A stretch of 62,884 nucleotides of DNA, filler included. It is 4 parts of 4 records of this genome, joined end to end, with 100 filler letters (N's around TTAATTAATTAA, not from the genome) between each part and the next. Parts side by side here need not be neighbours in the genome. Positions count along the whole stretch, not along the records: positions 29,966 to 57,519 come from DRR723986_5823; 3 more parts are not named here. One strand, given 5' to 3'. Both the position numbers and the translations under genes were made by a program. The notes beneath the pieces are model-generated. The model worked only from the letters and a program-made list of their open reading frames with translations. It searched no databases and was not told where the DNA came from. Positions 1 to 62,884 of the stretch are shown piece by piece. How positions within the stretch are numbered: position 1 is the stretch's first letter; each line of letters opens with the position of its first letter.

Positions 1-10
1 GAGTTCTAAT

Positions 11-65
11 GTGTTCTCGATACATCCCGTATCGGCAGAGCCGATACGAGACACTCGAACAAACC
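11..65. repeat. REP-like palindromic element at contig start
   Basis: Perfect hairpin CGTATCGGC-AGA-GCCGATACG (28-48) nested in TCTCGATAC...CACTCGAAC flanks. Resembles intergenic palindromes of Flavobacteriales; lies at a contig break downstream of dnaE. Confidence 0.5.
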
Positions 66-123
66 TTGTGTACTAGATAAAGAGGATTTCTTACTTAAAG
101 CTTTATGTATCCTCCCTTTAATC

Positions 124-3100
124 CTACTCCACTGAATATTCAAACACATTCATTTCCTCAACCTTATCGATAAAGGCGTTATCGACAGCCACTTTAATGG
201 TGCGTGATGGCATTCGGATTTCAGACTTCGTTTTATGATCTTTAATCACAAACTTCAATGAACAATTCCCGGTATGCTCTTGTGTTAAATGATACAAATC
301 ATCAATCAAATTATCCGTTAAATCTGAAGATTCTACAGCCAAGGTCAATGAGCGAGCTCGCTTTTCTCTTAGTTCAGTAAGTAACTCCATATTGGTCACT
401 TTGAACTCCATTTCATCACCGTATTTCTTCTTCTGAACTCGTCCGGTTAAATGAACAAACGTTCCTAATGAAATCATGTGCTTAAAACGCATATAATCTT
501 CTCCAAAGATGAATAAACGTTGACTATCTGAATAATCTTCTATATCAAAGGTTCCGAAAGGATTACCGTGCTTCGTTGTTCTGTGTTGCGCATCTGTAAT
601 GATGCCAGCCATTTTCAATTCCTTGTTGGCAAACTTCTCTAGCTGAATGATGTTTGAAACGGAAGCATTACAGAAACTTTTCATTTCTAATTTAAAATCA
701 TCTAGCGGATGCCCGGAGATGTAAATACCCACCACCTCTTTTTCTTTACTCAACTTTGTTAGCGTTGGCCACTCTTCTATTGCAGGTGGTTGTGGCTGAG
801 GCACATCCTCACTATTCGCTTCACCGAACATAGAAACTTGAGACGAATCTTTATTCTCTTGCACTCTTGCACCGAATTTGATCACGTTCTCTAAGAACAT
901 TTTTTTATTGGTGTCTTCAGCAAAGAATTGTGCTCTGTGAATTTGCTTGAATGAATCAAAGCCTCCCGCTAACACCAAGCTCTCAAAAACTCTTTTGTTA
1001 CAAGCTCTTAAACTGACACGTGAGGCCATATCAAAAATCGATTTGAACCAACCATTTTCGTTGCGCTCTGCAAGAATTGCCTCAACAGGTTTAGATCCGA
1101 CACCTTTTACAGCACCTAATCCAAATCGGATTGCACCTTCTTTATTTACCGTAAACTTATACTGTGATTCATTGACATCTGGCCCGAGTACAGGAATTCC
1201 GGCTCGCTTACATTCTTCCATAAAGAACGAAACTGACTTGATGTCATTCATGTTATTTGAAAGCACAGAGGCCATATATTCTGCCGGATAATGTGCTTTT
1301 AGATAGGCCGTTTGGTAGGCAATCCAAGCATAACAAGTAGAGTGTGATTTATTGAAGGCATAGGATGCAAAAGCTTCCCAATCCACCCAAATTTTTTCTA
1401 ATACTGCCTTGTCGTGACCGTTTTCAGCTCCTTGATCTAAGAACTTCGGCTTCATTTTCGCCAACAGGTCCAACTTCTTTTTACCCATTGCTTTACGCAA
1501 GGTATCTGCTTCACCTTTAGAGAATCCAGCTAACTTTTGAGAGAGCAACATTACTTGCTCTTGATAAACAGTAATTCCGTAAGTTTCTTCTAAATATTCT
1601 TTGGTCGCTTCTAAATCATAAACGATTTCTTCAGTACCATGTTTTCTTCGGATAAACGAAGGGATATACTCAAGAGGCCCTGGTCTATACAAGGCATTCA
1701 TGGCAATCAAATCGGCAAAAACAGTCGGTTTTAATTCTCTTAAGTACTTCTGCATTCCGGCAGATTCATACTGGAATATCCCAACCGTTTCACCTCTTTG
1801 GAATAATTCATACGTTTTTTCATCATCTATTGGAAAATCGTCAGGCACCAATTCAACGCCGTGCCTTTCTTTAACGATTTTCACCGCATCCTTAATGAGC
1901 GTCAGGGTTTTCAGCCCCAAGAAATCCATCTTCAACAAGCCCGCATCTTCAGCAACAGAGTTGTCGAATTGTGTGCAGTACATGTCAGAATCTTTTGCCA
2001 ATGCTACCGGAACGAAATTCGTGATATCGTCAGGCGTTATAATTACGCCACAGGCATGAATTCCAGTGTTTCGCATAGATCCCTCTAACAAAACTGCCTG
2101 ATTCACTACCTCAGCCTGAAGGTCTGAACCTTTTGCCGTTTCTTTTAACTGATTGGCTTTCTCAATATCATCTTGATTGTTCTTCAGCTTATCAGCCAAA
2201 GCAACATCATCCAAACCAAAAATCTTGTTCAGTTTGATGTCTGGAACTAATTTCGCTAATCGGTCAGCTTCATAGAGCGGTAAATCAAGTACTCTTGACG
2301 TATCTCGGATAGATGACTTTGCCGCCATTGTACCGTAAGTAATAATCTGTGCAACCTGATTAGATCCGTATTTTTCAATCACCCAATCAATAACCGATTG
2401 ACGACCTTCATCATCAAAATCAATATCGATATCCGGCATGGATACACGCTCGGGATTTAAGAAACGCTCAAATAGCAAATCATACTTCAGCGGGTCGATA
2501 TTGGTAATCTTTAGACAGTAGGCAACTACTGAACCTGCAGCTGATCCCCTTCCTGGCCCAACAGATACTCCCATTTCTCTAGCAGCCACCAAGAAATCCC
2601 AAACAATCAAAAAATAACCTGGATATCCTGTATTTGCTACCGTTTCTAATTCGAAATCTAATCGTTCAGCAATTTCTGGAGTAACTTCACCATAGCGCAT
2701 TTTAGCACCTTCATAGGTTAGGTGACGCAGATAATTATTCTCACCTCTTTTCCCTCCATCTTTCTCGTCTTCCTCATCTCTAAATTCATCAGGAATATCA
2801 AAGGCAGGGAGTAATATTTCTCGAGCCAACTGATAAGGTTCACATTTGGCCGCAATTTCATTGGTATTTTCAATTGCAGAAGGCAAATCAGAAAACAACT
2901 TCTTCATCTCCTCAGGAGACTTAAAATAATATTCTTGATTTTGTAATCCGTATCTGAATCCTCTACCTCTTCCAATTGGTGTAGATTTTAACTCACCATC
3001 TTTGATACACAGCAAAATATCGTGTGCCTCGGCATCTTTTCTATCTAGATAAAACGTGTTGTTTGTGGCAACAATTTTTATATCGTGTTTTTTGTGGAAT

Positions 3101-4491
3101 TCAAGAAGAGTTTCGTTTACACGATCTTCTTCAGGTAAGCCGTGTCGAATAATTTCTAAATAAAAATCATCTTGGAACTGCTCTTGCCACCAAAGCAATG
3201 CTTCTTCGGCTTGCTTCTCCCCTACATTAAGTATTTTGCTGGATATTTCTCCATTTAAACCTCCTGACAAAACAATGATATCTTCCTTGTACTGCTCAAT
3301 TACGGTCCGATCGATACGTGGGATATAGTAAAACCCTTCAGTAAACGCAATAGACGACATTTTTGCCAAGTTGTGGTAACCTTTTTTATTCTTCGCTAGC
3401 AATACTACTTGATATCCGTTGTCTTTATTTGATTTATCCAAATGATCTTGGCAAACATTAAATTCGCAACCAACGATTGGAATAAGCGGCTGTTTATTGA
3501 AAACTGTTCCATTAGCCTCTGCCTCTGCCTTCTCTTTCTCTAAAGCTTTGTTGTATTTATTAATGTCAGAAACAAAATGGAAGGCCGCCATCATATTCCC
3601 AGAATCAGTAAGGGCTACAGCAGGTGAGCCATGTTCTCCTGCCTTTTTTACCAGGTTACTAATTTTTATCGTTGATTGAAGAATTGAAAACTGTGAATGA
3701 TTGTGTAAATGCGTAAAGGGTACATCCTTTAATCTGTCAAGGTTTTCGTTGATTTCTACAACCGGAGTTACTTCTTCTGGTTGATTTCTTTTCCGAATCT
3801 TCTCACTCTCCTCTTTCAAGTTCATGTGCTTCAACCCAACAGATTCAATGGGTTGAGGATGCTTTTCTAAGAAATCGTTGATGTAATTATCAGAAGCCTC
3901 TAGTTCTTGCTCGGAGAAATTACCAGTTCGTAAAAGTTCAAAGAAACATCTTGTTGTTGCTTCAACGTCAGCGGTTGCATTGTGTGCCTCATCAAAAGGT
4001 ACCTTAAACAAGAACTCATGCAACTCAGTCAAAGTAGGTAATTTGAACTTTCCACCTCTTCCACCTGGTATTTGGCATAACAAGGCTGTTTTTTCAGTAC
4101 AGGTATCCAAAACGGGCATATTCGCCATTTCAGAATCCACATTCAATCTGAAAAACTCACATCCCATTACGTTAACATCAAAACCAACGTTTTGACCGAC
4201 TACAAACTTTGATTTTGCGAGTGCTGCATTAAATTCTTCGAGCACTTCTGCTAATGGAACACCTTGTTCTAATGCCAGTTCGGTTGAAATTCCATGAATT
4301 TGTTCAGATTCAAAAGGAATATTAAAGCCTTCTGGTTTAATCAGAAAATCTTTGTGTTCTAGTAGAGTGCCATCAGCATCATGAACTTGCCAGGCTATTT
4401 GAACGCAACGAGGCCAATTATCAGTATCTGTAATTGGTGCATTCCATTTCTTTGGTAAACCAGTAGTTTCGGTATCAAATATGATGTACAT
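124..4491 (-). CDS. dnaE: DNA polymerase III alpha subunit with N-terminal DEDDh 3'-5' exonuclease (epsilon-like) fusion
   Basis: N-terminal FDTETTG...HNATADV exonuclease motifs; PHP domain (HLHNHS); GPGRGSAAGS, PDIDIDF, KMDFLGL, YAFNKSH; C-terminal OB fold. Confidence 0.98.
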   Translation of the reverse strand: MYIIFDTETTGLPKKWNAPITDTDNWPRCVQIAWQVHDADGTLLEHKDFLIKPEGFNIPFESEQIHGISTELALEQGVPLAEVLEEFNAALAKSKFVVGQNVGFDVNVMGCEFFRLNVDSEMANMPVLDTCTEKTALLCQIPGGRGGKFKLPTLTELHEFLFKVPFDEAHNATADVEATTRCFFELLRTGNFSEQELEASDNYINDFLEKHPQPIESVGLKHMNLKEESEKIRKRNQPEEVTPVVEINENLDRLKDVPFTHLHNHSQFSILQSTIKISNLVKKAGEHGSPAVALTDSGNMMAAFHFVSDINKYNKALEKEKAEAEANGTVFNKQPLIPIVGCEFNVCQDHLDKSNKDNGYQVVLLAKNKKGYHNLAKMSSIAFTEGFYYIPRIDRTVIEQYKEDIIVLSGGLNGEISSKILNVGEKQAEEALLWWQEQFQDDFYLEIIRHGLPEEDRVNETLLEFHKKHDIKIVATNNTFYLDRKDAEAHDILLCIKDGELKSTPIGRGRGFRYGLQNQEYYFKSPEEMKKLFSDLPSAIENTNEIAAKCEPYQLAREILLPAFDIPDEFRDEEDEKDGGKRGENNYLRHLTYEGAKMRYGEVTPEIAERLDFELETVANTGYPGYFLIVWDFLVAAREMGVSVGPGRGSAAGSVVAYCLKITNIDPLKYDLLFERFLNPERVSMPDIDIDFDDEGRQSVIDWVIEKYGSNQVAQIITYGTMAAKSSIRDTSRVLDLPLYEADRLAKLVPDIKLNKIFGLDDVALADKLKNNQDDIEKANQLKETAKGSDLQAEVVNQAVLLEGSMRNTGIHACGVIITPDDITNFVPVALAKDSDMYCTQFDNSVAEDAGLLKMDFLGLKTLTLIKDAVKIVKERHGVELVPDDFPIDDEKTYELFQRGETVGIFQYESAGMQKYLRELKPTVFADLIAMNALYRPGPLEYIPSFIRRKHGTEEIVYDLEATKEYLEETYGITVYQEQVMLLSQKLAGFSKGEADTLRKAMGKKKLDLLAKMKPKFLDQGAENGHDKAVLEKIWVDWEAFASYAFNKSHSTCYAWIAYQTAYLKAHYPAEYMASVLSNNMNDIKSVSFFMEECKRAGIPVLGPDVNESQYKFTVNKEGAIRFGLGAVKGVGSKPVEAILAERNENGWFKSIFDMASRVSLRACNKRVFESLVLAGGFDSFKQIHRAQFFAEDTNKKMFLENVIKFGARVQENKDSSQVSMFGEANSEDVPQPQPPAIEEWPTLTKLSKEKEVVGIYISGHPLDDFKLEMKSFCNASVSNIIQLEKFANKELKMAGIITDAQHRTTKHGNPFGTFDIEDYSDSQRLFIFGEDYMRFKHMISLGTFVHLTGRVQKKKYGDEMEFKVTNMELLTELREKRARSLTLAVESSDLTDNLIDDLYHLTQEHTGNCSLKFVIKDHKTKSEIRMPSRTIKVAVDNAFIDKVEEMNVFEYSVE

Positions 4492-4597
4492 CTGCGCTCT
4501 TCTCTTCGATTAAATTCAGGACTCTAAATTAATGAGAATGGCAGTAAAATGGAATAGAAAAAAAGGAATGTTATTAACAGCTTTGAAACAGTTAGGC

Positions 4598-4634
4598 ACA
4601 AAAAAACCCTGACAACTCAGTGAGTGTCAGGGTT
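4598..4634 (-). terminator. Rho-independent terminator
   Basis: AACCCTGACA/TGTCAGGGTT stem with T-tract on the minus strand, just after the lipoprotein stop. Confidence 0.75.
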
Positions 4635-4657
4635 AATTTATGTAATGACTAAAACTC

Positions 4658-5428
4658 TTATTTGTGAGTTAAAGTAATAGTTACGTCCATTGTGTAATTG
4701 TCATCAGCAGTTGTAGTTGAACCACTTGAATTTGTTACAGTTGTAGAACCTGAATTCTCTCTGAACATTTTAACAATCATTTCTTTTCCTTTCAATTGAT
4801 CAATTTCCCAAGTATCAGAAACTTCTCCACTATGATAGTTATCAGTTCCACCCCAAGTATCACCTACAGTAGTGTTTGAGTTACCATTGTCATCAGAAAT
4901 AACAGATGTTGTTTGATCTGTATAAGTTGAAGTCAAGACATTCAAAATCATTCTTTCTTTATTCTTATACTCTCCTGCTTTATCTTTTCCAACAAAGCTC
5001 CAAGATCCATTAGAATTGTTAGTTGTTACAGTCGTATTTGTTGTAGTCCAACCAGCAAACGGATAATCCTCTTCTGTATCAACAGTTGTTCTGTTGTTTA
5101 CTGAAGACCAAGTTCCATCTTTTTCGAAAGTAAATGACCACTCATCTACAGTTGAAGTCGTTGAAGTTGGATTAGTTGTAGTTCCACCACTTACATTTGT
5201 GTAAGAAGTAGTAATTGTTGAACCACTTAATGTAGTATTTGAAGCTTGAGTATCTCCATCAGTCTCAGCATTTAAAGTATTCGCTTCGTATCCAGTAACA
5301 GTCCACTCTCCAGCAACTCTTGCAGTTCTAGATGATAAACTTAAAGCCGGGTCGTTTTCTCCTTTTTTACAAGAAGGGGTAGCTAACAATAAACCTGCAG
5401 CTGCAAACATTAAAATCGTTTTTTTCAT
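4658..5428 (-). CDS. Thr-rich lipoprotein (lipocalin-like beta-barrel, Bacteroidota type)
   Basis: Start reassigned to MKKTILMFAAAGLLLATPS-CKK (lipobox); ARVAGEW, FEKDGTW, GSWSF and WEIDQLKGKEM motifs. Confidence 0.75.
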   Translation of the reverse strand: MKKTILMFAAAGLLLATPSCKKGENDPALSLSSRTARVAGEWTVTGYEANTLNAETDGDTQASNTTLSGSTITTSYTNVSGGTTTNPTSTTSTVDEWSFTFEKDGTWSSVNNRTTVDTEEDYPFAGWTTTNTTVTTNNSNGSWSFVGKDKAGEYKNKERMILNVLTSTYTDQTTSVISDDNGNSNTTVGDTWGGTDNYHSGEVSDTWEIDQLKGKEMIVKMFRENSGSTTVTNSSGSTTTADDNYTMDVTITLTHK

Positions 5429-5507
5429 TTGTTTAAATTTTGATTTATTTTTTTTTAGTAAACGCAAATGTAACCAAAAGGTTTGGTCTTTAAAAATTTG
5501 AGCCCAC

Positions 5508-5543
5508 AAAAAAAGCCGCTAATGCATTGCGAATTAGCGGCTT
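5508..5543 (-). terminator. Rho-independent terminator after peroxiredoxin
   Basis: AAGCCGCTAAT/ATTAGCGGCTT stem with A7 on the plus strand (T-tract on minus). Confidence 0.75.
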
Positions 5544-5564
5544 ATTTGTTAAAAAATATTAAAT

Positions 5565-6197
5565 CTAGTTGTTCGATAGATACTCAGCAACACCATCAAA
5601 TGAAGCTTTCATCCCTTCTTTCCCCTCGCTCCAGTTAGCTGGACAAACTTCACCATTTTCTTCAAAGAATGTCAATGCATCCACCATTCTTAGCGCTTCA
5701 TCAACATTTCTACCCAATGGTAAATCATTTACCAATTGATGACGAACTACTCCGTTTTTATCAATTAAGAACAATCCTCTGTATGCAATCATTGTGTTCG
5801 TTGCAATCAATTCACCTTCCGGTGTATAATCATACTCTCCTAATAACACATCATATGCGTCAGAAATTGTTTTGTTAGTATCTGCAACAATTGGATATTT
5901 TACACCTTTAATTCCACCGGCATTTTTCTCCATTTGTAACCATCCCCAGTGCGACTCTTCTGTATCTGTTGAACAAGCAACAACTTTGGTTCCCTTTGCT
6001 TCGAACTTATCTAAAGCCGCCTGAAACGCGTGTAATTCACTCGGACAAACAAACGTAAAATCTTTTGGATAAAAGAATAAAATAACATTGTTTTTCCCTA
6101 TGAATTGATCCAATGAATAATCTTGAACTATCTCCCCTCCGTTAACAACAGCTGGTGCTGAAAAAGAAGGTGCTTTCTTTCCTACTAATACTCCCAT
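5565..6197 (-). CDS. ahpC: 2-Cys peroxiredoxin (AhpC/TSA)
   Basis: FYPKDFTFVCPSE peroxidatic motif, GRNVDE, resolving VCPANW. Confidence 0.95.
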   Translation of the reverse strand: MGVLVGKKAPSFSAPAVVNGGEIVQDYSLDQFIGKNNVILFFYPKDFTFVCPSELHAFQAALDKFEAKGTKVVACSTDTEESHWGWLQMEKNAGGIKGVKYPIVADTNKTISDAYDVLLGEYDYTPEGELIATNTMIAYRGLFLIDKNGVVRHQLVNDLPLGRNVDEALRMVDALTFFEENGEVCPANWSEGKEGMKASFDGVAEYLSNN

Positions 6198-6304
6198 TTT
6201 TTTAATTATTTTTTAGTTATTAAATTCTAATTTGATACAAATTTACACGAAATTCCGACACAAAATAATCGAATTAATTTATGACAGAATAGAGATAATT
6301 TATC

Positions 6305-7003
6305 TTATGCCATCAAGCTTCCAGCAACGAAACCCAAAATAATCGCAAACAATTTCAGGATATTCAACTTATGCCCCTCACTCGATTCAAAAATAATGGT
6401 GGTTGAAATATGAAGGAACATTCCTATCGCAATAGCCAAAATCCATCCTGGATCAATACTCAGTAATTCAAGAATAGGTTCTCCAACTAACAATCCTAGA
6501 GGAGCGGTAAGTGAGAAAATAAGCAAGTAGATCCAAGATTGAAGATTCGAAAACCCTGATACTTTAAAAATAGTTTTAAGCGCCACAGCTACTGGGATTT
6601 TATGTAGAAAAACGCCCCAAAACAAATCGTCAACATGATGATGACCATGATGATCTAACGGAATCGATTCAATGAAAGAATGGATTGCAAGTGAAAAGAA
6701 TATTGCCAAGGGAAAAACCTTTTTGGTACTTTCATGAACATGGGTATGGCCATGTTCGGCACCTTGAGAAAAATACTCTAAAATCAGTTGTAACAAAAAT
6801 CCAATTAAAATGAAGTAACCCGTTCTCGTTCCAGCCTCAGAATAAGTTTCAGGTAAAATGTGTGTAAAAATGATGGTCAACAAAAATCCACCACTAAAAG
6901 ACAGTAATAATTTAAGATGAGAGGCTTTTTTGAATAAATCAACCAACACGCCTCCTATAATCACCGAGCCAATTAAGGCAACTATTTTTATCCAAAAATC
7001 CAT
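6305..7003 (-). CDS. ZIP family metal transporter
   Basis: Multi-TM; EHGHTHVH loop; IHSFIES and LHKIP motifs. Confidence 0.85.
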   Translation of the reverse strand: MDFWIKIVALIGSVIIGGVLVDLFKKASHLKLLLSFSGGFLLTIIFTHILPETYSEAGTRTGYFILIGFLLQLILEYFSQGAEHGHTHVHESTKKVFPLAIFFSLAIHSFIESIPLDHHGHHHVDDLFWGVFLHKIPVAVALKTIFKVSGFSNLQSWIYLLIFSLTAPLGLLVGEPILELLSIDPGWILAIAIGMFLHISTTIIFESSEGHKLNILKLFAIILGFVAGSLMA

Positions 7004-7734
7004 TAAGTGAGTTGAGCTTTAATAATCATTCTTTGAGAGTTCATTTCATCAAAATCACTTAAATCATAGTCACCATAAACTCCTATTAAATCAAATCCTG
7101 TTTTGTTTAACATCTCCTTAAAATCAGCCAATTTAAAGGCCTGTACTTTTTCCGAAAATAAATAATCAATTTCCTTATCAGTAAAGGTAATTTCTTTTGA
7201 GATGGTGTTTTGAACCAGTTGCTTGGTTATTTGAAATTCTATCCCTTCAGACACCACTACTTCTCTCATAGGAAGGTCTTTGATGATGTTTTTAGCATTC
7301 AAATAATCTATTACTAATATCCCTTCCTTTTTCAAGTACTTAGAAATTGCATGCAATACTTTCTCATTATCCTCTTGATTATCAAAATATCCAAAACTTG
7401 TAAACAAATTGAATACAACATCAAAGGGGCCATTTTCAACCGCATTTCGCATGTCATTGATTTCAAAAGTAAGTTGCTCGTTTTCGAAAGATTTAGCATG
7501 TTCAATGCTTTTCGCTGAAAGGTCAACCCCATGCACTCGGTATCCCAATTGGTTTAAATGAATGGCATGACGGCCTTTACCACAGCACAGATCAAGAATA
7601 AAAGCCTCTGGGCTAATGTTCAAGTTTGAGGTCAATTGCTCCACAAAATTGCGTGCCTCATTATGATCCCTATTCTTATAAAGAATATGATAATAAGAAG
7701 TATCAAACCATGACTCAAACCAATCTGACATCAA
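7003..7734 (-). CDS. Class I SAM-dependent methyltransferase
   Basis: ILDLCCGKGRH, GVDLS, NLFTSFGYF. Confidence 0.9.
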   Translation of the reverse strand: MMSDWFESWFDTSYYHILYKNRDHNEARNFVEQLTSNLNISPEAFILDLCCGKGRHAIHLNQLGYRVHGVDLSAKSIEHAKSFENEQLTFEINDMRNAVENGPFDVVFNLFTSFGYFDNQEDNEKVLHAISKYLKKEGILVIDYLNAKNIIKDLPMREVVVSEGIEFQITKQLVQNTISKEITFTDKEIDYLFSEKVQAFKLADFKEMLNKTGFDLIGVYGDYDLSDFDEMNSQRMIIKAQLT

Positions 7735-7747
7735 TTAAATTTTGCTG

Positions 7748-7826
7748 CAAAATTAATAACCTTTTCAGTATATCGGATAAAATACTCGTCCGAAACCAAA
7801 GTCGAATAAATAATTTTATATATTTG
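7748..7826. promoter_or_regulatory. Divergent Bacteroidota sigma-70 -7 elements
   Basis: TAATTTTG on the minus strand (7748-7755) before the methyltransferase and TATATTTG on the plus strand (7819-7826) before siaB; both match TAnnTTTG. Confidence 0.6.
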
Positions 7827-7842
7827 CCTTGCACCTAGGATT

Positions 7843-8388
7843 GTGGATAAAGTATTCGAAATATATAAACAGCTTGAAGAGAAGAACGTTCTACTCTCGT
7901 TTAAAGGCATGATTACCTCAGAATTGTTAACGACAATTTTGCAGATAATGGAGTCTAAAATGGACCACATGGACGAGAAACCAAAAGTAAAGCGTAAAGT
8001 ATTTAATATACTCGTAGAATGTTTACAGAATCTTTATCATCACATTGATCAAGAAGATATAGTGCACGTTCCGACAGAAGATAAATCGGCTTTACTCATG
8101 ATTGCTAAAGGTGATGGAGAATATACAATTACAACAGGTAATTACATGAAGTCTTCTGACATGGAGGTTTTGAAAACCAAATTAGATTTGGTGAACGGAA
8201 TGGATAAAGATGAGCTGAAAGCTTATTATAAAAAAGTTCTTAACGAGGGTTCATTGTCAAGCAAAGGAACTGCAGGATTAGGAATGATAGATATTGCAAG
8301 AAAATCTGGAGAGAAGTTAGATTATAACTTCACTTCAATTAATGAAATAACAACTTTTTTTAGTTTAGCTGTAAAAATAGCTGAGTAA
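7843..8388 (+). CDS. siaB: SiaB family protein kinase (GHKL-like)
   Basis: VFNILVECLQNLYHH, ITTGN and GTAGLGMIDIARKSG motifs; GTG start; directly upstream of siaC. Confidence 0.85.
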   Translation: MDKVFEIYKQLEEKNVLLSFKGMITSELLTTILQIMESKMDHMDEKPKVKRKVFNILVECLQNLYHHIDQEDIVHVPTEDKSALLMIAKGDGEYTITTGNYMKSSDMEVLKTKLDLVNGMDKDELKAYYKKVLNEGSLSSKGTAGLGMIDIARKSGEKLDYNFTSINEITTFFSLAVKIAE

Positions 8389-8401
8389 TTATACAATAAA
8401 T

Positions 8402-8785
8402 ATGGAAAATTTAACTTTAGAAGGATCAGCCAAAACACCAACTGTTAGCTTTGATAGTGACAACGGTGTGTTAGAATTAAAAGGACGATCAATTCCTGAA
8501 AATTCAATTGAATTTTACAAACCTCTAAATGATTGGATTGATGCATATGGTGCATCTCCAAAGCCAAATACTATTGTTGATGTTAAGTTAGAGTACTTTA
8601 ACACTTCATCTTCAAAATGTATTCTTGATTTATTCAAGCAATTAGAGAAATTGAATGCTGGAAACACTGAGGTAAAAGTGAACTGGTACTTTGAAGAAGA
8701 TGATGAGGATATGGAAGAAGCTGGTGAAGATTACCAGGCGATTATCGACCTTCCGTTCAAAATGATCGAAGTAGAAGAAATTTAA
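8402..8785 (+). CDS. siaC: SiaC family regulatory phosphoprotein (DUF1987)
   Basis: TPTVSFD, GRSIPEN, LEYFNTSSSK, VNWYFEEDDEDMEEAGED. Confidence 0.9.
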   Translation: MENLTLEGSAKTPTVSFDSDNGVLELKGRSIPENSIEFYKPLNDWIDAYGASPKPNTIVDVKLEYFNTSSSKCILDLFKQLEKLNAGNTEVKVNWYFEEDDEDMEEAGEDYQAIIDLPFKMIEVEEI

Positions 8786-8809
8786 GATCTAATATCGCCT
8801 GAGGGCGCT

Positions 8810-9394
8810 ATGGACAACATTATAACGATCGGGGTAACCGGTGGCATTGGTTCGGGCAAATCATTTGTTTGCGGAATCATTGAAGCCATGGGTTACCCCG
8901 TTTTTTATTCAGATTTTGAGGCTAAAAAACTACTAACTTCTGATAATGAACTAATTAGTGAAGTGAAATCGCTTTTTGGTGACGCTGCTTACCTCAACAA
9001 TGATTTAAATAAATCGTACCTGGCCACTCAAATATTTTCCCAGCCAATTCTTCGCGAAAAATTAAATGCCTTAGTTCATCCTAAAGTAAGAGCAGCTTTT
9101 AAAAGTTTTTGTGAATCAAGTAAATCAGCATTATGCTTTAATGAAGCAGCGATATTATTTGAAACGGATGCTTATAAAAACTTCGACTATACTATATTGA
9201 TTACTGCCCCGATTCAATTAAAAATTGATCGCTTGAAAAAACGTGATTCCGCTTCAATTGAAGAAATTCAAGCACGAATGAAGGCTCAGTGGAGTGACGA
9301 AAAAAAGGCCGAATTAGCAGACTTCATTATCGTCAATGACGAAGAGCAGCCGCTGCTAGAACAAATTACGACTATCCTAAATTCTATTCAATGA
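8810..9394 (+). CDS. coaE: Dephospho-CoA kinase
   Basis: GVTGGIGSGKS P-loop, LNALVHPKV, EAAILFE. Confidence 0.95.
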   Translation: MDNIITIGVTGGIGSGKSFVCGIIEAMGYPVFYSDFEAKKLLTSDNELISEVKSLFGDAAYLNNDLNKSYLATQIFSQPILREKLNALVHPKVRAAFKSFCESSKSALCFNEAAILFETDAYKNFDYTILITAPIQLKIDRLKKRDSASIEEIQARMKAQWSDEKKAELADFIIVNDEEQPLLEQITTILNSIQ

Positions 9395-10866
9395 GTTTAC
9401 CAATTTACAGCTCAGAATTAATGCAATCTTGGGACAAATTCACCATCAAAAACGAGCCCATAACTTCAATTGATTTAATGGAAAGAGCTGCTACCAATGC
9501 AACAAGCCACATCATTAGTTCAATCGATTTTGAAGAAACAAGTATATTTTGCGGACCTGGAAATAATGGTGGGGATGGATTAGTAATCGCAAGGCAATTG
9601 CATTTAAGCAGCAAAAAAGTCACCTTATATTTATTGGATTTCGGCAATCAAACGACAGATTTTAAGGCGAATTTAAAACGGCTACCAAACACGATAAAAA
9701 TTGTTCATTTAACTGATCTAAAGCACAGTTTAAACGTAGAAACGGATCTTATAATAGATTGCATTTTTGGATCAGGATTAAACAAACCTGTTACTGGTTG
9801 GATAGGAAATGTCATTAATCAAATCAACGCTATTGATGCCCACAAATTAGCCATAGATATCCCATCAGGATTATTTAGCGATCAAAACCCTGTATCCCTG
9901 GAAGGATCAAGCATATTTGAAGCAGAAATTACCATATCATTTATGGCTCCGAAAATGAGTTTTTTAATGTCAGAATATGCTGATTTCGTTGGCAAATTTA
10001 TTATCGTTGACATAGGACTCAGTGAAAAATTTAATGACACACCTATTGCTAACTATTTAACGCATTCAGACATTGAACTGAAAAGTAAAAACATCCATGA
10101 TTACAAACTTAACAATGGCTGTATTTTAATCATTGGAGGATTAGAAAACATGTCTGGCGCTGCGGTCTTATCATCTCAAGCCGCCATGAGGTCAGGTGCG
10201 GGATATGTTTTTTCAGCTTGCTCTGAGTTTGGAAAAAACGCCCTACTAGCGAGCATGCCTGAAATCATTTGGCAATCCCCTCATGAATTAACGCTCAATT
10301 CAAAAGTAAATACAATTGCAATCGGTCCAGGCCTTGGCAAATCAGAATTAGCAATAAATCTCCTTAAAAAATCACTGAGTTATAGACTACCAATGGTACT
10401 TGACGCAGATGCGATCAGAATTTTATCAGATCGATCAGAACTTTTAGATCAACTACATCCAAATTGTATTTTAACTCCCCATGTTGGTGAATTAAAGTCT
10501 TTGATTGGAGATTTTGACAATGCTGAATTGGCCTTAAAGGCGCAGCAAGAATTCTCAATTAATCACAAAGTATTCATTATCCAAAAAGGTGCTTATTCAA
10601 AGCTTTCAACCCCAACAGGAGAAATATTTGTTAACAGCACCGGGAATCCTGGAATGGCGACCGCTGGTATGGGGGATGTGTTAACTGGAATTATTGGCTC
10701 ATTATTGGCACAGGGTTATCCATCATTTGAAGCTGCCAAAATCGGCATGTATATGCATGGTTATGCTGGAGACAAGGTTGCACGAGAAAATGGTCAAATA
10801 GGATTAACCGCCTCTGATATTATCAAGGCGCTACCTTCTTCTTTCAAAGATTTTTCAAAATCTTAA
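9391..10866 (+). CDS. nnr: Bifunctional NAD(P)H-hydrate epimerase/dehydratase
   Basis: LMERAA, CGPGNNGGDG, AIDIPSG, IGPGLG, VLDADA, LTPHVGE, ATAGMGDVLTG. Confidence 0.93.
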   Translation: MSLPIYSSELMQSWDKFTIKNEPITSIDLMERAATNATSHIISSIDFEETSIFCGPGNNGGDGLVIARQLHLSSKKVTLYLLDFGNQTTDFKANLKRLPNTIKIVHLTDLKHSLNVETDLIIDCIFGSGLNKPVTGWIGNVINQINAIDAHKLAIDIPSGLFSDQNPVSLEGSSIFEAEITISFMAPKMSFLMSEYADFVGKFIIVDIGLSEKFNDTPIANYLTHSDIELKSKNIHDYKLNNGCILIIGGLENMSGAAVLSSQAAMRSGAGYVFSACSEFGKNALLASMPEIIWQSPHELTLNSKVNTIAIGPGLGKSELAINLLKKSLSYRLPMVLDADAIRILSDRSELLDQLHPNCILTPHVGELKSLIGDFDNAELALKAQQEFSINHKVFIIQKGAYSKLSTPTGEIFVNSTGNPGMATAGMGDVLTGIIGSLLAQGYPSFEAAKIGMYMHGYAGDKVARENGQIGLTASDIIKALPSSFKDFSKS

Positions 10867-11634
10867 GGTCATTCCCAAATTAACGCCAAGAGCGTATTGT
10901 AAGTGACCAAAGGGACTAGCCTTTAAATTATATGTATTCATTAAATGCTGGCGGTATTCGGGATATAAAGTAAAGCCAATCCATTCAGTATTGTACGTAA
11001 TACCAAATCCAGCTGTTGCCATTACATTGAAAGTTGATAATTTATCCTTAATCAAACTTACATCACGAATTACCTCTTCACCCCCGTGAGTTGTGAAGGA
11101 CTCTTTGAAACGTACATTCAGTAAATTTAAGGGAGTCACTCCTAAAAATCCAAAGACCTGAAATTTATCCCCATAGGTATATCTCAATTTAATTGGGATT
11201 CCGATTTGCATATAAGCGTTACTAAAAAAATAGGTTGAATCCGTTGTTGGATGAACGTAATTGTACTTTTCTTTATGTCCGAAATAGGTAAATCCCAAGT
11301 CTAAAGAAAGTGATTTTGTGAAAGGCATTAAAAGACCGATAGTTGCTCCACCCGAATGATCTGGAGCTTGATTTTCAAGATGCGTATAAGAAGAATAAAC
11401 ACTATTATCCGTAAATTTTCGATAAGCAAAAGTATATAAGCCCGTCAAATAATAAGTGGTTCCTGTTAGGGTATCGCGGTTTACTTTTTCGCGTTTCTTT
11501 TTTTCTTTCGTTTCCTTAATCTCTTCTCCATCTCCACTAACTATTTGCCCATACCCAATTGAATGAATACCGCTGACCATTAAAAATGTAAAGACAATTT
11601 TTAAAGAGGTTCTAAAAAAGTTACTTTTATGCAT
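10855..11634 (-). CDS. Outer-membrane beta-barrel protein
   Basis: Signal peptide, amphipathic strands (YMQIGIPIKLRY), C-terminal Phe (MTLRF). Confidence 0.7.
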   Translation of the reverse strand: MHKSNFFRTSLKIVFTFLMVSGIHSIGYGQIVSGDGEEIKETKEKKKREKVNRDTLTGTTYYLTGLYTFAYRKFTDNSVYSSYTHLENQAPDHSGGATIGLLMPFTKSLSLDLGFTYFGHKEKYNYVHPTTDSTYFFSNAYMQIGIPIKLRYTYGDKFQVFGFLGVTPLNLLNVRFKESFTTHGGEEVIRDVSLIKDKLSTFNVMATAGFGITYNTEWIGFTLYPEYRQHLMNTYNLKASPFGHLQYALGVNLGMTLRF

Positions 11635-11769
11635 AGAACAAAATTAACAAGAATAATGAAGAAAAATTGATGATAGATTCTTTCAACTACTTTATTTATT
11701 CTGTGGTATATAATCTTATTTTATCATTCTTAGAATGTCTTAACATTTGTGTAAAATGTATATTTAACT

Positions 11770-12354
11770 ATGAAATTAACCTTTAACTCACCTGTAATTT
11801 TGGTTTTCTCTGCAATTTGTGCAGGAGTTTATTTATTATCTTACCTAAACGCTGACATGAACTTATTTGTACTATTTCCTCAATGGGATATGCAAAATCC
11901 GGCTTGGTATTTTAGGATTTTTTCGCATTCAATGGGCCACGCAAGTATGGATCACCTGATGGGGAACCTTGCTTTCATCCTATTACTTGGACCAATCGTT
12001 GAAGAGAAATATGGCAGTAAAAATTTATTGATCATGTTTTTCACGACAGCTGTTTTGACCGGATTAATACATACCCTATTTTTTAATGTAGGGCTCTTAG
12101 GTGCAAGTGGAATAGTATTTATGTTGATTTTGCTTGTATCACTCGTCAACTTTAATGCAAAGGAGATTCCATTGACTTTTGTGTTAATCGTAATAGTTTA
12201 TATTGGAAAAGAGATTATGGGCACATTCTCTGACGACCAAGTAGCTCATTCAACCCATATTATTGGCGGAATTATTGGAGCCATATTTGGATTTAAGTTA
12301 GCTGGAAAAAAGAAATCAAAATCTATTTCCAATCCTATGGATGCCATCAAATAA
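11770..12354 (+). CDS. Rhomboid family intramembrane serine protease
   Basis: HLMGN, GASG catalytic motif, AHSTHIIGG. Confidence 0.9.
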   Translation: MKLTFNSPVILVFSAICAGVYLLSYLNADMNLFVLFPQWDMQNPAWYFRIFSHSMGHASMDHLMGNLAFILLLGPIVEEKYGSKNLLIMFFTTAVLTGLIHTLFFNVGLLGASGIVFMLILLVSLVNFNAKEIPLTFVLIVIVYIGKEIMGTFSDDQVAHSTHIIGGIIGAIFGFKLAGKKKSKSISNPMDAIK

Positions 12355-12431
12355 TTCTAAGATTTAAAATTATGTTAATGAAGATTCTAAATCGAATCAA
12401 TTAACTAAATTTACTATTCGCAAAACAAACT

Positions 12432-13400
12432 ATGGACAAGCTATCAGATAAAGAAGGAATTGATTTACTCGTAAAAAAGTACGGTGATTTAAAAAGTGAA
12501 ATTCAAAAAGTTATTGTTGGACAAGATGATGTTGTTCAACAAGTGCTGATGTCGATCTTCTCGAATGGGCACAGTTTATTGGTTGGAGTTCCCGGCCTTG
12601 CAAAAACACTATTAATTCAAACCATATCTGATTCTTTAGGATTATCTTTTAAAAGGATTCAATTTACTCCTGACTTAATGCCTTCTGATATAGTTGGTTC
12701 AGAAATTCTGGATGAATCAAGGAATTTCAAGTTTATTAAGGGGCCAATTTTTGCGAATATAGTTTTGGCAGATGAGATCAATAGAACTCCTCCGAAAACT
12801 CAGGCTGCCTTATTAGAAGCCATGCAAGAGAAAAATGTTACAGCAGCAGGAACTAAGTATGTTCTAGACAAACCGTTTTTTGTATTGGCAACCCAAAACC
12901 CGATTGAACAAGAAGGTACCTATCCGTTGCCAGAAGCTCAATTGGACCGATTCATGTTCAATATCTGGGTTGATTATCCAACCTACGAAGAGGAAATTAG
13001 TATTGTCAAAGCGACTACTTCCGATAAGAAATTCACCTTAAATCCAATTTTAAATGCAGAGGAAATTATTTATTTCCAAGATTTAATTAGACGAATCCCT
13101 GTGCCTGACGCGGTGTATGAATATGCGGTTAAGCTAGTTGCTAAAACAAGAAAAACAGGAGGACACACCCATCCTTTAACTGAGAAATATTTGGATTGGG
13201 GAGCAGGTCCAAGAGCATCACAATATTTAATTATCGGTGCCAAGTGTTATGCAGCAATCAGAGGGAAATATTCTCCGGACATTGAAGATGTTAGAGCGGT
13301 GGCTTACCCAATATTACGACACAGAGTTGTCAGAAATTATAGAGCTGAGGCCGAAGGTTATACAATCGAGAAAATTCTTGATGAATTGATGAACTCTTAG
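12432..13400 (+). CDS. MoxR family AAA+ ATPase
   Basis: GVPGLAKT, RIQFTPDLMPSD, DEINRTPPKTQAALLEAM, ATQNPIEQEGTYPLPEAQLDRF. Confidence 0.95.
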   Translation: MDKLSDKEGIDLLVKKYGDLKSEIQKVIVGQDDVVQQVLMSIFSNGHSLLVGVPGLAKTLLIQTISDSLGLSFKRIQFTPDLMPSDIVGSEILDESRNFKFIKGPIFANIVLADEINRTPPKTQAALLEAMQEKNVTAAGTKYVLDKPFFVLATQNPIEQEGTYPLPEAQLDRFMFNIWVDYPTYEEEISIVKATTSDKKFTLNPILNAEEIIYFQDLIRRIPVPDAVYEYAVKLVAKTRKTGGHTHPLTEKYLDWGAGPRASQYLIIGAKCYAAIRGKYSPDIEDVRAVAYPILRHRVVRNYRAEAEGYTIEKILDELMNS

Positions 13401-13401
13401 T

Positions 13402-13842
13402 TTGGGACTATCTCGAAAAGAATATGTTGCCATTTGTGAAACTTGTAAGAATAGAAAGTTTGACAGCAAAATTGGACTTCTCTGCGGTTTAACTCAAGAA
13501 TACGCTCAATTCGAATCTTCCTGCCCCGAATTTATCGAAGATGAACAGGCGATAAAACGCATTGTAAGAATGAAAAAGCACAATGATGAGGCAATGACTA
13601 GATCGCTTTCATCAAGTGGGCCGAGACCCAATCTATATAAATCAGGATTCATAGGAGGGATAGCATTATTAATTATTGGAGGAACTTGGTTAGTGTTGGG
13701 GCTAGCATTTAATCGCATTTCATTCTATTCCATTTTCCTAATTTTATCTGGAGTTTTTGTCATGATCCAATCAGTTATAAAAAAAGCCAAAGAATTGAGA
13801 AAACCCGACACTTCTGATATATTGGATGAAGAATTCGATTGA
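13402..13842 (+). CDS. Hypothetical 2-TM membrane protein with N-terminal 4-Cys (putative Zn) motif
   Basis: CETC...LLC...SCPEF followed by two hydrophobic helices; TTG start 1 nt after the moxR stop. Confidence 0.7.
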   Translation: MGLSRKEYVAICETCKNRKFDSKIGLLCGLTQEYAQFESSCPEFIEDEQAIKRIVRMKKHNDEAMTRSLSSSGPRPNLYKSGFIGGIALLIIGGTWLVLGLAFNRISFYSIFLILSGVFVMIQSVIKKAKELRKPDTSDILDEEFD

Positions 13843-13880
13843 ATGAAGATTATTTAATTGCCCAAAACTAAGCTTTTCAC

Positions 13881-13888
13881 TATCTTTG
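13881..13888 (+). promoter_or_regulatory. Bacteroidota -7 promoter element for purB
   Basis: TATCTTTG matches TAnnTTTG, 25 nt upstream of the ATG. Confidence 0.55.
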
Positions 13889-13913
13889 CGCTTTTAAATC
13901 AAACCCCTAGCAC

Positions 13914-15263
13914 ATGAATGCCTTAACTGCAATCTCTCCAATAGATGGGAGATACCGATCTAAAGTTGAAAATTTAGCTTCTTATTTTTCTGAGTACGCC
14001 TTGATCAAGTATCGTGTGCATGTTGAAATTGAATACTTCATCAATTTAACGAAAGAAAATATTCAGGCGCTCTCTGATTTCCCTTCTGAAAAAGAGGCAG
14101 ATTTAAGAGCGATTTACGAAAAATTTTCTGAAGAGGATGCTGCAGAAATAAAAGAGATTGAAAAGACTACAAATCATGACGTAAAGGCCGTTGAATACTT
14201 TATCAAAGGGAAACTTGAAGCATTAGGCTTAAGCAAATTTGAGGAATTCATTCACTTTGGATTAACCTCACAAGACATTAATAATACCGCAGTGCCTTTA
14301 TCATTAAAGGACGCTATTTATAATGAATACATTCCATTACTGGATGATTTAATGTTGACCTTAAATGAGTTTGCTCAAGAATGGAAAGAGATACCTATGT
14401 TAGCGCGAACCCATGGTCAACCCGCATCCCCTACTCGATTAGGGAAAGAAATTTACGTTTTTGTTGAACGATTGGACATCCAAAAACAACAATTGCTTGC
14501 TGTTCCGTTCTCTGCTAAGTTTGGTGGCGCAACTGGTAACATGAACGCACATTATGTGGCTTTCCCTGAGATCGATTGGGTGAATTTTGCCAACAGTTTC
14601 GTAAATGAAAATTTAAAAATAAACAGAAGTCAAACAACGACTCAAATTGAGCATTATGATAATGCTGCAGCCTTGTTTGATGCTATGAAAAGAATCAACT
14701 CAATCATCTTAGATTTAGATCGAGACATGTGGACCTACATCTCCATGGAATATTTCAAGCAAAAAATCAAAGAAGGAGAGATTGGTTCATCAGCTATGCC
14801 TCATAAAGTGAACCCAATCGATTTTGAAAATTCTGAAGGAAATTTAGGTATAGCGAATGCTGTGCTTGAACATTTAGCTGCTAAACTGCCCGTATCAAGG
14901 TTACAAAGAGACTTAACGGATTCAACGGTTTTAAGAAATGTTGGTGTTCCATTGGCGCACACGGTTATTGCTATTAAATCTACCCTTAAAGGATTGAGCA
15001 AATTATTATTGAACAGTGAAAAACTCAATTCTGATTTAGAAGAAAACTGGGCAGTAGTTGCAGAAGCAATTCAAACGGTGTTAAGAAGAGAAGGATATCC
15101 TAAGCCTTATGAAGCCTTGAAAGGCTTAACAAGAACGAACGCTGGAATCAATAAAGAAAGTATAAAAGCTTTTATTGAAACGCTAGATGTATCTGATGCT
15201 GTGAAGGCAGAATTAAGAGAAATAAATCCTCAGAATTTCACGGGAATTAACATGGTGCAGTAA
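13914..15263 (+). CDS. purB: Adenylosuccinate lyase
   Basis: ALTAISPIDGRY, TNHDVKAVEY, RTHGQPA, GSSAMPHKVNPIDFEN. Confidence 0.98.
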   Translation: MNALTAISPIDGRYRSKVENLASYFSEYALIKYRVHVEIEYFINLTKENIQALSDFPSEKEADLRAIYEKFSEEDAAEIKEIEKTTNHDVKAVEYFIKGKLEALGLSKFEEFIHFGLTSQDINNTAVPLSLKDAIYNEYIPLLDDLMLTLNEFAQEWKEIPMLARTHGQPASPTRLGKEIYVFVERLDIQKQQLLAVPFSAKFGGATGNMNAHYVAFPEIDWVNFANSFVNENLKINRSQTTTQIEHYDNAAALFDAMKRINSIILDLDRDMWTYISMEYFKQKIKEGEIGSSAMPHKVNPIDFENSEGNLGIANAVLEHLAAKLPVSRLQRDLTDSTVLRNVGVPLAHTVIAIKSTLKGLSKLLLNSEKLNSDLEENWAVVAEAIQTVLRREGYPKPYEALKGLTRTNAGINKESIKAFIETLDVSDAVKAELREINPQNFTGINMVQ

Positions 15264-15497
15264 TTACTGAACTAACTTTTCTTTAATTTCGGATTTTTCG
15301 GCTTGACTCAATTTCATGGTAGATTGAGAAGTATCTCCAACTTTAATCAACTCATTTAAATGAGTAGAATCTTTTTTATATCCTTTACACAACTTGCACC
15401 AAGCTAAATGTAATTTAAGCCCTATTTTCTTCATTAAAGAGAGTTTTTCAAACTCCTCTTTCTCAATTAATGGACCAGCCTTCTTGCATGTAATCAT
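15264..15497 (-). CDS. Small soluble zinc-binding anti-sigma factor (ZAS-like)
   Basis: N-terminal ITC plus HLAWCKLC (HxxxCxxC); ATGA overlap with the sigma stop; no TM segment. Confidence 0.75.
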   Translation of the reverse strand: MITCKKAGPLIEKEEFEKLSLMKKIGLKLHLAWCKLCKGYKKDSTHLNELIKVGDTSQSTMKLSQAEKSEIKEKLVQ

Positions 15498-16054
15498 GAA
15501 TCAAACCATTTTTGTTGGAGGCAATTTTTCAACTGAATTTTCGCACGGTGAATTATTACCCACAAATTTGACGGAGTGATATCATGCTCCTTACATACCT
15601 CTTCACTTTTTCTTTCTTCTACCAACTTATCAATAACAATCCCTTTCCATTTTTCAGGTAGGTCTTGAATACAGCCCATGATCGCAGTTCTCAATTCTTT
15701 GTTCTCGTAATCCACTTCAATTTCAGAAACGGCTCCTTTATTTTGACGTTCAATTACTTTTTGCTCACCTGTTTCAGAGTCTGTCCCTAGAGATGACATG
15801 GGTTTAGTTTTGCGAGATTCCTGTTTCCGCCAGTGATCAATTACTTTTCGCTTGAGTATTGAAAACAGCCATGTCTTAACTGTGCTTTTACCTTGGAATT
15901 TATCAATTCCTTTTAAGGCTGAAACGAAAGTATCTTGTACCAAATCTTTAGCTAATTCGTGGTCATTCACTCTCGTTAGGGCAAAATTATACAGCATATC
16001 TGAATAATCATCCACCCAACCTGAAGTATCTATGGCTTGTTCAACATTTGGCAT
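15494..16054 (-). CDS. ECF RNA polymerase sigma factor
   Basis: AKDLVQDTF, TWLFSILKRKVIDHWRK, NLWVIIHRAK; ATG at 16054, alternative TTG at 16060. Confidence 0.93.
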   Translation of the reverse strand: MPNVEQAIDTSGWVDDYSDMLYNFALTRVNDHELAKDLVQDTFVSALKGIDKFQGKSTVKTWLFSILKRKVIDHWRKQESRKTKPMSSLGTDSETGEQKVIERQNKGAVSEIEVDYENKELRTAIMGCIQDLPEKWKGIVIDKLVEERKSEEVCKEHDITPSNLWVIIHRAKIQLKNCLQQKWFDS

Positions 16055-16117
16055 ATTCAAGTTTAATTAAATTCCATGTTTAAACAAAGAAAACATCTAT
16101 AAACGGTAAATTTATTT

Positions 16118-16585
16118 TTATCCATTATTGAAAAGGAAATATGCATTTAAAGAAGTCGCTATACACAACCAAACGAAATAAGGAAGAATCAATAAACTAA
16201 AGGATTTCAAGACCTTCCAATTCATGATCATGTATAAACCTATGAGAAGTGTTAAACACGAAATAACAACCAATGCAACGGCGGTTTCATGCATCCAAAA
16301 AAACAAAGGATTCCACGCTATATTCAATAAAGTCAGTAGAATATATAGATTTATATTTCTTCTAGAAGTGCCTTTCGTTAATTGCGCCATGTAAACAGAA
16401 AAACAAGCCATTATTGTAAACCAAGCGGCACCAAACACCCAACCTGGTGGAGTCCATGGCGCTTGATTTGCGTTTTGATACCAATCCGAACTTGGACCTT
16501 CGCCCATCAAATATGCACCAATTCCTAAGGCAGCAAAATTGATTATTAAAAAAAATATCAGTCTTTTTGAAAAAGAAATAGGCAT
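16118..16585 (-). CDS. tspO: TspO/MBR tryptophan-rich sensory protein
   Basis: WYQ...PWTPPGWVFGAAW, LNIAWNPLFF, LLILPYFVWLCIATSLN. Confidence 0.92.
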   Translation of the reverse strand: MPISFSKRLIFFLIINFAALGIGAYLMGEGPSSDWYQNANQAPWTPPGWVFGAAWFTIMACFSVYMAQLTKGTSRRNINLYILLTLLNIAWNPLFFWMHETAVALVVISCLTLLIGLYMIMNWKVLKSFSLLILPYFVWLCIATSLNAYFLFNNG

Positions 16586-16630
16586 ACAAGTAATTTAAAA
16601 TTAGAACAGTTTAGGTTAATAATAGTTCAT

Positions 16631-16660
16631 AAAAAAAGCCTTCAGATTTCTCTGAAGGCT
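16631..16660 (-). terminator. Rho-independent terminator after acyl-CoA dehydrogenase
   Basis: AGCCTTCAGA/TCTGAAGGCT stem preceded by an A-run on the plus strand. Confidence 0.75.
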
Positions 16661-16679
16661 CTCGCTATAACCAAATTAT

Positions 16680-18482
16680 TTACTGATTTAAGGCATCAGA
16701 AAAACAATATTCATTCTTTTCAATCAACTTAGTTGCAATTAATTGTCTTGCGTCTTTTGTATTGAATGCTGCAACTTTAGTGAATCGCTTTAGTCCCATC
16801 ATCATCATTACCAACTCGTCATCAGTAACAAAGCCCATTAAGGCGTCTTTACCATGTTTGTTGATCGCATCAGCTGCATCAAAAATGTAAGTTTTAACCA
16901 TTGCAATGTATTCTGCACAAGCCTCTTCTCCTTTGGCTTTCACCATTTTCTCAACTCTTAATAGTGCCGACTCTGCTGCGTAAACATAGTTCACCATATC
17001 CGCCACATTCATTAAGATTTCTTGCTGCTTGGCTAATTCCATCATTAATTTCTGAGCTGCAGTACCAGCAACCATTAAAATCGCCTTTTTGAAGTTAACA
17101 ATGTACTTTTTCTCTTCAGCGAACAATTCATTTGAAGGATCCTCAAAATCTGGAATACTCATTAATTCATTAGCAACAGCCATTGCTGGCCCCATCAAAT
17201 CTAATTCACCTTTCATGGCTTTCTTCAGAATCATATCTACTGTCAACATTCTGTTGATTTCGTTCGTTCCTTCAAAGATTTTGTTGATTCTAGCATCTCT
17301 ATACGCTCTTTCTACAGCCGACTCAGCTGAGAATCCCATACCTCCGTGAATTTGAACCCCTTCGTCAACTACAAAGTCTAATACTTCTGATCCAATCACT
17401 TTTAAAATAGCACATTCAGCTGCGAATTGCTCGATTCCTTTCAAAGTCGCTTTTTGCTTATCCATTCCTCCAGCTTCTAAAGCCTTTATCGCATTGTCGA
17501 TATCTGCTCCACATCTGTAAACAGCTGATTCCAATACAAATGTTCTGATTGATTGCTCTGCCAATTTATGGCGAATCGCTCCGTATTTTGAAATCGGCCT
17601 ACCAAACTGCTCTCTCTCATTAGCATATCTTACTGAAAAATTAATGGTCTCTTTTGATCCACCCAAAACTCCAGCACCTAATTTTATACGCCCAATATTT
17701 AAGATGTTCAATGCGATTTTAAATCCTCCTTCTCTTTCTCCCAACAAATTTTCAGCAGGAACCTTTACATTATTAAAGAATACCTGTCTCGTAGATGATC
17801 CTTTAATTCCCATCTTCTTCTCCTCAGGATTCAATGAAATTCCTTCAGATTTAGCGTCAACAATAAATCCAGTCAATTTCTCATCATCACCAATTTTGGC
17901 AAATACAGTGAATACATCTGCGAAACCTCCATTGGTAATCCACATTTTTTGACCAGAAATAGTATATGTTTTTCCATCATCAGATAATACTGCTTTCGTT
18001 TTTCCTGAATTGGCATCTGAACCTGAAGATGGTTCAGTTAAACAGTATGCGGCTTTCCACTCACCTGATGCTAATTTCGGAATGTATTTTTGCTTTTGCT
18101 CTTCTGTCCCGTAATAAAGAATCGGCAATGTTCCTATTCCTGTATGTGCTCCGTAAGCAACCGAGAAAGAGTTTCCTCTTCCTAAATATTCAGTAGCTAA
18201 AAGCGAAGTTGGGAAATCAACACCCATTCCTCCTAATTCCATTGGCACAGACATTCCAAGCATTCCTAGCTCACCAGCTTTCTCCATTTTTGCTTGCATG
18301 ATTCCCTCTTGCATAGTTTCAATCGCTTCTTTATCTGGATCAATTTCTTGACGGATAAAATCTAAACAAGACTGAGCAATCATTCTTTGCTCTTCGTTAT
18401 AATCTTCTGGAGTATAAATTTCAGAACAATCAGATTCTCTAATTAAAAATTCTGCTCCTTTAATTGGTTCTTTCTTTTCCAT
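16680..18482 (-). CDS. Acyl-CoA dehydrogenase (long FadE type)
   Basis: AYCLTEPSSGSD, GQKMWITNG, KMGIKGS, QIHGGMG, IFEGTNEIN; start taken at MEKKEP. Confidence 0.95.
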   Translation of the reverse strand: MEKKEPIKGAEFLIRESDCSEIYTPEDYNEEQRMIAQSCLDFIRQEIDPDKEAIETMQEGIMQAKMEKAGELGMLGMSVPMELGGMGVDFPTSLLATEYLGRGNSFSVAYGAHTGIGTLPILYYGTEEQKQKYIPKLASGEWKAAYCLTEPSSGSDANSGKTKAVLSDDGKTYTISGQKMWITNGGFADVFTVFAKIGDDEKLTGFIVDAKSEGISLNPEEKKMGIKGSSTRQVFFNNVKVPAENLLGEREGGFKIALNILNIGRIKLGAGVLGGSKETINFSVRYANEREQFGRPISKYGAIRHKLAEQSIRTFVLESAVYRCGADIDNAIKALEAGGMDKQKATLKGIEQFAAECAILKVIGSEVLDFVVDEGVQIHGGMGFSAESAVERAYRDARINKIFEGTNEINRMLTVDMILKKAMKGELDLMGPAMAVANELMSIPDFEDPSNELFAEEKKYIVNFKKAILMVAGTAAQKLMMELAKQQEILMNVADMVNYVYAAESALLRVEKMVKAKGEEACAEYIAMVKTYIFDAADAINKHGKDALMGFVTDDELVMMMMGLKRFTKVAAFNTKDARQLIATKLIEKNEYCFSDALNQ

Positions 18483-18491
18483 TTTATTTTT

Positions 18492-18569
18492 CAATTATCA
18501 TTTATCAATGTGCAATTATCAATTCGAACTAAATCAATGTGAATTGATCATTGCTAAATTGTACATTGT
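18492..18569. repeat. Imperfect inverted array of heptamer repeats (STRR-like)
   Basis: CAATTAT-CATTTAT-CAATGTG-CAATTAT-CAATT, a spacer, then the reverse-oriented arm AATTG-ATCATTG-CTAAATTG-TACATTG. Confidence 0.6.
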
Positions 18570-19751
18570 CTAAAGTATTTCTAATACGCCAGCTGCTCCT
18601 TGTCCTGTACCTACGCACATTGTAACAACTCCGTATTTTTCGTTTCTTCTTTTTAACTCATTAATAATCTGTACCGATAATTTTGCTCCAGTACATCCAA
18701 GCGGGTGACCTAAAGCAATTGCCCCACCGTTCACATTCACTATGTCAGGATTGATTCCTGTTTCTTTAATTACTGCGATTGATTGTGATGCAAATGCCTC
18801 ATTCAATTCAAATAAATTGATGTCATTCATTTTTAAACCAGCCATTTCAATAGCTCCTGGAATAGCATCCACTGGTCCGATTCCCATGATTCTTGGTTGA
18901 ACACCAACTACTTTGTACGAAAGCAATCTTGCAATTGGCTCTAAATTCAGCTTCTTCACCATTTCTTCAGACATCATTAAACAGAATGCGGCACCATCTG
19001 ACATTTGAGATGCATTTCCGGCAGTAACTGTTCCACCAGCCATAAATACTGGATTCAATCTTTGTAAAGCTTCAACGGTTGTTCCTTTTCTAGGTCCTTC
19101 GTCATGCTCTACGACATATTGTCTTTCTGCTCTTTTTCCATTCTCATCAACATAAACCTCAGTCATATTAACTGGAACGATATCGTCTTTAAATTTTCCA
19201 GCAGCTTGTGCCGCTAAAGCTTTCATGTGTGAGTTGTATGCAAATTCGTCTTGCATGTCTCTTGTTACGCCATATTTTTCAGCAACTGCTTCTGCTGTGT
19301 TTCCCATTCCCCAATACCAATCGGCATGTTCTTTAGAAACTTTTGCATTCGGCACTACTCTCCATCCCCCCATTGCAATGGCTGACATAGATTCTGTTCC
19401 ACCAGCGATAATTACATCTGCTAGTCCTGCTTCAATTTTAGCTTTTCCTAAAGCCATGGTCTCAATTCCTGAAGAACAGTATCTGTTAACCGTCATTCCT
19501 GGAACTTTATCAGTTTCTAATCCCATTAAAGAGATGAAACGACCAACGTTTAACCCTTGCTCTGCTTCTGGCATTGCGTTTCCAACAATTACATCATCAA
19601 TTAATGCAGGATCCAAGTTTGGAACTTCACTCATTAAATGTTTGATGACATCTGCCGCCAAATCATCTGGACGTGCAAATCTAAATCCGCCTTTATTGGC
19701 TTTACCTACTGCTGTTCTGTAGGCTTTTACGATATATGCTTGTTTGCTCAT
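18570..19751 (-). CDS. fadA: Acetyl-CoA C-acyltransferase (3-ketoacyl-CoA thiolase)
   Basis: TVNRYCSSG, NEAFA, GGAIALGHPLG, MCVGTGQG. Confidence 0.95.
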   Translation of the reverse strand: MSKQAYIVKAYRTAVGKANKGGFRFARPDDLAADVIKHLMSEVPNLDPALIDDVIVGNAMPEAEQGLNVGRFISLMGLETDKVPGMTVNRYCSSGIETMALGKAKIEAGLADVIIAGGTESMSAIAMGGWRVVPNAKVSKEHADWYWGMGNTAEAVAEKYGVTRDMQDEFAYNSHMKALAAQAAGKFKDDIVPVNMTEVYVDENGKRAERQYVVEHDEGPRKGTTVEALQRLNPVFMAGGTVTAGNASQMSDGAAFCLMMSEEMVKKLNLEPIARLLSYKVVGVQPRIMGIGPVDAIPGAIEMAGLKMNDINLFELNEAFASQSIAVIKETGINPDIVNVNGGAIALGHPLGCTGAKLSVQIINELKRRNEKYGVVTMCVGTGQGAAGVLEIL

Positions 19752-19771
19752 ATTAAATTCGTTTTATCTTG

Positions 19772-19870
19772 CTTCCCCCTTGCGGGTCGACTGAGTGTCG
19801 GCAAGGAGGGGGATTGAGGGGGAGGATCTTTTCAATGTTGAATCCTCCCCCTTAGTCCCCCTCCAAAGGG
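19772..19870. repeat. GC-rich REP-like palindromic repeat at contig end
   Basis: GGAGGGGGATTGAGGGGGAGGAT...ATCCTCCCCCTTAGTCCCCCTCC inverted arms in an AT-rich genome; the contig breaks inside it. Confidence 0.6.
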
Positions 19871-19970
19871 NNNNNNNNNNNNNNNNNNNNNNNNNNNNNN
19901 NNNNNNNNNNNNNNTTAATTAATTAANNNNNNNNNNNNNNNNNNNNNNNNNNNNNNNNNNNNNNNNNNNN
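19871..19970. other. Artificial contig linker
   Basis: N44-TTAATTAATTAA-N44 (stops in all six frames); GC and codon usage change across it. Confidence 0.99.
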
Positions 19971-20041
19971 ATCGGAATCTCCTCGTTCATCCTGCCGAGA
20001 AAATTCTACTTCTGTATCCCCCTAAGATCAGAGGCGATTAC
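19971..20041 (-). mobile_element. Probable left end of an IS3-family insertion sequence (truncated)
   Basis: Minus strand reads GTAATCGCCTCTGATCTTAGGGGGATACAGAAGTAGAATTTTCTCGGCAGGATGAACGAGGAGATTCCGAT, i.e. a terminal repeat-like end, GAGGAG RBS and a truncated AT(G). Recalled resemblance to Rhodobacteraceae IS3 ends, not searched. Confidence 0.45.
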
Positions 20042-20072
20042 CCAGGGTACATGGGTGCAAGTCAAGAGAGTG

Positions 20073-20993
20073 TTACTGCACTTGCCTGAGCTGCTCGATT
20101 GTTACCTCCTGCCTCCAGCGTTTCGCCATGTAGTCACGACGATACTTGCTGAGCGAAGGCCTATCTAAGACCGTCTCACTTCGCGTGCCACTTACCACGC
20201 GGCTTGTCCAATTACTTAAGCGGTTGTGTTTGCCAAGTGCTATCTGAAAGCCAACGCCCACCTTGAGAATTCCGTGTTCTTTCAGCGTGACGCGCAGAGC
20301 ACCCTCTATGCGGCCGAAGTCACGTTCAACCTGGAGGCCCGCAAACTCTCTGTCTTGCTCAAAACCCGCAGCCCAAGCCAGATCTGCACCCAAAACTGCA
20401 TCCCAAAATCGACGCCCATAACTCACAGACACTGACACTCCCTCATCATCGCTTAGGGCCGCATAGAGCAAGGTCTCCGAATTCTCATTAATGTGAAGTT
20501 GGGCCCGATCAAAGTTTAGGCGGGTTTGTGCAATTGCATCGATGCTTACGGTGGTAAGCGCAGTGGTCGAGGGGGCTAGGATCCATTTTGAATTCAGGAT
20601 GGGTTTTGTTGTGCTATCCTGACTAACGGCTCCAAAACCAAAGGATAGGGTGGGGGTCACAAACCAGTCAGTGCTGACCCGTATTTCGTCTTTTGAAAGT
20701 TCAATCAAACCGAGGGGCGCACTTGTGACCCGCCCCGTGATTGGCGCCTCTGTGACTTGACTCAGATAATAAAGGCTGCTCGTGTCTCCAAATTTCACCG
20801 CTTCACGGATTCCAGTCTCTGGTAGAAGATAGCTGAAGCGCGTCTTGCCATCAGCGCTTGGAGACCAGACTGTGTGGCCAGTCTCTGTGTCCGCATCTAG
20901 AAAAGTTTCTGGTCCAACTTTATTCCAAGGTTCTGCATGTAGAATCCTTGGCATAAGCATGACGATGCACAGAAGAGCTGCCTTAACGGACAT
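20073..20993 (-). CDS. Exported putative beta-barrel protein, YjbH C-terminal-half-like
   Basis: Start at MSVKAALLC overlaps the SLBB gene stop; signal peptide; alternating strands; C-terminal VGVGFQIALG...LSKYRRDYMAKRWR echoes the YjbH end. Confidence 0.6.
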   Translation of the reverse strand: MSVKAALLCIVMLMPRILHAEPWNKVGPETFLDADTETGHTVWSPSADGKTRFSYLLPETGIREAVKFGDTSSLYYLSQVTEAPITGRVTSAPLGLIELSKDEIRVSTDWFVTPTLSFGFGAVSQDSTTKPILNSKWILAPSTTALTTVSIDAIAQTRLNFDRAQLHINENSETLLYAALSDDEGVSVSVSYGRRFWDAVLGADLAWAAGFEQDREFAGLQVERDFGRIEGALRVTLKEHGILKVGVGFQIALGKHNRLSNWTSRVVSGTRSETVLDRPSLSKYRRDYMAKRWRQEVTIEQLRQVQ

Positions 20994-23900
20994 TGTTGAT
21001 CGCCAACACCGATGTGGCAATGTTTCCCATTACGCGCGACACAAGATCTGTGAGACCCAATACGGTCAGCCGATCGGTCTTTGGGGGCACTACAATTGCT
21101 GATCCTGGCGGGATAATCGTGTTGCGCGACAAGGGGGTGCTCTCACCGTTGGGCAGCAACAGATAGGCACGCTTTAAATCTGCCAAGCGCGTCGCGCCAC
21201 CCGATGAGGCAAGATAAGCCGAGAGGGACTTGCCCGGTGCAAAGCTTGCGATTGTATCTCGATTGACTGCACCTAAAATACTCACATGTGCAGGCCGTTT
21301 TGGGATTGTCAGGCTATCACCGTCCTCGAGATATACTGGAGCCTGTGGATCCGCGAGTGTCACATTAAGTGATAGGCGCCCAGCCGGTTCTTGCAGTCTG
21401 AGTTGACGTGCATATCCAAGTACCGCGCTGACTTGTTCTTTGGCATTGGTATTGTCTGACGAGGCAACTTGAAGAACCGCCTGCTCCAACTGAGTGGCCA
21501 AAAGGTCATTGTATTCGCGCTCAGCCACTTTCAGGCTCTCGCGGGAGAAGACGGCCCCAAGTGGATAAGCAACGGGAGATAGGCCCCCAGCCCTCCTGAT
21601 CACATCATGTATAGTCTCACTACGAGAAAAAACATATTCGCCGGGTTTCATGACCTCTCCGGAGAGCGTTACCACACCAGATGCTACTTCGTTGATGAAA
21701 GCTGGAACGGCTACAATATAGAGGCCTTTCAAAACGTAACTTTCGCCCGACACTGCTCGCATATCGATTGTACGCCCTTCACCTTCAATGATGGAGCCTG
21801 CGCTGGCGCGGAGGTACTGGACAGACACTTTTGAAATATCTGCGGACGCCAGCACTCCTCCGGCTACATCTATTAACTGATCAAGCCTCACGTCGCCCGC
21901 TACAGGGTACTTTCCAGGTGCTTGTACTGCACCGCCGATAAAACGGCTGAAAGACATAATAAGTGCCAAATCTTTGGCAATAGCGTTTCGTGTGATGTTT
22001 GATTGGATTTGGTTAGACAGCTCTGAGGTAGTCTGCACGAGTTGCGTTATTTTTTCTTGTGCGCTTTCCTTGTCTTTACCGGTTTCGATGAGCTCTTGGG
22101 ATGATGCGACTATGTTTTCTTGCTGAGATTTGTCCGTTCGATTTACAACGTCGCTGATAAAGGTTCTGGAGAAAAGATAGACTTCTGAGTGACTGCTAAG
22201 CGTAGAGCTGTTCTGTGACAGAAGATCCAGCGGGGGCACAGTCTGTGTTTTCCAAGTATTATCGGTTGTATTGAGAGTTTTTAGTATGCTGAACAAGGGG
22301 TAGATATCGGCGTCATTTATCAACTCCAATACTGGACCTGATTGATCATCAAAAGCACTGGGGCTCATCAATGATACGAGCCGATAGTCGAGATAAATAG
22401 GTACCGAGAAACTCCGCCGAAGCTTCAAAGTATCGTCATCGCTAACTTTGAGCTGGTTTGCAAAGGCACCACGGCCCCAAAAGTTTATTGCATGTGCGAC
22501 TGGCAGTGGCGATTTGAAGTCAACGTTGAGTGATCTGCTAACTATTTGGGGCCTGCCCTCGGGTGTTCTCATGTCAACTTCCACCAGATCCGCGAGTTCC
22601 GACGCTGTGCTTTCTATGCCGAGAACGTCGAAAATAGTCGAAATCGACTGGGTATTGGAGGCAGGCAGCACTGCCAGCAACTCTCCGTTGAGCTTCACCC
22701 GCAAAACATTTGCACGTGCCAATAGGCGTGCAAGTGGAGCATTTTGTTGAAAACGGATGTTTTGCGCTTGTTGTTGTTCGCTCGCTGAAACTGGTGAATC
22801 AAACCTGTTTATAAAATCTGATAGAAAACGCGTTTCGAACAGATGAATCTTGATGCCAGCCTTGGATGAGAACGGCTCAACACCCTGAAGTAAGTCCCTA
22901 AGGCTTACTGAGCGCGCAGTGCCGTCACTATCCTCAAGAATTGCTAGGTCCAAGTTTGTCTCAGGGGTCAATCGATAGTAAGAGCTGATTGTACCAGAAA
23001 ACCCTTCAACCTGATGTGGTGGTATGAAGGCTAGCCGCTTGCCGTTCAGATATAGCTCAACCACTTCAGCTTGTGAAATTGCGGCCACCATTGGATCATC
23101 CGTGGCATTTGGATCGGCTGCAACCAAGCGACGATAGCTTTGTTGGTCAAATACAACCAGTGTCGCTCCCACGGGCAGTTTTTCTACGTCATTTTGCAAA
23201 GCTTTTTGTAGATCGATTGCACGCACTGAGCCATCAGCGCTTACGACCATGGCAAAGTCTGTGCGCGCGTCGCGTTTTAACGTGGCGCCTGATTTTAGTA
23301 CTTGTTGTACTGACAGAGGCTCATTACTCGCCATCGCATACTCATCGAGAACCGCGCCAATAACGGTGATGGCCTCTTGAAGGCGTGTCTCCACAAAACG
23401 CAAGTTCAGTACTTCACCTGTGGAAATACTGTCGTTGATACTCACCGAGCGAGTTTTTGCTACTCCAGTTTCGTCGAAGTACTTCACCTCTAAAACAAGT
23501 CCTGGTGGTAGGATACGGGTTCCTGAAAGGCTCAAGAGATCGCGAACTGATATTGCAGTATTCCCGGTAGGAAGTTCGTAAATAGCAGGCTGTGCGACGA
23601 AGCCGAATGCGGCAACTGTAGCCCCCTGGTTTGGGACAAAAACTCTTGAGGCGTCAGTCACAAGAGGGTCGTCAGAGCCTGTTGGGCTTTGTAAAAAGTT
23701 GTAAAAGTCGACTTCAGAGACTGAGCCATCACGATCGCGCAACACGATATTTCTGAGAGAGCCGTTTGGCTTCACTCCGCCTGCATAAGCTAAAACTCGG
23801 CTCAAAGGCGTGTAGGCTGGAACAGCCAAAGTTCTGGGCTCTTTTACTGCGCCACTGACTTGAACAGTAATAAGTCTTGCTGTTTCTAAAGATATGAAAA

Positions 23901-24486
23901 CTGAGGCAGATGCGTCATCATATTGAAGAATGTTTAGAATATTTTGCTCAACCTCTTCGATTGTGAGGCCACTTACAGAAATAGGTGGAAGATCATCGAG
24001 GATCAGGTTTCCGTCGCGGCCAATTTTGTAGTTTTGGTTTGACTGAGATAGGCCACGTAATGTCACGCGAATAACATCGCCCGGCGCAAGTCGGTAACTT
24101 TTGCCAACGGTGTTGAAGAATAGTAGCTGATTATCTTGGCTTTGCGAAAACTCTTTCGCACCGTACACGGGCAGCGACTGCCCCGTTATAATTCTAAAAT
24201 ACTTTTGGACCACGCTCTCGTCGGTTGGGGATTTCCCCGAAGACTGAATGAGAAGATTGCCGTCTAATGATATATCACCCGCATTTACAGCGTTTGCGTC
24301 TTGCGATGTAGGCACACCCTTCGCTGAAGGATCCGCTTGCCTCTGTGTCTGCAAGCCCTCCAAGCGCTGGGCCACTCCTGGTTGCCCGAGGAGGAGATCG
24401 ATTTGGCCTGGGGTTTGAGCAGACGCTGCTAATCCGGATAGGGCAAAGGACAGGATCCATGAGAGTAATTTTAGTTTGTTATTCAT
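20983..24486 (-). CDS. Large polysaccharide export OPX protein with multiple SLBB domains (OtnA/WbfF/KpsD-like)
   Basis: YRLAPGDVIRV Poly_export domain; repeated SLBB motifs (VSGAVKEP...AGG, GAVQAPGKY, GEVMKPGEY, LGAVN); C-terminal amphipathic helix. Confidence 0.9.
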   Translation of the reverse strand: MNNKLKLLSWILSFALSGLAASAQTPGQIDLLLGQPGVAQRLEGLQTQRQADPSAKGVPTSQDANAVNAGDISLDGNLLIQSSGKSPTDESVVQKYFRIITGQSLPVYGAKEFSQSQDNQLLFFNTVGKSYRLAPGDVIRVTLRGLSQSNQNYKIGRDGNLILDDLPPISVSGLTIEEVEQNILNILQYDDASASVFISLETARLITVQVSGAVKEPRTLAVPAYTPLSRVLAYAGGVKPNGSLRNIVLRDRDGSVSEVDFYNFLQSPTGSDDPLVTDASRVFVPNQGATVAAFGFVAQPAIYELPTGNTAISVRDLLSLSGTRILPPGLVLEVKYFDETGVAKTRSVSINDSISTGEVLNLRFVETRLQEAITVIGAVLDEYAMASNEPLSVQQVLKSGATLKRDARTDFAMVVSADGSVRAIDLQKALQNDVEKLPVGATLVVFDQQSYRRLVAADPNATDDPMVAAISQAEVVELYLNGKRLAFIPPHQVEGFSGTISSYYRLTPETNLDLAILEDSDGTARSVSLRDLLQGVEPFSSKAGIKIHLFETRFLSDFINRFDSPVSASEQQQAQNIRFQQNAPLARLLARANVLRVKLNGELLAVLPASNTQSISTIFDVLGIESTASELADLVEVDMRTPEGRPQIVSRSLNVDFKSPLPVAHAINFWGRGAFANQLKVSDDDTLKLRRSFSVPIYLDYRLVSLMSPSAFDDQSGPVLELINDADIYPLFSILKTLNTTDNTWKTQTVPPLDLLSQNSSTLSSHSEVYLFSRTFISDVVNRTDKSQQENIVASSQELIETGKDKESAQEKITQLVQTTSELSNQIQSNITRNAIAKDLALIMSFSRFIGGAVQAPGKYPVAGDVRLDQLIDVAGGVLASADISKVSVQYLRASAGSIIEGEGRTIDMRAVSGESYVLKGLYIVAVPAFINEVASGVVTLSGEVMKPGEYVFSRSETIHDVIRRAGGLSPVAYPLGAVFSRESLKVAEREYNDLLATQLEQAVLQVASSDNTNAKEQVSAVLGYARQLRLQEPAGRLSLNVTLADPQAPVYLEDGDSLTIPKRPAHVSILGAVNRDTIASFAPGKSLSAYLASSGGATRLADLKRAYLLLPNGESTPLSRNTIIPPGSAIVVPPKTDRLTVLGLTDLVSRVMGNIATSVLAINNVR

Positions 24487-25411
24487 TTTGTAACGCTTTT
24501 TTTATGAGTACCGAGGCCGCCCCAATGAATGTCCCAAGAACAAGGGCGAGTGCAAGGACGAGAGAGGCTTTAGGAGATGTCGGCCGTAAAGAGACTGATG
24601 GGCTTGTTAGTGGCTTTGCTACAAAATGCCCTCCCACAGTCGCGAGCATTAGCTTTTGCTCTTCTTGAACAATTAACTGTGCTAGTGCTTCACGATGCTC
24701 ACGTGACCGTGCGGAAACAATCTTGCTTTGATAAAACTCTAGAGTTTCTAGACCCTGCACAACAAAGCGATCTCTGATTATTTTATCGGTTGTGGCTGTC
24801 GCCGCTGTCATAAGGTCGATAATCAGGTCCGGCTCTGCAGTCTCGGTCGCTAACCTCAAAAAGCCGGTCTCTCTGTCCTCTGACTTTGAAAACGCTTCTG
24901 TGAGATATTCCGCCAGCCTAGCTGCGTTGGGGGGTAAATAATCCGGGCGACTTTCGCCGGTCAGAGCAAACTTAAGGGTTCCGGTCACAGCCCCAATGAA
25001 AGATCGTTCTGGGGTGATGAACTTTTGAGTTTCTTCATTCCACTCGTCGGCGAATACGCGACGCACCAGGTCTCGCTTTTTCATTAGCACTGCAGCCGTT
25101 TCTTCTGATTGCAATAGCATCTGAAAGGTTTGGAAATCGCTACTTTCCGCCTTGGGGAGTGATATACCGGCCAAAGAGGCCAGCCCCCCAAGTCCACCGA
25201 ACGAAGGGCCTCCTTCGTCTGATGTTGCAGGCTGAAATATGTACGTGACGGAGTATTTGCGTTCCGCAATCCAAAGATATGCTGATGACAGACAAATTGC
25301 AGCAGCCATACAAATCATGATGAGTTTGCGCCCATGCCAGAGCGAAAAAGCTATCTCTTTGAGGTCAATTTCGTCATCTACGTAAATCTTTTGGTTGTCG
25401 ACGTTCATCAC
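24479..25411 (-). CDS. wzz: Wzz/PCP family chain-length determinant (OtnB-like)
   Basis: DDEIDLKEIAFSLW, GGLGGLASLAGISL, C-terminal SPKASLVLALALVLG TM. Confidence 0.85.
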   Translation of the reverse strand: MMNVDNQKIYVDDEIDLKEIAFSLWHGRKLIMICMAAAICLSSAYLWIAERKYSVTYIFQPATSDEGGPSFGGLGGLASLAGISLPKAESSDFQTFQMLLQSEETAAVLMKKRDLVRRVFADEWNEETQKFITPERSFIGAVTGTLKFALTGESRPDYLPPNAARLAEYLTEAFSKSEDRETGFLRLATETAEPDLIIDLMTAATATTDKIIRDRFVVQGLETLEFYQSKIVSARSREHREALAQLIVQEEQKLMLATVGGHFVAKPLTSPSVSLRPTSPKASLVLALALVLGTFIGAASVLIKKALQNE

Positions 25412-25917
25412 GGTATCGTCCCAATGTCTGTCTTGGTGCTTGGGTGCGAATCTACCCTAGCAGCACCTCTTATGCTAAAACACATATGTCGCTCTGAGCC
25501 AATGGTGGCAGAGAATGAAATCGAAACGCGCCCGGTCGGTACTGCGTGGCACCCGAAAGAGGTCTTCTTTTCAGTGTTCCGATTGAGGTGCCACTTGATC
25601 GGCTCGCCTCAGGAGACCAGGTAGTGCTGAGTTCTGGCCCTTTTGTAACACTTGTGGCGAAGGTTTAAGACATCGCTCCAGACAAGTGTGTGTGGGTGTC
25701 ATTGGAAGTTATGGGGAGCCAAGCACGCGTTCTGACGGCACTAGAAAATTTTGGGTCAGCTGTTTAATCGAGCCGGCGGTGAATTTTTTTGTGCAGGTTA
25801 GTTTAGTTTTCATTGATAGGGTAGATTTGATACTTATCGGGTGCGAATCACTCTGCACTAGGGCTGTTTGGCCAAGCAGCCTTCACATGAAGCTAAGCGT
25901 AACTAAAAGGACAAGCC

Positions 25918-26286
25918 ATGAGGAAAAGCATCACTCTAATATTTGTTTGCGCTGCAATGCTTGCAGCGTCCCCAGTCCTCGTTTCAGCGCAAGCTGCAAC
26001 GGGGGCGACCACTGGTGCAAGTTCAGGCGCAGGTGCTGCAGCAGGAACCGGTACGGCAGCGGGTGCTGGTGCAGCAGCGGGCACTGGTGCCGCGGCGGGC
26101 GCAGGAGCAGCGGCAGGTGCTGCAGCTGCTGGTGCCGCGGCTGGTGGAATAGCAGCAGGGGCATTGGGTGCACTCGCAGCTACGGGCCTTGCCGTTGCTG
26201 TTGGAGCAGCGGTAATCAACAACGCCTCTTCCTCTTCGGCTCCTGCGTCAACAGTGACCACCACCACAACGACAACAACAAACTAA
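25918..26286 (+). CDS. YjbE/GfcA-like small exported Ala/Gly-rich protein with poly-Thr tail
   Basis: Signal peptide, (GAGAAA)n repeats, hydrophobic segment, TVTTTTTTTTN end; AAAGGA RBS; first gene before yjbH. Confidence 0.75.
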   Translation: MRKSITLIFVCAAMLAASPVLVSAQAATGATTGASSGAGAAAGTGTAAGAGAAAGTGAAAGAGAAAGAAAAGAAAGGIAAGALGALAATGLAVAVGAAVINNASSSSAPASTVTTTTTTTTN

Positions 26287-26298
26287 CTCGGTTGGAAG

Positions 26299-28431
26299 AT
26301 GGTAGCCGTGCCGGCCTTGAGATACGCTTGTTCCCGAGGTCGGGCATGCGCCGTATTTTTAACGATCACCGTCATCTTTGCGTCGAGTTCTTCAGCGAGT
26401 GAAGTCAGTCCAACGGTGTTCGGCCTCTTTGGGAGACCGGGCACTTTTGATACACCAAGTGGCGATGCCGCGTCTGAGGGTACACTTGCATTCTCCTATA
26501 CCTATGCAGAATCATTCACCCGCAATGCTGTTTTCTTTCAATATGCTCCCTGGGGTTCAGTCACGCTGAGATATTCTGGCAACGGAGTTGTCGGAGCAAA
26601 TGGTGTACGTCCAAACTACGATCGTAGCCTTGATTTCACGTTTAACCTGATTTCTGAGACGATGCTAAGGCCATCTGTAACTGTTGGGCTCCAAGATATC
26701 ATCGGGACCGGCGCGTTTTCTGGAGAGTATTTGGCGGTTGGAAGGACGTTTTTTGATGGCAAAGTGGATTTAGACATAGGACTTGGCTGGGGGCGTTTTG
26801 CTTCAAGTAACGCGTTACGAAACCCGTTAGCAGTGCTTTCTGGCTTATTTGAAGAAAGACCTCCCAGGGCGGTTGGCAGGGGAGGGCGCCTTTATCCTCA
26901 AGAGTGGTTCCGAGGCGATGTTGCGGCGTTTGGTGGAGTTACGTTCAAGGCTACCGACCGTTTGGCTTTCAAAGCAGAGTACTCACCTGATAATTACACC
27001 AAGTTCCGACGCACCGGCACCCTTACGTCAAAATCACCTCTAAATTTAGGTGCTCAATATGCGTTCTCACCGTCAGTTTTGGGGCACGTTGGGTTTTTGC
27101 AGGGAACTGAGCTGACCTTTGGTGTAACAATCCAAACTAATGTCAAACAGTCCGCGACTGTTTCCTCTCCCGTTGCTGGTCCACCGTTCGTCTTCACTGG
27201 TGAGTCGGGTTGGACGCCACAGGAGTATCAGGCTCAATCGGGTGTTCGTGGAAAACTTGAAGAAGTTTTTGAGAAGCAAGGGATGCGAGTGGTCGCATTT
27301 GATGTCCAGGGCTCGCGTGCGAAAGTTGCATTTGAAAACGGAAACTTCGACGCGCCCGCCCAGGCTTTTGGAAGGATGGCGCGTTGGCTTACCTTCGTCG
27401 TTGAGCCTTCGGTTGATACGTTTGAGCTCACGGCTGTGAAGAGCGGCATGCCCGTTGCAACAGTTACAATACCAAGAGCTGCTCTTGTTTCTGCTGAACA
27501 CGATCTTTTCGGCCCTGAAACTTTGCAGATCGCCTCCAGGCTAGAGCCGGCGACCCAGCCACTGAAGGAACTAAACGAGGTTAAAGCTAAGCACCAGTTT
27601 AGTTGGGGGATCTCGCCCTATTTGCAGATAACACTATTCGACCCAGACGATCCGCGTAGGGCTGACGTTGCTATTCAAGTAGATACGTCATATACAAACG
27701 GCCTAGGTTTCCATGCTGTGAGTTCGTTGCAAAAACGTCTAACAGGGAACAGAGGTGATGGCCGCCTTTCAAACTCTGTTCTGCCTCATGTGCGAACGGA
27801 TCAGGTTCTATATGATCGGTCCGAGCAAATAAAAATTAAAGACCTTTATATCGCTCAGTATGGTAAGCTCGCTCCTGATGTGTATGGCCGTGTAACATTG
27901 GGTTATCTTGAGCAGATGTATGCTGGCATATCAGCCGAGACCCTCTGGGCCCCGTTTTCTTCGTCATGGAGTTTTAGTGCTGAAGCGAATTACGTACATC
28001 AACGGGATTATGACGGTGGCTTTGGGCTACGTGATTATGATGTAGTGACTGGTCACCTTGCAGGGCGGTACACGTTTGATAGTGGAGCTTATGCGAAGCT
28101 TTCGGTTGGTCGTTATTTGGCTGGCGACAAGGGTGCTACCTTTACGGTTGGTAGAACATTTAAAAACGGGTGGGATTTGAGTGCTTATGCAACCTTGACC
28201 GATGTGCCGTTCGATGCCTTTGGAGAAGGTAGCTTCGACAAAGGTATCCGGCTCGAGATACCAATTGCCGCCCTGTTCGGTGTACAATCGCGATCAAAAA
28301 GCAGAGTTGGGTTGCGCTCAATCACGCGTGATGGAGGAGCGACTTTAAATGTGCCAGGTCGGTTATCAGAGATGATCGAAGGATATTCACGGCGTGATAT
28401 TGTAAATTCTTGGTCGAGAGTTTTACGTTGA
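26299..28431 (+). CDS. yjbH: YjbH/GfcD outer-membrane exopolysaccharide protein
   Basis: DRSLD, VGLQDIIGTGAFSGEY, GLGWG, GYLEQMYAG, GRYLAGDKG, FGEGSFDKG. Confidence 0.93.
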   Translation: MVAVPALRYACSRGRACAVFLTITVIFASSSSASEVSPTVFGLFGRPGTFDTPSGDAASEGTLAFSYTYAESFTRNAVFFQYAPWGSVTLRYSGNGVVGANGVRPNYDRSLDFTFNLISETMLRPSVTVGLQDIIGTGAFSGEYLAVGRTFFDGKVDLDIGLGWGRFASSNALRNPLAVLSGLFEERPPRAVGRGGRLYPQEWFRGDVAAFGGVTFKATDRLAFKAEYSPDNYTKFRRTGTLTSKSPLNLGAQYAFSPSVLGHVGFLQGTELTFGVTIQTNVKQSATVSSPVAGPPFVFTGESGWTPQEYQAQSGVRGKLEEVFEKQGMRVVAFDVQGSRAKVAFENGNFDAPAQAFGRMARWLTFVVEPSVDTFELTAVKSGMPVATVTIPRAALVSAEHDLFGPETLQIASRLEPATQPLKELNEVKAKHQFSWGISPYLQITLFDPDDPRRADVAIQVDTSYTNGLGFHAVSSLQKRLTGNRGDGRLSNSVLPHVRTDQVLYDRSEQIKIKDLYIAQYGKLAPDVYGRVTLGYLEQMYAGISAETLWAPFSSSWSFSAEANYVHQRDYDGGFGLRDYDVVTGHLAGRYTFDSGAYAKLSVGRYLAGDKGATFTVGRTFKNGWDLSAYATLTDVPFDAFGEGSFDKGIRLEIPIAALFGVQSRSKSRVGLRSITRDGGATLNVPGRLSEMIEGYSRRDIVNSWSRVLR

Positions 28432-29042
28432 TAAGGTGCTGGAACGTATTGATCTGCTTTATTTTCGCCTTTGGGGGCTGTGGGAGCAGTGTTCCACCTT
28501 TGTTAGAGGCGACGCGTGAGATAGTGTCTGATGCTGGGGCGTTGGACACTTATGGCTCTCTCCTACCAGAGACAAATGATGAGCTTTTAGCTCAGTTTGA
28601 TTTTCCGATCCTTTATGTTGACGTCCCAAGCTTGCGAGATGAGACTTTCATGCGGCCGTTTGAAAAAAATGGAGAGGTAGAGACATGGATGGGGCCGCGG
28701 GGAAAAACTTTAAGTATTGTTGATGGGGTGGTCCGCGCAACGAGGGGGTATGGGCATGATCTTGCAGCTTCCGAAAGACCAAAATTATCCGCAATTCTTT
28801 CTGCTGCGCGGAGTGAGAAGCGATATAGTATCATTTATCGGCATTGGGATGACGAGGAGGAGTTGATTACTAGAAATGGATATTGTGACCCGCGCGAAAC
28901 TCCAGCTGGCTTTGAGGAACACTGTTTCCTTGGTGAATTACAGTTCACTAACAGTTATGAACTTGGGTCTAACGGTATAAGAGTATCCCAGCAGTGGATA
29001 AGTCCAAAGCGAGGCTATCTGCGAACAACCCGTCTTAAATAG
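28428..29042 (+). CDS. yjbF: YjbF/GfcB family lipoprotein
   Basis: Lipobox FAFGG-C; ETWMG, GVVRATRGYGHDL, SQQWISP; TTG start overlapping the yjbH TGA. Confidence 0.85.
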   Translation: MIRCWNVLICFIFAFGGCGSSVPPLLEATREIVSDAGALDTYGSLLPETNDELLAQFDFPILYVDVPSLRDETFMRPFEKNGEVETWMGPRGKTLSIVDGVVRATRGYGHDLAASERPKLSAILSAARSEKRYSIIYRHWDDEEELITRNGYCDPRETPAGFEEHCFLGELQFTNSYELGSNGIRVSQQWISPKRGYLRTTRLK

Positions 29043-29151
29043 TTACTGTCTATTGAAAAAGTTTGTTGAGATAGCCAGCGCCTAAAGCGGCCTATAAATG
29101 TTGGCACGAAGGCATAGGTTCTGGCCTGTCCGAAATGATGGGAACACGTTA

Positions 29152-29481
29152 CTACAGCCGTCGATAAGCAAAGCCGCACGCAACCCCCAACAGAGCCCCG
29201 ATTGTGTCAGCTACCCAGTCGTTAAACTCTGAACTGCGGTTAAAGCTGGGCTGTATGATCTCAATGAAACCACCAAAAGCACTTGTGCATAGAAACACTG
29301 ATAACAATCCGAAGCGTCCCGAAATAGCGAATGGCAACGCGAGGACGGCGAATACCAAAAGGTGTACCAACTTGTCACTGCCCTCTGGGGTAGGTGGTAG
29401 AGCGGTGAGTGGCCACAGCATCGAAGCGATAAGAGCTGCTGCAAATATAATCGTTATGTGGATGTCCAAATATTTTTGCAT
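29152..29481 (-). CDS. VanZ family membrane protein
   Basis: DKLVHLLVF, IEIIQP..NR, DWVADTIG. Confidence 0.85.
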   Translation of the reverse strand: MQKYLDIHITIIFAAALIASMLWPLTALPPTPEGSDKLVHLLVFAVLALPFAISGRFGLLSVFLCTSAFGGFIEIIQPSFNRSSEFNDWVADTIGALLGVACGFAYRRL

Positions 29482-29865
29482 GAACTGGTATTAGTGTTAA
29501 ATGTGTCCTGTGACGCGGTTATAGATATCTATCTTGAGCTCCACTGGGAGTGCCGCGATTTTTAGGGTTGCGTATCAGTAAAATTTAGGTGGCTTTCAAT
29601 CTCTGCACCGGCGGCATTGCTCGGATCCCTATCTTTTGTCTTTCGTTGTTGTATGTCCCGAGCCATCGTGCTGTGTTATTCTGCACATCTTTGGTACGTT
29701 CGAAGTTATACCGCCCCAACCATTCTGTGTGAACTTTCCGGTTGCAGGGTGATGCCCCCACATTAGGAGCCCCGGTCGCATGCGCCGTTGTTTTTGAGCC
29801 GCGCCACCCTCCCTACGAAAGGGCAAGCCTAGCGACGAAACCGCGTAATCAGCCGGGGCGCCAGC

Positions 29866-29965
29866 NNNNNNNNNNNNNNNNNNNNNNNNNNNNNNNNNNN
29901 NNNNNNNNNTTAATTAATTAANNNNNNNNNNNNNNNNNNNNNNNNNNNNNNNNNNNNNNNNNNNN
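29866..29965. other. Artificial contig linker
   Basis: N44-TTAATTAATTAA-N44. Confidence 0.99.
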
Positions 29966-29981
29966 CTTAGGGCTCGACCCG
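29966..29981. repeat. Truncated copy of the CGGGTCGAGCCC-TTA-GGGCTCGACCCG palindrome
   Basis: CTTAGGGCTCGACCCG is identical to 35308-35323; the contig starts within it. Confidence 0.75.
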
Positions 29982-30357
29982 GGTGTCTTGAAGACCAAAA
30001 TCCCGAGATTTTCAGATAACAACTATCCAATAAATCCACAAATCCCCAGACTCTGATTCTTCCAGTCAAAATTCAGTCTCCGCAACCCACAGACTGCAGC
30101 CTCCGGTCGCAAGCAATTGAGACTCCACACCGTGAGACTAGAGTCGAAAGCCGGCAACTGCGCCTCGATCAAACGCGCTGCCGCCAGTTTGAACGACCCA
30201 ATCTTACCCATACCGTTCCTTTTTCCCCGCCACCAATTCATCACAACATTCCAACTCAAAGTCGCGTCAATACTGGATCTGGAACCCGCCATCTTATCAC
30301 AAATTGGCATTCGTCAAATTGCCGATATACACAATAATTGAAAAATTGTAGCTACGC

Positions 30358-30415
30358 GACTAACAAGAAGAAAAAGCAAGCCACACAAATGCAATGCAGG
30401 TGGGGCGAAGCGCGC
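30358..30415 (-). repeat. Dispersed hairpin repeat, degenerate copy A
   Basis: Minus strand CCTGCATTGCATTTGTGTGGCTTGCTTTTTCTTCTTGTTAGTC matches the copy at 42454. Confidence 0.6.
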
Positions 30416-30587
30416 TTGTTGTAGCCTGACAAAACGCCCCGACAAAAACGAATTGCGCAAACGTATTGATGGACGGACAGCAAACCCTCCGGGACTTCAA
30501 TTTCCTGCAGACAAGCACCGTAGCATTGCTGCCAATAGCCTCTACATTTTTGCAGCGCATTCAACTCTACCCTGCTGGACCTACGCA

Positions 30588-33500
30588 ATGAGTCAATCAT
30601 CACAAGCATCACATTTTAAACGACAGCTGGTAAGTGTCCTGCTTTTGTGTTTAACATGTAGTGCCAATGTAATTGCCGCCCAAATAGAATGGAAAAATGC
30701 CGTTGATGGTAACTGGAGTGATGCCGCCAATTGGACCGGTGGTGCCGTGCCGGGAATCAATGACGACGTCTGCATTAGCACTGGTGGAACCTACGCCGTG
30801 TTTATGGATCAGGATGTTACAATTCGTTCGCTTAAAGTTGGCGGGACAACTGGCAGTCAATGCCTGCTGATCACCAGCCAGACGCTGAGCCTGAGCCTGA
30901 AGTCTACAATCGCTTCGCTTGGAAAAATTGAACTGAATGCCGCGACGCTCTCAGGCAATGGTGCGCTCGAAAATCGCGGCAATCTATTGCTGCGCAGCGC
31001 AACTGTAACACAAGACTTGTTTAATTTTTCAACGCTCCAGGTGCGTAACGATGCCGCGCCCGCCACAGTTGTTAACGGCGAAATTGTTAACGCTACAGCC
31101 GCAAGTCTGGATATTTTGGGTGGGACGGCATTTGACACAAAACTCAAGGTGCATCAGGCACAGAATTTTGGCAAAATCACGCTCGGCAGTTCAGGCGGTA
31201 AGAATGCACTTCTGCAGTACTTTGGCGGAGCCGGACAGCTGTTTGTTAATGCGACTTCTGCAACGATTTGCACCGTGACAGGCGCGGGCGGCCTGCGCTG
31301 CATTGAAGGTGGCGTCGATAGCCGCTTCCGGAACTTTGGTCATATAGAGATTTGCACGACCTCCAAAATCCGCTATGACGGTGAGTTTGAAAACAAAGGG
31401 CTGATTGAATGCAGCAAGTCCAGCGTAACCATTGAAAGCCTGCGGCCGATTAACACATTTGGGAATGCAGGCGACATTCGCGTTAAAGACAGCAGCGAAA
31501 TCAACTTTGACAATGGACACTTTGAACCGCGCAGCGGGGGACGCCTGCTCGGTTTGGGCAAACTTAACTTTCAGGATATCACCGTCCGCAACGGCGAATT
31601 TCTGCTGAATGACCCTTCCGCCTGTTTTGCGGGTTTAACACGCTTTGAAAACTCATGCTCAATTAACAACTCCGGTCGGATGCAGTTTAGAGGCTCATGT
31701 ACGCTGGACGCGGCAATTGTTAACCAAAAAGATGCTTTGATGCATTTTAGAACCGTAGCGGGAACACCGGCGGCATTTGCGTTTACCGGTGACATTGAAA
31801 ACTTTGGTGATATGCAGTGGGGTAGTGACGATCAATCAGATTCGGCGTCGAGTACCAGTAGTTACAACAATGTCCATTTTGAAAACAGCGGAAAATTGAT
31901 CCTGTGTGGTCCCGATAACTCGGCTGCGTCGACACGCACCTTTATCATGACAAATGACTGCATATTTGAAAATACGGGGACGGTAGACTGCTGCCGACAA
32001 ACGATATTTAACTGTTTTGCCTTTGATTCGCGCTTTAACAGCGAAGATGGAATGTTAATGTCGAGCGGTGCAGGTAGTCAAACCACCATTCTTTCCTCAC
32101 TGCAGTTTATGCCGGCCTCCAAAACTATCACCCTTGGTGATATGCAAATAGCCGCAGACGCCAGCATTGCGGTTGTCCAGACCACGCCGGGAGCGCTGGT
32201 AGAAGTTCCGTCGCCCACTACAGAATGCCACAATCTGGGGCAGCTGTTTCTACAGAACTGCGCGCTGAATGTTAAGCCGGAGGGCTACTTTCTGGATGAC
32301 GGGGAAGTCCTGATATCGTCCTGCACAATTGAAAGCGCTATTGAATTCCGCGAATGCAACAGCAGGTTACATAACATCTTCACACGCCCGGGAGCTGATC
32401 TGACCTTCGGTGGCCCGGACAATACAATTAGCGGCACAAACTGTCTGGAGGCTGAGTTTAAGATTCTGGCCGAGTCCAACATGACCATGGGCCCGGATAA
32501 TAACGGTCTGGGCTCGTTTACGCAGTTTAAGGCCGGAGGTCTAAATCTGGGTTGTATTCAGGTTGATGCGCCCGGCAAAAAAACGATTGTTGAAATCCTG
32601 GATGGGCTGTTCGTGAACCAGGGCAAATTTGCAACCAAGTTAGCCAGCGACCTGGAGTTGATAATCAAAGAGTCCGGCAAGTTTAAGAATGATTCGACCG
32701 GCAAGATTGACTTTGGAAGTGCCGGTGGCTCCAGTACCACGGTCAACATGTGCGACAACGCCCTGTTCCAAAACTTGGGCGCCCTCGAAACTCATCGCGT
32801 GGCCGCAAGTGATACTCTGCCAAAGTTTGCCCTAAAAGACAGCGCATTCATATTTAACACTGGCGAAATGGTGATTGTACCGCCATTTAGTGACGACATT
32901 GCAATTGTCCAGGATGTATATGTTGACATACTGCTTATGAACATCAGCAACCTTCTGAACATCGGTAGACTGGAATTTATCGCACAATCAAATGCACTTT
33001 TAAAGGACAAGTATCAGACCGGCAGAAAAACCAGTCTGAAGCTGTTGGACCATGCAAAATTCACCAACTTCGGAGACGTAACAATTGAAGTCCCCCTGGC
33101 CAGTGACTCTGTAAAAGTAAATTTTGGTCCGACGCTCTCCCTGATTGACCTGCGCGACAATGCCTGCCTGCGCAATACCGGCAATATTGAAGTTAAACCG
33201 CAGGAACCACCTTCCGACAGTTTGATCGATACTTATGTGATGATGATTGAACCCGAGACAAATATCATTGGTCTGGAGGATGAGTCCGTGTTTGCCAACG
33301 AAGGGACTGTTAACATGGATCTGTTGACCATTCCGACTGCGGTTCGGCTAGACTTTACGGCCAGTTTTTCTAACAGTGATGAAGTTCGCATCCAGCGCCT
33401 GCTGCATAATGAGCCGACTGTGGTTCTCAAGGATGGCACAACGTTTAACAATAGCGGCGACTTTTTTGTGGAAGAATTCACAAGTGAACTCGATTTCCTG

Positions 33501-34934
33501 GTTCCTTTTGGCGCAAGGGCCTTAACGCCATCGGCTGCGGTGAGCATATTTGACAGTGCCGCGTTTAACAACTCCGGTTTAACGCGCTTAACTGTGCGTC
33601 GCGACTCGCTGCCGGTTATTATGATGCGCGATTCAGCCAGGTGGCGCGGGCCGGGTTCGCTCGAGATATTTGACTCAGAAGATGAAGATGCTCCCGCTGG
33701 TCTTTGGGACGAGTCACCTGCAATTTTGATGCAGGATGCGACCGAATTGACAGTTGAAAAAGGCGGGGCCGTGTTTTATCATGGATTTGCGGATTTGATT
33801 CTGGCAGGCCCTTCCCTGACGCAAACAAAATGCGAAGTTAATTTCTTGGGTCTGCTGAATTGTAATGTTCCAGCCGGTGAGGTGTTAAGGTCTAAGTTCC
33901 TTGACAGCTGCGGGTTAAAGATTAACGAACTCGTGGTGCGCGGTGGCGGTCGCAAAGAATTTGATATTGCACCTGGCGCCGCCTTGACCTATCTGGAGAC
34001 TTCACAGATCGACGTTGATAAGTCGGTCATTGATGTTAAAGGTGTTGATGAAGTTGAACTTTCAAAGTCGGCATTTCTGCGTGGTGAGGGCCGGCATAAA
34101 CTGGCGGATCGTTTAGTTAATCGCGGTGGCTGCGGGCCGGGGCGCTCACCTGGGATATTAACAATCGGCGGTGATTACACGCACGGCACCACGTCTACGC
34201 TGGAGCTTGAGATCGGTGGCACGAGCGCGGGGCTGGGCTACGATCAGTTGGTTGTAAACGGCGAGTTTACCCTTGGCGGAAACTTGAACATTAGTTCCAC
34301 CAACAACTTTGTGCCGGCAGATGCAGATGAGTTTGTGATAATGCGCTACGAGTCTGTTACAGGCGCGTTCAGCACAGTTGCGGGCTTGTTAAATATTGGT
34401 TACAGCTATACGCTGCAGTTTAATGCGACTGAGGCGATTTTAACCGCAAGTGTGGCCAACGCAATTGTGTTTAATATTGACGTATTCTTCCAAGGCTATT
34501 GGACAGGCTCGGCGCATCGGCGTACGCCATTCATGTTGGAGTTACGGGAGGGACCGCAGCTTTCGACTTCTGCACTTGTTGCCAGGTCCGCGGCTTTGCA
34601 CAGCACGGGTGCAACGACGCAGTTTAACATGGCGGGGGTTACGGATGGCGATTATTGGTTAATTGTGCGGCATGGTGGGCATTTGCCCCTGGCCAGTAAT
34701 GTTCGCGTTTCAGTTAGTTCCGGCAGTACTGTTAACTACGACTTCAGCGATACGGCGAATTTGACCGGCGGCGCAGCGTATGTCCGTCCAGTGATTGTTA
34801 ACGGTGTGGCGCGGCAGGCGGCAATGGCGGGTGAGTTAAATGCTGACAATTCAATTAGCGCCAATGATTTTATTCATCAGTTTATTCCCAACTTTGGCGT
34901 GTTTAATCCGGGGCAGGTTCCGGCACTGGATTGA
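30588..34934 (+). CDS. Large secreted beta-helix (autotransporter-passenger-like) protein with dockerin-like C-terminal domain
   Basis: Start reassigned to MSQSSQ (signal peptide ending VIAA-Q); GNWSDAANWTGGAVPG cap; many FxNxG rungs; PGRSPGILTIGGDY...YDQLVV; C-terminal VFFQGY...YWLIVRHGGH...GELNADNSISAND. Confidence 0.8.
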   Translation: MSQSSQASHFKRQLVSVLLLCLTCSANVIAAQIEWKNAVDGNWSDAANWTGGAVPGINDDVCISTGGTYAVFMDQDVTIRSLKVGGTTGSQCLLITSQTLSLSLKSTIASLGKIELNAATLSGNGALENRGNLLLRSATVTQDLFNFSTLQVRNDAAPATVVNGEIVNATAASLDILGGTAFDTKLKVHQAQNFGKITLGSSGGKNALLQYFGGAGQLFVNATSATICTVTGAGGLRCIEGGVDSRFRNFGHIEICTTSKIRYDGEFENKGLIECSKSSVTIESLRPINTFGNAGDIRVKDSSEINFDNGHFEPRSGGRLLGLGKLNFQDITVRNGEFLLNDPSACFAGLTRFENSCSINNSGRMQFRGSCTLDAAIVNQKDALMHFRTVAGTPAAFAFTGDIENFGDMQWGSDDQSDSASSTSSYNNVHFENSGKLILCGPDNSAASTRTFIMTNDCIFENTGTVDCCRQTIFNCFAFDSRFNSEDGMLMSSGAGSQTTILSSLQFMPASKTITLGDMQIAADASIAVVQTTPGALVEVPSPTTECHNLGQLFLQNCALNVKPEGYFLDDGEVLISSCTIESAIEFRECNSRLHNIFTRPGADLTFGGPDNTISGTNCLEAEFKILAESNMTMGPDNNGLGSFTQFKAGGLNLGCIQVDAPGKKTIVEILDGLFVNQGKFATKLASDLELIIKESGKFKNDSTGKIDFGSAGGSSTTVNMCDNALFQNLGALETHRVAASDTLPKFALKDSAFIFNTGEMVIVPPFSDDIAIVQDVYVDILLMNISNLLNIGRLEFIAQSNALLKDKYQTGRKTSLKLLDHAKFTNFGDVTIEVPLASDSVKVNFGPTLSLIDLRDNACLRNTGNIEVKPQEPPSDSLIDTYVMMIEPETNIIGLEDESVFANEGTVNMDLLTIPTAVRLDFTASFSNSDEVRIQRLLHNEPTVVLKDGTTFNNSGDFFVEEFTSELDFLVPFGARALTPSAAVSIFDSAAFNNSGLTRLTVRRDSLPVIMMRDSARWRGPGSLEIFDSEDEDAPAGLWDESPAILMQDATELTVEKGGAVFYHGFADLILAGPSLTQTKCEVNFLGLLNCNVPAGEVLRSKFLDSCGLKINELVVRGGGRKEFDIAPGAALTYLETSQIDVDKSVIDVKGVDEVELSKSAFLRGEGRHKLADRLVNRGGCGPGRSPGILTIGGDYTHGTTSTLELEIGGTSAGLGYDQLVVNGEFTLGGNLNISSTNNFVPADADEFVIMRYESVTGAFSTVAGLLNIGYSYTLQFNATEAILTASVANAIVFNIDVFFQGYWTGSAHRRTPFMLELREGPQLSTSALVARSAALHSTGATTQFNMAGVTDGDYWLIVRHGGHLPLASNVRVSVSSGSTVNYDFSDTANLTGGAAYVRPVIVNGVARQAAMAGELNADNSISANDFIHQFIPNFGVFNPGQVPALD

Positions 34935-34991
34935 TTGCCGAATTGACGCTTGGAGTTTAACAAATTTGTGGCCTCGATTTCTGAGGCGCTT

Positions 34992-35039
34992 TGAGGCCTG
35001 CACAGGTTTGGCCTCAGGCTTCTTGATTTTCTTGTTAGT
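34992..35039 (+). repeat. Dispersed hairpin repeat, variant copy B (terminator position)
   Basis: TGAGGCC/GGCCTCA stem followed by GGCTTCTTGATTTTCTTGTTAGT tail, about 60 nt after the stop. Confidence 0.5.
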
Positions 35040-35296
35040 TGTTGATTCATCAGCTGCAAGTCTCTGAGTCAAAATGCTTTTGACTCAAGACATGTGTGGA
35101 GTCGTAAAAATAAGAAACGACTTGCAGTCTGTTATGCCGAGTTTTGAGCTTGTGCGCCGAATTGGATTCAAATATTGAGAAAAAAATGATTCTGTCGGGA
35201 AACAAGCTAAAAAGCGTCAGCGCTACTGAATTGTTGATGAGCGGGCTGAAAATCGTGTTAAAGGCTTGAAAATTTTAGAATCTAATTTTTTGAATA

Positions 35297-35323
35297 CGGG
35301 TCGAGCCCTTAGGGCTCGACCCG
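35297..35323. repeat. Perfect 12-bp-arm palindrome (REP-like)
   Basis: CGGGTCGAGCCC-TTA-GGGCTCGACCCG; second partial copy at 29966. Confidence 0.8.
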
Positions 35324-35596
35324 CTGCATTTTTTGAAAATTTCGCCCTCTTGCCCTCAGAATAATCCACTATTTCCCCATCTATGTTACAGGCCTCTAAG
35401 ACCCCGCTCCTCCGCACTCACCGGCCCCAGACAGCATAACTCCAGCCGCTGAGCATCCGCCGGCAAAGTCTGCGGCTGGTCCAAAAACTCCAAGTCTCAA
35501 GCCTCTGAGACCCGGCGGCGGGCTGCCGCCTCACAGTCTTTTGAACTCAAAGACAAAAAGACTTGAGACTCAAAGACCTGGGGCTTTTGACCCGCT

Positions 35597-35648
35597 GACT
35601 AACAAGAGCTCAAACAAGGAAGCTGACCGGGAGGCAGCGAACCGCTCA
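35597..35648 (-). repeat. Dispersed hairpin repeat, degenerate copy C
   Basis: Minus strand GCTG-cctcccggt-CAGC-TTCCTTGTTTGAGCTCTTGTTAGTC. Confidence 0.5.
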
Positions 35649-35764
35649 GAAAATCAGTCACCGGTCAATTCCAGCCATAAGACCAATGCTACGATCATTC
35701 AAAGATTAGTACCGTTATTGCAATATGCCTGTGCATTTTGAAGATTACAGCCACAGAGTTCGCG

Positions 35765-35808
35765 CAATCAGTCGCCAATAATTCGCCAATCAGTCGCCGA
35801 TAATTCGC
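35765..35808. repeat. 4 x 11-bp (2 x 22-bp) tandem repeat
   Basis: CAATCAGTCGC CAATAATTCGC CAATCAGTCGC CGATAATTCGC. Confidence 0.8.
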
Positions 35809-36099
35809 GACAGAATTGCACCTGAAGCGTTCCTTGATGTGTTGCATCCCTGAGAAAACAGCTTTTGCGCGATTCCAGCCTGCCAATAGCGCAGCTGAAA
35901 CGGGCGCAGCGTGTGACCAACATCTTGCATGGAGAGCTGTAACTAAGCCACAGGGACCGGATTATTTCGTGAAGAGAAGGCCAGATCCGGCAGAAACCTA
36001 AAATCGCCCTAGGTGCTTGATTGGCGTTGATTTTGGGTGCATCTTCCGGTTTGGTGTACGAAAAGGATATCCTTCCAATTCCAAGCAGAAGGACCACTA

Positions 36100-37716
36100 A
36101 TGGATCGCCGTGATTTTTTACGGATGACAACGAGCGGCAGTAGCTTCCGCGCCAGCTCGGGACGTGATTTTGATGACAGGCAAGGGGTGACGGCCGGGCT
36201 GGAAGAACAGCCTGGGACGCTTTCGCGCGCAGATGCGCTGCACCTCCTGCGCCGCTTTACCTTTGGGCCTACACATGAATTGCTGGCTCAGATAGAGGGT
36301 AAAACGGTGGGTGAAGCCGTGGACCTTTTGCTGGGGCCGGTGTATGATCCCGACACAAATCCCGAGACAATGCCGGAAGCGCCGGGAGCCTGGGTGGATG
36401 ATTCGGACGAAGATCCGAACGAAGCCGACATCATTACGCGCAACCAGATTGAGGGCCGCTGGGAGAATCAGCACGGCAACCTGCGCCAGTGGTGGGTCAA
36501 TCAAATGCAGGTGGAAGAGCTGCCCGCGCGCGAGAAAATGACGCTGTTCTGGAGCGGCCACTTTACAACGGAATTCACTTTTGACGATTCGTATTCGGTG
36601 CCGCAGTTGCTGTACCGCCAGAATCAAATGCTGCGGCGTTCGCGGCTGGGGGATCTGAAGCGCTTTGTTGAAGACGTCACGCTCGACGGCGCGATGTTGG
36701 CCTATCTGGGCGGCGAACTTAACATTAAGGGCAACCCGAACGAAAATTATGCACGTGAGCTGCTTGAGCTTTACACTACCGGCCTGGGCTGGTATTCGGA
36801 AGCTGAAGTGCAGGCGGCGGCGCGCGTGTTAACCGGCTGGAAAGCATCCAAGTTCAACTCGGCACCGGCGCCGCGTGGCCAGTTTAACTCCTATTTTATT
36901 CCAGGTGACCACGATATTTCGGCCAAGGAGATGCTCGGTGGAATAATTGCGGCACGTGATGAAGACTTTAACACTGAAGTGCTGGTACGCCGCGACGAGA
37001 TTCGCGGTTTAATAAATCTGATCTTTGCGCTGGAACGCAATGACGGCGAACAACACGCCGTAGGACGTTTCATAGGTGAGAAACTTTACCACTACTTCAT
37101 TTACAGTAAACCGCTGGCTCCGCCTGAAGACTTTATGTTGCAGCTGCAGCAGCGATTTATTGACAGCCAATTTGACATGCGTACCGTAATGGGTGCCATC
37201 CTGCGCAGTGCGCATTTTTATGAGCCGGTTAATCGCGGTGTGCAAATTAAAACACCTGCGGAATATATGATCGGTTTTGCGCGCCAGATGGGTGTGGCGA
37301 CCGTCGATGCCGCCGCGGCAATGGCGAACGTGGAGCAGGATCTGTTCGATCCGCGTGACGTGTCCGGCTGGGATGGCTACCGCGCCTGGATCAGCACTAA
37401 AACCTATCCGCTGCGGGCGGCTTTTGCACGCGAATTGATTCGCGGCATTCCCGACTTTGTGCTGGCGGAATGGGCCAAGAAGTTTACAGACTTTGAGGAT
37501 GCGGACTTGTTAACAAGTGCAGTTGAAGAGTTCCTGCTGCCGCGCCCGGTATCTCCCGAGCGCCACGCCGCTTACGTTGATGCGCTGTTAACCGGCGATA
37601 CCAAAGACTACGAATGGCCTGAAATTATTCTGGATGCCGACCCAGCCAGCGCAGCGCTGCGCCTGCGTTCGCTCCTGACCGCAATTTCGCGCGCGCCCGA
37701 CTTCCACTTGTGTTAA
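36100..37716 (+). CDS. DUF1800 family protein
   Basis: HLLRRFTFGP, REKMTLFWSGHF, AMLAYL, PNENYARELLELYTTG, YSEAEVQAAARVLTGW, KTPAE; start MDRRDFLRM with AGAAGGA RBS. Confidence 0.92.
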   Translation: MDRRDFLRMTTSGSSFRASSGRDFDDRQGVTAGLEEQPGTLSRADALHLLRRFTFGPTHELLAQIEGKTVGEAVDLLLGPVYDPDTNPETMPEAPGAWVDDSDEDPNEADIITRNQIEGRWENQHGNLRQWWVNQMQVEELPAREKMTLFWSGHFTTEFTFDDSYSVPQLLYRQNQMLRRSRLGDLKRFVEDVTLDGAMLAYLGGELNIKGNPNENYARELLELYTTGLGWYSEAEVQAAARVLTGWKASKFNSAPAPRGQFNSYFIPGDHDISAKEMLGGIIAARDEDFNTEVLVRRDEIRGLINLIFALERNDGEQHAVGRFIGEKLYHYFIYSKPLAPPEDFMLQLQQRFIDSQFDMRTVMGAILRSAHFYEPVNRGVQIKTPAEYMIGFARQMGVATVDAAAAMANVEQDLFDPRDVSGWDGYRAWISTKTYPLRAAFARELIRGIPDFVLAEWAKKFTDFEDADLLTSAVEEFLLPRPVSPERHAAYVDALLTGDTKDYEWPEIILDADPASAALRLRSLLTAISRAPDFHLC

Positions 37717-37756
37717 TTGTGCAAATTCCCAGAAAAGTAGAATTTCAGGATTTCCC

Positions 37757-39382
37757 ATGAAGAGACGCGATTTCCTTAAATATACGGCCGCAGCGTCGGC
37801 CGTCGCGGCCAGTTCGTCACAGGCATTTAATCTGGGCGGTTTACCGGTCTTTGCGCAGTCGCCTCCGATGCTGGGCGGCAATGTGCTTAACAGCGATAAG
37901 ATACTGATTATCGTGCAGCTCTTTGGCGGTAATGATGCGCTTAACACAATTGTGCCGGTTGATGATGACAACTATCACAATCTGCGCCCAACCATTCGTG
38001 TGCGCAAGACCGAAGATGCGCCTGCACAGATTGCGGGTAGCGACGCCTACTTCCATCCGGCACTGGTAGACAGTTATAAGGGCGGGTTCCTGCAGCTGCA
38101 CGACCAGGGGCGCCTGGCCGTGATTCAAGGGATTGGCTATGAGAGTCCCAACCTCTCACACTTCCGGTCTACCGACATTTGGTTAAGCGGTTATAATCCG
38201 CGTGATGAAGACATTTTCAGCGACCCACAGGTGCGTCTGCTCGACGGCTGGATTGGTCGCTTTTTTGCGCACTCGATTCCGACGTTTCCGAATGACCTGC
38301 CGAATTATCCACTCTCTATTCAGATTGGCGGTCAGCTTTCGCTGATGCTGCAGAGTGACGCCGGCGACGCCGGGATTGCAATCAGTGATCCCGAACGCTT
38401 CTTTAACCAGGACGGCGGCCTATCGGCCGATGAAGTGCCACTGCCCGGCGAAGACGCCTATGAGAAAGAATACAACTACATCCTGCAGGTAGCGCAGGCT
38501 TCCGATAAGTATAAGGAAGAAGTTAAAAACGCCTACGAGTCCGGAACTACAACCGTTGACTACGGCGGCGGTTTAGCGCAGCAGTTTAAATCCGTTGCGC
38601 GCATGATCAGCGGGGGACTGGGCACGAAAGTCTACATGCTGCGCATGGGTGGTTTTGACAACCACGTTAACCAGGCCTTTGAAGGCCAGGAAGGTTTTCA
38701 CCCAACGCTCCTGCGCCAGCTCAGCATGGGCATCAGCCAGTTTATGGACGACGCCGTGAATCAGGGGTTTGCGGATCGCGTTGTGGGCATGACAGTCACC
38801 GAGTTTGGCCGGCGTCCGCGTGAGAACGGCAGCCGCGGTACGGACCACGGAACATCATCGGTCCAGTTTGTATTTGGCGAAGGTGTGCGCGCCGGCCTGT
38901 ACGGCGACAATCCCGATCTGGGCCGCTTCCTGGAAGACAGCGACCGCAACTCAAACCTGGAGTATCAGAACGACTACCGGCGCGTCTACGCTGAAATTCT
39001 GGAAGTCCTGTTTGGCGCTGAAAAGACAGACGTTGAGTCGATCCTCGGTAAACGTTTTGTGCACATGGGCATTCTGGATCCGGCGATATCTTCGGTGAAC
39101 AGTCCATTTGTCAACCAGCCTGGCGGCGGTGGAAAGCTGACGATCAGCCCCAACCCTTGCACCAGCGGTAATGTTAATGTGCAGTTTGAACTCAAACGCC
39201 CCACGAAAGTCGATTTAAGCCTCTATTCCATACAGGGTGTGCATTCGTTAACTGTACAGCGTACAATTTTTGGACGCGGCATTCATTCGGTAAACTTTAA
39301 CGCTCCCAAAAGTGGTGTTTGGCTCTGCGTCCTCGAGGCTGAAGGACGTCAGATCGCTGAGAAGCTGGTGGTTCTGCGTTAA
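37757..39382 (+). CDS. DUF1501 family protein with Tat signal and T9SS-type C-terminal domain
   Basis: MKRRDFLK signal; LFGGNDALN, PNLSHFRS, GGFDNH, TEFGR, GTDHG; C-terminal ISPNP...LYSIQG...SGVWLC...EKLVVLR. Confidence 0.92.
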   Translation: MKRRDFLKYTAAASAVAASSSQAFNLGGLPVFAQSPPMLGGNVLNSDKILIIVQLFGGNDALNTIVPVDDDNYHNLRPTIRVRKTEDAPAQIAGSDAYFHPALVDSYKGGFLQLHDQGRLAVIQGIGYESPNLSHFRSTDIWLSGYNPRDEDIFSDPQVRLLDGWIGRFFAHSIPTFPNDLPNYPLSIQIGGQLSLMLQSDAGDAGIAISDPERFFNQDGGLSADEVPLPGEDAYEKEYNYILQVAQASDKYKEEVKNAYESGTTTVDYGGGLAQQFKSVARMISGGLGTKVYMLRMGGFDNHVNQAFEGQEGFHPTLLRQLSMGISQFMDDAVNQGFADRVVGMTVTEFGRRPRENGSRGTDHGTSSVQFVFGEGVRAGLYGDNPDLGRFLEDSDRNSNLEYQNDYRRVYAEILEVLFGAEKTDVESILGKRFVHMGILDPAISSVNSPFVNQPGGGGKLTISPNPCTSGNVNVQFELKRPTKVDLSLYSIQGVHSLTVQRTIFGRGIHSVNFNAPKSGVWLCVLEAEGRQIAEKLVVLR

Positions 39383-39407
39383 AGTGAATGAAATATATGT
39401 TAAGTCC

Positions 39408-39443
39408 AAAGCCGGAAGAGTGTTAACTCTTCCGGCTTTTTTT
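39408..39443 (+). terminator. Rho-independent terminator (possibly bidirectional)
   Basis: AAAGCCGGAAGAGT-GTTA-ACTCTTCCGGCTTT followed by T-tract. Confidence 0.85.
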
Positions 39444-39517
39444 GTGTTTGCTCGCTGAGAAATCGTGAAAATGTTAAACGTGGACTAGAAATACAGTTCG
39501 AGGGCTTCAGGACAATC

Positions 39518-40801
39518 CTAATGATTTCCAAGCTGAATTCTAAGCACAGCATTCGGGTCTATTGTTAGGCTTGCAGACGTCGCAACTTCCCTGTGAACAA
39601 GTACCATGCCATCCCGACTCGAATTGTAGTGATTTCTGTTATAGTCACATTCAGAGTGCTTAGCCAATTCGGCTCCATTTAATTCAAGTGAGCGGTCAGA
39701 AAACGCAGCGGGGTCTATGCGCAGGTTTACCTGTTCTAGACGATGTGCAATTAGAACACTTATTCTGGTATGTCGTTCTTCCTCCATCAAACGCAATTCA
39801 ACATACTGCGGTGCTTTGTTCTCATTAGATTGAATCACTCTGATTTGCCGTTTAAAGTGTACGCTGCGATAGTATGCACGCAGAGGGTAATCTCGAAAAT
39901 TACTTCTTGATTGAAACACCAGTGTATCACCGCTATAAAAAGTATCAGATCTATTAACTTCACTTGAGGTGCATCCTATAAATGGCTGTACTCGAAAGGA
40001 GTCGAGAGACAAAGTCGATTGAATCCGGCGATCAACACCTGATTCGGGCCAAGATTTGTATTGTATATAAGTAGAAGGAAGAGTGATATTCGCTAGATAT
40101 GCCGAATAATCTCCGCGACAGTTTTCGCCTGGAGTTATCACGTCTGTAGAACGATAAACTTCATTGCCCCTGTTATCCACGACTCTTAAGACCTCACCAT
40201 ATGCGCGCGGTGGAATCCTGATATATCCGGCGTTTTCTTTTTCGCGAATAGGGAAAGAATTTACTCTGGTATCCCCGGCATAACTGTACAAATAGAACGT
40301 CTTTGGAGGGGCTTCGGCAAGAGTGACACTGAATTCAATGTAATCACAGGTGCACCCTGCTAATCCATCTGGAATGCGCACTTCTAGTGCGGGCAGCTCG
40401 AACGTCACGCAATTAGTTTCGATTAAACTCCGGAAGCTTGTCTCAATCTCATTCGACTCATTGAATATAGTAATCTCACCATTTTCAATATCCCACGGAA
40501 CTTCAGTTTTAATCTGTGTATCGGTCTGTTCCAGAATGACCGCCAACTGACCGCCAATCTCCAGCCGCAGGTCTTTTTGTGCAAATCCCTTGCCAAAAAT
40601 CGTTAATTCATTCGGTGGACAGATTTCGCGCGCGTCAATCGAATCAATGCGAATGTCCGTCGTATCGCGTACATCTGTCGTATCTACAATCGGCGGATCT
40701 TCAATTTGGGGCTGGATTGGCTGGTCGTCTTCGCAGGCTGCCAGGCAGCTTAACAGCATGATGCCGCCAAGCAGGGCGATGTTTCGGATGATTGGATGCA
40801 T
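39518..40801 (-). CDS. IPT/TIG-domain lipoprotein, paralog 1
   Basis: Lipobox LAA-CEDD; ICPPNELTIFGKGF...IGG...VPW Ig-like domain; second Ig-like domain; divergent C-terminal domain. Confidence 0.8.
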   Translation of the reverse strand: MHPIIRNIALLGGIMLLSCLAACEDDQPIQPQIEDPPIVDTTDVRDTTDIRIDSIDAREICPPNELTIFGKGFAQKDLRLEIGGQLAVILEQTDTQIKTEVPWDIENGEITIFNESNEIETSFRSLIETNCVTFELPALEVRIPDGLAGCTCDYIEFSVTLAEAPPKTFYLYSYAGDTRVNSFPIREKENAGYIRIPPRAYGEVLRVVDNRGNEVYRSTDVITPGENCRGDYSAYLANITLPSTYIQYKSWPESGVDRRIQSTLSLDSFRVQPFIGCTSSEVNRSDTFYSGDTLVFQSRSNFRDYPLRAYYRSVHFKRQIRVIQSNENKAPQYVELRLMEEERHTRISVLIAHRLEQVNLRIDPAAFSDRSLELNGAELAKHSECDYNRNHYNSSRDGMVLVHREVATSASLTIDPNAVLRIQLGNH

Positions 40802-41075
40802 GTCTGACTCTCATTGTGGAATTGACGACCTGACTTACTCGGGCGCAGCCCGGTCTCTGACTTTTCTAACTGAACGACTAAACGATTCCAGCACGGGCGC
40901 AGCGTGCTCTTGCCGGTTTTCTGTACCTGCAATATCGTTTGCCCGGCGGCAAGTACTACTACTGTAAAATTACTGCATCGCAATTTTATGGTGATAATTG
41001 AGCGCTGCATATCCAGAGCTGCGAAATTCCAGCCCTCAAACTCCAGCATCGATGTTAATGAGTTCCGGTCCTGGC

Positions 41076-42326
41076 CTAATCTGGTGCGAGTTGTATCCGC
41101 AGTGTGCTACCCGGGCTGGTCATGACTTTTTGGCTCACAGTCTCTTGTTCTCTGATGACGTCTGGTGAACCATGATGCCGAAATTGTATGTGACGTTCAA
41201 AGTTTATTGTCACAAGTTCTTCGATCTCAGTGGCGCTTAACTCCAGGACATTGCCAGAAAAGTTTAAAGGTGCAATTCTGATCCTTGTTGTAAATTCGCG
41301 GGGGAGGCCTGGCTCCGGCGAATAGACAACACTGAGATTATATGCATGTTCGATGGCTTCGATAACATCGCCACTTGCGGAGTAGATCAGGCGCAGAGTG
41401 TGATTGGTAATCCTGGTGCTGGGCGGGCTGCCGGAGACATCTTCGCGTTGCTGGGTGTATTCTACGATATTACCCTCGCGTTTAACTGTTTGGCTGCCGT
41501 CAGTCAGGTTTGCTGGAAAGCAGTAGCCCCTAAATCGGCTGCCAAATCCGTCTGTGGCCGTCGAATCATATGTTAACGAATCCGGCCTGCCAAATTCATA
41601 CTCAATGGTCCGCACGTTCGCAAACAGGCTCGAATACTCAAGCCGGATGTCACTAAAACAATACTTGTTGCGCCGTAGCTCTTCTGCTGAGCGATATATC
41701 TCTTCTGAATCAGCATCCAAAACGCGTAAGATTCCGGCGTCCGTCTGTTCAGGAAATTGACAGAGGATTTGCGTCGATTCAGGGTCCAAATACGGAATTA
41801 ACAGTTGTTGCCCAAGTAAGAATTGATATTCCTCAAACTTTGTAATATTCTCGCCTGTAAGCGCAATAATATTACATGGGCAGAAGTCCAACACCAGCGA
41901 CGAATTAATTATCAGGGGCCTTTCGACTACATCACACTCGTCGCTCAGGGCAAGTGACAGTTCCGTTTTTTGACCGCTGCTAATTTGCTCAAGCTCAACT
42001 GTGGCGTCCGCAATATTCCATGGAATAATCGTTTTAAAGTTCGTTGACCGAAGGTCCAGAATTTCGGCTTCTACTCCACCAATTGTTAACTTTAAGTCTG
42101 CCGGATCGCTGGGAAAGTTTGCGCCATAAATCGTAATCTGGTCTGGCGGACAAATCCAATCTACACTGCTTCCACTCATCACAATCGGCTGCGGCTCATC
42201 CGGCCCGGAGTTATCTGGTGCGATATCGTCGTCGCAGGCACTAAGCAAAAAAACTGCTGCACACAAGCTGCACAGCAGTCCGGAAAGACGTGTTGGTCGT
42301 CTAAAATTTGCGCTATTTTTAAGCAT
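41076..42326 (-). CDS. IPT/TIG-domain lipoprotein, paralog 2
   Basis: Start MLKNSA with GAGGAA RBS; LSA-CDDD; ICPPDQITIYGANF...IGG...IPW; CPCNIIALTGENI. Confidence 0.8.
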   Translation of the reverse strand: MLKNSANFRRPTRLSGLLCSLCAAVFLLSACDDDIAPDNSGPDEPQPIVMSGSSVDWICPPDQITIYGANFPSDPADLKLTIGGVEAEILDLRSTNFKTIIPWNIADATVELEQISSGQKTELSLALSDECDVVERPLIINSSLVLDFCPCNIIALTGENITKFEEYQFLLGQQLLIPYLDPESTQILCQFPEQTDAGILRVLDADSEEIYRSAEELRRNKYCFSDIRLEYSSLFANVRTIEYEFGRPDSLTYDSTATDGFGSRFRGYCFPANLTDGSQTVKREGNIVEYTQQREDVSGSPPSTRITNHTLRLIYSASGDVIEAIEHAYNLSVVYSPEPGLPREFTTRIRIAPLNFSGNVLELSATEIEELVTINFERHIQFRHHGSPDVIREQETVSQKVMTSPGSTLRIQLAPD

Positions 42327-42453
42327 GGGTTCCTCAGGCAAACATAATTCGACCCAGGGAAGCATTGTCGAATCTAAACCAGTATTTTACAAAATGTACC
42401 GCGCAAAATACTGTACTCAGATGTCAAAAGCAAATGTAAGTGGATTGCTGACT

Positions 42454-42507
42454 GATTGCAGCGCCTGCGTTGCACTTCAGGCTTGCTTTATGAGCTTCTT
42501 GTTAGTC
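42454..42507 (+). repeat. Dispersed hairpin repeat, copy D
   Basis: GATTGCAGCGCCTG-CGTTGCACTT-CAGGCTTGCTTTATGAGCTTCTTGTTAGTC. Confidence 0.85.
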
Positions 42508-42557
42508 TATTGGTCTTCAGCCTCCAGCCGGCGAGATATGCATTTGTGGTCAATTCA

Positions 42558-43811
42558 TCAAGGCAGAAAGTAGCGCCAGCGTAGCTCACTGGCATCCGCG
42601 CAGCTGTGTGAAACGTAGTGATGAGTGACGTTGACTCCACCTTTGCGGTCGTAATCCGTCTCGGAGTACTCCACATTGATTTCATTGCAAATCATACTGC
42701 CGGAGATGGTCGATTCATTCGCGGCTTCAAAAGAAAGGGAAATTTTGAGATGTTCTTTTGCGATTTCCAGTGAGTTGTTGGCCGAATTCTCGCTACTGCC
42801 GTCGCTGAATTTGTGGTACTCAATCCAGATGGGCTGTCCGCGCGGTTTGTCCAGCTCCACCGTAATCTGCTCGTACCAGGTGTGTGAAGCGCGGTCAAAA
42901 TCATGTGGCGGCACGCGGTTGTAATAGCCTTCGCTGTCGCCACGACGGATGACGTGAGTTAACCCGTCGTTATAACTCTCTGTTGAGATTTTGCCTCTTT
43001 GCCCCGGCGCGTCGGGATCAAAGGAAATCTCGGGAATAAAACTGACAATCGATGTGTCCGTGTCTTTACCGGTCGATTCACGGCGGTATGTAATCTCAAA
43101 ATTGCGTAGCTCAAAAAAGGCATTGGCTAGGCAGTTTTTTCCTTGTCGCAGTCCCACTGGTGGATCAAAAATCAATAGTCCATCTGCACGGTGAAATGTT
43201 AAGGTGCCTGTGCCGATTGCACCTGGTTGCAGGATGTGAACTTCCGAATCTGTTAAACTAATGATTTCTGCCTCCTGGCCGCCAACCCGAATCCGCATAC
43301 CGGGGTAGGCCAGGAAATTTTTACCCGAGATGCGTATTTCATCTCCGCGGCACAGATCCGACGGCGTATACCCACTAAACTCTAATTGATGTTCCGGCTG
43401 GATGCTGCAGCCGCTGTTAAGTTGCGCCACAAAGTCATCTTTTTCCGTCTCGGAGACTATTACAAGCAGGTTGGCGGATTGTACCCAAAACGGCACAATT
43501 ATCTCAATTGTATTGCCATCAACTTCTACAATCGGTGCGGCGCGGCCGTCCACGGTAACGCGCAGGTTCGCCTGATCCTGTGGCAGGAACTGCGTGGTAA
43601 TTTTGGCGGTCTCACCGGCGCAGAGTTGCGCTGGAATCGTAGCCAGAATCTCAAATGGTCCGGACTGTGGCTCCGGATCCTGGTTGTTGTTGGGCGTAGT
43701 TGTGCCGTCATCATCGCTGCAGGCAGCTACACCAAACAGCAAGATAATGCAGGCTAAGAACGTAGTAAAACGGCTAAAGGCCGGCGCGATTTGTGAAGTT
43801 GTATTCGTCAT
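42558..43811 (-). CDS. IPT/TIG-domain lipoprotein, paralog 3
   Basis: VAA-CSDDD; LCAGETAKI...VDG...VPFW; LCRGDEIRISGKNF...VGGQEAEI. Confidence 0.8.
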   Translation of the reverse strand: MTNTTSQIAPAFSRFTTFLACIILLFGVAACSDDDGTTTPNNNQDPEPQSGPFEILATIPAQLCAGETAKITTQFLPQDQANLRVTVDGRAAPIVEVDGNTIEIIVPFWVQSANLLVIVSETEKDDFVAQLNSGCSIQPEHQLEFSGYTPSDLCRGDEIRISGKNFLAYPGMRIRVGGQEAEIISLTDSEVHILQPGAIGTGTLTFHRADGLLIFDPPVGLRQGKNCLANAFFELRNFEITYRRESTGKDTDTSIVSFIPEISFDPDAPGQRGKISTESYNDGLTHVIRRGDSEGYYNRVPPHDFDRASHTWYEQITVELDKPRGQPIWIEYHKFSDGSSENSANNSLEIAKEHLKISLSFEAANESTISGSMICNEINVEYSETDYDRKGGVNVTHHYVSHSCADASELRWRYFLP

Positions 43812-43840
43812 ATGATGCCAACACTTGAAATCGGGAAATG

Positions 43841-43892
43841 TATCAGTAAGAGGTATCAGTAAGAATTATCAGTAAGAGCTGTCAGTAAGAAG
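43841..43892. repeat. 4 x 13-bp tandem repeat upstream of paralog 3
   Basis: TATCAGTAAGAGG TATCAGTAAGAAT TATCAGTAAGAGC TGTCAGTAAGAAG. Confidence 0.85.
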
Positions 43893-43986
43893 TATGCTGT
43901 GTTTGCGGCGCCAGGCCTGTGTTAACAGCGTTAAACTTTCTGGGCGGCCCCTTTAGCATTTCGATTCGTCAATTCGTTTGTGTTTT

Positions 43987-44041
43987 GATTGCAGCGCCTG
44001 TTTTTACAAACCAGGCTTGCCTTTTGAGCTTCTTGTTTGTC
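43987..44041 (+). repeat. Dispersed hairpin repeat, copy E
   Basis: GATTGCAGCGCCTG-TTTTTACAAAC-CAGGCTTGCCTTTTGAGCTTCTTGTTTGTC. Confidence 0.85.
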
Positions 44042-44108
44042 GCCGTGTCTGCAGTTATGGGCTGTTAAGCGACTGTACGACTTGCAGGCTTAACACTTGA
44101 ATCTGCGT

Positions 44109-44162
44109 GACTAACAAAAAAATCAAAAAGCGAGCCTGAAGTCTTCGCCAGGCGCTGCAACC
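44109..44162 (-). repeat. Dispersed hairpin repeat, copy F (inverted relative to E)
   Basis: Minus strand GGTTGCAGCGCCTG-GCGAAGACTT-CAGGCTCGCTTTTTGATTTTTTTGTTAGTC. Confidence 0.85.
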
Positions 44163-44241
44163 CGCTCGTACGGTCACAGAGTTCGCAACTGTAAAGCGAA
44201 AATGTACGCCTGGACTATTGACGACGTTTAATCAGAATCGA

Positions 44242-45441
44242 TCACTCGTCATTGGGCCAGGTATAGCTGATTGTCAATTGCATGTCATCATCGCAGCTAT
44301 AGCCATGGCTGTAGGCGCGTCTGGACTCGCTCGGTCCGTGTAAGTAGGACTTGTAGCTTTTGTGGAAATACTCGGACTCCAGACTGCTGCAGATATCGGC
44401 TTTGTTAAAGCTGTAAGAATTGTTGTCATTCGGCATTGTGTTTAAGACAAGCGTAAATCCTTCGCGAGTATTGCCCTCTGATTGAGAGTCGTTGCGCGGA
44501 ATACGGCCATTACTCCATGAATTGTAACGGATGTATGCTACTGACTCCAGAGCGCCATTGGCAGGGTTTAATTCCACGGTCAGCGTTCCAAAGTTATCTG
44601 CCGTAAATTCCAGGGTGTTGCCGTTGTTTTCTGTTGTTAACCGCGCATTTTTAAGCAGGCGGTTGTCTGATGTGAAATCTAGATCCAACTCGCGGACTTG
44701 CTCGATGATATGCTCATCCATATCCCCGTAATGATAGGGATTCACAATTGTGTCGCGATATTGAATGTTAAGTCCCTGGATCTTGAAAGAGAAACCGGTG
44801 GGGCAGTCCCTTGCGCTTGTGAGTGTCGATTGATAATCCGTTAAGGCCAGGCCGTCGGCGCGTGTAATAACAATGCTGCCATCGCCAATGTTCGCAGGCA
44901 CTCTGAAGTAAATGCGGGTGTCCGTTTTTTCGGTCAACGTGACCGGATTACCGCCTATCAGAAGTTCCAGATCAGGAAAGGAATTGTACCCATAACCTTG
45001 GATTTCAATATAAGCGTCGGGGCAGACTTCAAATTGATCAACAGCAACTATAGAGATGCTGCGGATCGGACTTATCTCACAGTCTGGATGAAGTTCTGCG
45101 TTAAGTTTCGTAACGGCATTGGTTTTTGTGTTGCGCAGCGCGATTTCCGCACCGTCCACAAAGTACGGTGTGATCGCCTTGAGCTGTCCCGCCTGCAGTT
45201 CCGTAATTGGCGAGGGTTTACCACCGACAGTTAAGTGTAGATCATCAATGGTTTGCGGGAGACCGGAAACAAACATTGTAAACGGCTCGCCCGGACAAAT
45301 GTTAAGTGTCGCAATTGAATCTAGTTTAAGTTCCGGAGGATCGGGCGGATCAATTGGATTGTCATCATCGCTGCAGGAAATTAAAAAACCTACTACAAAC
45401 GAGCAGGCAATCAACAAGAGTAAAGTGCGTTGAATACGCAT
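44242..45441 (-). CDS. IPT/TIG-domain lipoprotein, paralog 4
   Basis: LIS-CSDDD; ICPGEPFTM...VGG...TPYF; VCPDAYIEIQGYGY...IGG...FRVP. Confidence 0.8.
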   Translation of the reverse strand: MRIQRTLLLLIACSFVVGFLISCSDDDNPIDPPDPPELKLDSIATLNICPGEPFTMFVSGLPQTIDDLHLTVGGKPSPITELQAGQLKAITPYFVDGAEIALRNTKTNAVTKLNAELHPDCEISPIRSISIVAVDQFEVCPDAYIEIQGYGYNSFPDLELLIGGNPVTLTEKTDTRIYFRVPANIGDGSIVITRADGLALTDYQSTLTSARDCPTGFSFKIQGLNIQYRDTIVNPYHYGDMDEHIIEQVRELDLDFTSDNRLLKNARLTTENNGNTLEFTADNFGTLTVELNPANGALESVAYIRYNSWSNGRIPRNDSQSEGNTREGFTLVLNTMPNDNNSYSFNKADICSSLESEYFHKSYKSYLHGPSESRRAYSHGYSCDDDMQLTISYTWPNDE

Positions 45442-45680
45442 ATAGACCTCTAAGATTACATTTCTGATGGTGCTCCAGGCAGCACAGTGTGGTGGGGGAG
45501 GTCACACAGCTTAAAAAGTATTACTCTGGGCCATACTGCAAGTGGAACATGACTTACAGCGTCGCGGCTGTCTGCGAGGATCTGAGTAAAAACACGACCC
45601 TGGGCCGAAAATCACTACATTGGAATGTGCAGTTCGCAGAACGTCAACGATTGGGCCTGCCGGAGCAGGTTTCCAGAACA

Positions 45681-47762
45681 ATGGAAAATACATTAATCTC
45701 CAGTCTCCGCAAAAAAGTCTCAAACTACCGTGGTTTGCGCAAGGTCAACGCGCAGGTGGACCTGATTAGAAACCTTGTCAAGCATGATAGTGCTGAGGCA
45801 CTTGAGCTGTCGGAAGCCACCTTAAAAAGTGCACGGTCGCTCCTGGCGGATGCTGCCGCGCGCAATGCTGTGCTGGAGCCCTATCGGGAAGTGCTTGCCA
45901 AGGCACTGCAAATGCATGCGTACGCGCTTAAAGTGGTCCTGCGCTACGGTGAGTCGCTGGTCGCATTAGAAGAGTCTATGCAGCTCTTTGAAGAATTGAG
46001 AAATGTTGAAGGGTTGATACGTTCGCATCAACTTTTGCACAACCTGTACCGCGATCAGACAAAAATCCAGGAAGCGCTGGAGGTGCTGGACCGTGCGATT
46101 ACGATCGCTGAGATTCACAAATATGAGCAGGAGAACGCTGCATTACAAGGCGAACGCGGCACAGTCCTGGCTATGCTGGGGCGTAAGGCTGAAGCAAATG
46201 CAGCTTTTGAAATGGGCCTGGAAATTGCCGCACGCAACAATAATTTCATGGTACTGATTATCCTGCTTGGCAACTTCGGCAGCTATCAGCAGCGGAGCGG
46301 CAACCTCGATAAGGCTGCGGCGCTGTTCCGCAAGGCATTGGACATAGATGCCAAACAAAAAGCATTGGGGCCATTTGATCACGTTGCCCTGATCTGGAAT
46401 CTGGTACACCTGGCGCGCCTCAAAGGCAAGATGGAAGAGCTACTCGGAATACTGGACGAAGGTATAACCGTAACTACCGCCGCCAATCTGGAAGTGGAGC
46501 ACGCGCAGTTCAAGTTTTTTAAAGCCCAGATGCTCATCATTCAGGGGAATTATCTTCAGGCACATGATCATGTACAACAAGTGACCGAGCTCGAAGTATT
46601 TAAGAGCGTTGATATGGTCGCCGCGAAGTATTGGGCACTAAAAGCACACATCTTTGCATTAGTTCGGGATACCGCGTCTTCGGCGGCCGCCAGGCAGGAA
46701 GCAGTCCAGTATCTGCATAAGCTGGAGGTTAACAGTATACGACTGCGGCTTGAAATCATTAGTATTGTCAGCACAATTCTGAGTGCTGCCGAGAGTGCCT
46801 TTGACCTCGCGGCCTTTGAAACATTGTACAGGAAGTCCGTTGCGGATTATTCGACCAGTATCAACAGCGCAACTATTAGCGGCATGCAATTTGGTTTGGG
46901 GCGTCTGCTGGAGAAAACAGGCAAACGCCGCGAGGCCTTGGAATTGTACATGGAGGTCGAGAAGGTGAGCCGCGCCCGGAATTGGCCGCAGATACTCGTC
47001 GGAGTGTTGCTGGCAATTGGGCGACTGGACGATGTAACTGGCGACAGGCTTTTTGCCATCCGCTGCCTGGAAGAGGCGCTTTTGATTGCGGAAATGATGG
47101 GAGCGCGGAACTGGCGGCTCAAAGTGCATGATGAGTTAGTTCGATTACATGTGGCGCAGGGAGACGCCCACGAGGCCCTGAAACATTTGCAGGCGGTGCA
47201 ATCACTGGAGCAGGAGTTGCTGGCACCACAAAAAGTCATGCCCATCTGGCTGCAGCAACTTGAGGCGGAAAAGCTGGTACTTTCCAGGAAAATCAAAGAC
47301 AAAAACAGCGAGATCGCTGAACTTCAGAAAGCGCGTGACAGCCGGCAGCGGGTGCTGCAAACGCGCGAAACTCTCATAGCACATCTGGGTGATTTGTTTA
47401 ACTCAATGCACGAACAACTGGCGCGCCACACAAATGAGAGCGCCGCTGAGTTTATGCAGCGCATCAGCGAGCTGCGGCGCGGACTTCCTGGACTGGAAGA
47501 ACAGGCCACCTGGCGCGAATTTGAAGAAGAAGTTAGTGACAGCGACGAGGATTTCCTTAAGCGCTTATCGCAGAAATATCCGCGCTTAACGGCCACCGAG
47601 CGCAAAATCTGTTCGCTGATACGTTTGGACAACACCAGCAAAGACTTGACGCGTTTGTTAAACATTGCGCCGCGTTCACTGCAATCACACCGCTACCGCA
47701 TTCGCAAAAAAATGGGTCTCGACTCCGGGACGGACTTAAACGCCTTTATCATGCAGTTATGA
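45681..47762 (+). CDS. TPR-repeat protein with C-terminal LuxR-type HTH (transcriptional regulator)
   Basis: Start MENTLI; MalT-like TPR helices; coiled coil; FLKRLSQKYPRLTATERKICSLIRL...SHRYRIRKKMGL. Confidence 0.88.
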   Translation: MENTLISSLRKKVSNYRGLRKVNAQVDLIRNLVKHDSAEALELSEATLKSARSLLADAAARNAVLEPYREVLAKALQMHAYALKVVLRYGESLVALEESMQLFEELRNVEGLIRSHQLLHNLYRDQTKIQEALEVLDRAITIAEIHKYEQENAALQGERGTVLAMLGRKAEANAAFEMGLEIAARNNNFMVLIILLGNFGSYQQRSGNLDKAAALFRKALDIDAKQKALGPFDHVALIWNLVHLARLKGKMEELLGILDEGITVTTAANLEVEHAQFKFFKAQMLIIQGNYLQAHDHVQQVTELEVFKSVDMVAAKYWALKAHIFALVRDTASSAAARQEAVQYLHKLEVNSIRLRLEIISIVSTILSAAESAFDLAAFETLYRKSVADYSTSINSATISGMQFGLGRLLEKTGKRREALELYMEVEKVSRARNWPQILVGVLLAIGRLDDVTGDRLFAIRCLEEALLIAEMMGARNWRLKVHDELVRLHVAQGDAHEALKHLQAVQSLEQELLAPQKVMPIWLQQLEAEKLVLSRKIKDKNSEIAELQKARDSRQRVLQTRETLIAHLGDLFNSMHEQLARHTNESAAEFMQRISELRRGLPGLEEQATWREFEEEVSDSDEDFLKRLSQKYPRLTATERKICSLIRLDNTSKDLTRLLNIAPRSLQSHRYRIRKKMGLDSGTDLNAFIMQL

Positions 47763-47777
47763 GCCGCCCCGCCCATT

Positions 47778-47822
47778 AAAAAAAATAGCGCCCGTGGAAT
47801 GTTAATCCCACGGGCGCTTTAT
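47778..47822. terminator. Bidirectional terminator between convergent genes
   Basis: A-run, AGCGCCCGTGG-AATGTTAATC-CCACGGGCGCT, TTT. Confidence 0.8.
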
Positions 47823-47854
47823 ATATTAACTAACTCTCATGTTTGGCGGCCAAC

Positions 47855-49684
47855 TTATTCGATCACGACCTTTTGAATAAACCGATCGGACTCGGTTGTA
47901 AACTCAACAATAACTGCACCCGGCCCAAACTGTTGCACATCAATGATTGCGTCAAGTGGCGAGTTGATCACAATCTCACGCAGTACCTTGCCCGACATAG
48001 CGTAGAGCCTCAATGTACCCGCTTCGTTAAAGTCTCCCTTAAAGCTGAGCGTGTGTGCACTTGGATTGGGATGGACTAATAGTTTCTGAGTTGGAGGGAG
48101 CTCACTGACGCTCGTCGGGAAGTCTTCTTCGCTGACAACCACAAACTGATGCATCATGCTGTTATCTTCATGTGTCAGGATATGGCAATGATACATAAAA
48201 CCTTCCGAGGGCAGCAGCGGACTTGGGAACTCATCAAAGCGTGCCACGAACTCCAGAGTCGCTCCTGCGCGAATTAACTGGACATCTTTGTATCCAACCA
48301 ATTCAGCCGGTAAATCTGGATATACCCATTCAGCCGGTTCGTCCGATAGTCCCATCAGACCGTCGTAACGTGTCACCTGGAACTGGACCTTGTGAATGTG
48401 AAATGGATGCGCCACATCGGTAGTGTTGTGGATAACCCAGCGCTCTTTTGTGTTAACCAACACGATATCGTTAATCACCGACATATCCATCGGCGTACCG
48501 TCAATCGTCCAGGAGTCACCAGAGCCTTTTTTACCGATTAACTCTTTTTCGCGCGTCAGAAACACGTCGCCCGGCGCTAAAGCGTAGTCCGGGTTAAGTG
48601 TGGTCGGAATAGTCGTTACCGGGTTGTCCGACTGAATGCCTGTGTCGACAACAAAAGCCATCAGCGCGTTACCTTTGGTTGTGCCATAATTGGCATCAGC
48701 CGGTACGGCCAGATTGCTCATGTATAGGATGTCGCCGTCATTATAGGCTGAGAAGTCGACGAGAAACTCACGCCGGTCACCGACGGACATCAGCGTTGTA
48801 CTCTCTGCAATCGACTCTCTAAGGTATCCACCGCCGGACGCCACAAAATGCATTGTTGCAAATTCAGTTGGGTTTTCCAGTTCGGTTGAGAGCCCGATGT
48901 GAAACATTTTACGTGGCGAGCCATTCAGGATGCGCAGGCGCACTACTTCGGCCGGCACGCGCGCAACTGCGTTAACAACACCATTTACCAGTGTCCAGGG
49001 CCCGTTACCCGGTTTTTCGCCGGCAATAATTGCCGTGGCTGTTGGTGGTGTGGTTGTTGAATCCAGCGTAAAGCCTTTTTCCTGGATGTTAAGTGGAATG
49101 TCGTTAACACCATATTGATTTGGCAATACGGAATACAGCGGATCATTAGCGGGATCTTCCACAATAATCAAACCGGCCATTCCACGGATAACCTGGTCGG
49201 TTGTTAAGTCCATCAGGTGTGAGTGATACCAAATGGTTTGGACTTCATCAATTACATCAAAGTTTGGTGCCCACCGCGTCTGATGTTGAATGACCTGATG
49301 CGGACCACCATCCATTTTTGCAGGCACATTTAAACCATGCCAGTGCACGGTTGTTCCAATTTCGTCATCAATGAAGTTGCCAATGTCAAACGTCATTTCC
49401 GCGTTTTTTTCAAAAATCAGGGTCGGCCCATTGTAATTCATGCCCGTTTGACCAACCTCATTGTAACAGTAGGTTGGGAGCATCACATTTAGGTTAATGT
49501 CGGTCAGAGTACCGTTGGGGTCAAAATTGTGTTGCCCCGAGGTAATATCGATTTCAAAACTCGGTCCCGGCATCAGGTAGGGAATTGGCAGGGGATTCGC
49601 AAAGTTTTGCGCATGCACGTGCGCAGGTACACTAAAACAGCATAGGGCGCAGAGCAGCGCTAACATCGTAGTTTGTGGTTTCAT
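47855..49684 (-). CDS. Multicopper oxidase (CueO/bilirubin-oxidase-like) with T9SS-type C-terminal domain
   Basis: All four Cu motifs (HWHG, WYHSH, HPFHIH, HCHILTHEDNSMM); signal peptide; VHPNP...YAMSG...IQKVVIE. Confidence 0.95.
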   Translation of the reverse strand: MKPQTTMLALLCALCCFSVPAHVHAQNFANPLPIPYLMPGPSFEIDITSGQHNFDPNGTLTDINLNVMLPTYCYNEVGQTGMNYNGPTLIFEKNAEMTFDIGNFIDDEIGTTVHWHGLNVPAKMDGGPHQVIQHQTRWAPNFDVIDEVQTIWYHSHLMDLTTDQVIRGMAGLIIVEDPANDPLYSVLPNQYGVNDIPLNIQEKGFTLDSTTTPPTATAIIAGEKPGNGPWTLVNGVVNAVARVPAEVVRLRILNGSPRKMFHIGLSTELENPTEFATMHFVASGGGYLRESIAESTTLMSVGDRREFLVDFSAYNDGDILYMSNLAVPADANYGTTKGNALMAFVVDTGIQSDNPVTTIPTTLNPDYALAPGDVFLTREKELIGKKGSGDSWTIDGTPMDMSVINDIVLVNTKERWVIHNTTDVAHPFHIHKVQFQVTRYDGLMGLSDEPAEWVYPDLPAELVGYKDVQLIRAGATLEFVARFDEFPSPLLPSEGFMYHCHILTHEDNSMMHQFVVVSEEDFPTSVSELPPTQKLLVHPNPSAHTLSFKGDFNEAGTLRLYAMSGKVLREIVINSPLDAIIDVQQFGPGAVIVEFTTESDRFIQKVVIE

Positions 49685-49901
49685 ACATCAGCATGGTTAA
49701 GTTAAACATATTTGCATTTGGCAGGCACATGCCTGGGCTTGGCTGCCGTTCAGTTCTATTCATAGTGCGATAATCTCCGAACATATAGCGTTTGCCGTTC
49801 AATTCCAAATAATTGGGCAGCCGTGCACTATTCAGTTCTGACCACTTTTTTTTCGTGATGTTATCTGTTTGGGGCTATGTCGTTGTTTCCGGAGCTGATT
49901 T

Positions 49902-49954
49902 GATTGCAGCGCCCGCTATGACATCGGGCTTGCTTTTTGAGGTTTTTGTTTGTC
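49902..49954 (+). repeat. Dispersed hairpin repeat, copy G
   Basis: GATTGCAGCGCCCG-CTATGACAT-CGGGCTTGCTTTTTGAGGTTTTTGTTTGTC (compensatory C-G pair). Confidence 0.85.
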
Positions 49955-49994
49955 TTTGAGTTAACAGCTGGTGGCTCATGTTCCTGCGTTTGTC

Positions 49995-50780
49995 TTATTC
50001 CTGGGTCGATAAATATTTGTTGGTGTCTTGTGTTAATCTGTCAATAATTAGTCGTTGTGTTTCAGTCTTGGCGGTTCCCTCCATATCTTCCGAAATTTTT
50101 AAAGCTAGGCTAATGTTTTGTGTAATGACTAGTTTTTGATGGTATTGAGACATCTTTAGAATGGTTCGGTTGTAGAGGTAGAAAAAGACGGCTGCAATAA
50201 ACTCACTTATTATGCCTGCTCCTGTTGTGACATAAGCTGGCTCAGTTATCTCCAGGAACATCATTACCACCCCAATAATTATGATGATCAAGCCAACGAT
50301 AGATGCGAATGATGCAAGTCTGAAGCTTTTGTCTGCCTGTTCCTGTGTTTGGAGGTAGTACTGATCAAGATATTTGAAGTTGATTTGAACCAGTTTTGTA
50401 AAGAAATTCTTTTCTATGTTATTCTGTAAGTCTTCCGCACCCAATTGAACAAGTTGAAGCTCTATCTCTCTGAGCTTTCTGGACAGTGACATTCTCAGAT
50501 AGCTAACAAAATAGCCATATAATAAGGGGCCTGTGAGTGCTCCCATTAACGCGTATGGTATCATGCTAAATAACCAGGTAGAGACAACCTCCATTGAAAA
50601 ATTTAGAGCAAGTGACACATATAAGGACACGAATACGGCCCCAACAATGGTCGAGACTATCCATCCAACAGTTTTGAAGCTATAGTTGATGAGCCTTTGC
50701 TGAAGTTGTTCTTTTCTTTTTATCAATACTGCTAAAGACGTCTTGTCGATTTTACTTTTGGAGGTATTGTCTTCTGCCAT
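49995..50780 (-). CDS. 4-TM membrane protein with TRADD-N-associated 2TM-like domain; AT-rich
   Basis: YYLQTQEQADKSF-TM-AGIISEFIAAVFFYLYNRT...YHQKL pattern recalled for the CyanoTRADDas_TM domain; markedly lower GC than neighbours. Confidence 0.7.
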   Translation of the reverse strand: MAEDNTSKSKIDKTSLAVLIKRKEQLQQRLINYSFKTVGWIVSTIVGAVFVSLYVSLALNFSMEVVSTWLFSMIPYALMGALTGPLLYGYFVSYLRMSLSRKLREIELQLVQLGAEDLQNNIEKNFFTKLVQINFKYLDQYYLQTQEQADKSFRLASFASIVGLIIIIIGVVMMFLEITEPAYVTTGAGIISEFIAAVFFYLYNRTILKMSQYHQKLVITQNISLALKISEDMEGTAKTETQRLIIDRLTQDTNKYLSTQE

Positions 50781-51181
50781 AATTTTGTTTGACCCAATTA
50801 TGAAAGTACGTGTGATAAGTTAGGGTACGGCGTCACGATGGTGGAGTAAACTTCCATTATTCATGTGTTTATTTACGGTTCGGAAGCTTGTAGTGCACCT
50901 GAAATAGTCAGCCGGAGTGCTAAGATTTCTGCACGTAGTAGTCTGTATGAATACTGGCTATGTGATGCAGTGTTTCCGCGAACCGGTGGACATATTGGTC
51001 TTTCACTCCGTGTGCATCGCAGGAAAGTTCATTTAACTTCATAAAAATAGTTCACAAAACAAAACGCTTTGCCGAACAAATAGTGATGTCGCTGCTCAAA
51101 AACAACAGCAGCCGGCCCTTGCGGACCAGCTGCTGAGAGGGTGTTAACCCCGTGCCTGTGAAAAGTTTAATTTTGAAATTA

Positions 51182-54100
51182 CTATTTGTTGTCCGTCACC
51201 AGCAGCGGCAGAGTCGTTGATCCGGAATCAGTCATGATGCGGATGTAGTACATACCTGCGGCAACGGATTGCCCACCGGAATTCAGGCGTTGCCACTCCA
51301 GATTCTGCGTGGTCCCAGCCGTTGGACCACTGTGCAACTGGCGCACCTTGCGGCCCATCGCATCCACGATGTCAACCGTCAGGTTCTGCGCCTGCCGCAG
51401 TGTAATGTCAATGCGACTATGCAGCAAACTCGGGTTTGGATAAACCCGCGCTGTGAGTACGGCCGGGTCGGAAGATCCTGCGGGAACTCTAGTGACCACA
51501 ACTGACGATCCCGGTCCCGACAAACTGAGGTTGTCGATCGCGATACCGTCATTCGGCAGCGCCTCATCATCGGTCTGGCGGAAATCAATCACAAAGTTCG
51601 GTGTCAGGTTTAAGCCATTCGTCGAAGCCAGCTGAATAACATTTAGCGAAACACTCAGCCAGCTCGTTGTTGCCGTCGTTAAACTGTAAACCTTAACAAA
51701 GTTGGCACCGGCATCGTCGGAGAAAAATACTCCGTCATTTGGATTGGCTTCGTCCTGTAAACTCTTCCATTCAAAAGTCAGTGTCGACTTCGTAACGCCG
51801 CTGTAGTCAACATACAGATATGCGTCGTTAGTTACCGACACATTGTCCGTACCGCCGAGCACCAAATGTGAAGCGCCGGTATATGGCGCATAGGCACTTG
51901 TGGTTTGCAGATAACTTTGTGAAACGCTCGGATACCATTGCCATTCCGGATCGATACCACTTTCAAATCCGGTTGAGTACGGTGGTGTTGCCACGCTAAC
52001 ACCAGGGACGACCGAGATATCATCGAACAGGAAACCGTCACCCGGCGCCGCGTTAAAACCACCGTGGCGGAAACGCACCACAAAAGTTCCACTTAAGGTT
52101 AAGCCGTTTGCCACCGCCAGCTTATCAACATCAAGCGTGAAACGCTGCCAGTAAGTTGTATTCGAATGCAGCGCCCAGACCTGCGTAAATGTCAGGCCGC
52201 CATCCGCTGAGAACCAAATCGCGTCATTCGGATCATCACCATCGGGAAATTCCTTCCACCAGAATGTTAAGTCCACATTCGTATGGCCGCTGAGATCAAG
52301 GTGCAGATCCGCGTCGATGCTGCTCACGCCCGGTGTTGTTGGGCTGGCATGCACCAGCAGCTGCTGCGCGCCGCTATGCGGTCCATACGTTGCATCGATA
52401 TCGGCTCTGGCATAACCGTCGGAAGAATATATTCGCCAGAACTGATCCAGCCCAGCTTCAAATCCCGTGGTATACGGCAGGGAAGCATAGGACTTGCCCA
52501 CGCTGACCGATATGTTGTCAAACGCAGCGCCAACGGCCGGCAGCGGCATCATTGTACTTTGTTCAAAGCGGATCACATACATCGGCGTAAATGGCACGCC
52601 ATTCATGATCGCCAGTTGGTCAAGGTCAAGCGTAACCGTTTGCCATTGGCCGTCATTACCAGCAAGCGAATACACATTGATGAATGTATTGCCTCCGTCG
52701 GCCGATAAATAAATCGCATCGGTTGGGAATGGCGTGTTAAAAATCGACTTCCAGTCAAAGGTCAGGTCAACGTCAGTTAAACCAGCCAGATTCAGATAGA
52801 GTTGTGCGGCACAAACACTCGGCGCTCCAGGCGAATTACCCTGCATCGTTAAGTGGAATGCGCCTGTGCTTGGTCCGTGCAGCGGTTCAACCTGGGCTAT
52901 GCCATTCGAGTTAACACAATAGGTGCGCCAAAACGGATCGAGCATGCCGGTTTCAAAGCCTGTGTTGTACGGCACCGGCGCATAATTTTTGCCGGCTGTC
53001 ACCGAAATGTCATCGAATGCAAAGCCATCCATGCCGATAATTTCATCGTCGAACTGCGTAAATCGAACGACAAAAGTATTTGTCAACGGCATGCCAAACT
53101 GAGCTGCCAGCTGATCAACGTCAAGTGTGATCGGTTGCCAGATTCCGGCATTCCCCGTAAGAGCAAAGACCTGTGTGAAAGTCATCCCACCATTATTGGA
53201 AAACCAGATGCCGTCGACCGCGTGCATTTCATCACCCAGAGACTTCCACCAAAACGAAAGATCCACGTCCGTCTGGCCACTCAGGTTGAGGCATAAATCG
53301 GCATCGTTCTGCACAGCCTGACCGTTAAGTGTGGACGACATTGTTAAGTGCTGCAGACCGCTGCGCGGACCATTCGCGGTCTCAACCACATTCCGTCCAA
53401 AGGCGTTCGAACTTTGTGTTTGCCAAAATGGATCCAGCCCAGTTTCAAATCCGGTCGCATACGGCAGATTGGCGTAATTCGATATACCGCTGACGATCAG
53501 TGAATAGGTTTGCTGCGCAGTTAACAGTGAACCTTTGTGGCTAACCGTGACTGTATACGTTCCTGCCGGCGGATTAGCCACGAGCACCTGCTCGACATTG
53601 TCACGGTTGTTATCTCCTGTCGTCGCTGCCAAAGCCGGCGACGATGGATTTAAAATCCAGGGTTGATAGACAACACCTGTGCCGTTGTTGGTCAGGCGCA
53701 GGTCAAGGTCGTGAACCAGCATCAGGTTCGTCGGGTTAACCTGGTTTGATGCGGGTGTTCCGGCAAGATCGGACCAGGCGATGGTGGCTTTCAGGGGGCG
53801 TGTGCCGTCAACCTGAATCTGGAAGGTGTTAACAGCACTGTTAAACAAGCTGCTTTCAACGATGTTGTGCAAGGGGCCGTCATCGGCAATAATCCGCGCC
53901 GCGCGATGTGTATTCATCAGCCCGTAACCGAACTGGTAATCCGGGCCTGGAGCGGTTCCGGCATCGTCGGCAGCATGAATTGCCAATGCCTTGAGCGTTT
54001 GTGCACGCATCGACTGACCGCCATTCTGGTTCTGATACATTTCCTGCAGCAGAAGCAGTGAACCCGAAACATTCGGTGCGGCCTGTGAGGTGCCGTTGTA

Positions 54101-55360
54101 ATTGCCGTAACACTCAAAACATTGATTGGTAGTGCCTGGGAAAAAATTCAGCGCTGAGTTAACTTCAAAACCATTGCCGACGATGTCGGGTTTAATCCGT
54201 CCGTCATCGGTTGGCCCCCATGAACTGAACTGTGTCATCACAATCGATGCCGGAGCTACTACACAACTCGGGGCAGTCGGGTCGGCACAAGCTGGTTTTA
54301 ACGGAATGTCATTTACAGCGCCAACTGTTAACACATTTTTTGCCACCGCGCCGTTCATCAGGCAGTCATAACCATTCGGCGCGCCATCCTGATTGCGCGG
54401 CACCGTCGAAAGTGTAAACCCACCTCCGGAGACAATCCAGTACTGTGTCCCCGGTGTAAGCGGTCCCGTGTCGTCGCGGTCATTCCCGGCCGAACGCACG
54501 ATCAGCGAAAATGGTGCCAGGTTTGCAGTCTGGTCAAGCTGCTGACTATATGAGTCGTAAAATCCGAAGTTAAAATCCGTTGTGGTACTAACGGTCCAAT
54601 CTCCAAACCAGACCCAGCGGTTGTCATTCAAAAAGTTAAAATCCCATCCGCCGATTACATCCCAGGAATGGTTGGCTACCAGCATCGGTCCAATGAATGC
54701 CGATGCCATTTCACTGATGTCATTGTTCCAGTCGTAGGCATCGATATAACAGACTGTGGCCATGCCACGCCTGCCCAGCAGACCAACCTGCCCAATCGTG
54801 CCCGCAACGTGTGTAGCGTGGTCTGTCACACCCGCAGCAGGCATGTCGCGTTGGATAACTCGATTGCGGCCGTTAAACCAGCCGAACTGGGGGTGCCCAA
54901 CGTACACGCCACCGTCATCCCAAATACCGGCCAGCAGTCCCGGAGCTATCAGGTCGTAACCCGATAGTCCGCCGACCTGGACTGCATCCGTGGAAGTCGT
55001 TGTTGCCGCAGCAGTATTATGTGAGCCGCGATAGCGTGGCAGGCCCGCGTCCGTAAACCCATAAAATGTAGCGCCTTTGCCGTCCTTGCCGCGCACGCTC
55101 AGTGGAATGTTGTTGGCTCGCGCTTGTTCCGCAGCCTGCGGATACCAGGCCTTAAACTCAATATCTGTTTGTTTTGCATGCTCCTGTAGTGCTTCAATAT
55201 CCGTATTTGATCTAAGCCATTTGCTAACCAATGCCGTGTCGATTGGACGTTGAATATCCGGTATGATATCCCGTTGTAGTTGCTGAGAAAAAACTGTGGG
55301 GGCTGTTGTTCCCATAACTGCCAGCCATGCGATCACCAATAAAGTTCGTGCGAACGTCAT
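51182..55360 (-). CDS. S8 subtilisin-like serine protease with four tandem jelly-roll/MAM-like repeats and FlgD/T9SS-type C-terminus
   Basis: Start MTFART; catalytic D (IWDDGG), H (HATHVAG), N (SAGND), S (GTSQAAP); four PYxTGFExG repeats; VYPNP...DAMGRKV...GMYYIRI. Confidence 0.93.
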   Translation of the reverse strand: MTFARTLLVIAWLAVMGTTAPTVFSQQLQRDIIPDIQRPIDTALVSKWLRSNTDIEALQEHAKQTDIEFKAWYPQAAEQARANNIPLSVRGKDGKGATFYGFTDAGLPRYRGSHNTAAATTTSTDAVQVGGLSGYDLIAPGLLAGIWDDGGVYVGHPQFGWFNGRNRVIQRDMPAAGVTDHATHVAGTIGQVGLLGRRGMATVCYIDAYDWNNDISEMASAFIGPMLVANHSWDVIGGWDFNFLNDNRWVWFGDWTVSTTTDFNFGFYDSYSQQLDQTANLAPFSLIVRSAGNDRDDTGPLTPGTQYWIVSGGGFTLSTVPRNQDGAPNGYDCLMNGAVAKNVLTVGAVNDIPLKPACADPTAPSCVVAPASIVMTQFSSWGPTDDGRIKPDIVGNGFEVNSALNFFPGTTNQCFECYGNYNGTSQAAPNVSGSLLLLQEMYQNQNGGQSMRAQTLKALAIHAADDAGTAPGPDYQFGYGLMNTHRAARIIADDGPLHNIVESSLFNSAVNTFQIQVDGTRPLKATIAWSDLAGTPASNQVNPTNLMLVHDLDLRLTNNGTGVVYQPWILNPSSPALAATTGDNNRDNVEQVLVANPPAGTYTVTVSHKGSLLTAQQTYSLIVSGISNYANLPYATGFETGLDPFWQTQSSNAFGRNVVETANGPRSGLQHLTMSSTLNGQAVQNDADLCLNLSGQTDVDLSFWWKSLGDEMHAVDGIWFSNNGGMTFTQVFALTGNAGIWQPITLDVDQLAAQFGMPLTNTFVVRFTQFDDEIIGMDGFAFDDISVTAGKNYAPVPYNTGFETGMLDPFWRTYCVNSNGIAQVEPLHGPSTGAFHLTMQGNSPGAPSVCAAQLYLNLAGLTDVDLTFDWKSIFNTPFPTDAIYLSADGGNTFINVYSLAGNDGQWQTVTLDLDQLAIMNGVPFTPMYVIRFEQSTMMPLPAVGAAFDNISVSVGKSYASLPYTTGFEAGLDQFWRIYSSDGYARADIDATYGPHSGAQQLLVHASPTTPGVSSIDADLHLDLSGHTNVDLTFWWKEFPDGDDPNDAIWFSADGGLTFTQVWALHSNTTYWQRFTLDVDKLAVANGLTLSGTFVVRFRHGGFNAAPGDGFLFDDISVVPGVSVATPPYSTGFESGIDPEWQWYPSVSQSYLQTTSAYAPYTGASHLVLGGTDNVSVTNDAYLYVDYSGVTKSTLTFEWKSLQDEANPNDGVFFSDDAGANFVKVYSLTTATTSWLSVSLNVIQLASTNGLNLTPNFVIDFRQTDDEALPNDGIAIDNLSLSGPGSSVVVTRVPAGSSDPAVLTARVYPNPSLLHSRIDITLRQAQNLTVDIVDAMGRKVRQLHSGPTAGTTQNLEWQRLNSGGQSVAAGMYYIRIMTDSGSTTLPLLVTDNK

Positions 55361-55781
55361 ATGTAATCTTCCTGTGGAATGTACATGATTAATACTGCCA
55401 GGCAATTCCAGAGCCATTCCAGGCAAATAGTTGAAGTGCACGATTTAACTATTCGTTTAAGCTCTCGGATCGAAAGCCTGGAACATACTCCACCCATTCG
55501 CCGGTCGTATTAAGGGGGACGGGCGTGACTTGTAGGGATGAATTGTCGACTTGGTGGCTGTCCGCAGTCCGGGCAGTGTTGGACCTTGGGCAGCCGTGAT
55601 TTTTAATAAAGTGATATGCGCTACGTTAACGCGGCCGTTTCAAACGCCAATATTGTTAAGTCGCAGGCGTAACGGGAAACCAAAATTTTGCTTGAATGGA
55701 AATTGATTCCTGGCTTTTTAATACTATTTAGGCCTATTTTTCACCAAATTCGCTGTTTTTACCACGAGCCGACTTGAAACG

Positions 55782-57350
55782 ATGAGAAGAAATTCACGCG
55801 ATCTATTTGAATTGATTTCGAAGTTATCCCCCGCCGAAAAACGTGCTATTTCCCGCGCAGCAGCTGCTTCGGGCGGAAACAAGCTCAGTAAATACGGGAT
55901 ATTGTTCGATGAAATTGCCGCGCTACGTGAGTACGACGAAGAGGCGGTTCAGCGCTGCGCACGCGCAAATGACATTCACGATTTACCGGGTTCCAAGCGT
56001 TATCTCTATAATTTAATTTTAGATCAGATGACCAAAAAATTCTGGAACAACACAACAACCGGCAAGTTGCGTACTATGATCGGCCATGCCGTTACGCTTT
56101 TTAACAGGGGATTATACACACAGACACGCACCATTCTTGACAAAGCTCGTGGGATCGCGGAGAAGTCCGAAAATTATGAGGCACTTCTCCAGATTGAAGC
56201 CAATGAAATTCGCCTGCGCATGCATACGGGCGTGCCGGCACTTACAGCCGATTCGGTCGACGAGGGATACAATGCGCTCCTGGGTGTACTTGATCGCTTT
56301 AAGGAGGCCACTCAATTGGAACATTTGTCCAGCCGAATGTATGTTATCGAAATGAATGCCGGGCGCATTCGTGATGCGGAGGTGGCGCAGGAAGCCGAAG
56401 AGTTAATGCAAAGTCAGGTTCTGCAGCGTTCGCGCGAAAGTGATTCACCAGTTATACAGTTCGAGTGGCATGATTTGCATTTACGCTATTACCGTTTGCA
56501 CTCCGACTGCCAACGCACTTATTATCATTCACTCGCCAAAATAAAAGTCCTCGAACAACATCCCGCATTTACCGATGACAACATGCACATTAGCGTATTT
56601 GCTTACGGACATTATTTGATGGAGTGTGTTAAATCTGGACGTTGGGCCGAGTTTGAGCACTATCGCAGTCAATTGCTTTCGTTTAAAACTCGTTATCCAG
56701 ACAAGTTAAGTACTATTAACGAAATCGAAACCTACATGGCCATTTGGGGGGCGATCCATCGCGCCAATCCCCGGGAGTTAACACTGTCCATTGACATAGC
56801 TGTGCAATGGTTAAAGAGTGACGATGACAGCCCTGAGCTTTCTTCGATTATTGGCGTATTATACGGCCTGGTCTACGGCGCAATTATGCTTGAGGACTAC
56901 GGTACGGCATTGGAATGGGCCGGTAAGGTGCTTAACCACCCGCAGTTGGATCAGGTTGGTGATGTGGAGGTATATGTACGTGTGATGAACCTCCTGATTC
57001 ACTACGAATTGGGCAACACCGAAGTACTGGAACATCAGCTACGCTCCACGTTCCGCTTCTTGCAACGGCGTGAACGCATGTACCAGGTTGAGTCGGCCTT
57101 ATTGCGTTTTATACGCCAGCTCCCACGTGCGATTGACTCCACAGTTTTACGTGAACACTTTGTTGATTTGCGCGCTGAACTCCACAGTTTAAGTAAGGAC
57201 CCAATGGAGCGCGCCGCTCTCGACTATTTTGCATTTGACAGTTGGTTAACAAGTAAAATCGAAGGCCGTAAGTTTATTGACGTCTGGCGCGAGGAACGTC
57301 ACGGAGTCTGGCAGGATATTCGCCGTGAGGAGCTTGTTGATGAGGGCTGA
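55782..57350 (+). CDS. Uncharacterised all-helical TPR-like protein (Bacteroidota LFxLIxxLSxxEKR family)
   Basis: DLFELISKLSPAEKR, KYGILFD, KRYLYNLIL, LFNRGLY, RVMNLLIHYELGN, YFAFDSWLTSKI. Confidence 0.8.
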   Translation: MRRNSRDLFELISKLSPAEKRAISRAAAASGGNKLSKYGILFDEIAALREYDEEAVQRCARANDIHDLPGSKRYLYNLILDQMTKKFWNNTTTGKLRTMIGHAVTLFNRGLYTQTRTILDKARGIAEKSENYEALLQIEANEIRLRMHTGVPALTADSVDEGYNALLGVLDRFKEATQLEHLSSRMYVIEMNAGRIRDAEVAQEAEELMQSQVLQRSRESDSPVIQFEWHDLHLRYYRLHSDCQRTYYHSLAKIKVLEQHPAFTDDNMHISVFAYGHYLMECVKSGRWAEFEHYRSQLLSFKTRYPDKLSTINEIETYMAIWGAIHRANPRELTLSIDIAVQWLKSDDDSPELSSIIGVLYGLVYGAIMLEDYGTALEWAGKVLNHPQLDQVGDVEVYVRVMNLLIHYELGNTEVLEHQLRSTFRFLQRRERMYQVESALLRFIRQLPRAIDSTVLREHFVDLRAELHSLSKDPMERAALDYFAFDSWLTSKIEGRKFIDVWREERHGVWQDIRREELVDEG

Positions 57351-57488
57351 CACTTTCTGATTCCGGTTTAATTGTGGCCGCTGAACCGGATGTTTAAAGG
57401 GGTTTTATCTGCATATATGTTAAGTCTTGGTTTTCTGGTCGTGGTATGTTGTTGCCAATTGTAATTGCAGGCTTGTCAAATTCGGGCA

Positions 57489-57519
57489 GATTGCAGCGCT
57501 TCTTCGCTATTCGCTTGCA
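57489..57519 (+). repeat. Dispersed hairpin repeat, truncated or variant copy H at contig end
   Basis: GATTGCAGCGC...GCTTGC; the contig ends here. Confidence 0.45.
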
Positions 57520-57619
57520 NNNNNNNNNNNNNNNNNNNNNNNNNNNNNNNNNNNNNNNNNNNNTTAATTAATTAANNNNNNNNNNNNNNNNNNNNNNNNN
57601 NNNNNNNNNNNNNNNNNNN
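57520..57619. other. Artificial contig linker
   Basis: N44-TTAATTAATTAA-N44. Confidence 0.99.
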
Positions 57620-58280
57620 CACCCGCGCCGTGCTGCCCTATGATCAACGTCTGGCGCTGCTGCCCAGCTATCTGCAACAGCTTGAGATGGAATCAAACGG
57701 CAAGTCCACCCTGCTGGACGGCTCAGACCCCGAGCGCCACAGCGGCCCCGTCGTCTGGGGCGCAGCAGGCACCAATGGCCAACACGCCTTTTACCAGCTC
57801 ATCCATCAAGGCACCCGCGTCATTCCTTGCGAATTTATGGTCGCCTCCAATGGGCATGAGCCGGATCTGGCCCATCACCACCAACTGCTGATCGCCAATT
57901 GCCTCGCGCAATCCGAAGCCTTGATGCGTGGCCGGTCCCTCACCGAAGCGCGCAAATTGATGAAAGCCAAGGGCTTCGAAGGCACTGAACTGGAACGCCA
58001 GGCCCGCCACCGGGTCTTTCCCGGCAACCGCCCCTCCACAACGCTGGTTTATGACCGGCTGGATCCGTTCACCCTTGGCCAGATCATCGCGCTTTATGAG
58101 CACCGCGTCTTTGTCGAAGGCGTGATCCTCGGCATCAACTCCTTTGACCAATGGGGGGTCGAGCTGGGCAAGGAACTGGCCACCTCGCTGCAACCGCTTG
58201 TCGAAGGAGAGGCACCATCCACAGGCAAGGACGGATCAACCGCCGCGCTGCTGGATTATATCCTCAACCGGCGCAGCTAA
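57620..58280 (+). CDS. pgi: Glucose-6-phosphate isomerase (5'-truncated by contig edge)
   Basis: [38 protein letters not shown]. Confidence 0.97.
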
Positions 58281-58284
58281 ACTG

Positions 58285-58334
58285 CTTCATTTGGCCAGAA
58301 AACCTCCGGGGAGTTTGAGGGGCAGCGCCCCTCA
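58285..58334. repeat. Rhodobacteraceae-type REP-like element / terminator
   Basis: CTTCATTTGGCCAGAAAACCTCCGGGGAGTT-TGAGGGGC-AGC-GCCCCTCA between convergent pgi and GNAT genes; family assignment from recall. Confidence 0.55.
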
Positions 58335-58389
58335 TTCCCAAAAATAAATCGAATGCGGCGCAGCCGCGCCTGTCAGCACCCCAAGACTG

Positions 58390-58842
58390 TCATGCGCCTG
58401 TGGCCATGTCATAGGTGATCCACATTGTGCGCGTTGCCAGTTGATCATAAACGCCGCGCCCGCGGTAATTGTCATCCGCCGTGATCCAGCGCACCACGGT
58501 CCAGCCGTTTTGCTGCGCGATATCGCCCACACCCTTGATCAAAGCCTGCGCCGCGCCGCTACCGCGTGCGGCGGGATCGACATAAAGATCGTCAAGAAAA
58601 CACTTCACCGCAGCGCTCAACGGGCTGGCAAAGGGTCTAAAGTGGGTCAAACCGATCACCGTTCCCTCGCCATCCAGCGCCAGCAACCCGTTCACCTCAT
58701 GGGTGTCATCCATCAGCCAGCCAAACACGCGATCACGCATCTCGGCGGTCTGCTCCACCTTATAGAATTGCGCATATCCGGCATAAAGACGATCCCAATC
58801 GGCGCGGTCTTGGGCGGTCACGGGGCGGATGGTTACAGTCAT
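58390..58842 (-). CDS. GNAT family N-acetyltransferase
   Basis: Start MTVTIRP with AAAGGA RBS; FLDDLYVDPAARGSG, WITADDNYRGRGVYD. Confidence 0.92.
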   Translation of the reverse strand: MTVTIRPVTAQDRADWDRLYAGYAQFYKVEQTAEMRDRVFGWLMDDTHEVNGLLALDGEGTVIGLTHFRPFASPLSAAVKCFLDDLYVDPAARGSGAAQALIKGVGDIAQQNGWTVVRWITADDNYRGRGVYDQLATRTMWITYDMATGA

Positions 58843-59058
58843 GGCGTTTCCTTTGAATGTGGCGGCGGCAGGGGTTGGGGCTACCTCTACACAGATGCAC
58901 GTTCTGGGCAAGATCACCGGGCCTAGGCGCGGCCTTTAATCGGTGCGCTGGTAACGCCTTATGACATAACGTCATTTCACCGCTGGCGCAGTGACCGCGC
59001 TTGCAAGAACGGGGCAGATTGTCCAATCTGACCCGAAAGTTCACGGAGGAGAACCCGA

Positions 59059-60678
59059 ATGCTTGGTCAAATGATGTCCAAACCCCTGCTGATTTCCAGC
59101 CTGATCGAACACGCCGAACGCTATCACGCCGAAGCGCAGATCCATTCGGTCAACACCGGCGGCGGCATCGAGGAAACCAGCTGGGGACAGGTGGCTCGAA
59201 ACGCCCGCGCCATGGCATCGGCACTGACCGCATTGGGGTTGGAGCCGCAAGCCCGTTGCGGCACCATCGCATGGAACAACCGCCGCCATCTTGAGCTGTA
59301 TTTTGGTGTCTCGGGCGGCGGCTTTGTGTGCCACACGATCAATCCGCGCCTGTTCCCCGAACAACTTGTCTACATCCTCAACCATGCTGAGGACAAAGTG
59401 TTGTTCATCGACAAAACCTTTGTGCCTCTGGTGGCTGCAATCCGCGACAAGCTGGAGCATCTTGACCACATCGTTCTGATGGAAGGCCACGACGCCGAAG
59501 CCGAGAAAGCCTTGCCGGGCCTGAAATTCTACGACGATCTGGTGGCCTCTGGTGATCCGGCATTCCCATGGCCGGAACTGGATGAAAACACCGCCTCAAG
59601 CCTTTGTTATACATCGGGAACCACGGGCAATCCCAAGGGGGTTCTATACTCCCACCGCTCTACAGTGCTGCACAGCTTTGCGGTGAACTTTGCCGACAGC
59701 ATCTCCTTCTCCGCCGCTGACATCGTGTTGCCTGTGGTGCCGATGTTCCATGTGAACGCATGGGGCGCGCCCTATGCCTGTGCGCAGGTCGGTGCACGTA
59801 TGGTGATGCCGGGGCCGGGCCTTGATGGGCCTTCGCTATTGGGGCTCATCGAAAACCAGAACGTCACCGTGGCTTTGGGCGTGCCAACGATTTGGCTGGG
59901 CCTTTACGGCGAGGCGAAAAAGACCGGCGCCAAGATGGCCAGTTTGCAGCGCACCGTTGTGGGCGGTTCGGCCTGTCCGCCATCGCTGATCACCGCCTTC
60001 CGCGAGGAATACAACGTCGACACCATCCATGCCTGGGGCATGACAGAAATGTCACCCATCGGTTCGGTGAACCGCCCCTTGGCCAAACACGGCGATTTGC
60101 CACTGGAGGAGCAGCACAAGTTGCGCGAAAATCAGGGCCGTCCTGTGTACGGGGTGGAGTTGGAGATCCTCGACGAGAACGGTGCGCCGTTGCCCCATGA
60201 TGGTGAAACCCAGGGCGATCTGGTGACACGCGGCTATTGGATTGTGGACAGCTACTTCCGGTCAAGTACCGAAGAAACCCTTGAGAACGGTTGGTTCCAC
60301 ACCGGCGACGTGGCAACGATGGACGCAGACGGCTATGTGACGATCCGTGACCGGTCCAAGGACATCATCAAATCGGGCGGTGAATGGATCAGCTCGGTCG
60401 AGCTGGAGAATATCGCCATTGCCCACCCCGATCTGGCAGATGCGGCCGTGATTGGCGCGGCCCATGAAAAATGGGACGAACGGCCCATTCTGATCGCAGT
60501 CAAGGCCGAAGGCGCCGATCCGGCAGAGGCCGATGTTCTGGCGTTTTTTGACGGCAAGATTGCCAAATGGCAGGTGCCGGACCGCGTTGTCTTTACCGAT
60601 GTTCTGCCGCGCAATGCGACGGGCAAGGTGCTCAAACGCAATCTGCGCGACGAGTTTGGCAAGATCCTGCTGGGTTGA
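59059..60678 (+). CDS. dmdB: Fatty-acid--CoA ligase, 3-(methylthio)propionyl-CoA ligase (DmdB)-like
   Basis: YTSGTTGNPKG, PMFHVNAWG, AWGMTE, DRSKDIIKSGGEWISS; MLGQMM...LLISSLI N-terminus typical of DmdB/AlkK. CoA ligase is certain; DmdB orthology is inferred. Confidence 0.75.
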   Translation: MLGQMMSKPLLISSLIEHAERYHAEAQIHSVNTGGGIEETSWGQVARNARAMASALTALGLEPQARCGTIAWNNRRHLELYFGVSGGGFVCHTINPRLFPEQLVYILNHAEDKVLFIDKTFVPLVAAIRDKLEHLDHIVLMEGHDAEAEKALPGLKFYDDLVASGDPAFPWPELDENTASSLCYTSGTTGNPKGVLYSHRSTVLHSFAVNFADSISFSAADIVLPVVPMFHVNAWGAPYACAQVGARMVMPGPGLDGPSLLGLIENQNVTVALGVPTIWLGLYGEAKKTGAKMASLQRTVVGGSACPPSLITAFREEYNVDTIHAWGMTEMSPIGSVNRPLAKHGDLPLEEQHKLRENQGRPVYGVELEILDENGAPLPHDGETQGDLVTRGYWIVDSYFRSSTEETLENGWFHTGDVATMDADGYVTIRDRSKDIIKSGGEWISSVELENIAIAHPDLADAAVIGAAHEKWDERPILIAVKAEGADPAEADVLAFFDGKIAKWQVPDRVVFTDVLPRNATGKVLKRNLRDEFGKILLG

Positions 60679-60683
60679 TCTGA

Positions 60684-60938
60684 TCAGGCTTTCCAGCGAT
60701 CCAAACGGGGAATGCCGCGTGTGAACATCCACGCCATCACCTTCGGCATGCCCGACCGCATCAATGCCTCGACGCAGTGCTGCTGAAACTCCTTCACGCC
60801 GACATCAGGGTGCCGAAAGGCGCCCTGATCGTAACAGATGGAACAATAGGTCTGGCTTTTGCTGCCGTCAGCCTCCATTCCGCCGCCCTGCGGATCTTTG
60901 GACAGTGGCATCCCGCAGCTTTGGCAACTTCCTGACAT
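60684..60938 (-). CDS. Stand-alone zinc-ribbon domain protein (Zn_ribbon_2-like)
   Basis: Start MSGS; CQSCGMP...YCSICY...IPRLDRWK; GGGAG RBS. Confidence 0.85.
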   Translation of the reverse strand: MSGSCQSCGMPLSKDPQGGGMEADGSKSQTYCSICYDQGAFRHPDVGVKEFQQHCVEALMRSGMPKVMAWMFTRGIPRLDRWKA

Positions 60939-60983
60939 GGTTTTCTCCCTCGTTCTCTTGCGTGACTGCTGGGATGATTGTAT

Positions 60984-61009
60984 AAACCATGGACCACTGT
61001 CAATGGTTT
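60984..61009. promoter_or_regulatory. Putative MerR operator overlapping a -35 box
   Basis: Dyad AAACCATGGAC-CACT-GTCAATGGTTT (11-4-11, one mismatch) containing TTGACA on the minus strand, between divergent merR and zinc-ribbon genes. Confidence 0.65.
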
Positions 61010-61019
61010 TGAGGGAAAG

Positions 61020-61415
61020 ATGCGCATCGGAGAATTGGCCAAACGGGCAAAACTGTCCCGCGATACGATCCGTTTTTATGAACGCCACGGTTTGATCCGC
61101 TCGGACGTCGATCCTGAGGCGGGCAACAGTTACCGGATCTATCCCGAAGACGCGGTCCTGACGTTGGATGTGATCCGCGATGCCCAGGCCGCAGGGCTCA
61201 GCATTGCCGATATCAGCATGTTTTTGGCGCAGTTTATGGCCCAATCGCCCGAGGCAGAGGCCGGGCAGGGGTTTCTGGAAGCCAAGATCGCCGAAGTGCG
61301 CGCCCGCCAAGAGGCAGGCGCACGGTTCTTGCAGATGTTGGAGCAAACCAAAGCCGCGCTGGACCGCGCCCCTCAAGATGGTCTGGATGAAGTGAGCCGC
61401 CGCGGCGAAGCTTGA
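61020..61415 (+). CDS. MerR family transcriptional regulator
   Basis: MRIGELAKRAKLSRDTIRFYERHGLI, NSYRIY, GLSIADI. Confidence 0.93.
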   Translation: MRIGELAKRAKLSRDTIRFYERHGLIRSDVDPEAGNSYRIYPEDAVLTLDVIRDAQAAGLSIADISMFLAQFMAQSPEAEAGQGFLEAKIAEVRARQEAGARFLQMLEQTKAALDRAPQDGLDEVSRRGEA

Positions 61416-61799
61416 TCAATCCCCGGCGGTTTCACGCCCCTTGGCAAACTGCTGCATCTGCGCAAAGGGCGGCAACCATCCTGCGCGGCGCTTGCACCAC
61501 AGCTCATAGCTTGGGGTAAACTGATCCGGTGCATCCATCGCACCCAAATGCAGCTCGATCTCATCACCGCTGCGGGCAAAGACGGACGATCCACAGTTGG
61601 GGCAGAAATGCCGCCCGTTGTAGTCACCGGTCTCCCCCGCGATCTGCACTGAGGCCACAGGAAAAACCGCCGCCGCATAGAACAGCGCCCCGTGATGTTT
61701 GCGGCAATCCATACAATGGCAAATCCCGACCCGTGCAGGCGGCCCCATCGCCACAAAGCTGACCTTTTTGCAGGCACATCCGCCGGTGACATGATCCAT
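61416..61799 (-). CDS. GFA (CENP-V) family Zn-binding protein
   Basis: Start MDHV; GGCAC, CHCMDCRK, FCPNCGS. Confidence 0.9.
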   Translation of the reverse strand: MDHVTGGCACKKVSFVAMGPPARVGICHCMDCRKHHGALFYAAAVFPVASVQIAGETGDYNGRHFCPNCGSSVFARSGDEIELHLGAMDAPDQFTPSYELWCKRRAGWLPPFAQMQQFAKGRETAGD

Positions 61800-62065
61800 T
61801 TGATACTGTCCAATTCGAATGACAGGCACAGCATAGGTCAGGATCGGCTCAAAGGTCCATGCGCAGGCCACCGTTTTGGGACAGCAATAGTTATCTGAAT
61901 TGGGAGAGCACTGCAGGCTCAATCGTCTACTGCCACGAATGGTTGAGCGCCGATAGGCGGGAAGGCTGTGCAGCAAGGTCCTGGATGATCTAGGCCTTCT
62001 ACACCCGGCTCTCTTGCAATGCCCACCCGGTCATTCGCGCCCAATTAGATCAAATCAATCTCCAT

Positions 62066-62085
62066 TCTGATGTGATCTGATGTGA
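62066..62085. promoter_or_regulatory. 10-bp direct repeat, candidate operator
   Basis: TCTGATGTGA x2, about 220 nt upstream of the sugar-binding protein gene. Confidence 0.35.
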
Positions 62086-62303
62086 GTTGATCGCCGCTAA
62101 CATCAATACTTGCCTAAGGTCGGAACTTCGGAAGCCAACAAAGCCGTCAGCGTTACGAAGCTGAAAGCAAAAAAACGAATGGCTGATGACAGGTCTTGGA
62201 GCCGCTCTGAGGAGGCGCGCGCAACAAGATTCATGATTGATCAAATTGCGCGTCTCGCTGGCGTTACGCTCGCACTGCGCGGTAACATGAAGAGGAGAAT
62301 TTA

Positions 62304-62884
62304 ATGAAGAAAACAATTTTTGCGGGCTTGACTGCGGCTGGCCTCGCCCTTTCGGCCAATGCTGTTGTTGCAGAAACGTTCTTTTGGGTGTCGCATGGCT
62401 CTCCCGCCGATCCCGTTTGGACATATTACCTTGCAGGTGCAAAAGCTTGGGAAGAGGATACAGGCAACACCGTCAACACATCCTTTCACAATGGCGATGT
62501 GTCCTCCCAGCAGGAAGCCATTCGTGCTGCGATTGCGACGGGTGCAGCCGGGATCGCCACTTCGAGCCCCGACCCGGGGAGCCTGATCGAAGTCGCCAAA
62601 GAAGCAAACGCGGCTGGCATCCCGATCATCAATTTCAACACGCCGGATCCGGATGTTAGCTTTGATGCCTACGTTGGAGGCGATCTCGAAGTATATGGGC
62701 GGAACTGGGCACAGTATCTGGTCGACGAAAAGTTAGTGGAACCCGGTGACTTTGTTTGGATGCCTGTGGAGGTTCCTGGCGCAACTTATGGCGTCCTCGA
62801 AGAACGCGGCGCCGCGAGTGTTTTCGAACCGCTCGGGATCACTTGGGAAGTCACAGATGCGACGCTGGATCAAGGGGAAATCAT
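62304..62884 (+). CDS. Sugar ABC transporter substrate-binding protein (3'-truncated, absent from ORF track)
   Basis: GAGGAG RBS; hand translation MKKTIFAGLTAAGLALSANAVVA-ETFFWVSHGSPADPVW...AAGIPIINFN...AYVGGD (periplasmic binding fold); open to the window end. Confidence 0.88.
   Translation, partial: MKKTIFAGLTAAGLALSANAVVAETFFWVSHGSPADPVWTYYLAGAKAWEEDTGNTVNTSFHNGDVSSQQEAIRAAIATGAAGIATSSPDPGSLIEVAKEANAAGIPIINFNTPDPDVSFDAYVGGDLEVYGRNWAQYLVDEKLVEPGDFVWMPVEVPGATYGVLEERGAASVFEPLGITWEVTDATLDQGEI

Follow-up and report, generated by a model that had tools for sequence, protein, structure and literature searches.

On contig 3, a 27.5-kb sequence of an uncultured FCB-group bacterium, the tetranucleotide TTAA occurs about twice as often as expected; this excess is genuine, lies at the level of DNA, and is present in genes as well as between them (Table 1). 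The contig occupies positions 29966–57519 of the window, that is, of the whole stretch of 62,884 nucleotides that was analyzed, in which four contigs are joined by artificial N44-TTAATTAATTAA-N44 linkers; the linkers lie outside 29966–57519, and the counts are therefore unaffected. The preference is specific to TT|AA, its sites turn over, and its distribution among relatives is mosaic. The explanation that we favor, with a probability of about one half, is a lineage-restricted compositional drive acting on DNA with continual replenishment. As it stands, the TTAA bias is a well-documented compositional peculiarity and not a new system. The material comprised the 27.5 kb of contig 3 and approximately 12 kb of its relatives.

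Table 1. Features of contig 3 considered in the analysis (positions are those of the window).
Feature	Position	Strand	Details
Contig 3, TTAA-rich DNA	29966..57519	.	203 TTAA, 97 GTTAA, 76 TTAAC, 32 GTTAAC
TTAA-poor 1.1-kb stretch	34935..36036	.	only 2 TTAA; no Rfam match
DUF1800 and DUF1501 genes	36037..39382	+	25 TTAA in contig 3
GCG CTG TTA ACC, synonymous choice in DUF1800 gene	37582..37593	+	TGTTAAC starts at 37586; ORF 36037–37716
Intrinsic-terminator-like hairpin after DUF1501 gene	39408..39439	+	14 pairs, T-run, GTTA loop inside TGTTAAC
Terminator-like hairpin between TPR-LuxR and multicopper-oxidase genes	47787..47818	-	14 pairs; plus-strand TGTTAA from 47800 at the loop
Sole gene of 12 without TTAA excess	49995..50780	-	GC 0.39; 3 TTAA vs 6.2 expected; TRADD-N-associated 2-TM domain
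GGC TTA ACC TTA AGT in S8 peptidase gene	52091..52105	-	two TTAA within 9 nt

The first-pass annotation had proposed a contig-wide excess from a hand count in 52021–54420. This count was reproduced (19 TTAA, 15 GTTAA, 7 TTAAC, and 6 GTTAAC at a GC content of 0.526, with approximately 7.6 TTAA expected from base composition), as was that of its control stretch at 21001–23400 (4 TTAA and 0 GTTAA). For the contig as a whole, the observed-to-expected ratio (O/E) of the 203 TTAA sites was 1.85 under a zero-order and 1.81 under a first-order model, and TGTTAA was present 49 and 33 times on the two strands. The excess outlasted correction by a maximal-order Markov model (O/E = 1.37, z = 9.8), under which TTAA ranked first among the 256 tetranucleotides; it likewise came first when each contig half was taken separately, and in two related, independent assemblies. 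When synonymous codons were shuffled, 109.3 ± 7.1 TTAA were expected in the genes of contig 3, whereas 173 were observed (z = 8.9), in agreement with the synonymous origin of the motif that had been proposed from individual codons; a stricter null model, in which junction dinucleotides were preserved, gave an expectation of 150.4 (z = 5.1). The observed count was reached in none of the 500 shuffles performed under each of these two models, nor in any of 500 codon-order shuffles. An excess was found in 11 of the 12 genes and in all 25 windows of 3 kb (O/E of at least 1.09, median 1.79), while the background, represented by 1238 windows from 78 other loci and the other three contigs, had a median of 0.52 and a 99th percentile of 1.36. 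The contig-wide extent of the excess thus stood. A genome-wide extent was not supported: the bias was regional in the two nearest genomes and missing from the other three contigs of the window. It should be noted that the excess was confined neither to one reading frame nor to a few proteins and persisted under the codon-usage controls, so that the reservations originally attached to it did not apply.

These results refute the view that the excess arose by chance or as a compositional artefact (AT-rich patches, amino-acid content, or miscalled ORFs), the probability of which is practically nil. Nothing but the small sample speaks in its favor, whereas the three sets of shuffles speak against it, as do the first rank of TTAA, which recurred in either contig half and two related assemblies, and the lack of enrichment of AATT, TATA, ATAT, TTTA, and TTAT under the same shuffles.

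In the genes, TTAA in frame 2 contains the stop codon TAA, and both stop-free frames were enriched under synonymous shuffling, with 72 sites vs 36.3 expected in frame 0 (O/E = 1.98) and 99 vs 72.1 expected in frame 1 (O/E = 1.37), which bore out the suggested independence of reading frame. TTA accounted for 31.6% of the leucine codons standing before A vs 6–14% of those before other bases. Codons of the xT[N] type ended in T in 59% of cases before AA (99/168), with a baseline of 41%, whereas codons with a second base other than T ended in T in 26% of cases before AA and in 47% otherwise, which is the ordinary avoidance of T|A. Avoidance of nnUAnn is described as a universal codon-pair rule in PMC2585594; contig 3 complies with it where the second base of the codon is not T and reverses it for TT|AA only. 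The same reversal was found in the right part of the related locus L001, but not in its left part, contig 1, or contig 2. The codons cited earlier as examples all proved to be in frame, namely, the two listed in Table 1, that of the S8 peptidase gene being read from 52105 to 52091, and GTG TTA ACC at 36826 (TGTTAAC starting at 36827).

Between the genes, GTTAA was found 16 times vs 4.9 expected (3.3-fold) and TGTTAA 11 times vs 1.6 expected (6.8-fold), and neither count was reached in 300 dinucleotide shuffles. Translational selection, in the form of a codon-pair preference or of off-frame TAA stops that catch frameshifted ribosomes, could be invoked for the excess, as every coding TTAA creates an off-frame TAA and the raw excess is slightly higher in genes (O/E = 1.58) than in intergenic DNA (1.3). 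However, other words that create off-frame stops were depleted (CTAA in frame 1, 0.48; ATAA in frame 1, 0.55; TTAG in frame 0, 0.39), the two enriched frames involve different codons and tRNAs, the flank preference was the same across frames, and the motif was enriched in intergenic DNA and present in hairpin loops. Translational selection is thus largely refuted by the intergenic and neighbor-word results, and we regard it as highly improbable.

TGTTAA(C) was found in the loops of two of the three strongest terminator hairpins, as the first-pass annotation had stated for these two loops. The hairpins homologous to that after the DUF1501 gene in L001 and in the second related locus, L002, were without the TGTTAAC loop motif. 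A structured RNA was rejected, contig 3 giving no match to Rfam. The exact position of the motif in two of three loops resembles placement more than drift, which is a point against a replenished drive.

Enrichment concerns the half-site (T)GTTAA and not the palindrome GTTAAC. Although the 32 GTTAAC sites represented a 4.7-fold excess under the zero-order model, their Markov O/E (prediction GTTAA × TTAAC / TTAA) was 0.87, and TGTTAACA was found 10 times vs approximately 15 expected from its halves (about 0.67-fold); the claim of an iterated palindrome was not upheld. The hexamers of the NTTAAN type formed a graded series from GTTAAC at the top (4.7) to ATTAAG at the bottom (0.15), in which all hexamers with G at −1 or C at +1 were enriched, e.g., GTTAAA (3.4) and CTTAAC (2.65). 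The two flanks acted independently, with no cooperativity between the halves, and the information was contained within approximately 6–8 positions, with graded flanks and nothing beyond ±3 flank positions. Short-range periodicity or clustering of TTAA was rejected, the gaps between sites being near-geometric (CV = 1.16) with the 3-nt coding phase alone visible, as was a longer repeat or mobile element carrying TTAA, the repeat search having found no family that contained it. Among the neighbors of TTAA, depletion (O/E, frame sums) was found for CTAA (0.61), TTAG (0.68), and ATAA (0.66), but not for TCAA (0.99) and TTGA (1.19); of the transition neighbors expected to be depleted according to the earlier proposal, only the first two were so. 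This pattern fits no single mutational path and likewise speaks against a replenished drive.

The closest relatives of contig 3 are the loci L001 (CAYULF010000023.1) and L002 (JAUIKM010000047.1), and among 80 related loci, they alone shared the TTAA bias, each in only part of the locus. In L001, the density of TTAA rose from 0.69 to 6.62 per kb at position ~13000, abruptly and within one gene, and in L002, from 0.69 to 5.21 per kb at the same point. The DUF1800 and DUF1501 genes are syntenic in contig 3, L001, and L002 (82–84% amino-acid identity) and TTAA-rich in contig 3 only; their orthologues in L001 and L002 contained almost no TTAA before DUF1501 residue ~450, which means that the bias arose or disappeared in situ. 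The TTAA-rich part of both loci starts where their mutual synteny breaks down, and the left side of L001 contains TTAA-poor genes for cytochrome c maturation. After removal of TTAA and its neighbors, the tetranucleotide signatures of the two sides of L001 correlated with r = 0.48, and each correlated with contig 3 with r = 0.41–0.52. The signature of contig 2, which contains the control stretch of the first-pass annotation, was unrelated to that of contig 3 (r = 0.06–0.15), and contig 2 probably belongs to another organism for this reason.

The TTAA sites appear to turn over, with no positional conservation relative to the closest relatives, as judged from alignments in which the tests were underpowered. 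Contig 3 and L001 had 2/27 and 8/33 TTAA sites in common, compared with 0.31–0.37 for all 4-mers. At jointly TTAA-capable sites, the odds ratio for sharing was 2.2 (p = 0.43) vs 3.4 for control third-position T, an underpowered comparison with 31 sites in block B. Synonymous sites between contig 3 and L001 were near saturation (4-fold identity 0.40–0.47), and the best named relatives of the contig 3 proteins, a Kapaibacterium MAG and an Ignavibacteria MAG, had identities of 44–45%, so that the direction of substitutions is not inferable. The similarity between contig 3 and L001 amounted to 74% where TTAA is abundant and to 77% where it is scarce; that it was no higher in the former part also counts against a replenished drive.

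The mosaic could alternatively reflect a shared mobile or accessory pool, whose signature would have come from another donor lineage and which would now form islands in several related genomes, with no bias being produced by the organism of contig 3 itself. It would agree with this that the rich part of L001 and L002 begins at the breakdown of their mutual synteny, that the cytochrome c maturation genes are TTAA-poor, and that all genes of contig 3 are of the accessory type (T9SS-secreted enzymes, four TIG paralogues, a TPR-LuxR regulator, and proteins of unknown function). As only such genes are present, a bias specific to accessory DNA is inseparable from a genome-wide one on this contig. 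However, the syntenic DUF1800 and DUF1501 genes are TTAA-rich in contig 3 only, the rich and poor parts share a background signature once TTAA-related words are removed, no integrase, transposase, or other mobility domain was found in the domain scans of contig 3, and 29966–54900 had no megablast match, in near-identity mode, in the plasmid and phage collections. A mobile origin of the bias thus appears doubtful.

Another alternative, which is a weakened form of the idea put forward in the first-pass annotation, is that selection acts on the density of TTAA/GTTAA words, which would function as a signal at the level of DNA; candidates would be the sites of an orphan TTAA/GTTAA adenine methyltransferase serving strand discrimination or regulation, a nucleoid protein marking accessory DNA, or an uptake- or Chi-like self signal. 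The frame-independent and intergenic character of the bias, its opposition to the near-universal avoidance of nnUAnn, and the motif in two of the three strongest terminator hairpins are consistent with selection, uptake sequences likewise being associated with terminators; the regional distribution in L001 and L002 would be explicable by a compartment-specific function. In addition, TTAA-methylating enzymes and TTAA methylation are known in uncultured bacteria, according to PMC8919816. On the other hand, the site positions are not conserved, the motif has just 5–6 nt with graded flanks, and the synonymous opportunities are used in only 31.6% (leucine before A) and 59% (NTT before AA) of cases. 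The palindromic cooperativity predicted for a dimeric methyltransferase or a restriction-type reader of GTTAAC was lacking, and no DNA methyltransferase, Vsr, or MutH-like gene was found among the ORFs scanned from the four contigs of the window, which is a tiny sample. Selection for density is therefore a tentative reading that we consider unlikely. It is more unlikely still that a family-level uncultured FCB lineage has a system dedicated to TTAA/(T)GTTAA that writes the word according to the residence time of DNA; such a system could, for example, be a repair-coupled orphan adenine methyltransferase, a nucleoid protein, or an uptake protein. If it exists, native and imported DNA would be sharply distinguishable, even inside one gene, and HIP1 would have a weak, non-palindromic counterpart outside cyanobacteria.

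On contig 3, TTAA is favored wherever it is possible without a stop codon, most strongly in the half-site context (T)GTTAA. In genes, this is seen as a context-dependent synonymous choice (TTA for leucine before A, NTT before AAN). Under the compositional drive with continual replenishment, the TTAA bias would be one component of the compositional "genome signature" of the lineage. The drive may consist in a context-dependent mutation or repair bias with an effect proportional to the residence time of the DNA in the lineage, its upkeep being due to replenishment rather than to conserved functional sites. We infer that replenishment, and not selection at the level of density, maintains the bias and that the boundaries in L001 and L002 reflect the import of DNA. 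These abrupt boundaries would then be recombination joints, and candidate recent imports without the bias would be the TTAA-poor 13 kb of L001/L002 and the gene at 49995–50780, which looks compositionally foreign. As a mutational drive intrinsic to the organism is expected to act genome-wide, the regional switch in L001 and L002 requires the additional assumption of import or replacement.

The genome signature, a concept from Karlin, Lawrence, and Ochman, is a species-specific tetranucleotide bias toward which imported DNA ameliorates. The TTAA bias resembles it in being lineage-specific, uniform where the DNA is native, and missing where the composition is foreign, and it sets contig 3 apart from the other contigs; it differs in that the signature of contig 3 is dominated by one word, which is a palindrome. 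Very-short-patch repair, which causes an excess of CCWGG in E. coli, is a possible model, since repair could recreate a word without conserving its sites. However, TTAA has no cytosine, so that the polarity would be unusual, the inner transition neighbors TCAA and TTGA are not depleted on contig 3, and neither a Vsr nor a Dcm-like gene is present in the window. Uptake sequences (USS/DUS) and Chi are frequent lineage-specific words found in genes and terminators; they extend over 7–12 nt and have a sharp consensus, with a strand skew in the case of Chi. Uptake signals, with a sharp consensus of 9–12 nt, occur about once per kb and often as inverted pairs that form terminator stems. The word of contig 3 is similarly frequent, short, lineage-specific, and present in genes and terminators, but it is soft, has 5–6 nt, and occupies terminator loops instead of stems; unlike Chi, TGTTAA shows a strand split of only 49:33, to be read with the replication direction not known. 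Identity with an uptake signal sequence was rejected because of the graded flanks, the approximately 6–8 informative positions, and the location in loops.

HIP1 (GCGATCGC, cyanobacteria), to which the word had been likened, is described in PMC5861425 and PMC4390886 as an over-represented, lineage-restricted DNA-level word found in all usable frames and in intergenic DNA; according to the former, it is over-represented 15–300-fold, its sites are conserved from genome to genome, and its distribution is periodic. The word of contig 3 is likewise frame-independent, intergenic, and lineage-restricted. However, HIP1 is an 8-mer palindrome with a 15–300-fold excess, whereas that of TTAA is 1.4–1.9-fold and that of GTTAAC 4.7-fold (zero-order), and the palindrome is not favored beyond its halves (0.87). 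The sites of HIP1 are conserved, whereas those of contig 3 are not (2/27 and 8/33, underpowered); the bias covers only part of L001 and L002, and no cognate methyltransferase was found among the ORFs scanned from the four contigs. While HIP1 has a periodicity of 10–90 kb, the bias is uniform over the 27.5 kb of contig 3, which is too short for such periods. Thus, the analogy fails in strength, palindromy, and conservation and holds for frame independence and intergenic presence: the TTAA bias of contig 3 is a soft, fast-turning-over word bias and not an iterated palindrome of the HIP1 type. In the literature search, no account of a bacterial lineage with over-represented TTAA or GTTAAC was found, and TTAA was not mentioned in the text of Elhai 2015 (PMC4390886) covered by a term search. 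Palindromes are usually under-represented, and for TTAA, Table 1 of PMC3077040 lists a mean R of 0.84 with a variance of 0.10 over 200 genomes; the value of 1.85 on contig 3 is approximately 3 SD above this mean.

Bacteria normally avoid short palindromes, and no type of codon pair is avoided more widely than the T|A junction. Where a lineage instead favors one such word, in genic and intergenic DNA alike, this points to a force that acts on DNA in a context-specific manner. In the relatives, the boundaries between DNA with and without the bias are sharp, which suggests that TTAA may serve as a residence-time marker that distinguishes long-resident from imported DNA, and such a marker could aid binning in these uncultured lineages. 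Should a cognate methyltransferase or repair system be found, the lineage would offer a tractable small-scale model for the origin of HIP1-like words.

As to the remaining content of contig 3, the longest ORF of the TTAA-poor stretch at 34935–36036 (120 aa, 35768–36130) had no Pfam match, and the PADLOC search for a defence context gave weak subtilase/IetS-like matches for the S8 peptidase only. T9SS sorting domains, suggested as TTAA hot spots by the boundary in L001, were rejected as such: the three domains of contig 3 contained 6 TTAA in 684 nt, a density of 8.8 per kb, compared with 7.3 per kb in the rest of the contig. The T9SS C-terminal sorting domain TIGR04183 was found above the cut-off in three proteins, and together with the nearest named relatives, it confirmed the placement of the contig in the FCB group (Bacteroidota/Ignavibacteriota) that had been assumed earlier.

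The tetranucleotide TTAA occurred 203 times in the third contig of the window (contig 3), or 1.85 times the expectation from base composition and 1.81 times that from a first-order model. Under the maximal-order Markov model, the observed/expected ratio (O/E) was 1.37 (z = 9.8), the highest among the 256 tetranucleotides, and TTAA held the top rank when the two halves of the contig were taken separately; the top pentanucleotides were GTTAA/TTAAC (O/E = 1.33, z = 6.3). The mean for 200 genomes is 0.84 of expectation (variance 0.10; PMC3077040, Table 1). In 25 windows of 3 kb from contig 3, the median TTAA O/E was 1.79 and the minimum 1.09, whereas 1238 such windows drawn from 78 other loci and contigs 1, 2 and 4 had a median of 0.52 and a 99th percentile of 1.36. 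The first-pass annotation's counts for 52021-54420 (19 TTAA, 15 GTTAA) and 21001-23400 (4 and 0) were reproduced, and its three codon examples of the motif were present in the sequence.

It should be noted that the four contigs differed in GC content and had mutually unrelated tetranucleotide signatures (r ≤ 0.35), so they probably do not come from one genome. Contigs 1, 2 and 4, with signatures unrelated to that of contig 3 (r ≤ 0.21) and TTAA Markov O/E of 1.03, 0.80 and 0.43, respectively, say nothing about its genome. All results are based on the 27.5 kb of contig 3 and two related loci, L001 (CAYULF010000023.1) and L002 (JAUIKM010000047.1).

Twelve long ORFs were called in contig 3, covering 23,535 of 27,554 nt and containing 173 TTAA. 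The expectation was 109.3 ± 7.1 when synonymous codons were permuted within each gene (z = 8.9), 100.6 when codon order was permuted (z = 8.3), and 150.4 ± 4.5 when third bases were permuted within classes of codon family and next base, which keeps all codon-junction dinucleotides and fixes frame-0 sites (z = 5.1); the observed count was reached in 0 of 500 shuffles under each null. Against the synonymous null, TTAA was the top 4-mer, TTAAC and GTTAA the top 5-mers, and TTAACA (39 vs. 10.5), TGTTAA, CTTAAC and GTTAAC (27 vs. 8.6) the top 6-mers. The excess was found in frame 0 (72 vs. 36.3) and frame 1 (99 vs. 72.1), the two frame-2 sites being real stop codons, and in 11 of the 12 genes (O/E 1.44-2.13), the sole exception being the gene at 49995-50780 (3 vs. 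6.2). Under these controls, of the kind that the first-pass annotation had asked for, the excess thus neither vanished nor proved confined to one frame or a few proteins, outcomes that the annotation had named as counting against it.

TTA made up 31.6% (72/228) of Leu codons before A, compared with 5.9-13.6% where C, G or T followed. In the xT[N] families, T was the third base of 59% of codons before AA (99/168) and of 41% elsewhere, whereas for codons with a non-T second base the values were 26% and 47%; thus, the general avoidance of T|A codon junctions (nnUAnn; PMC2585594) is kept in contig 3 and broken only for TT|AA. Local AT-rich patches were ruled out as the cause, since AATT, TATA, ATAT, TTTA and TTAT were not enriched in the contig.

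The effect of flanking bases on NTTAAN hexamers was graded, with zero-order O/E of 4.7 for GTTAAC, 3.4 for GTTAAA/TTTAAC, 2.65 for CTTAAC/GTTAAG, 0.44 for CTTAAG, 0.43 for ATTAAT and 0.15 for ATTAAG/CTTAAT; T was preferred before GTTAA (TGTTAA, 6-fold at zero order). GTTAAC reached 0.87 of the prediction from its halves, the two flanks acting independently, and TGTTAACA (5 sites) about 0.67 of the arithmetic prediction TGTTAAC × GTTAACA / GTTAAC. What is enriched is thus a half-site, (T)GTTAA, and not an iterated palindrome as had been proposed. The predicted depletion of one-mismatch neighbours held for CTAA (0.61) and TTAG (0.68) and failed for TCAA (0.99) and TTGA (1.19); together with ATAA (0.66), this pattern is compatible with no single mutational route.

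The 12 ORFs left 4,019 nt of contig 3 uncovered, and in this DNA TTAA was observed 30 times against a mean of 23.1 in 300 dinucleotide shuffles (20/300 reached the observed count), GTTAA 16 times against 4.9 and TGTTAA 11 times against 1.6 (0/300 each). Two long unannotated stretches, of 487 and 1,102 nt, were TTAA-poor (0 and 2 sites, respectively), and on their exclusion the TTAA count was 28 vs. 16.6. The reported placement of TGTTAA(C) at two hairpin loops was confirmed; among the three terminator-like hairpins of contig 3 that were strongest, two had a GTTA loop inside TGTTAA. The excess outside genes and in hairpin loops indicates a force acting on DNA (or any RNA), not on translation. 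Selection for off-frame stops fails as an explanation because other such words were depleted (CTAA and ATAA in frame 1, 0.48 and 0.55; TTAG in frame 0, 0.39).

A genome-contig search with the DUF1800 protein of contig 3 yielded 80 loci, among which L001 and L002 were closest (82% and 81% protein identity), followed by Kapaibacterium and Ignavibacteria MAGs (44-45%); three T9SS sorting domains in contig 3 are consistent with the FCB placement made earlier. L001 is titled 'uncultured Hyphomicrobiales', a label that looks wrong given its match to a T9SS contig and these next named relatives. Of the 80 loci, only L001 (1.5) and L002 (1.39) combined a comparable Markov TTAA excess with substantial counts; L003 and L004 had 1.08 and 1.00, and the other high ratios (for example L039, 3.75, and L023, 1.54) came from GC-rich DNA with 14-22 counts over both strands.

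Contig 3 and L001 shared two syntenic blocks (77% and 74% DNA identity). In the DUF1800/DUF1501 block, contig 3 had 27 TTAA and L001 and L002 seven each, and only two coincided in position; for the S8-peptidase/ORF522 block, 8 were shared between contig 3 (33) and L001 (18), an average 4-mer being conserved in 31-37% of cases. TTAA-capable codon pairs of the latter block carried the word in both sequences in 5 cases, in contig 3 only in 8, in L001 only in 4 and in neither in 14 (odds ratio 2.2, p = 0.43, a small sample; third-position T control, 3.4). The loop motif was absent from the homologous terminator of L001 and L002. In these small samples, there is no sign that individual sites persist. 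Inheritance of the signature from a pool of mobile genes appears improbable, this reading being weakened by DUF1800/DUF1501 orthologues that are TTAA-rich only in contig 3.

The most unexpected result is the mosaic distribution in the relatives. L001 had 9 TTAA in its first 13 kb (0.69 per kb) and 57 in its last 8.6 kb (6.62 per kb), and L002 had 9 followed by 18 (5.21 per kb). In both loci, the change point estimated by likelihood lay at ~13000, within the DUF1501 gene and where the T9SS sorting domain begins; sorting domains were not TTAA hot spots in contig 3. TTAA was the top tetranucleotide in the right parts and stood at ranks 211 and 147 in the left ones. The left part of L001, encoding cytochrome c maturation, IgGFc-binding-like and DUF1800 proteins, showed no TT|AA preference (TTA in 0/97 Leu before A), and the right part showed one like that of contig 3. 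With TTAA and its one-mismatch neighbours removed, the two sides correlated at r = 0.48, and either side with contig 3 at 0.41-0.52 (unrelated loci, mostly ~0.1-0.3); the sides therefore differ mainly along the TTAA axis.

These results show that the preference in contig 3 is DNA-level, frame-independent, soft, of fast turnover and confined to one lineage. Segments without it were the GC 0.39 gene, the two non-coding stretches and the left 13 kb of L001/L002. We favour continual replenishment over the other readings, at a probability of about one half: mutation or repair biased by sequence context, as one element of the genome signature of this lineage, would keep re-creating TTAA words, and TTAA-poor segments would be recent imports or replacements. 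A selected signal acting at the level of density (sites for methylation or for a nucleoid protein, or a word resembling Chi or an uptake sequence) is less likely, although the position of the motif in terminator loops and its regional distribution speak for it. TTAA methylation has been reported from uncultured marine bacteria (PMC8919816). No DNA methyltransferase or Vsr-type gene was found among the ORFs scanned in the four contigs, in line with the earlier statement that the responsible genes lie outside the window.

The cyanobacterial palindrome HIP1 is over-represented 15-300-fold at conserved sites (PMC5861425), whereas the TTAA feature falls short in magnitude, palindromy and site conservation. 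Thus, it is not the HIP1-type element proposed earlier and behaves as a weak member of the over-represented genomic words. The literature searched, together with a term search of PMC4390886, yielded no description of a bacterial lineage in which TTAA or GTTAAC is over-represented. The feature belongs to lineage-specific oligonucleotide bias, a known phenomenon; its interest lies in the reversal of a near-universal rule and in the unusually sharp boundaries in related genomes.

Other features of the contigs and related loci are listed below. The gene with GC 0.39 is probably a recent acquisition. The repeated intergenic element (...TTGCAGCGCCTG...CAGGCTTGCTTT.TGAGCTTCTTGTT.GTC...), upstream of or adjoining the TIG-domain paralogues and this gene, could be a shared promoter, an operator or a small mobile element.

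Coordinates of contigs, linkers, genes and repeats
Source	Position (strand)	Feature	Remarks
Contig 1	1-19870	Whole contig	GC 0.37
Contig 1	124-4491 (minus)	DNA polymerase III alpha subunit	Fused to N-terminal RNase_T-type exonuclease domain
Contig 2	19971-29865	Whole contig	GC 0.50
Contig 3	29966-57519	Whole contig	GC 0.50
Contig 4	57620-62884	Whole contig	GC 0.58
Linkers	19871-19970, 29866-29965, 57520-57619	N44-TTAATTAATTAA-N44	Artificial, outside contig 3 coordinates
Contig 3	30453-34934 (+)	1493-aa protein	No Pfam, NCBIfam or PADLOC match
Contig 3	34935-36036	1.1 kb between 1493-aa ORF and DUF1800	2 TTAA; no convincing ORF; no match in Rfam scan
Contig 3	35765-35808	Non-coding tandem repeat, 11-nt unit (CAATCAGTCGC/CAATAATTCGC)	Reported as three overlapping two-unit copies
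Contig 3	39408-39439, 47787-47818	Hairpins with TGTTAA(C) at loop	
Contig 3	39518-45441 (minus)	Four tandem paralogous genes, 399-429 aa	Weak IPT/TIG domain each, otherwise uncharacterised; absent between DUF1501 and S8-peptidase genes of L001
Contig 3	43841-43892	Non-coding tandem repeat, 13-nt unit (TATCAGTAAGAG.)	Reported as three overlapping two-unit copies
Contig 3	42456-42520, 43981-44054, 44109-44160 (inverted), 49896-49967, 35011-35053	Repeated intergenic element	~50-70 nt
L002	13400-13445, 15946-16003	Same intergenic element	
Contig 3	49995-50780 (minus)	TRADD-N-associated 2-TM domain (PF20712) gene	GC 0.39 within GC 0.50 contig
Contig 3	55782-57350 (+)	522-aa protein	Only BT2802-family model, below cut-off (127 bits vs. 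550); kept beside S8 peptidase in L001
L001	1-6, 365 vs 3236-3617; 14-1597 and 2294-4825	Two paralogous IgGFc-binding-like proteins flanking CcmB-like gene	~70% mutual DNA identity; TTAA-poor part
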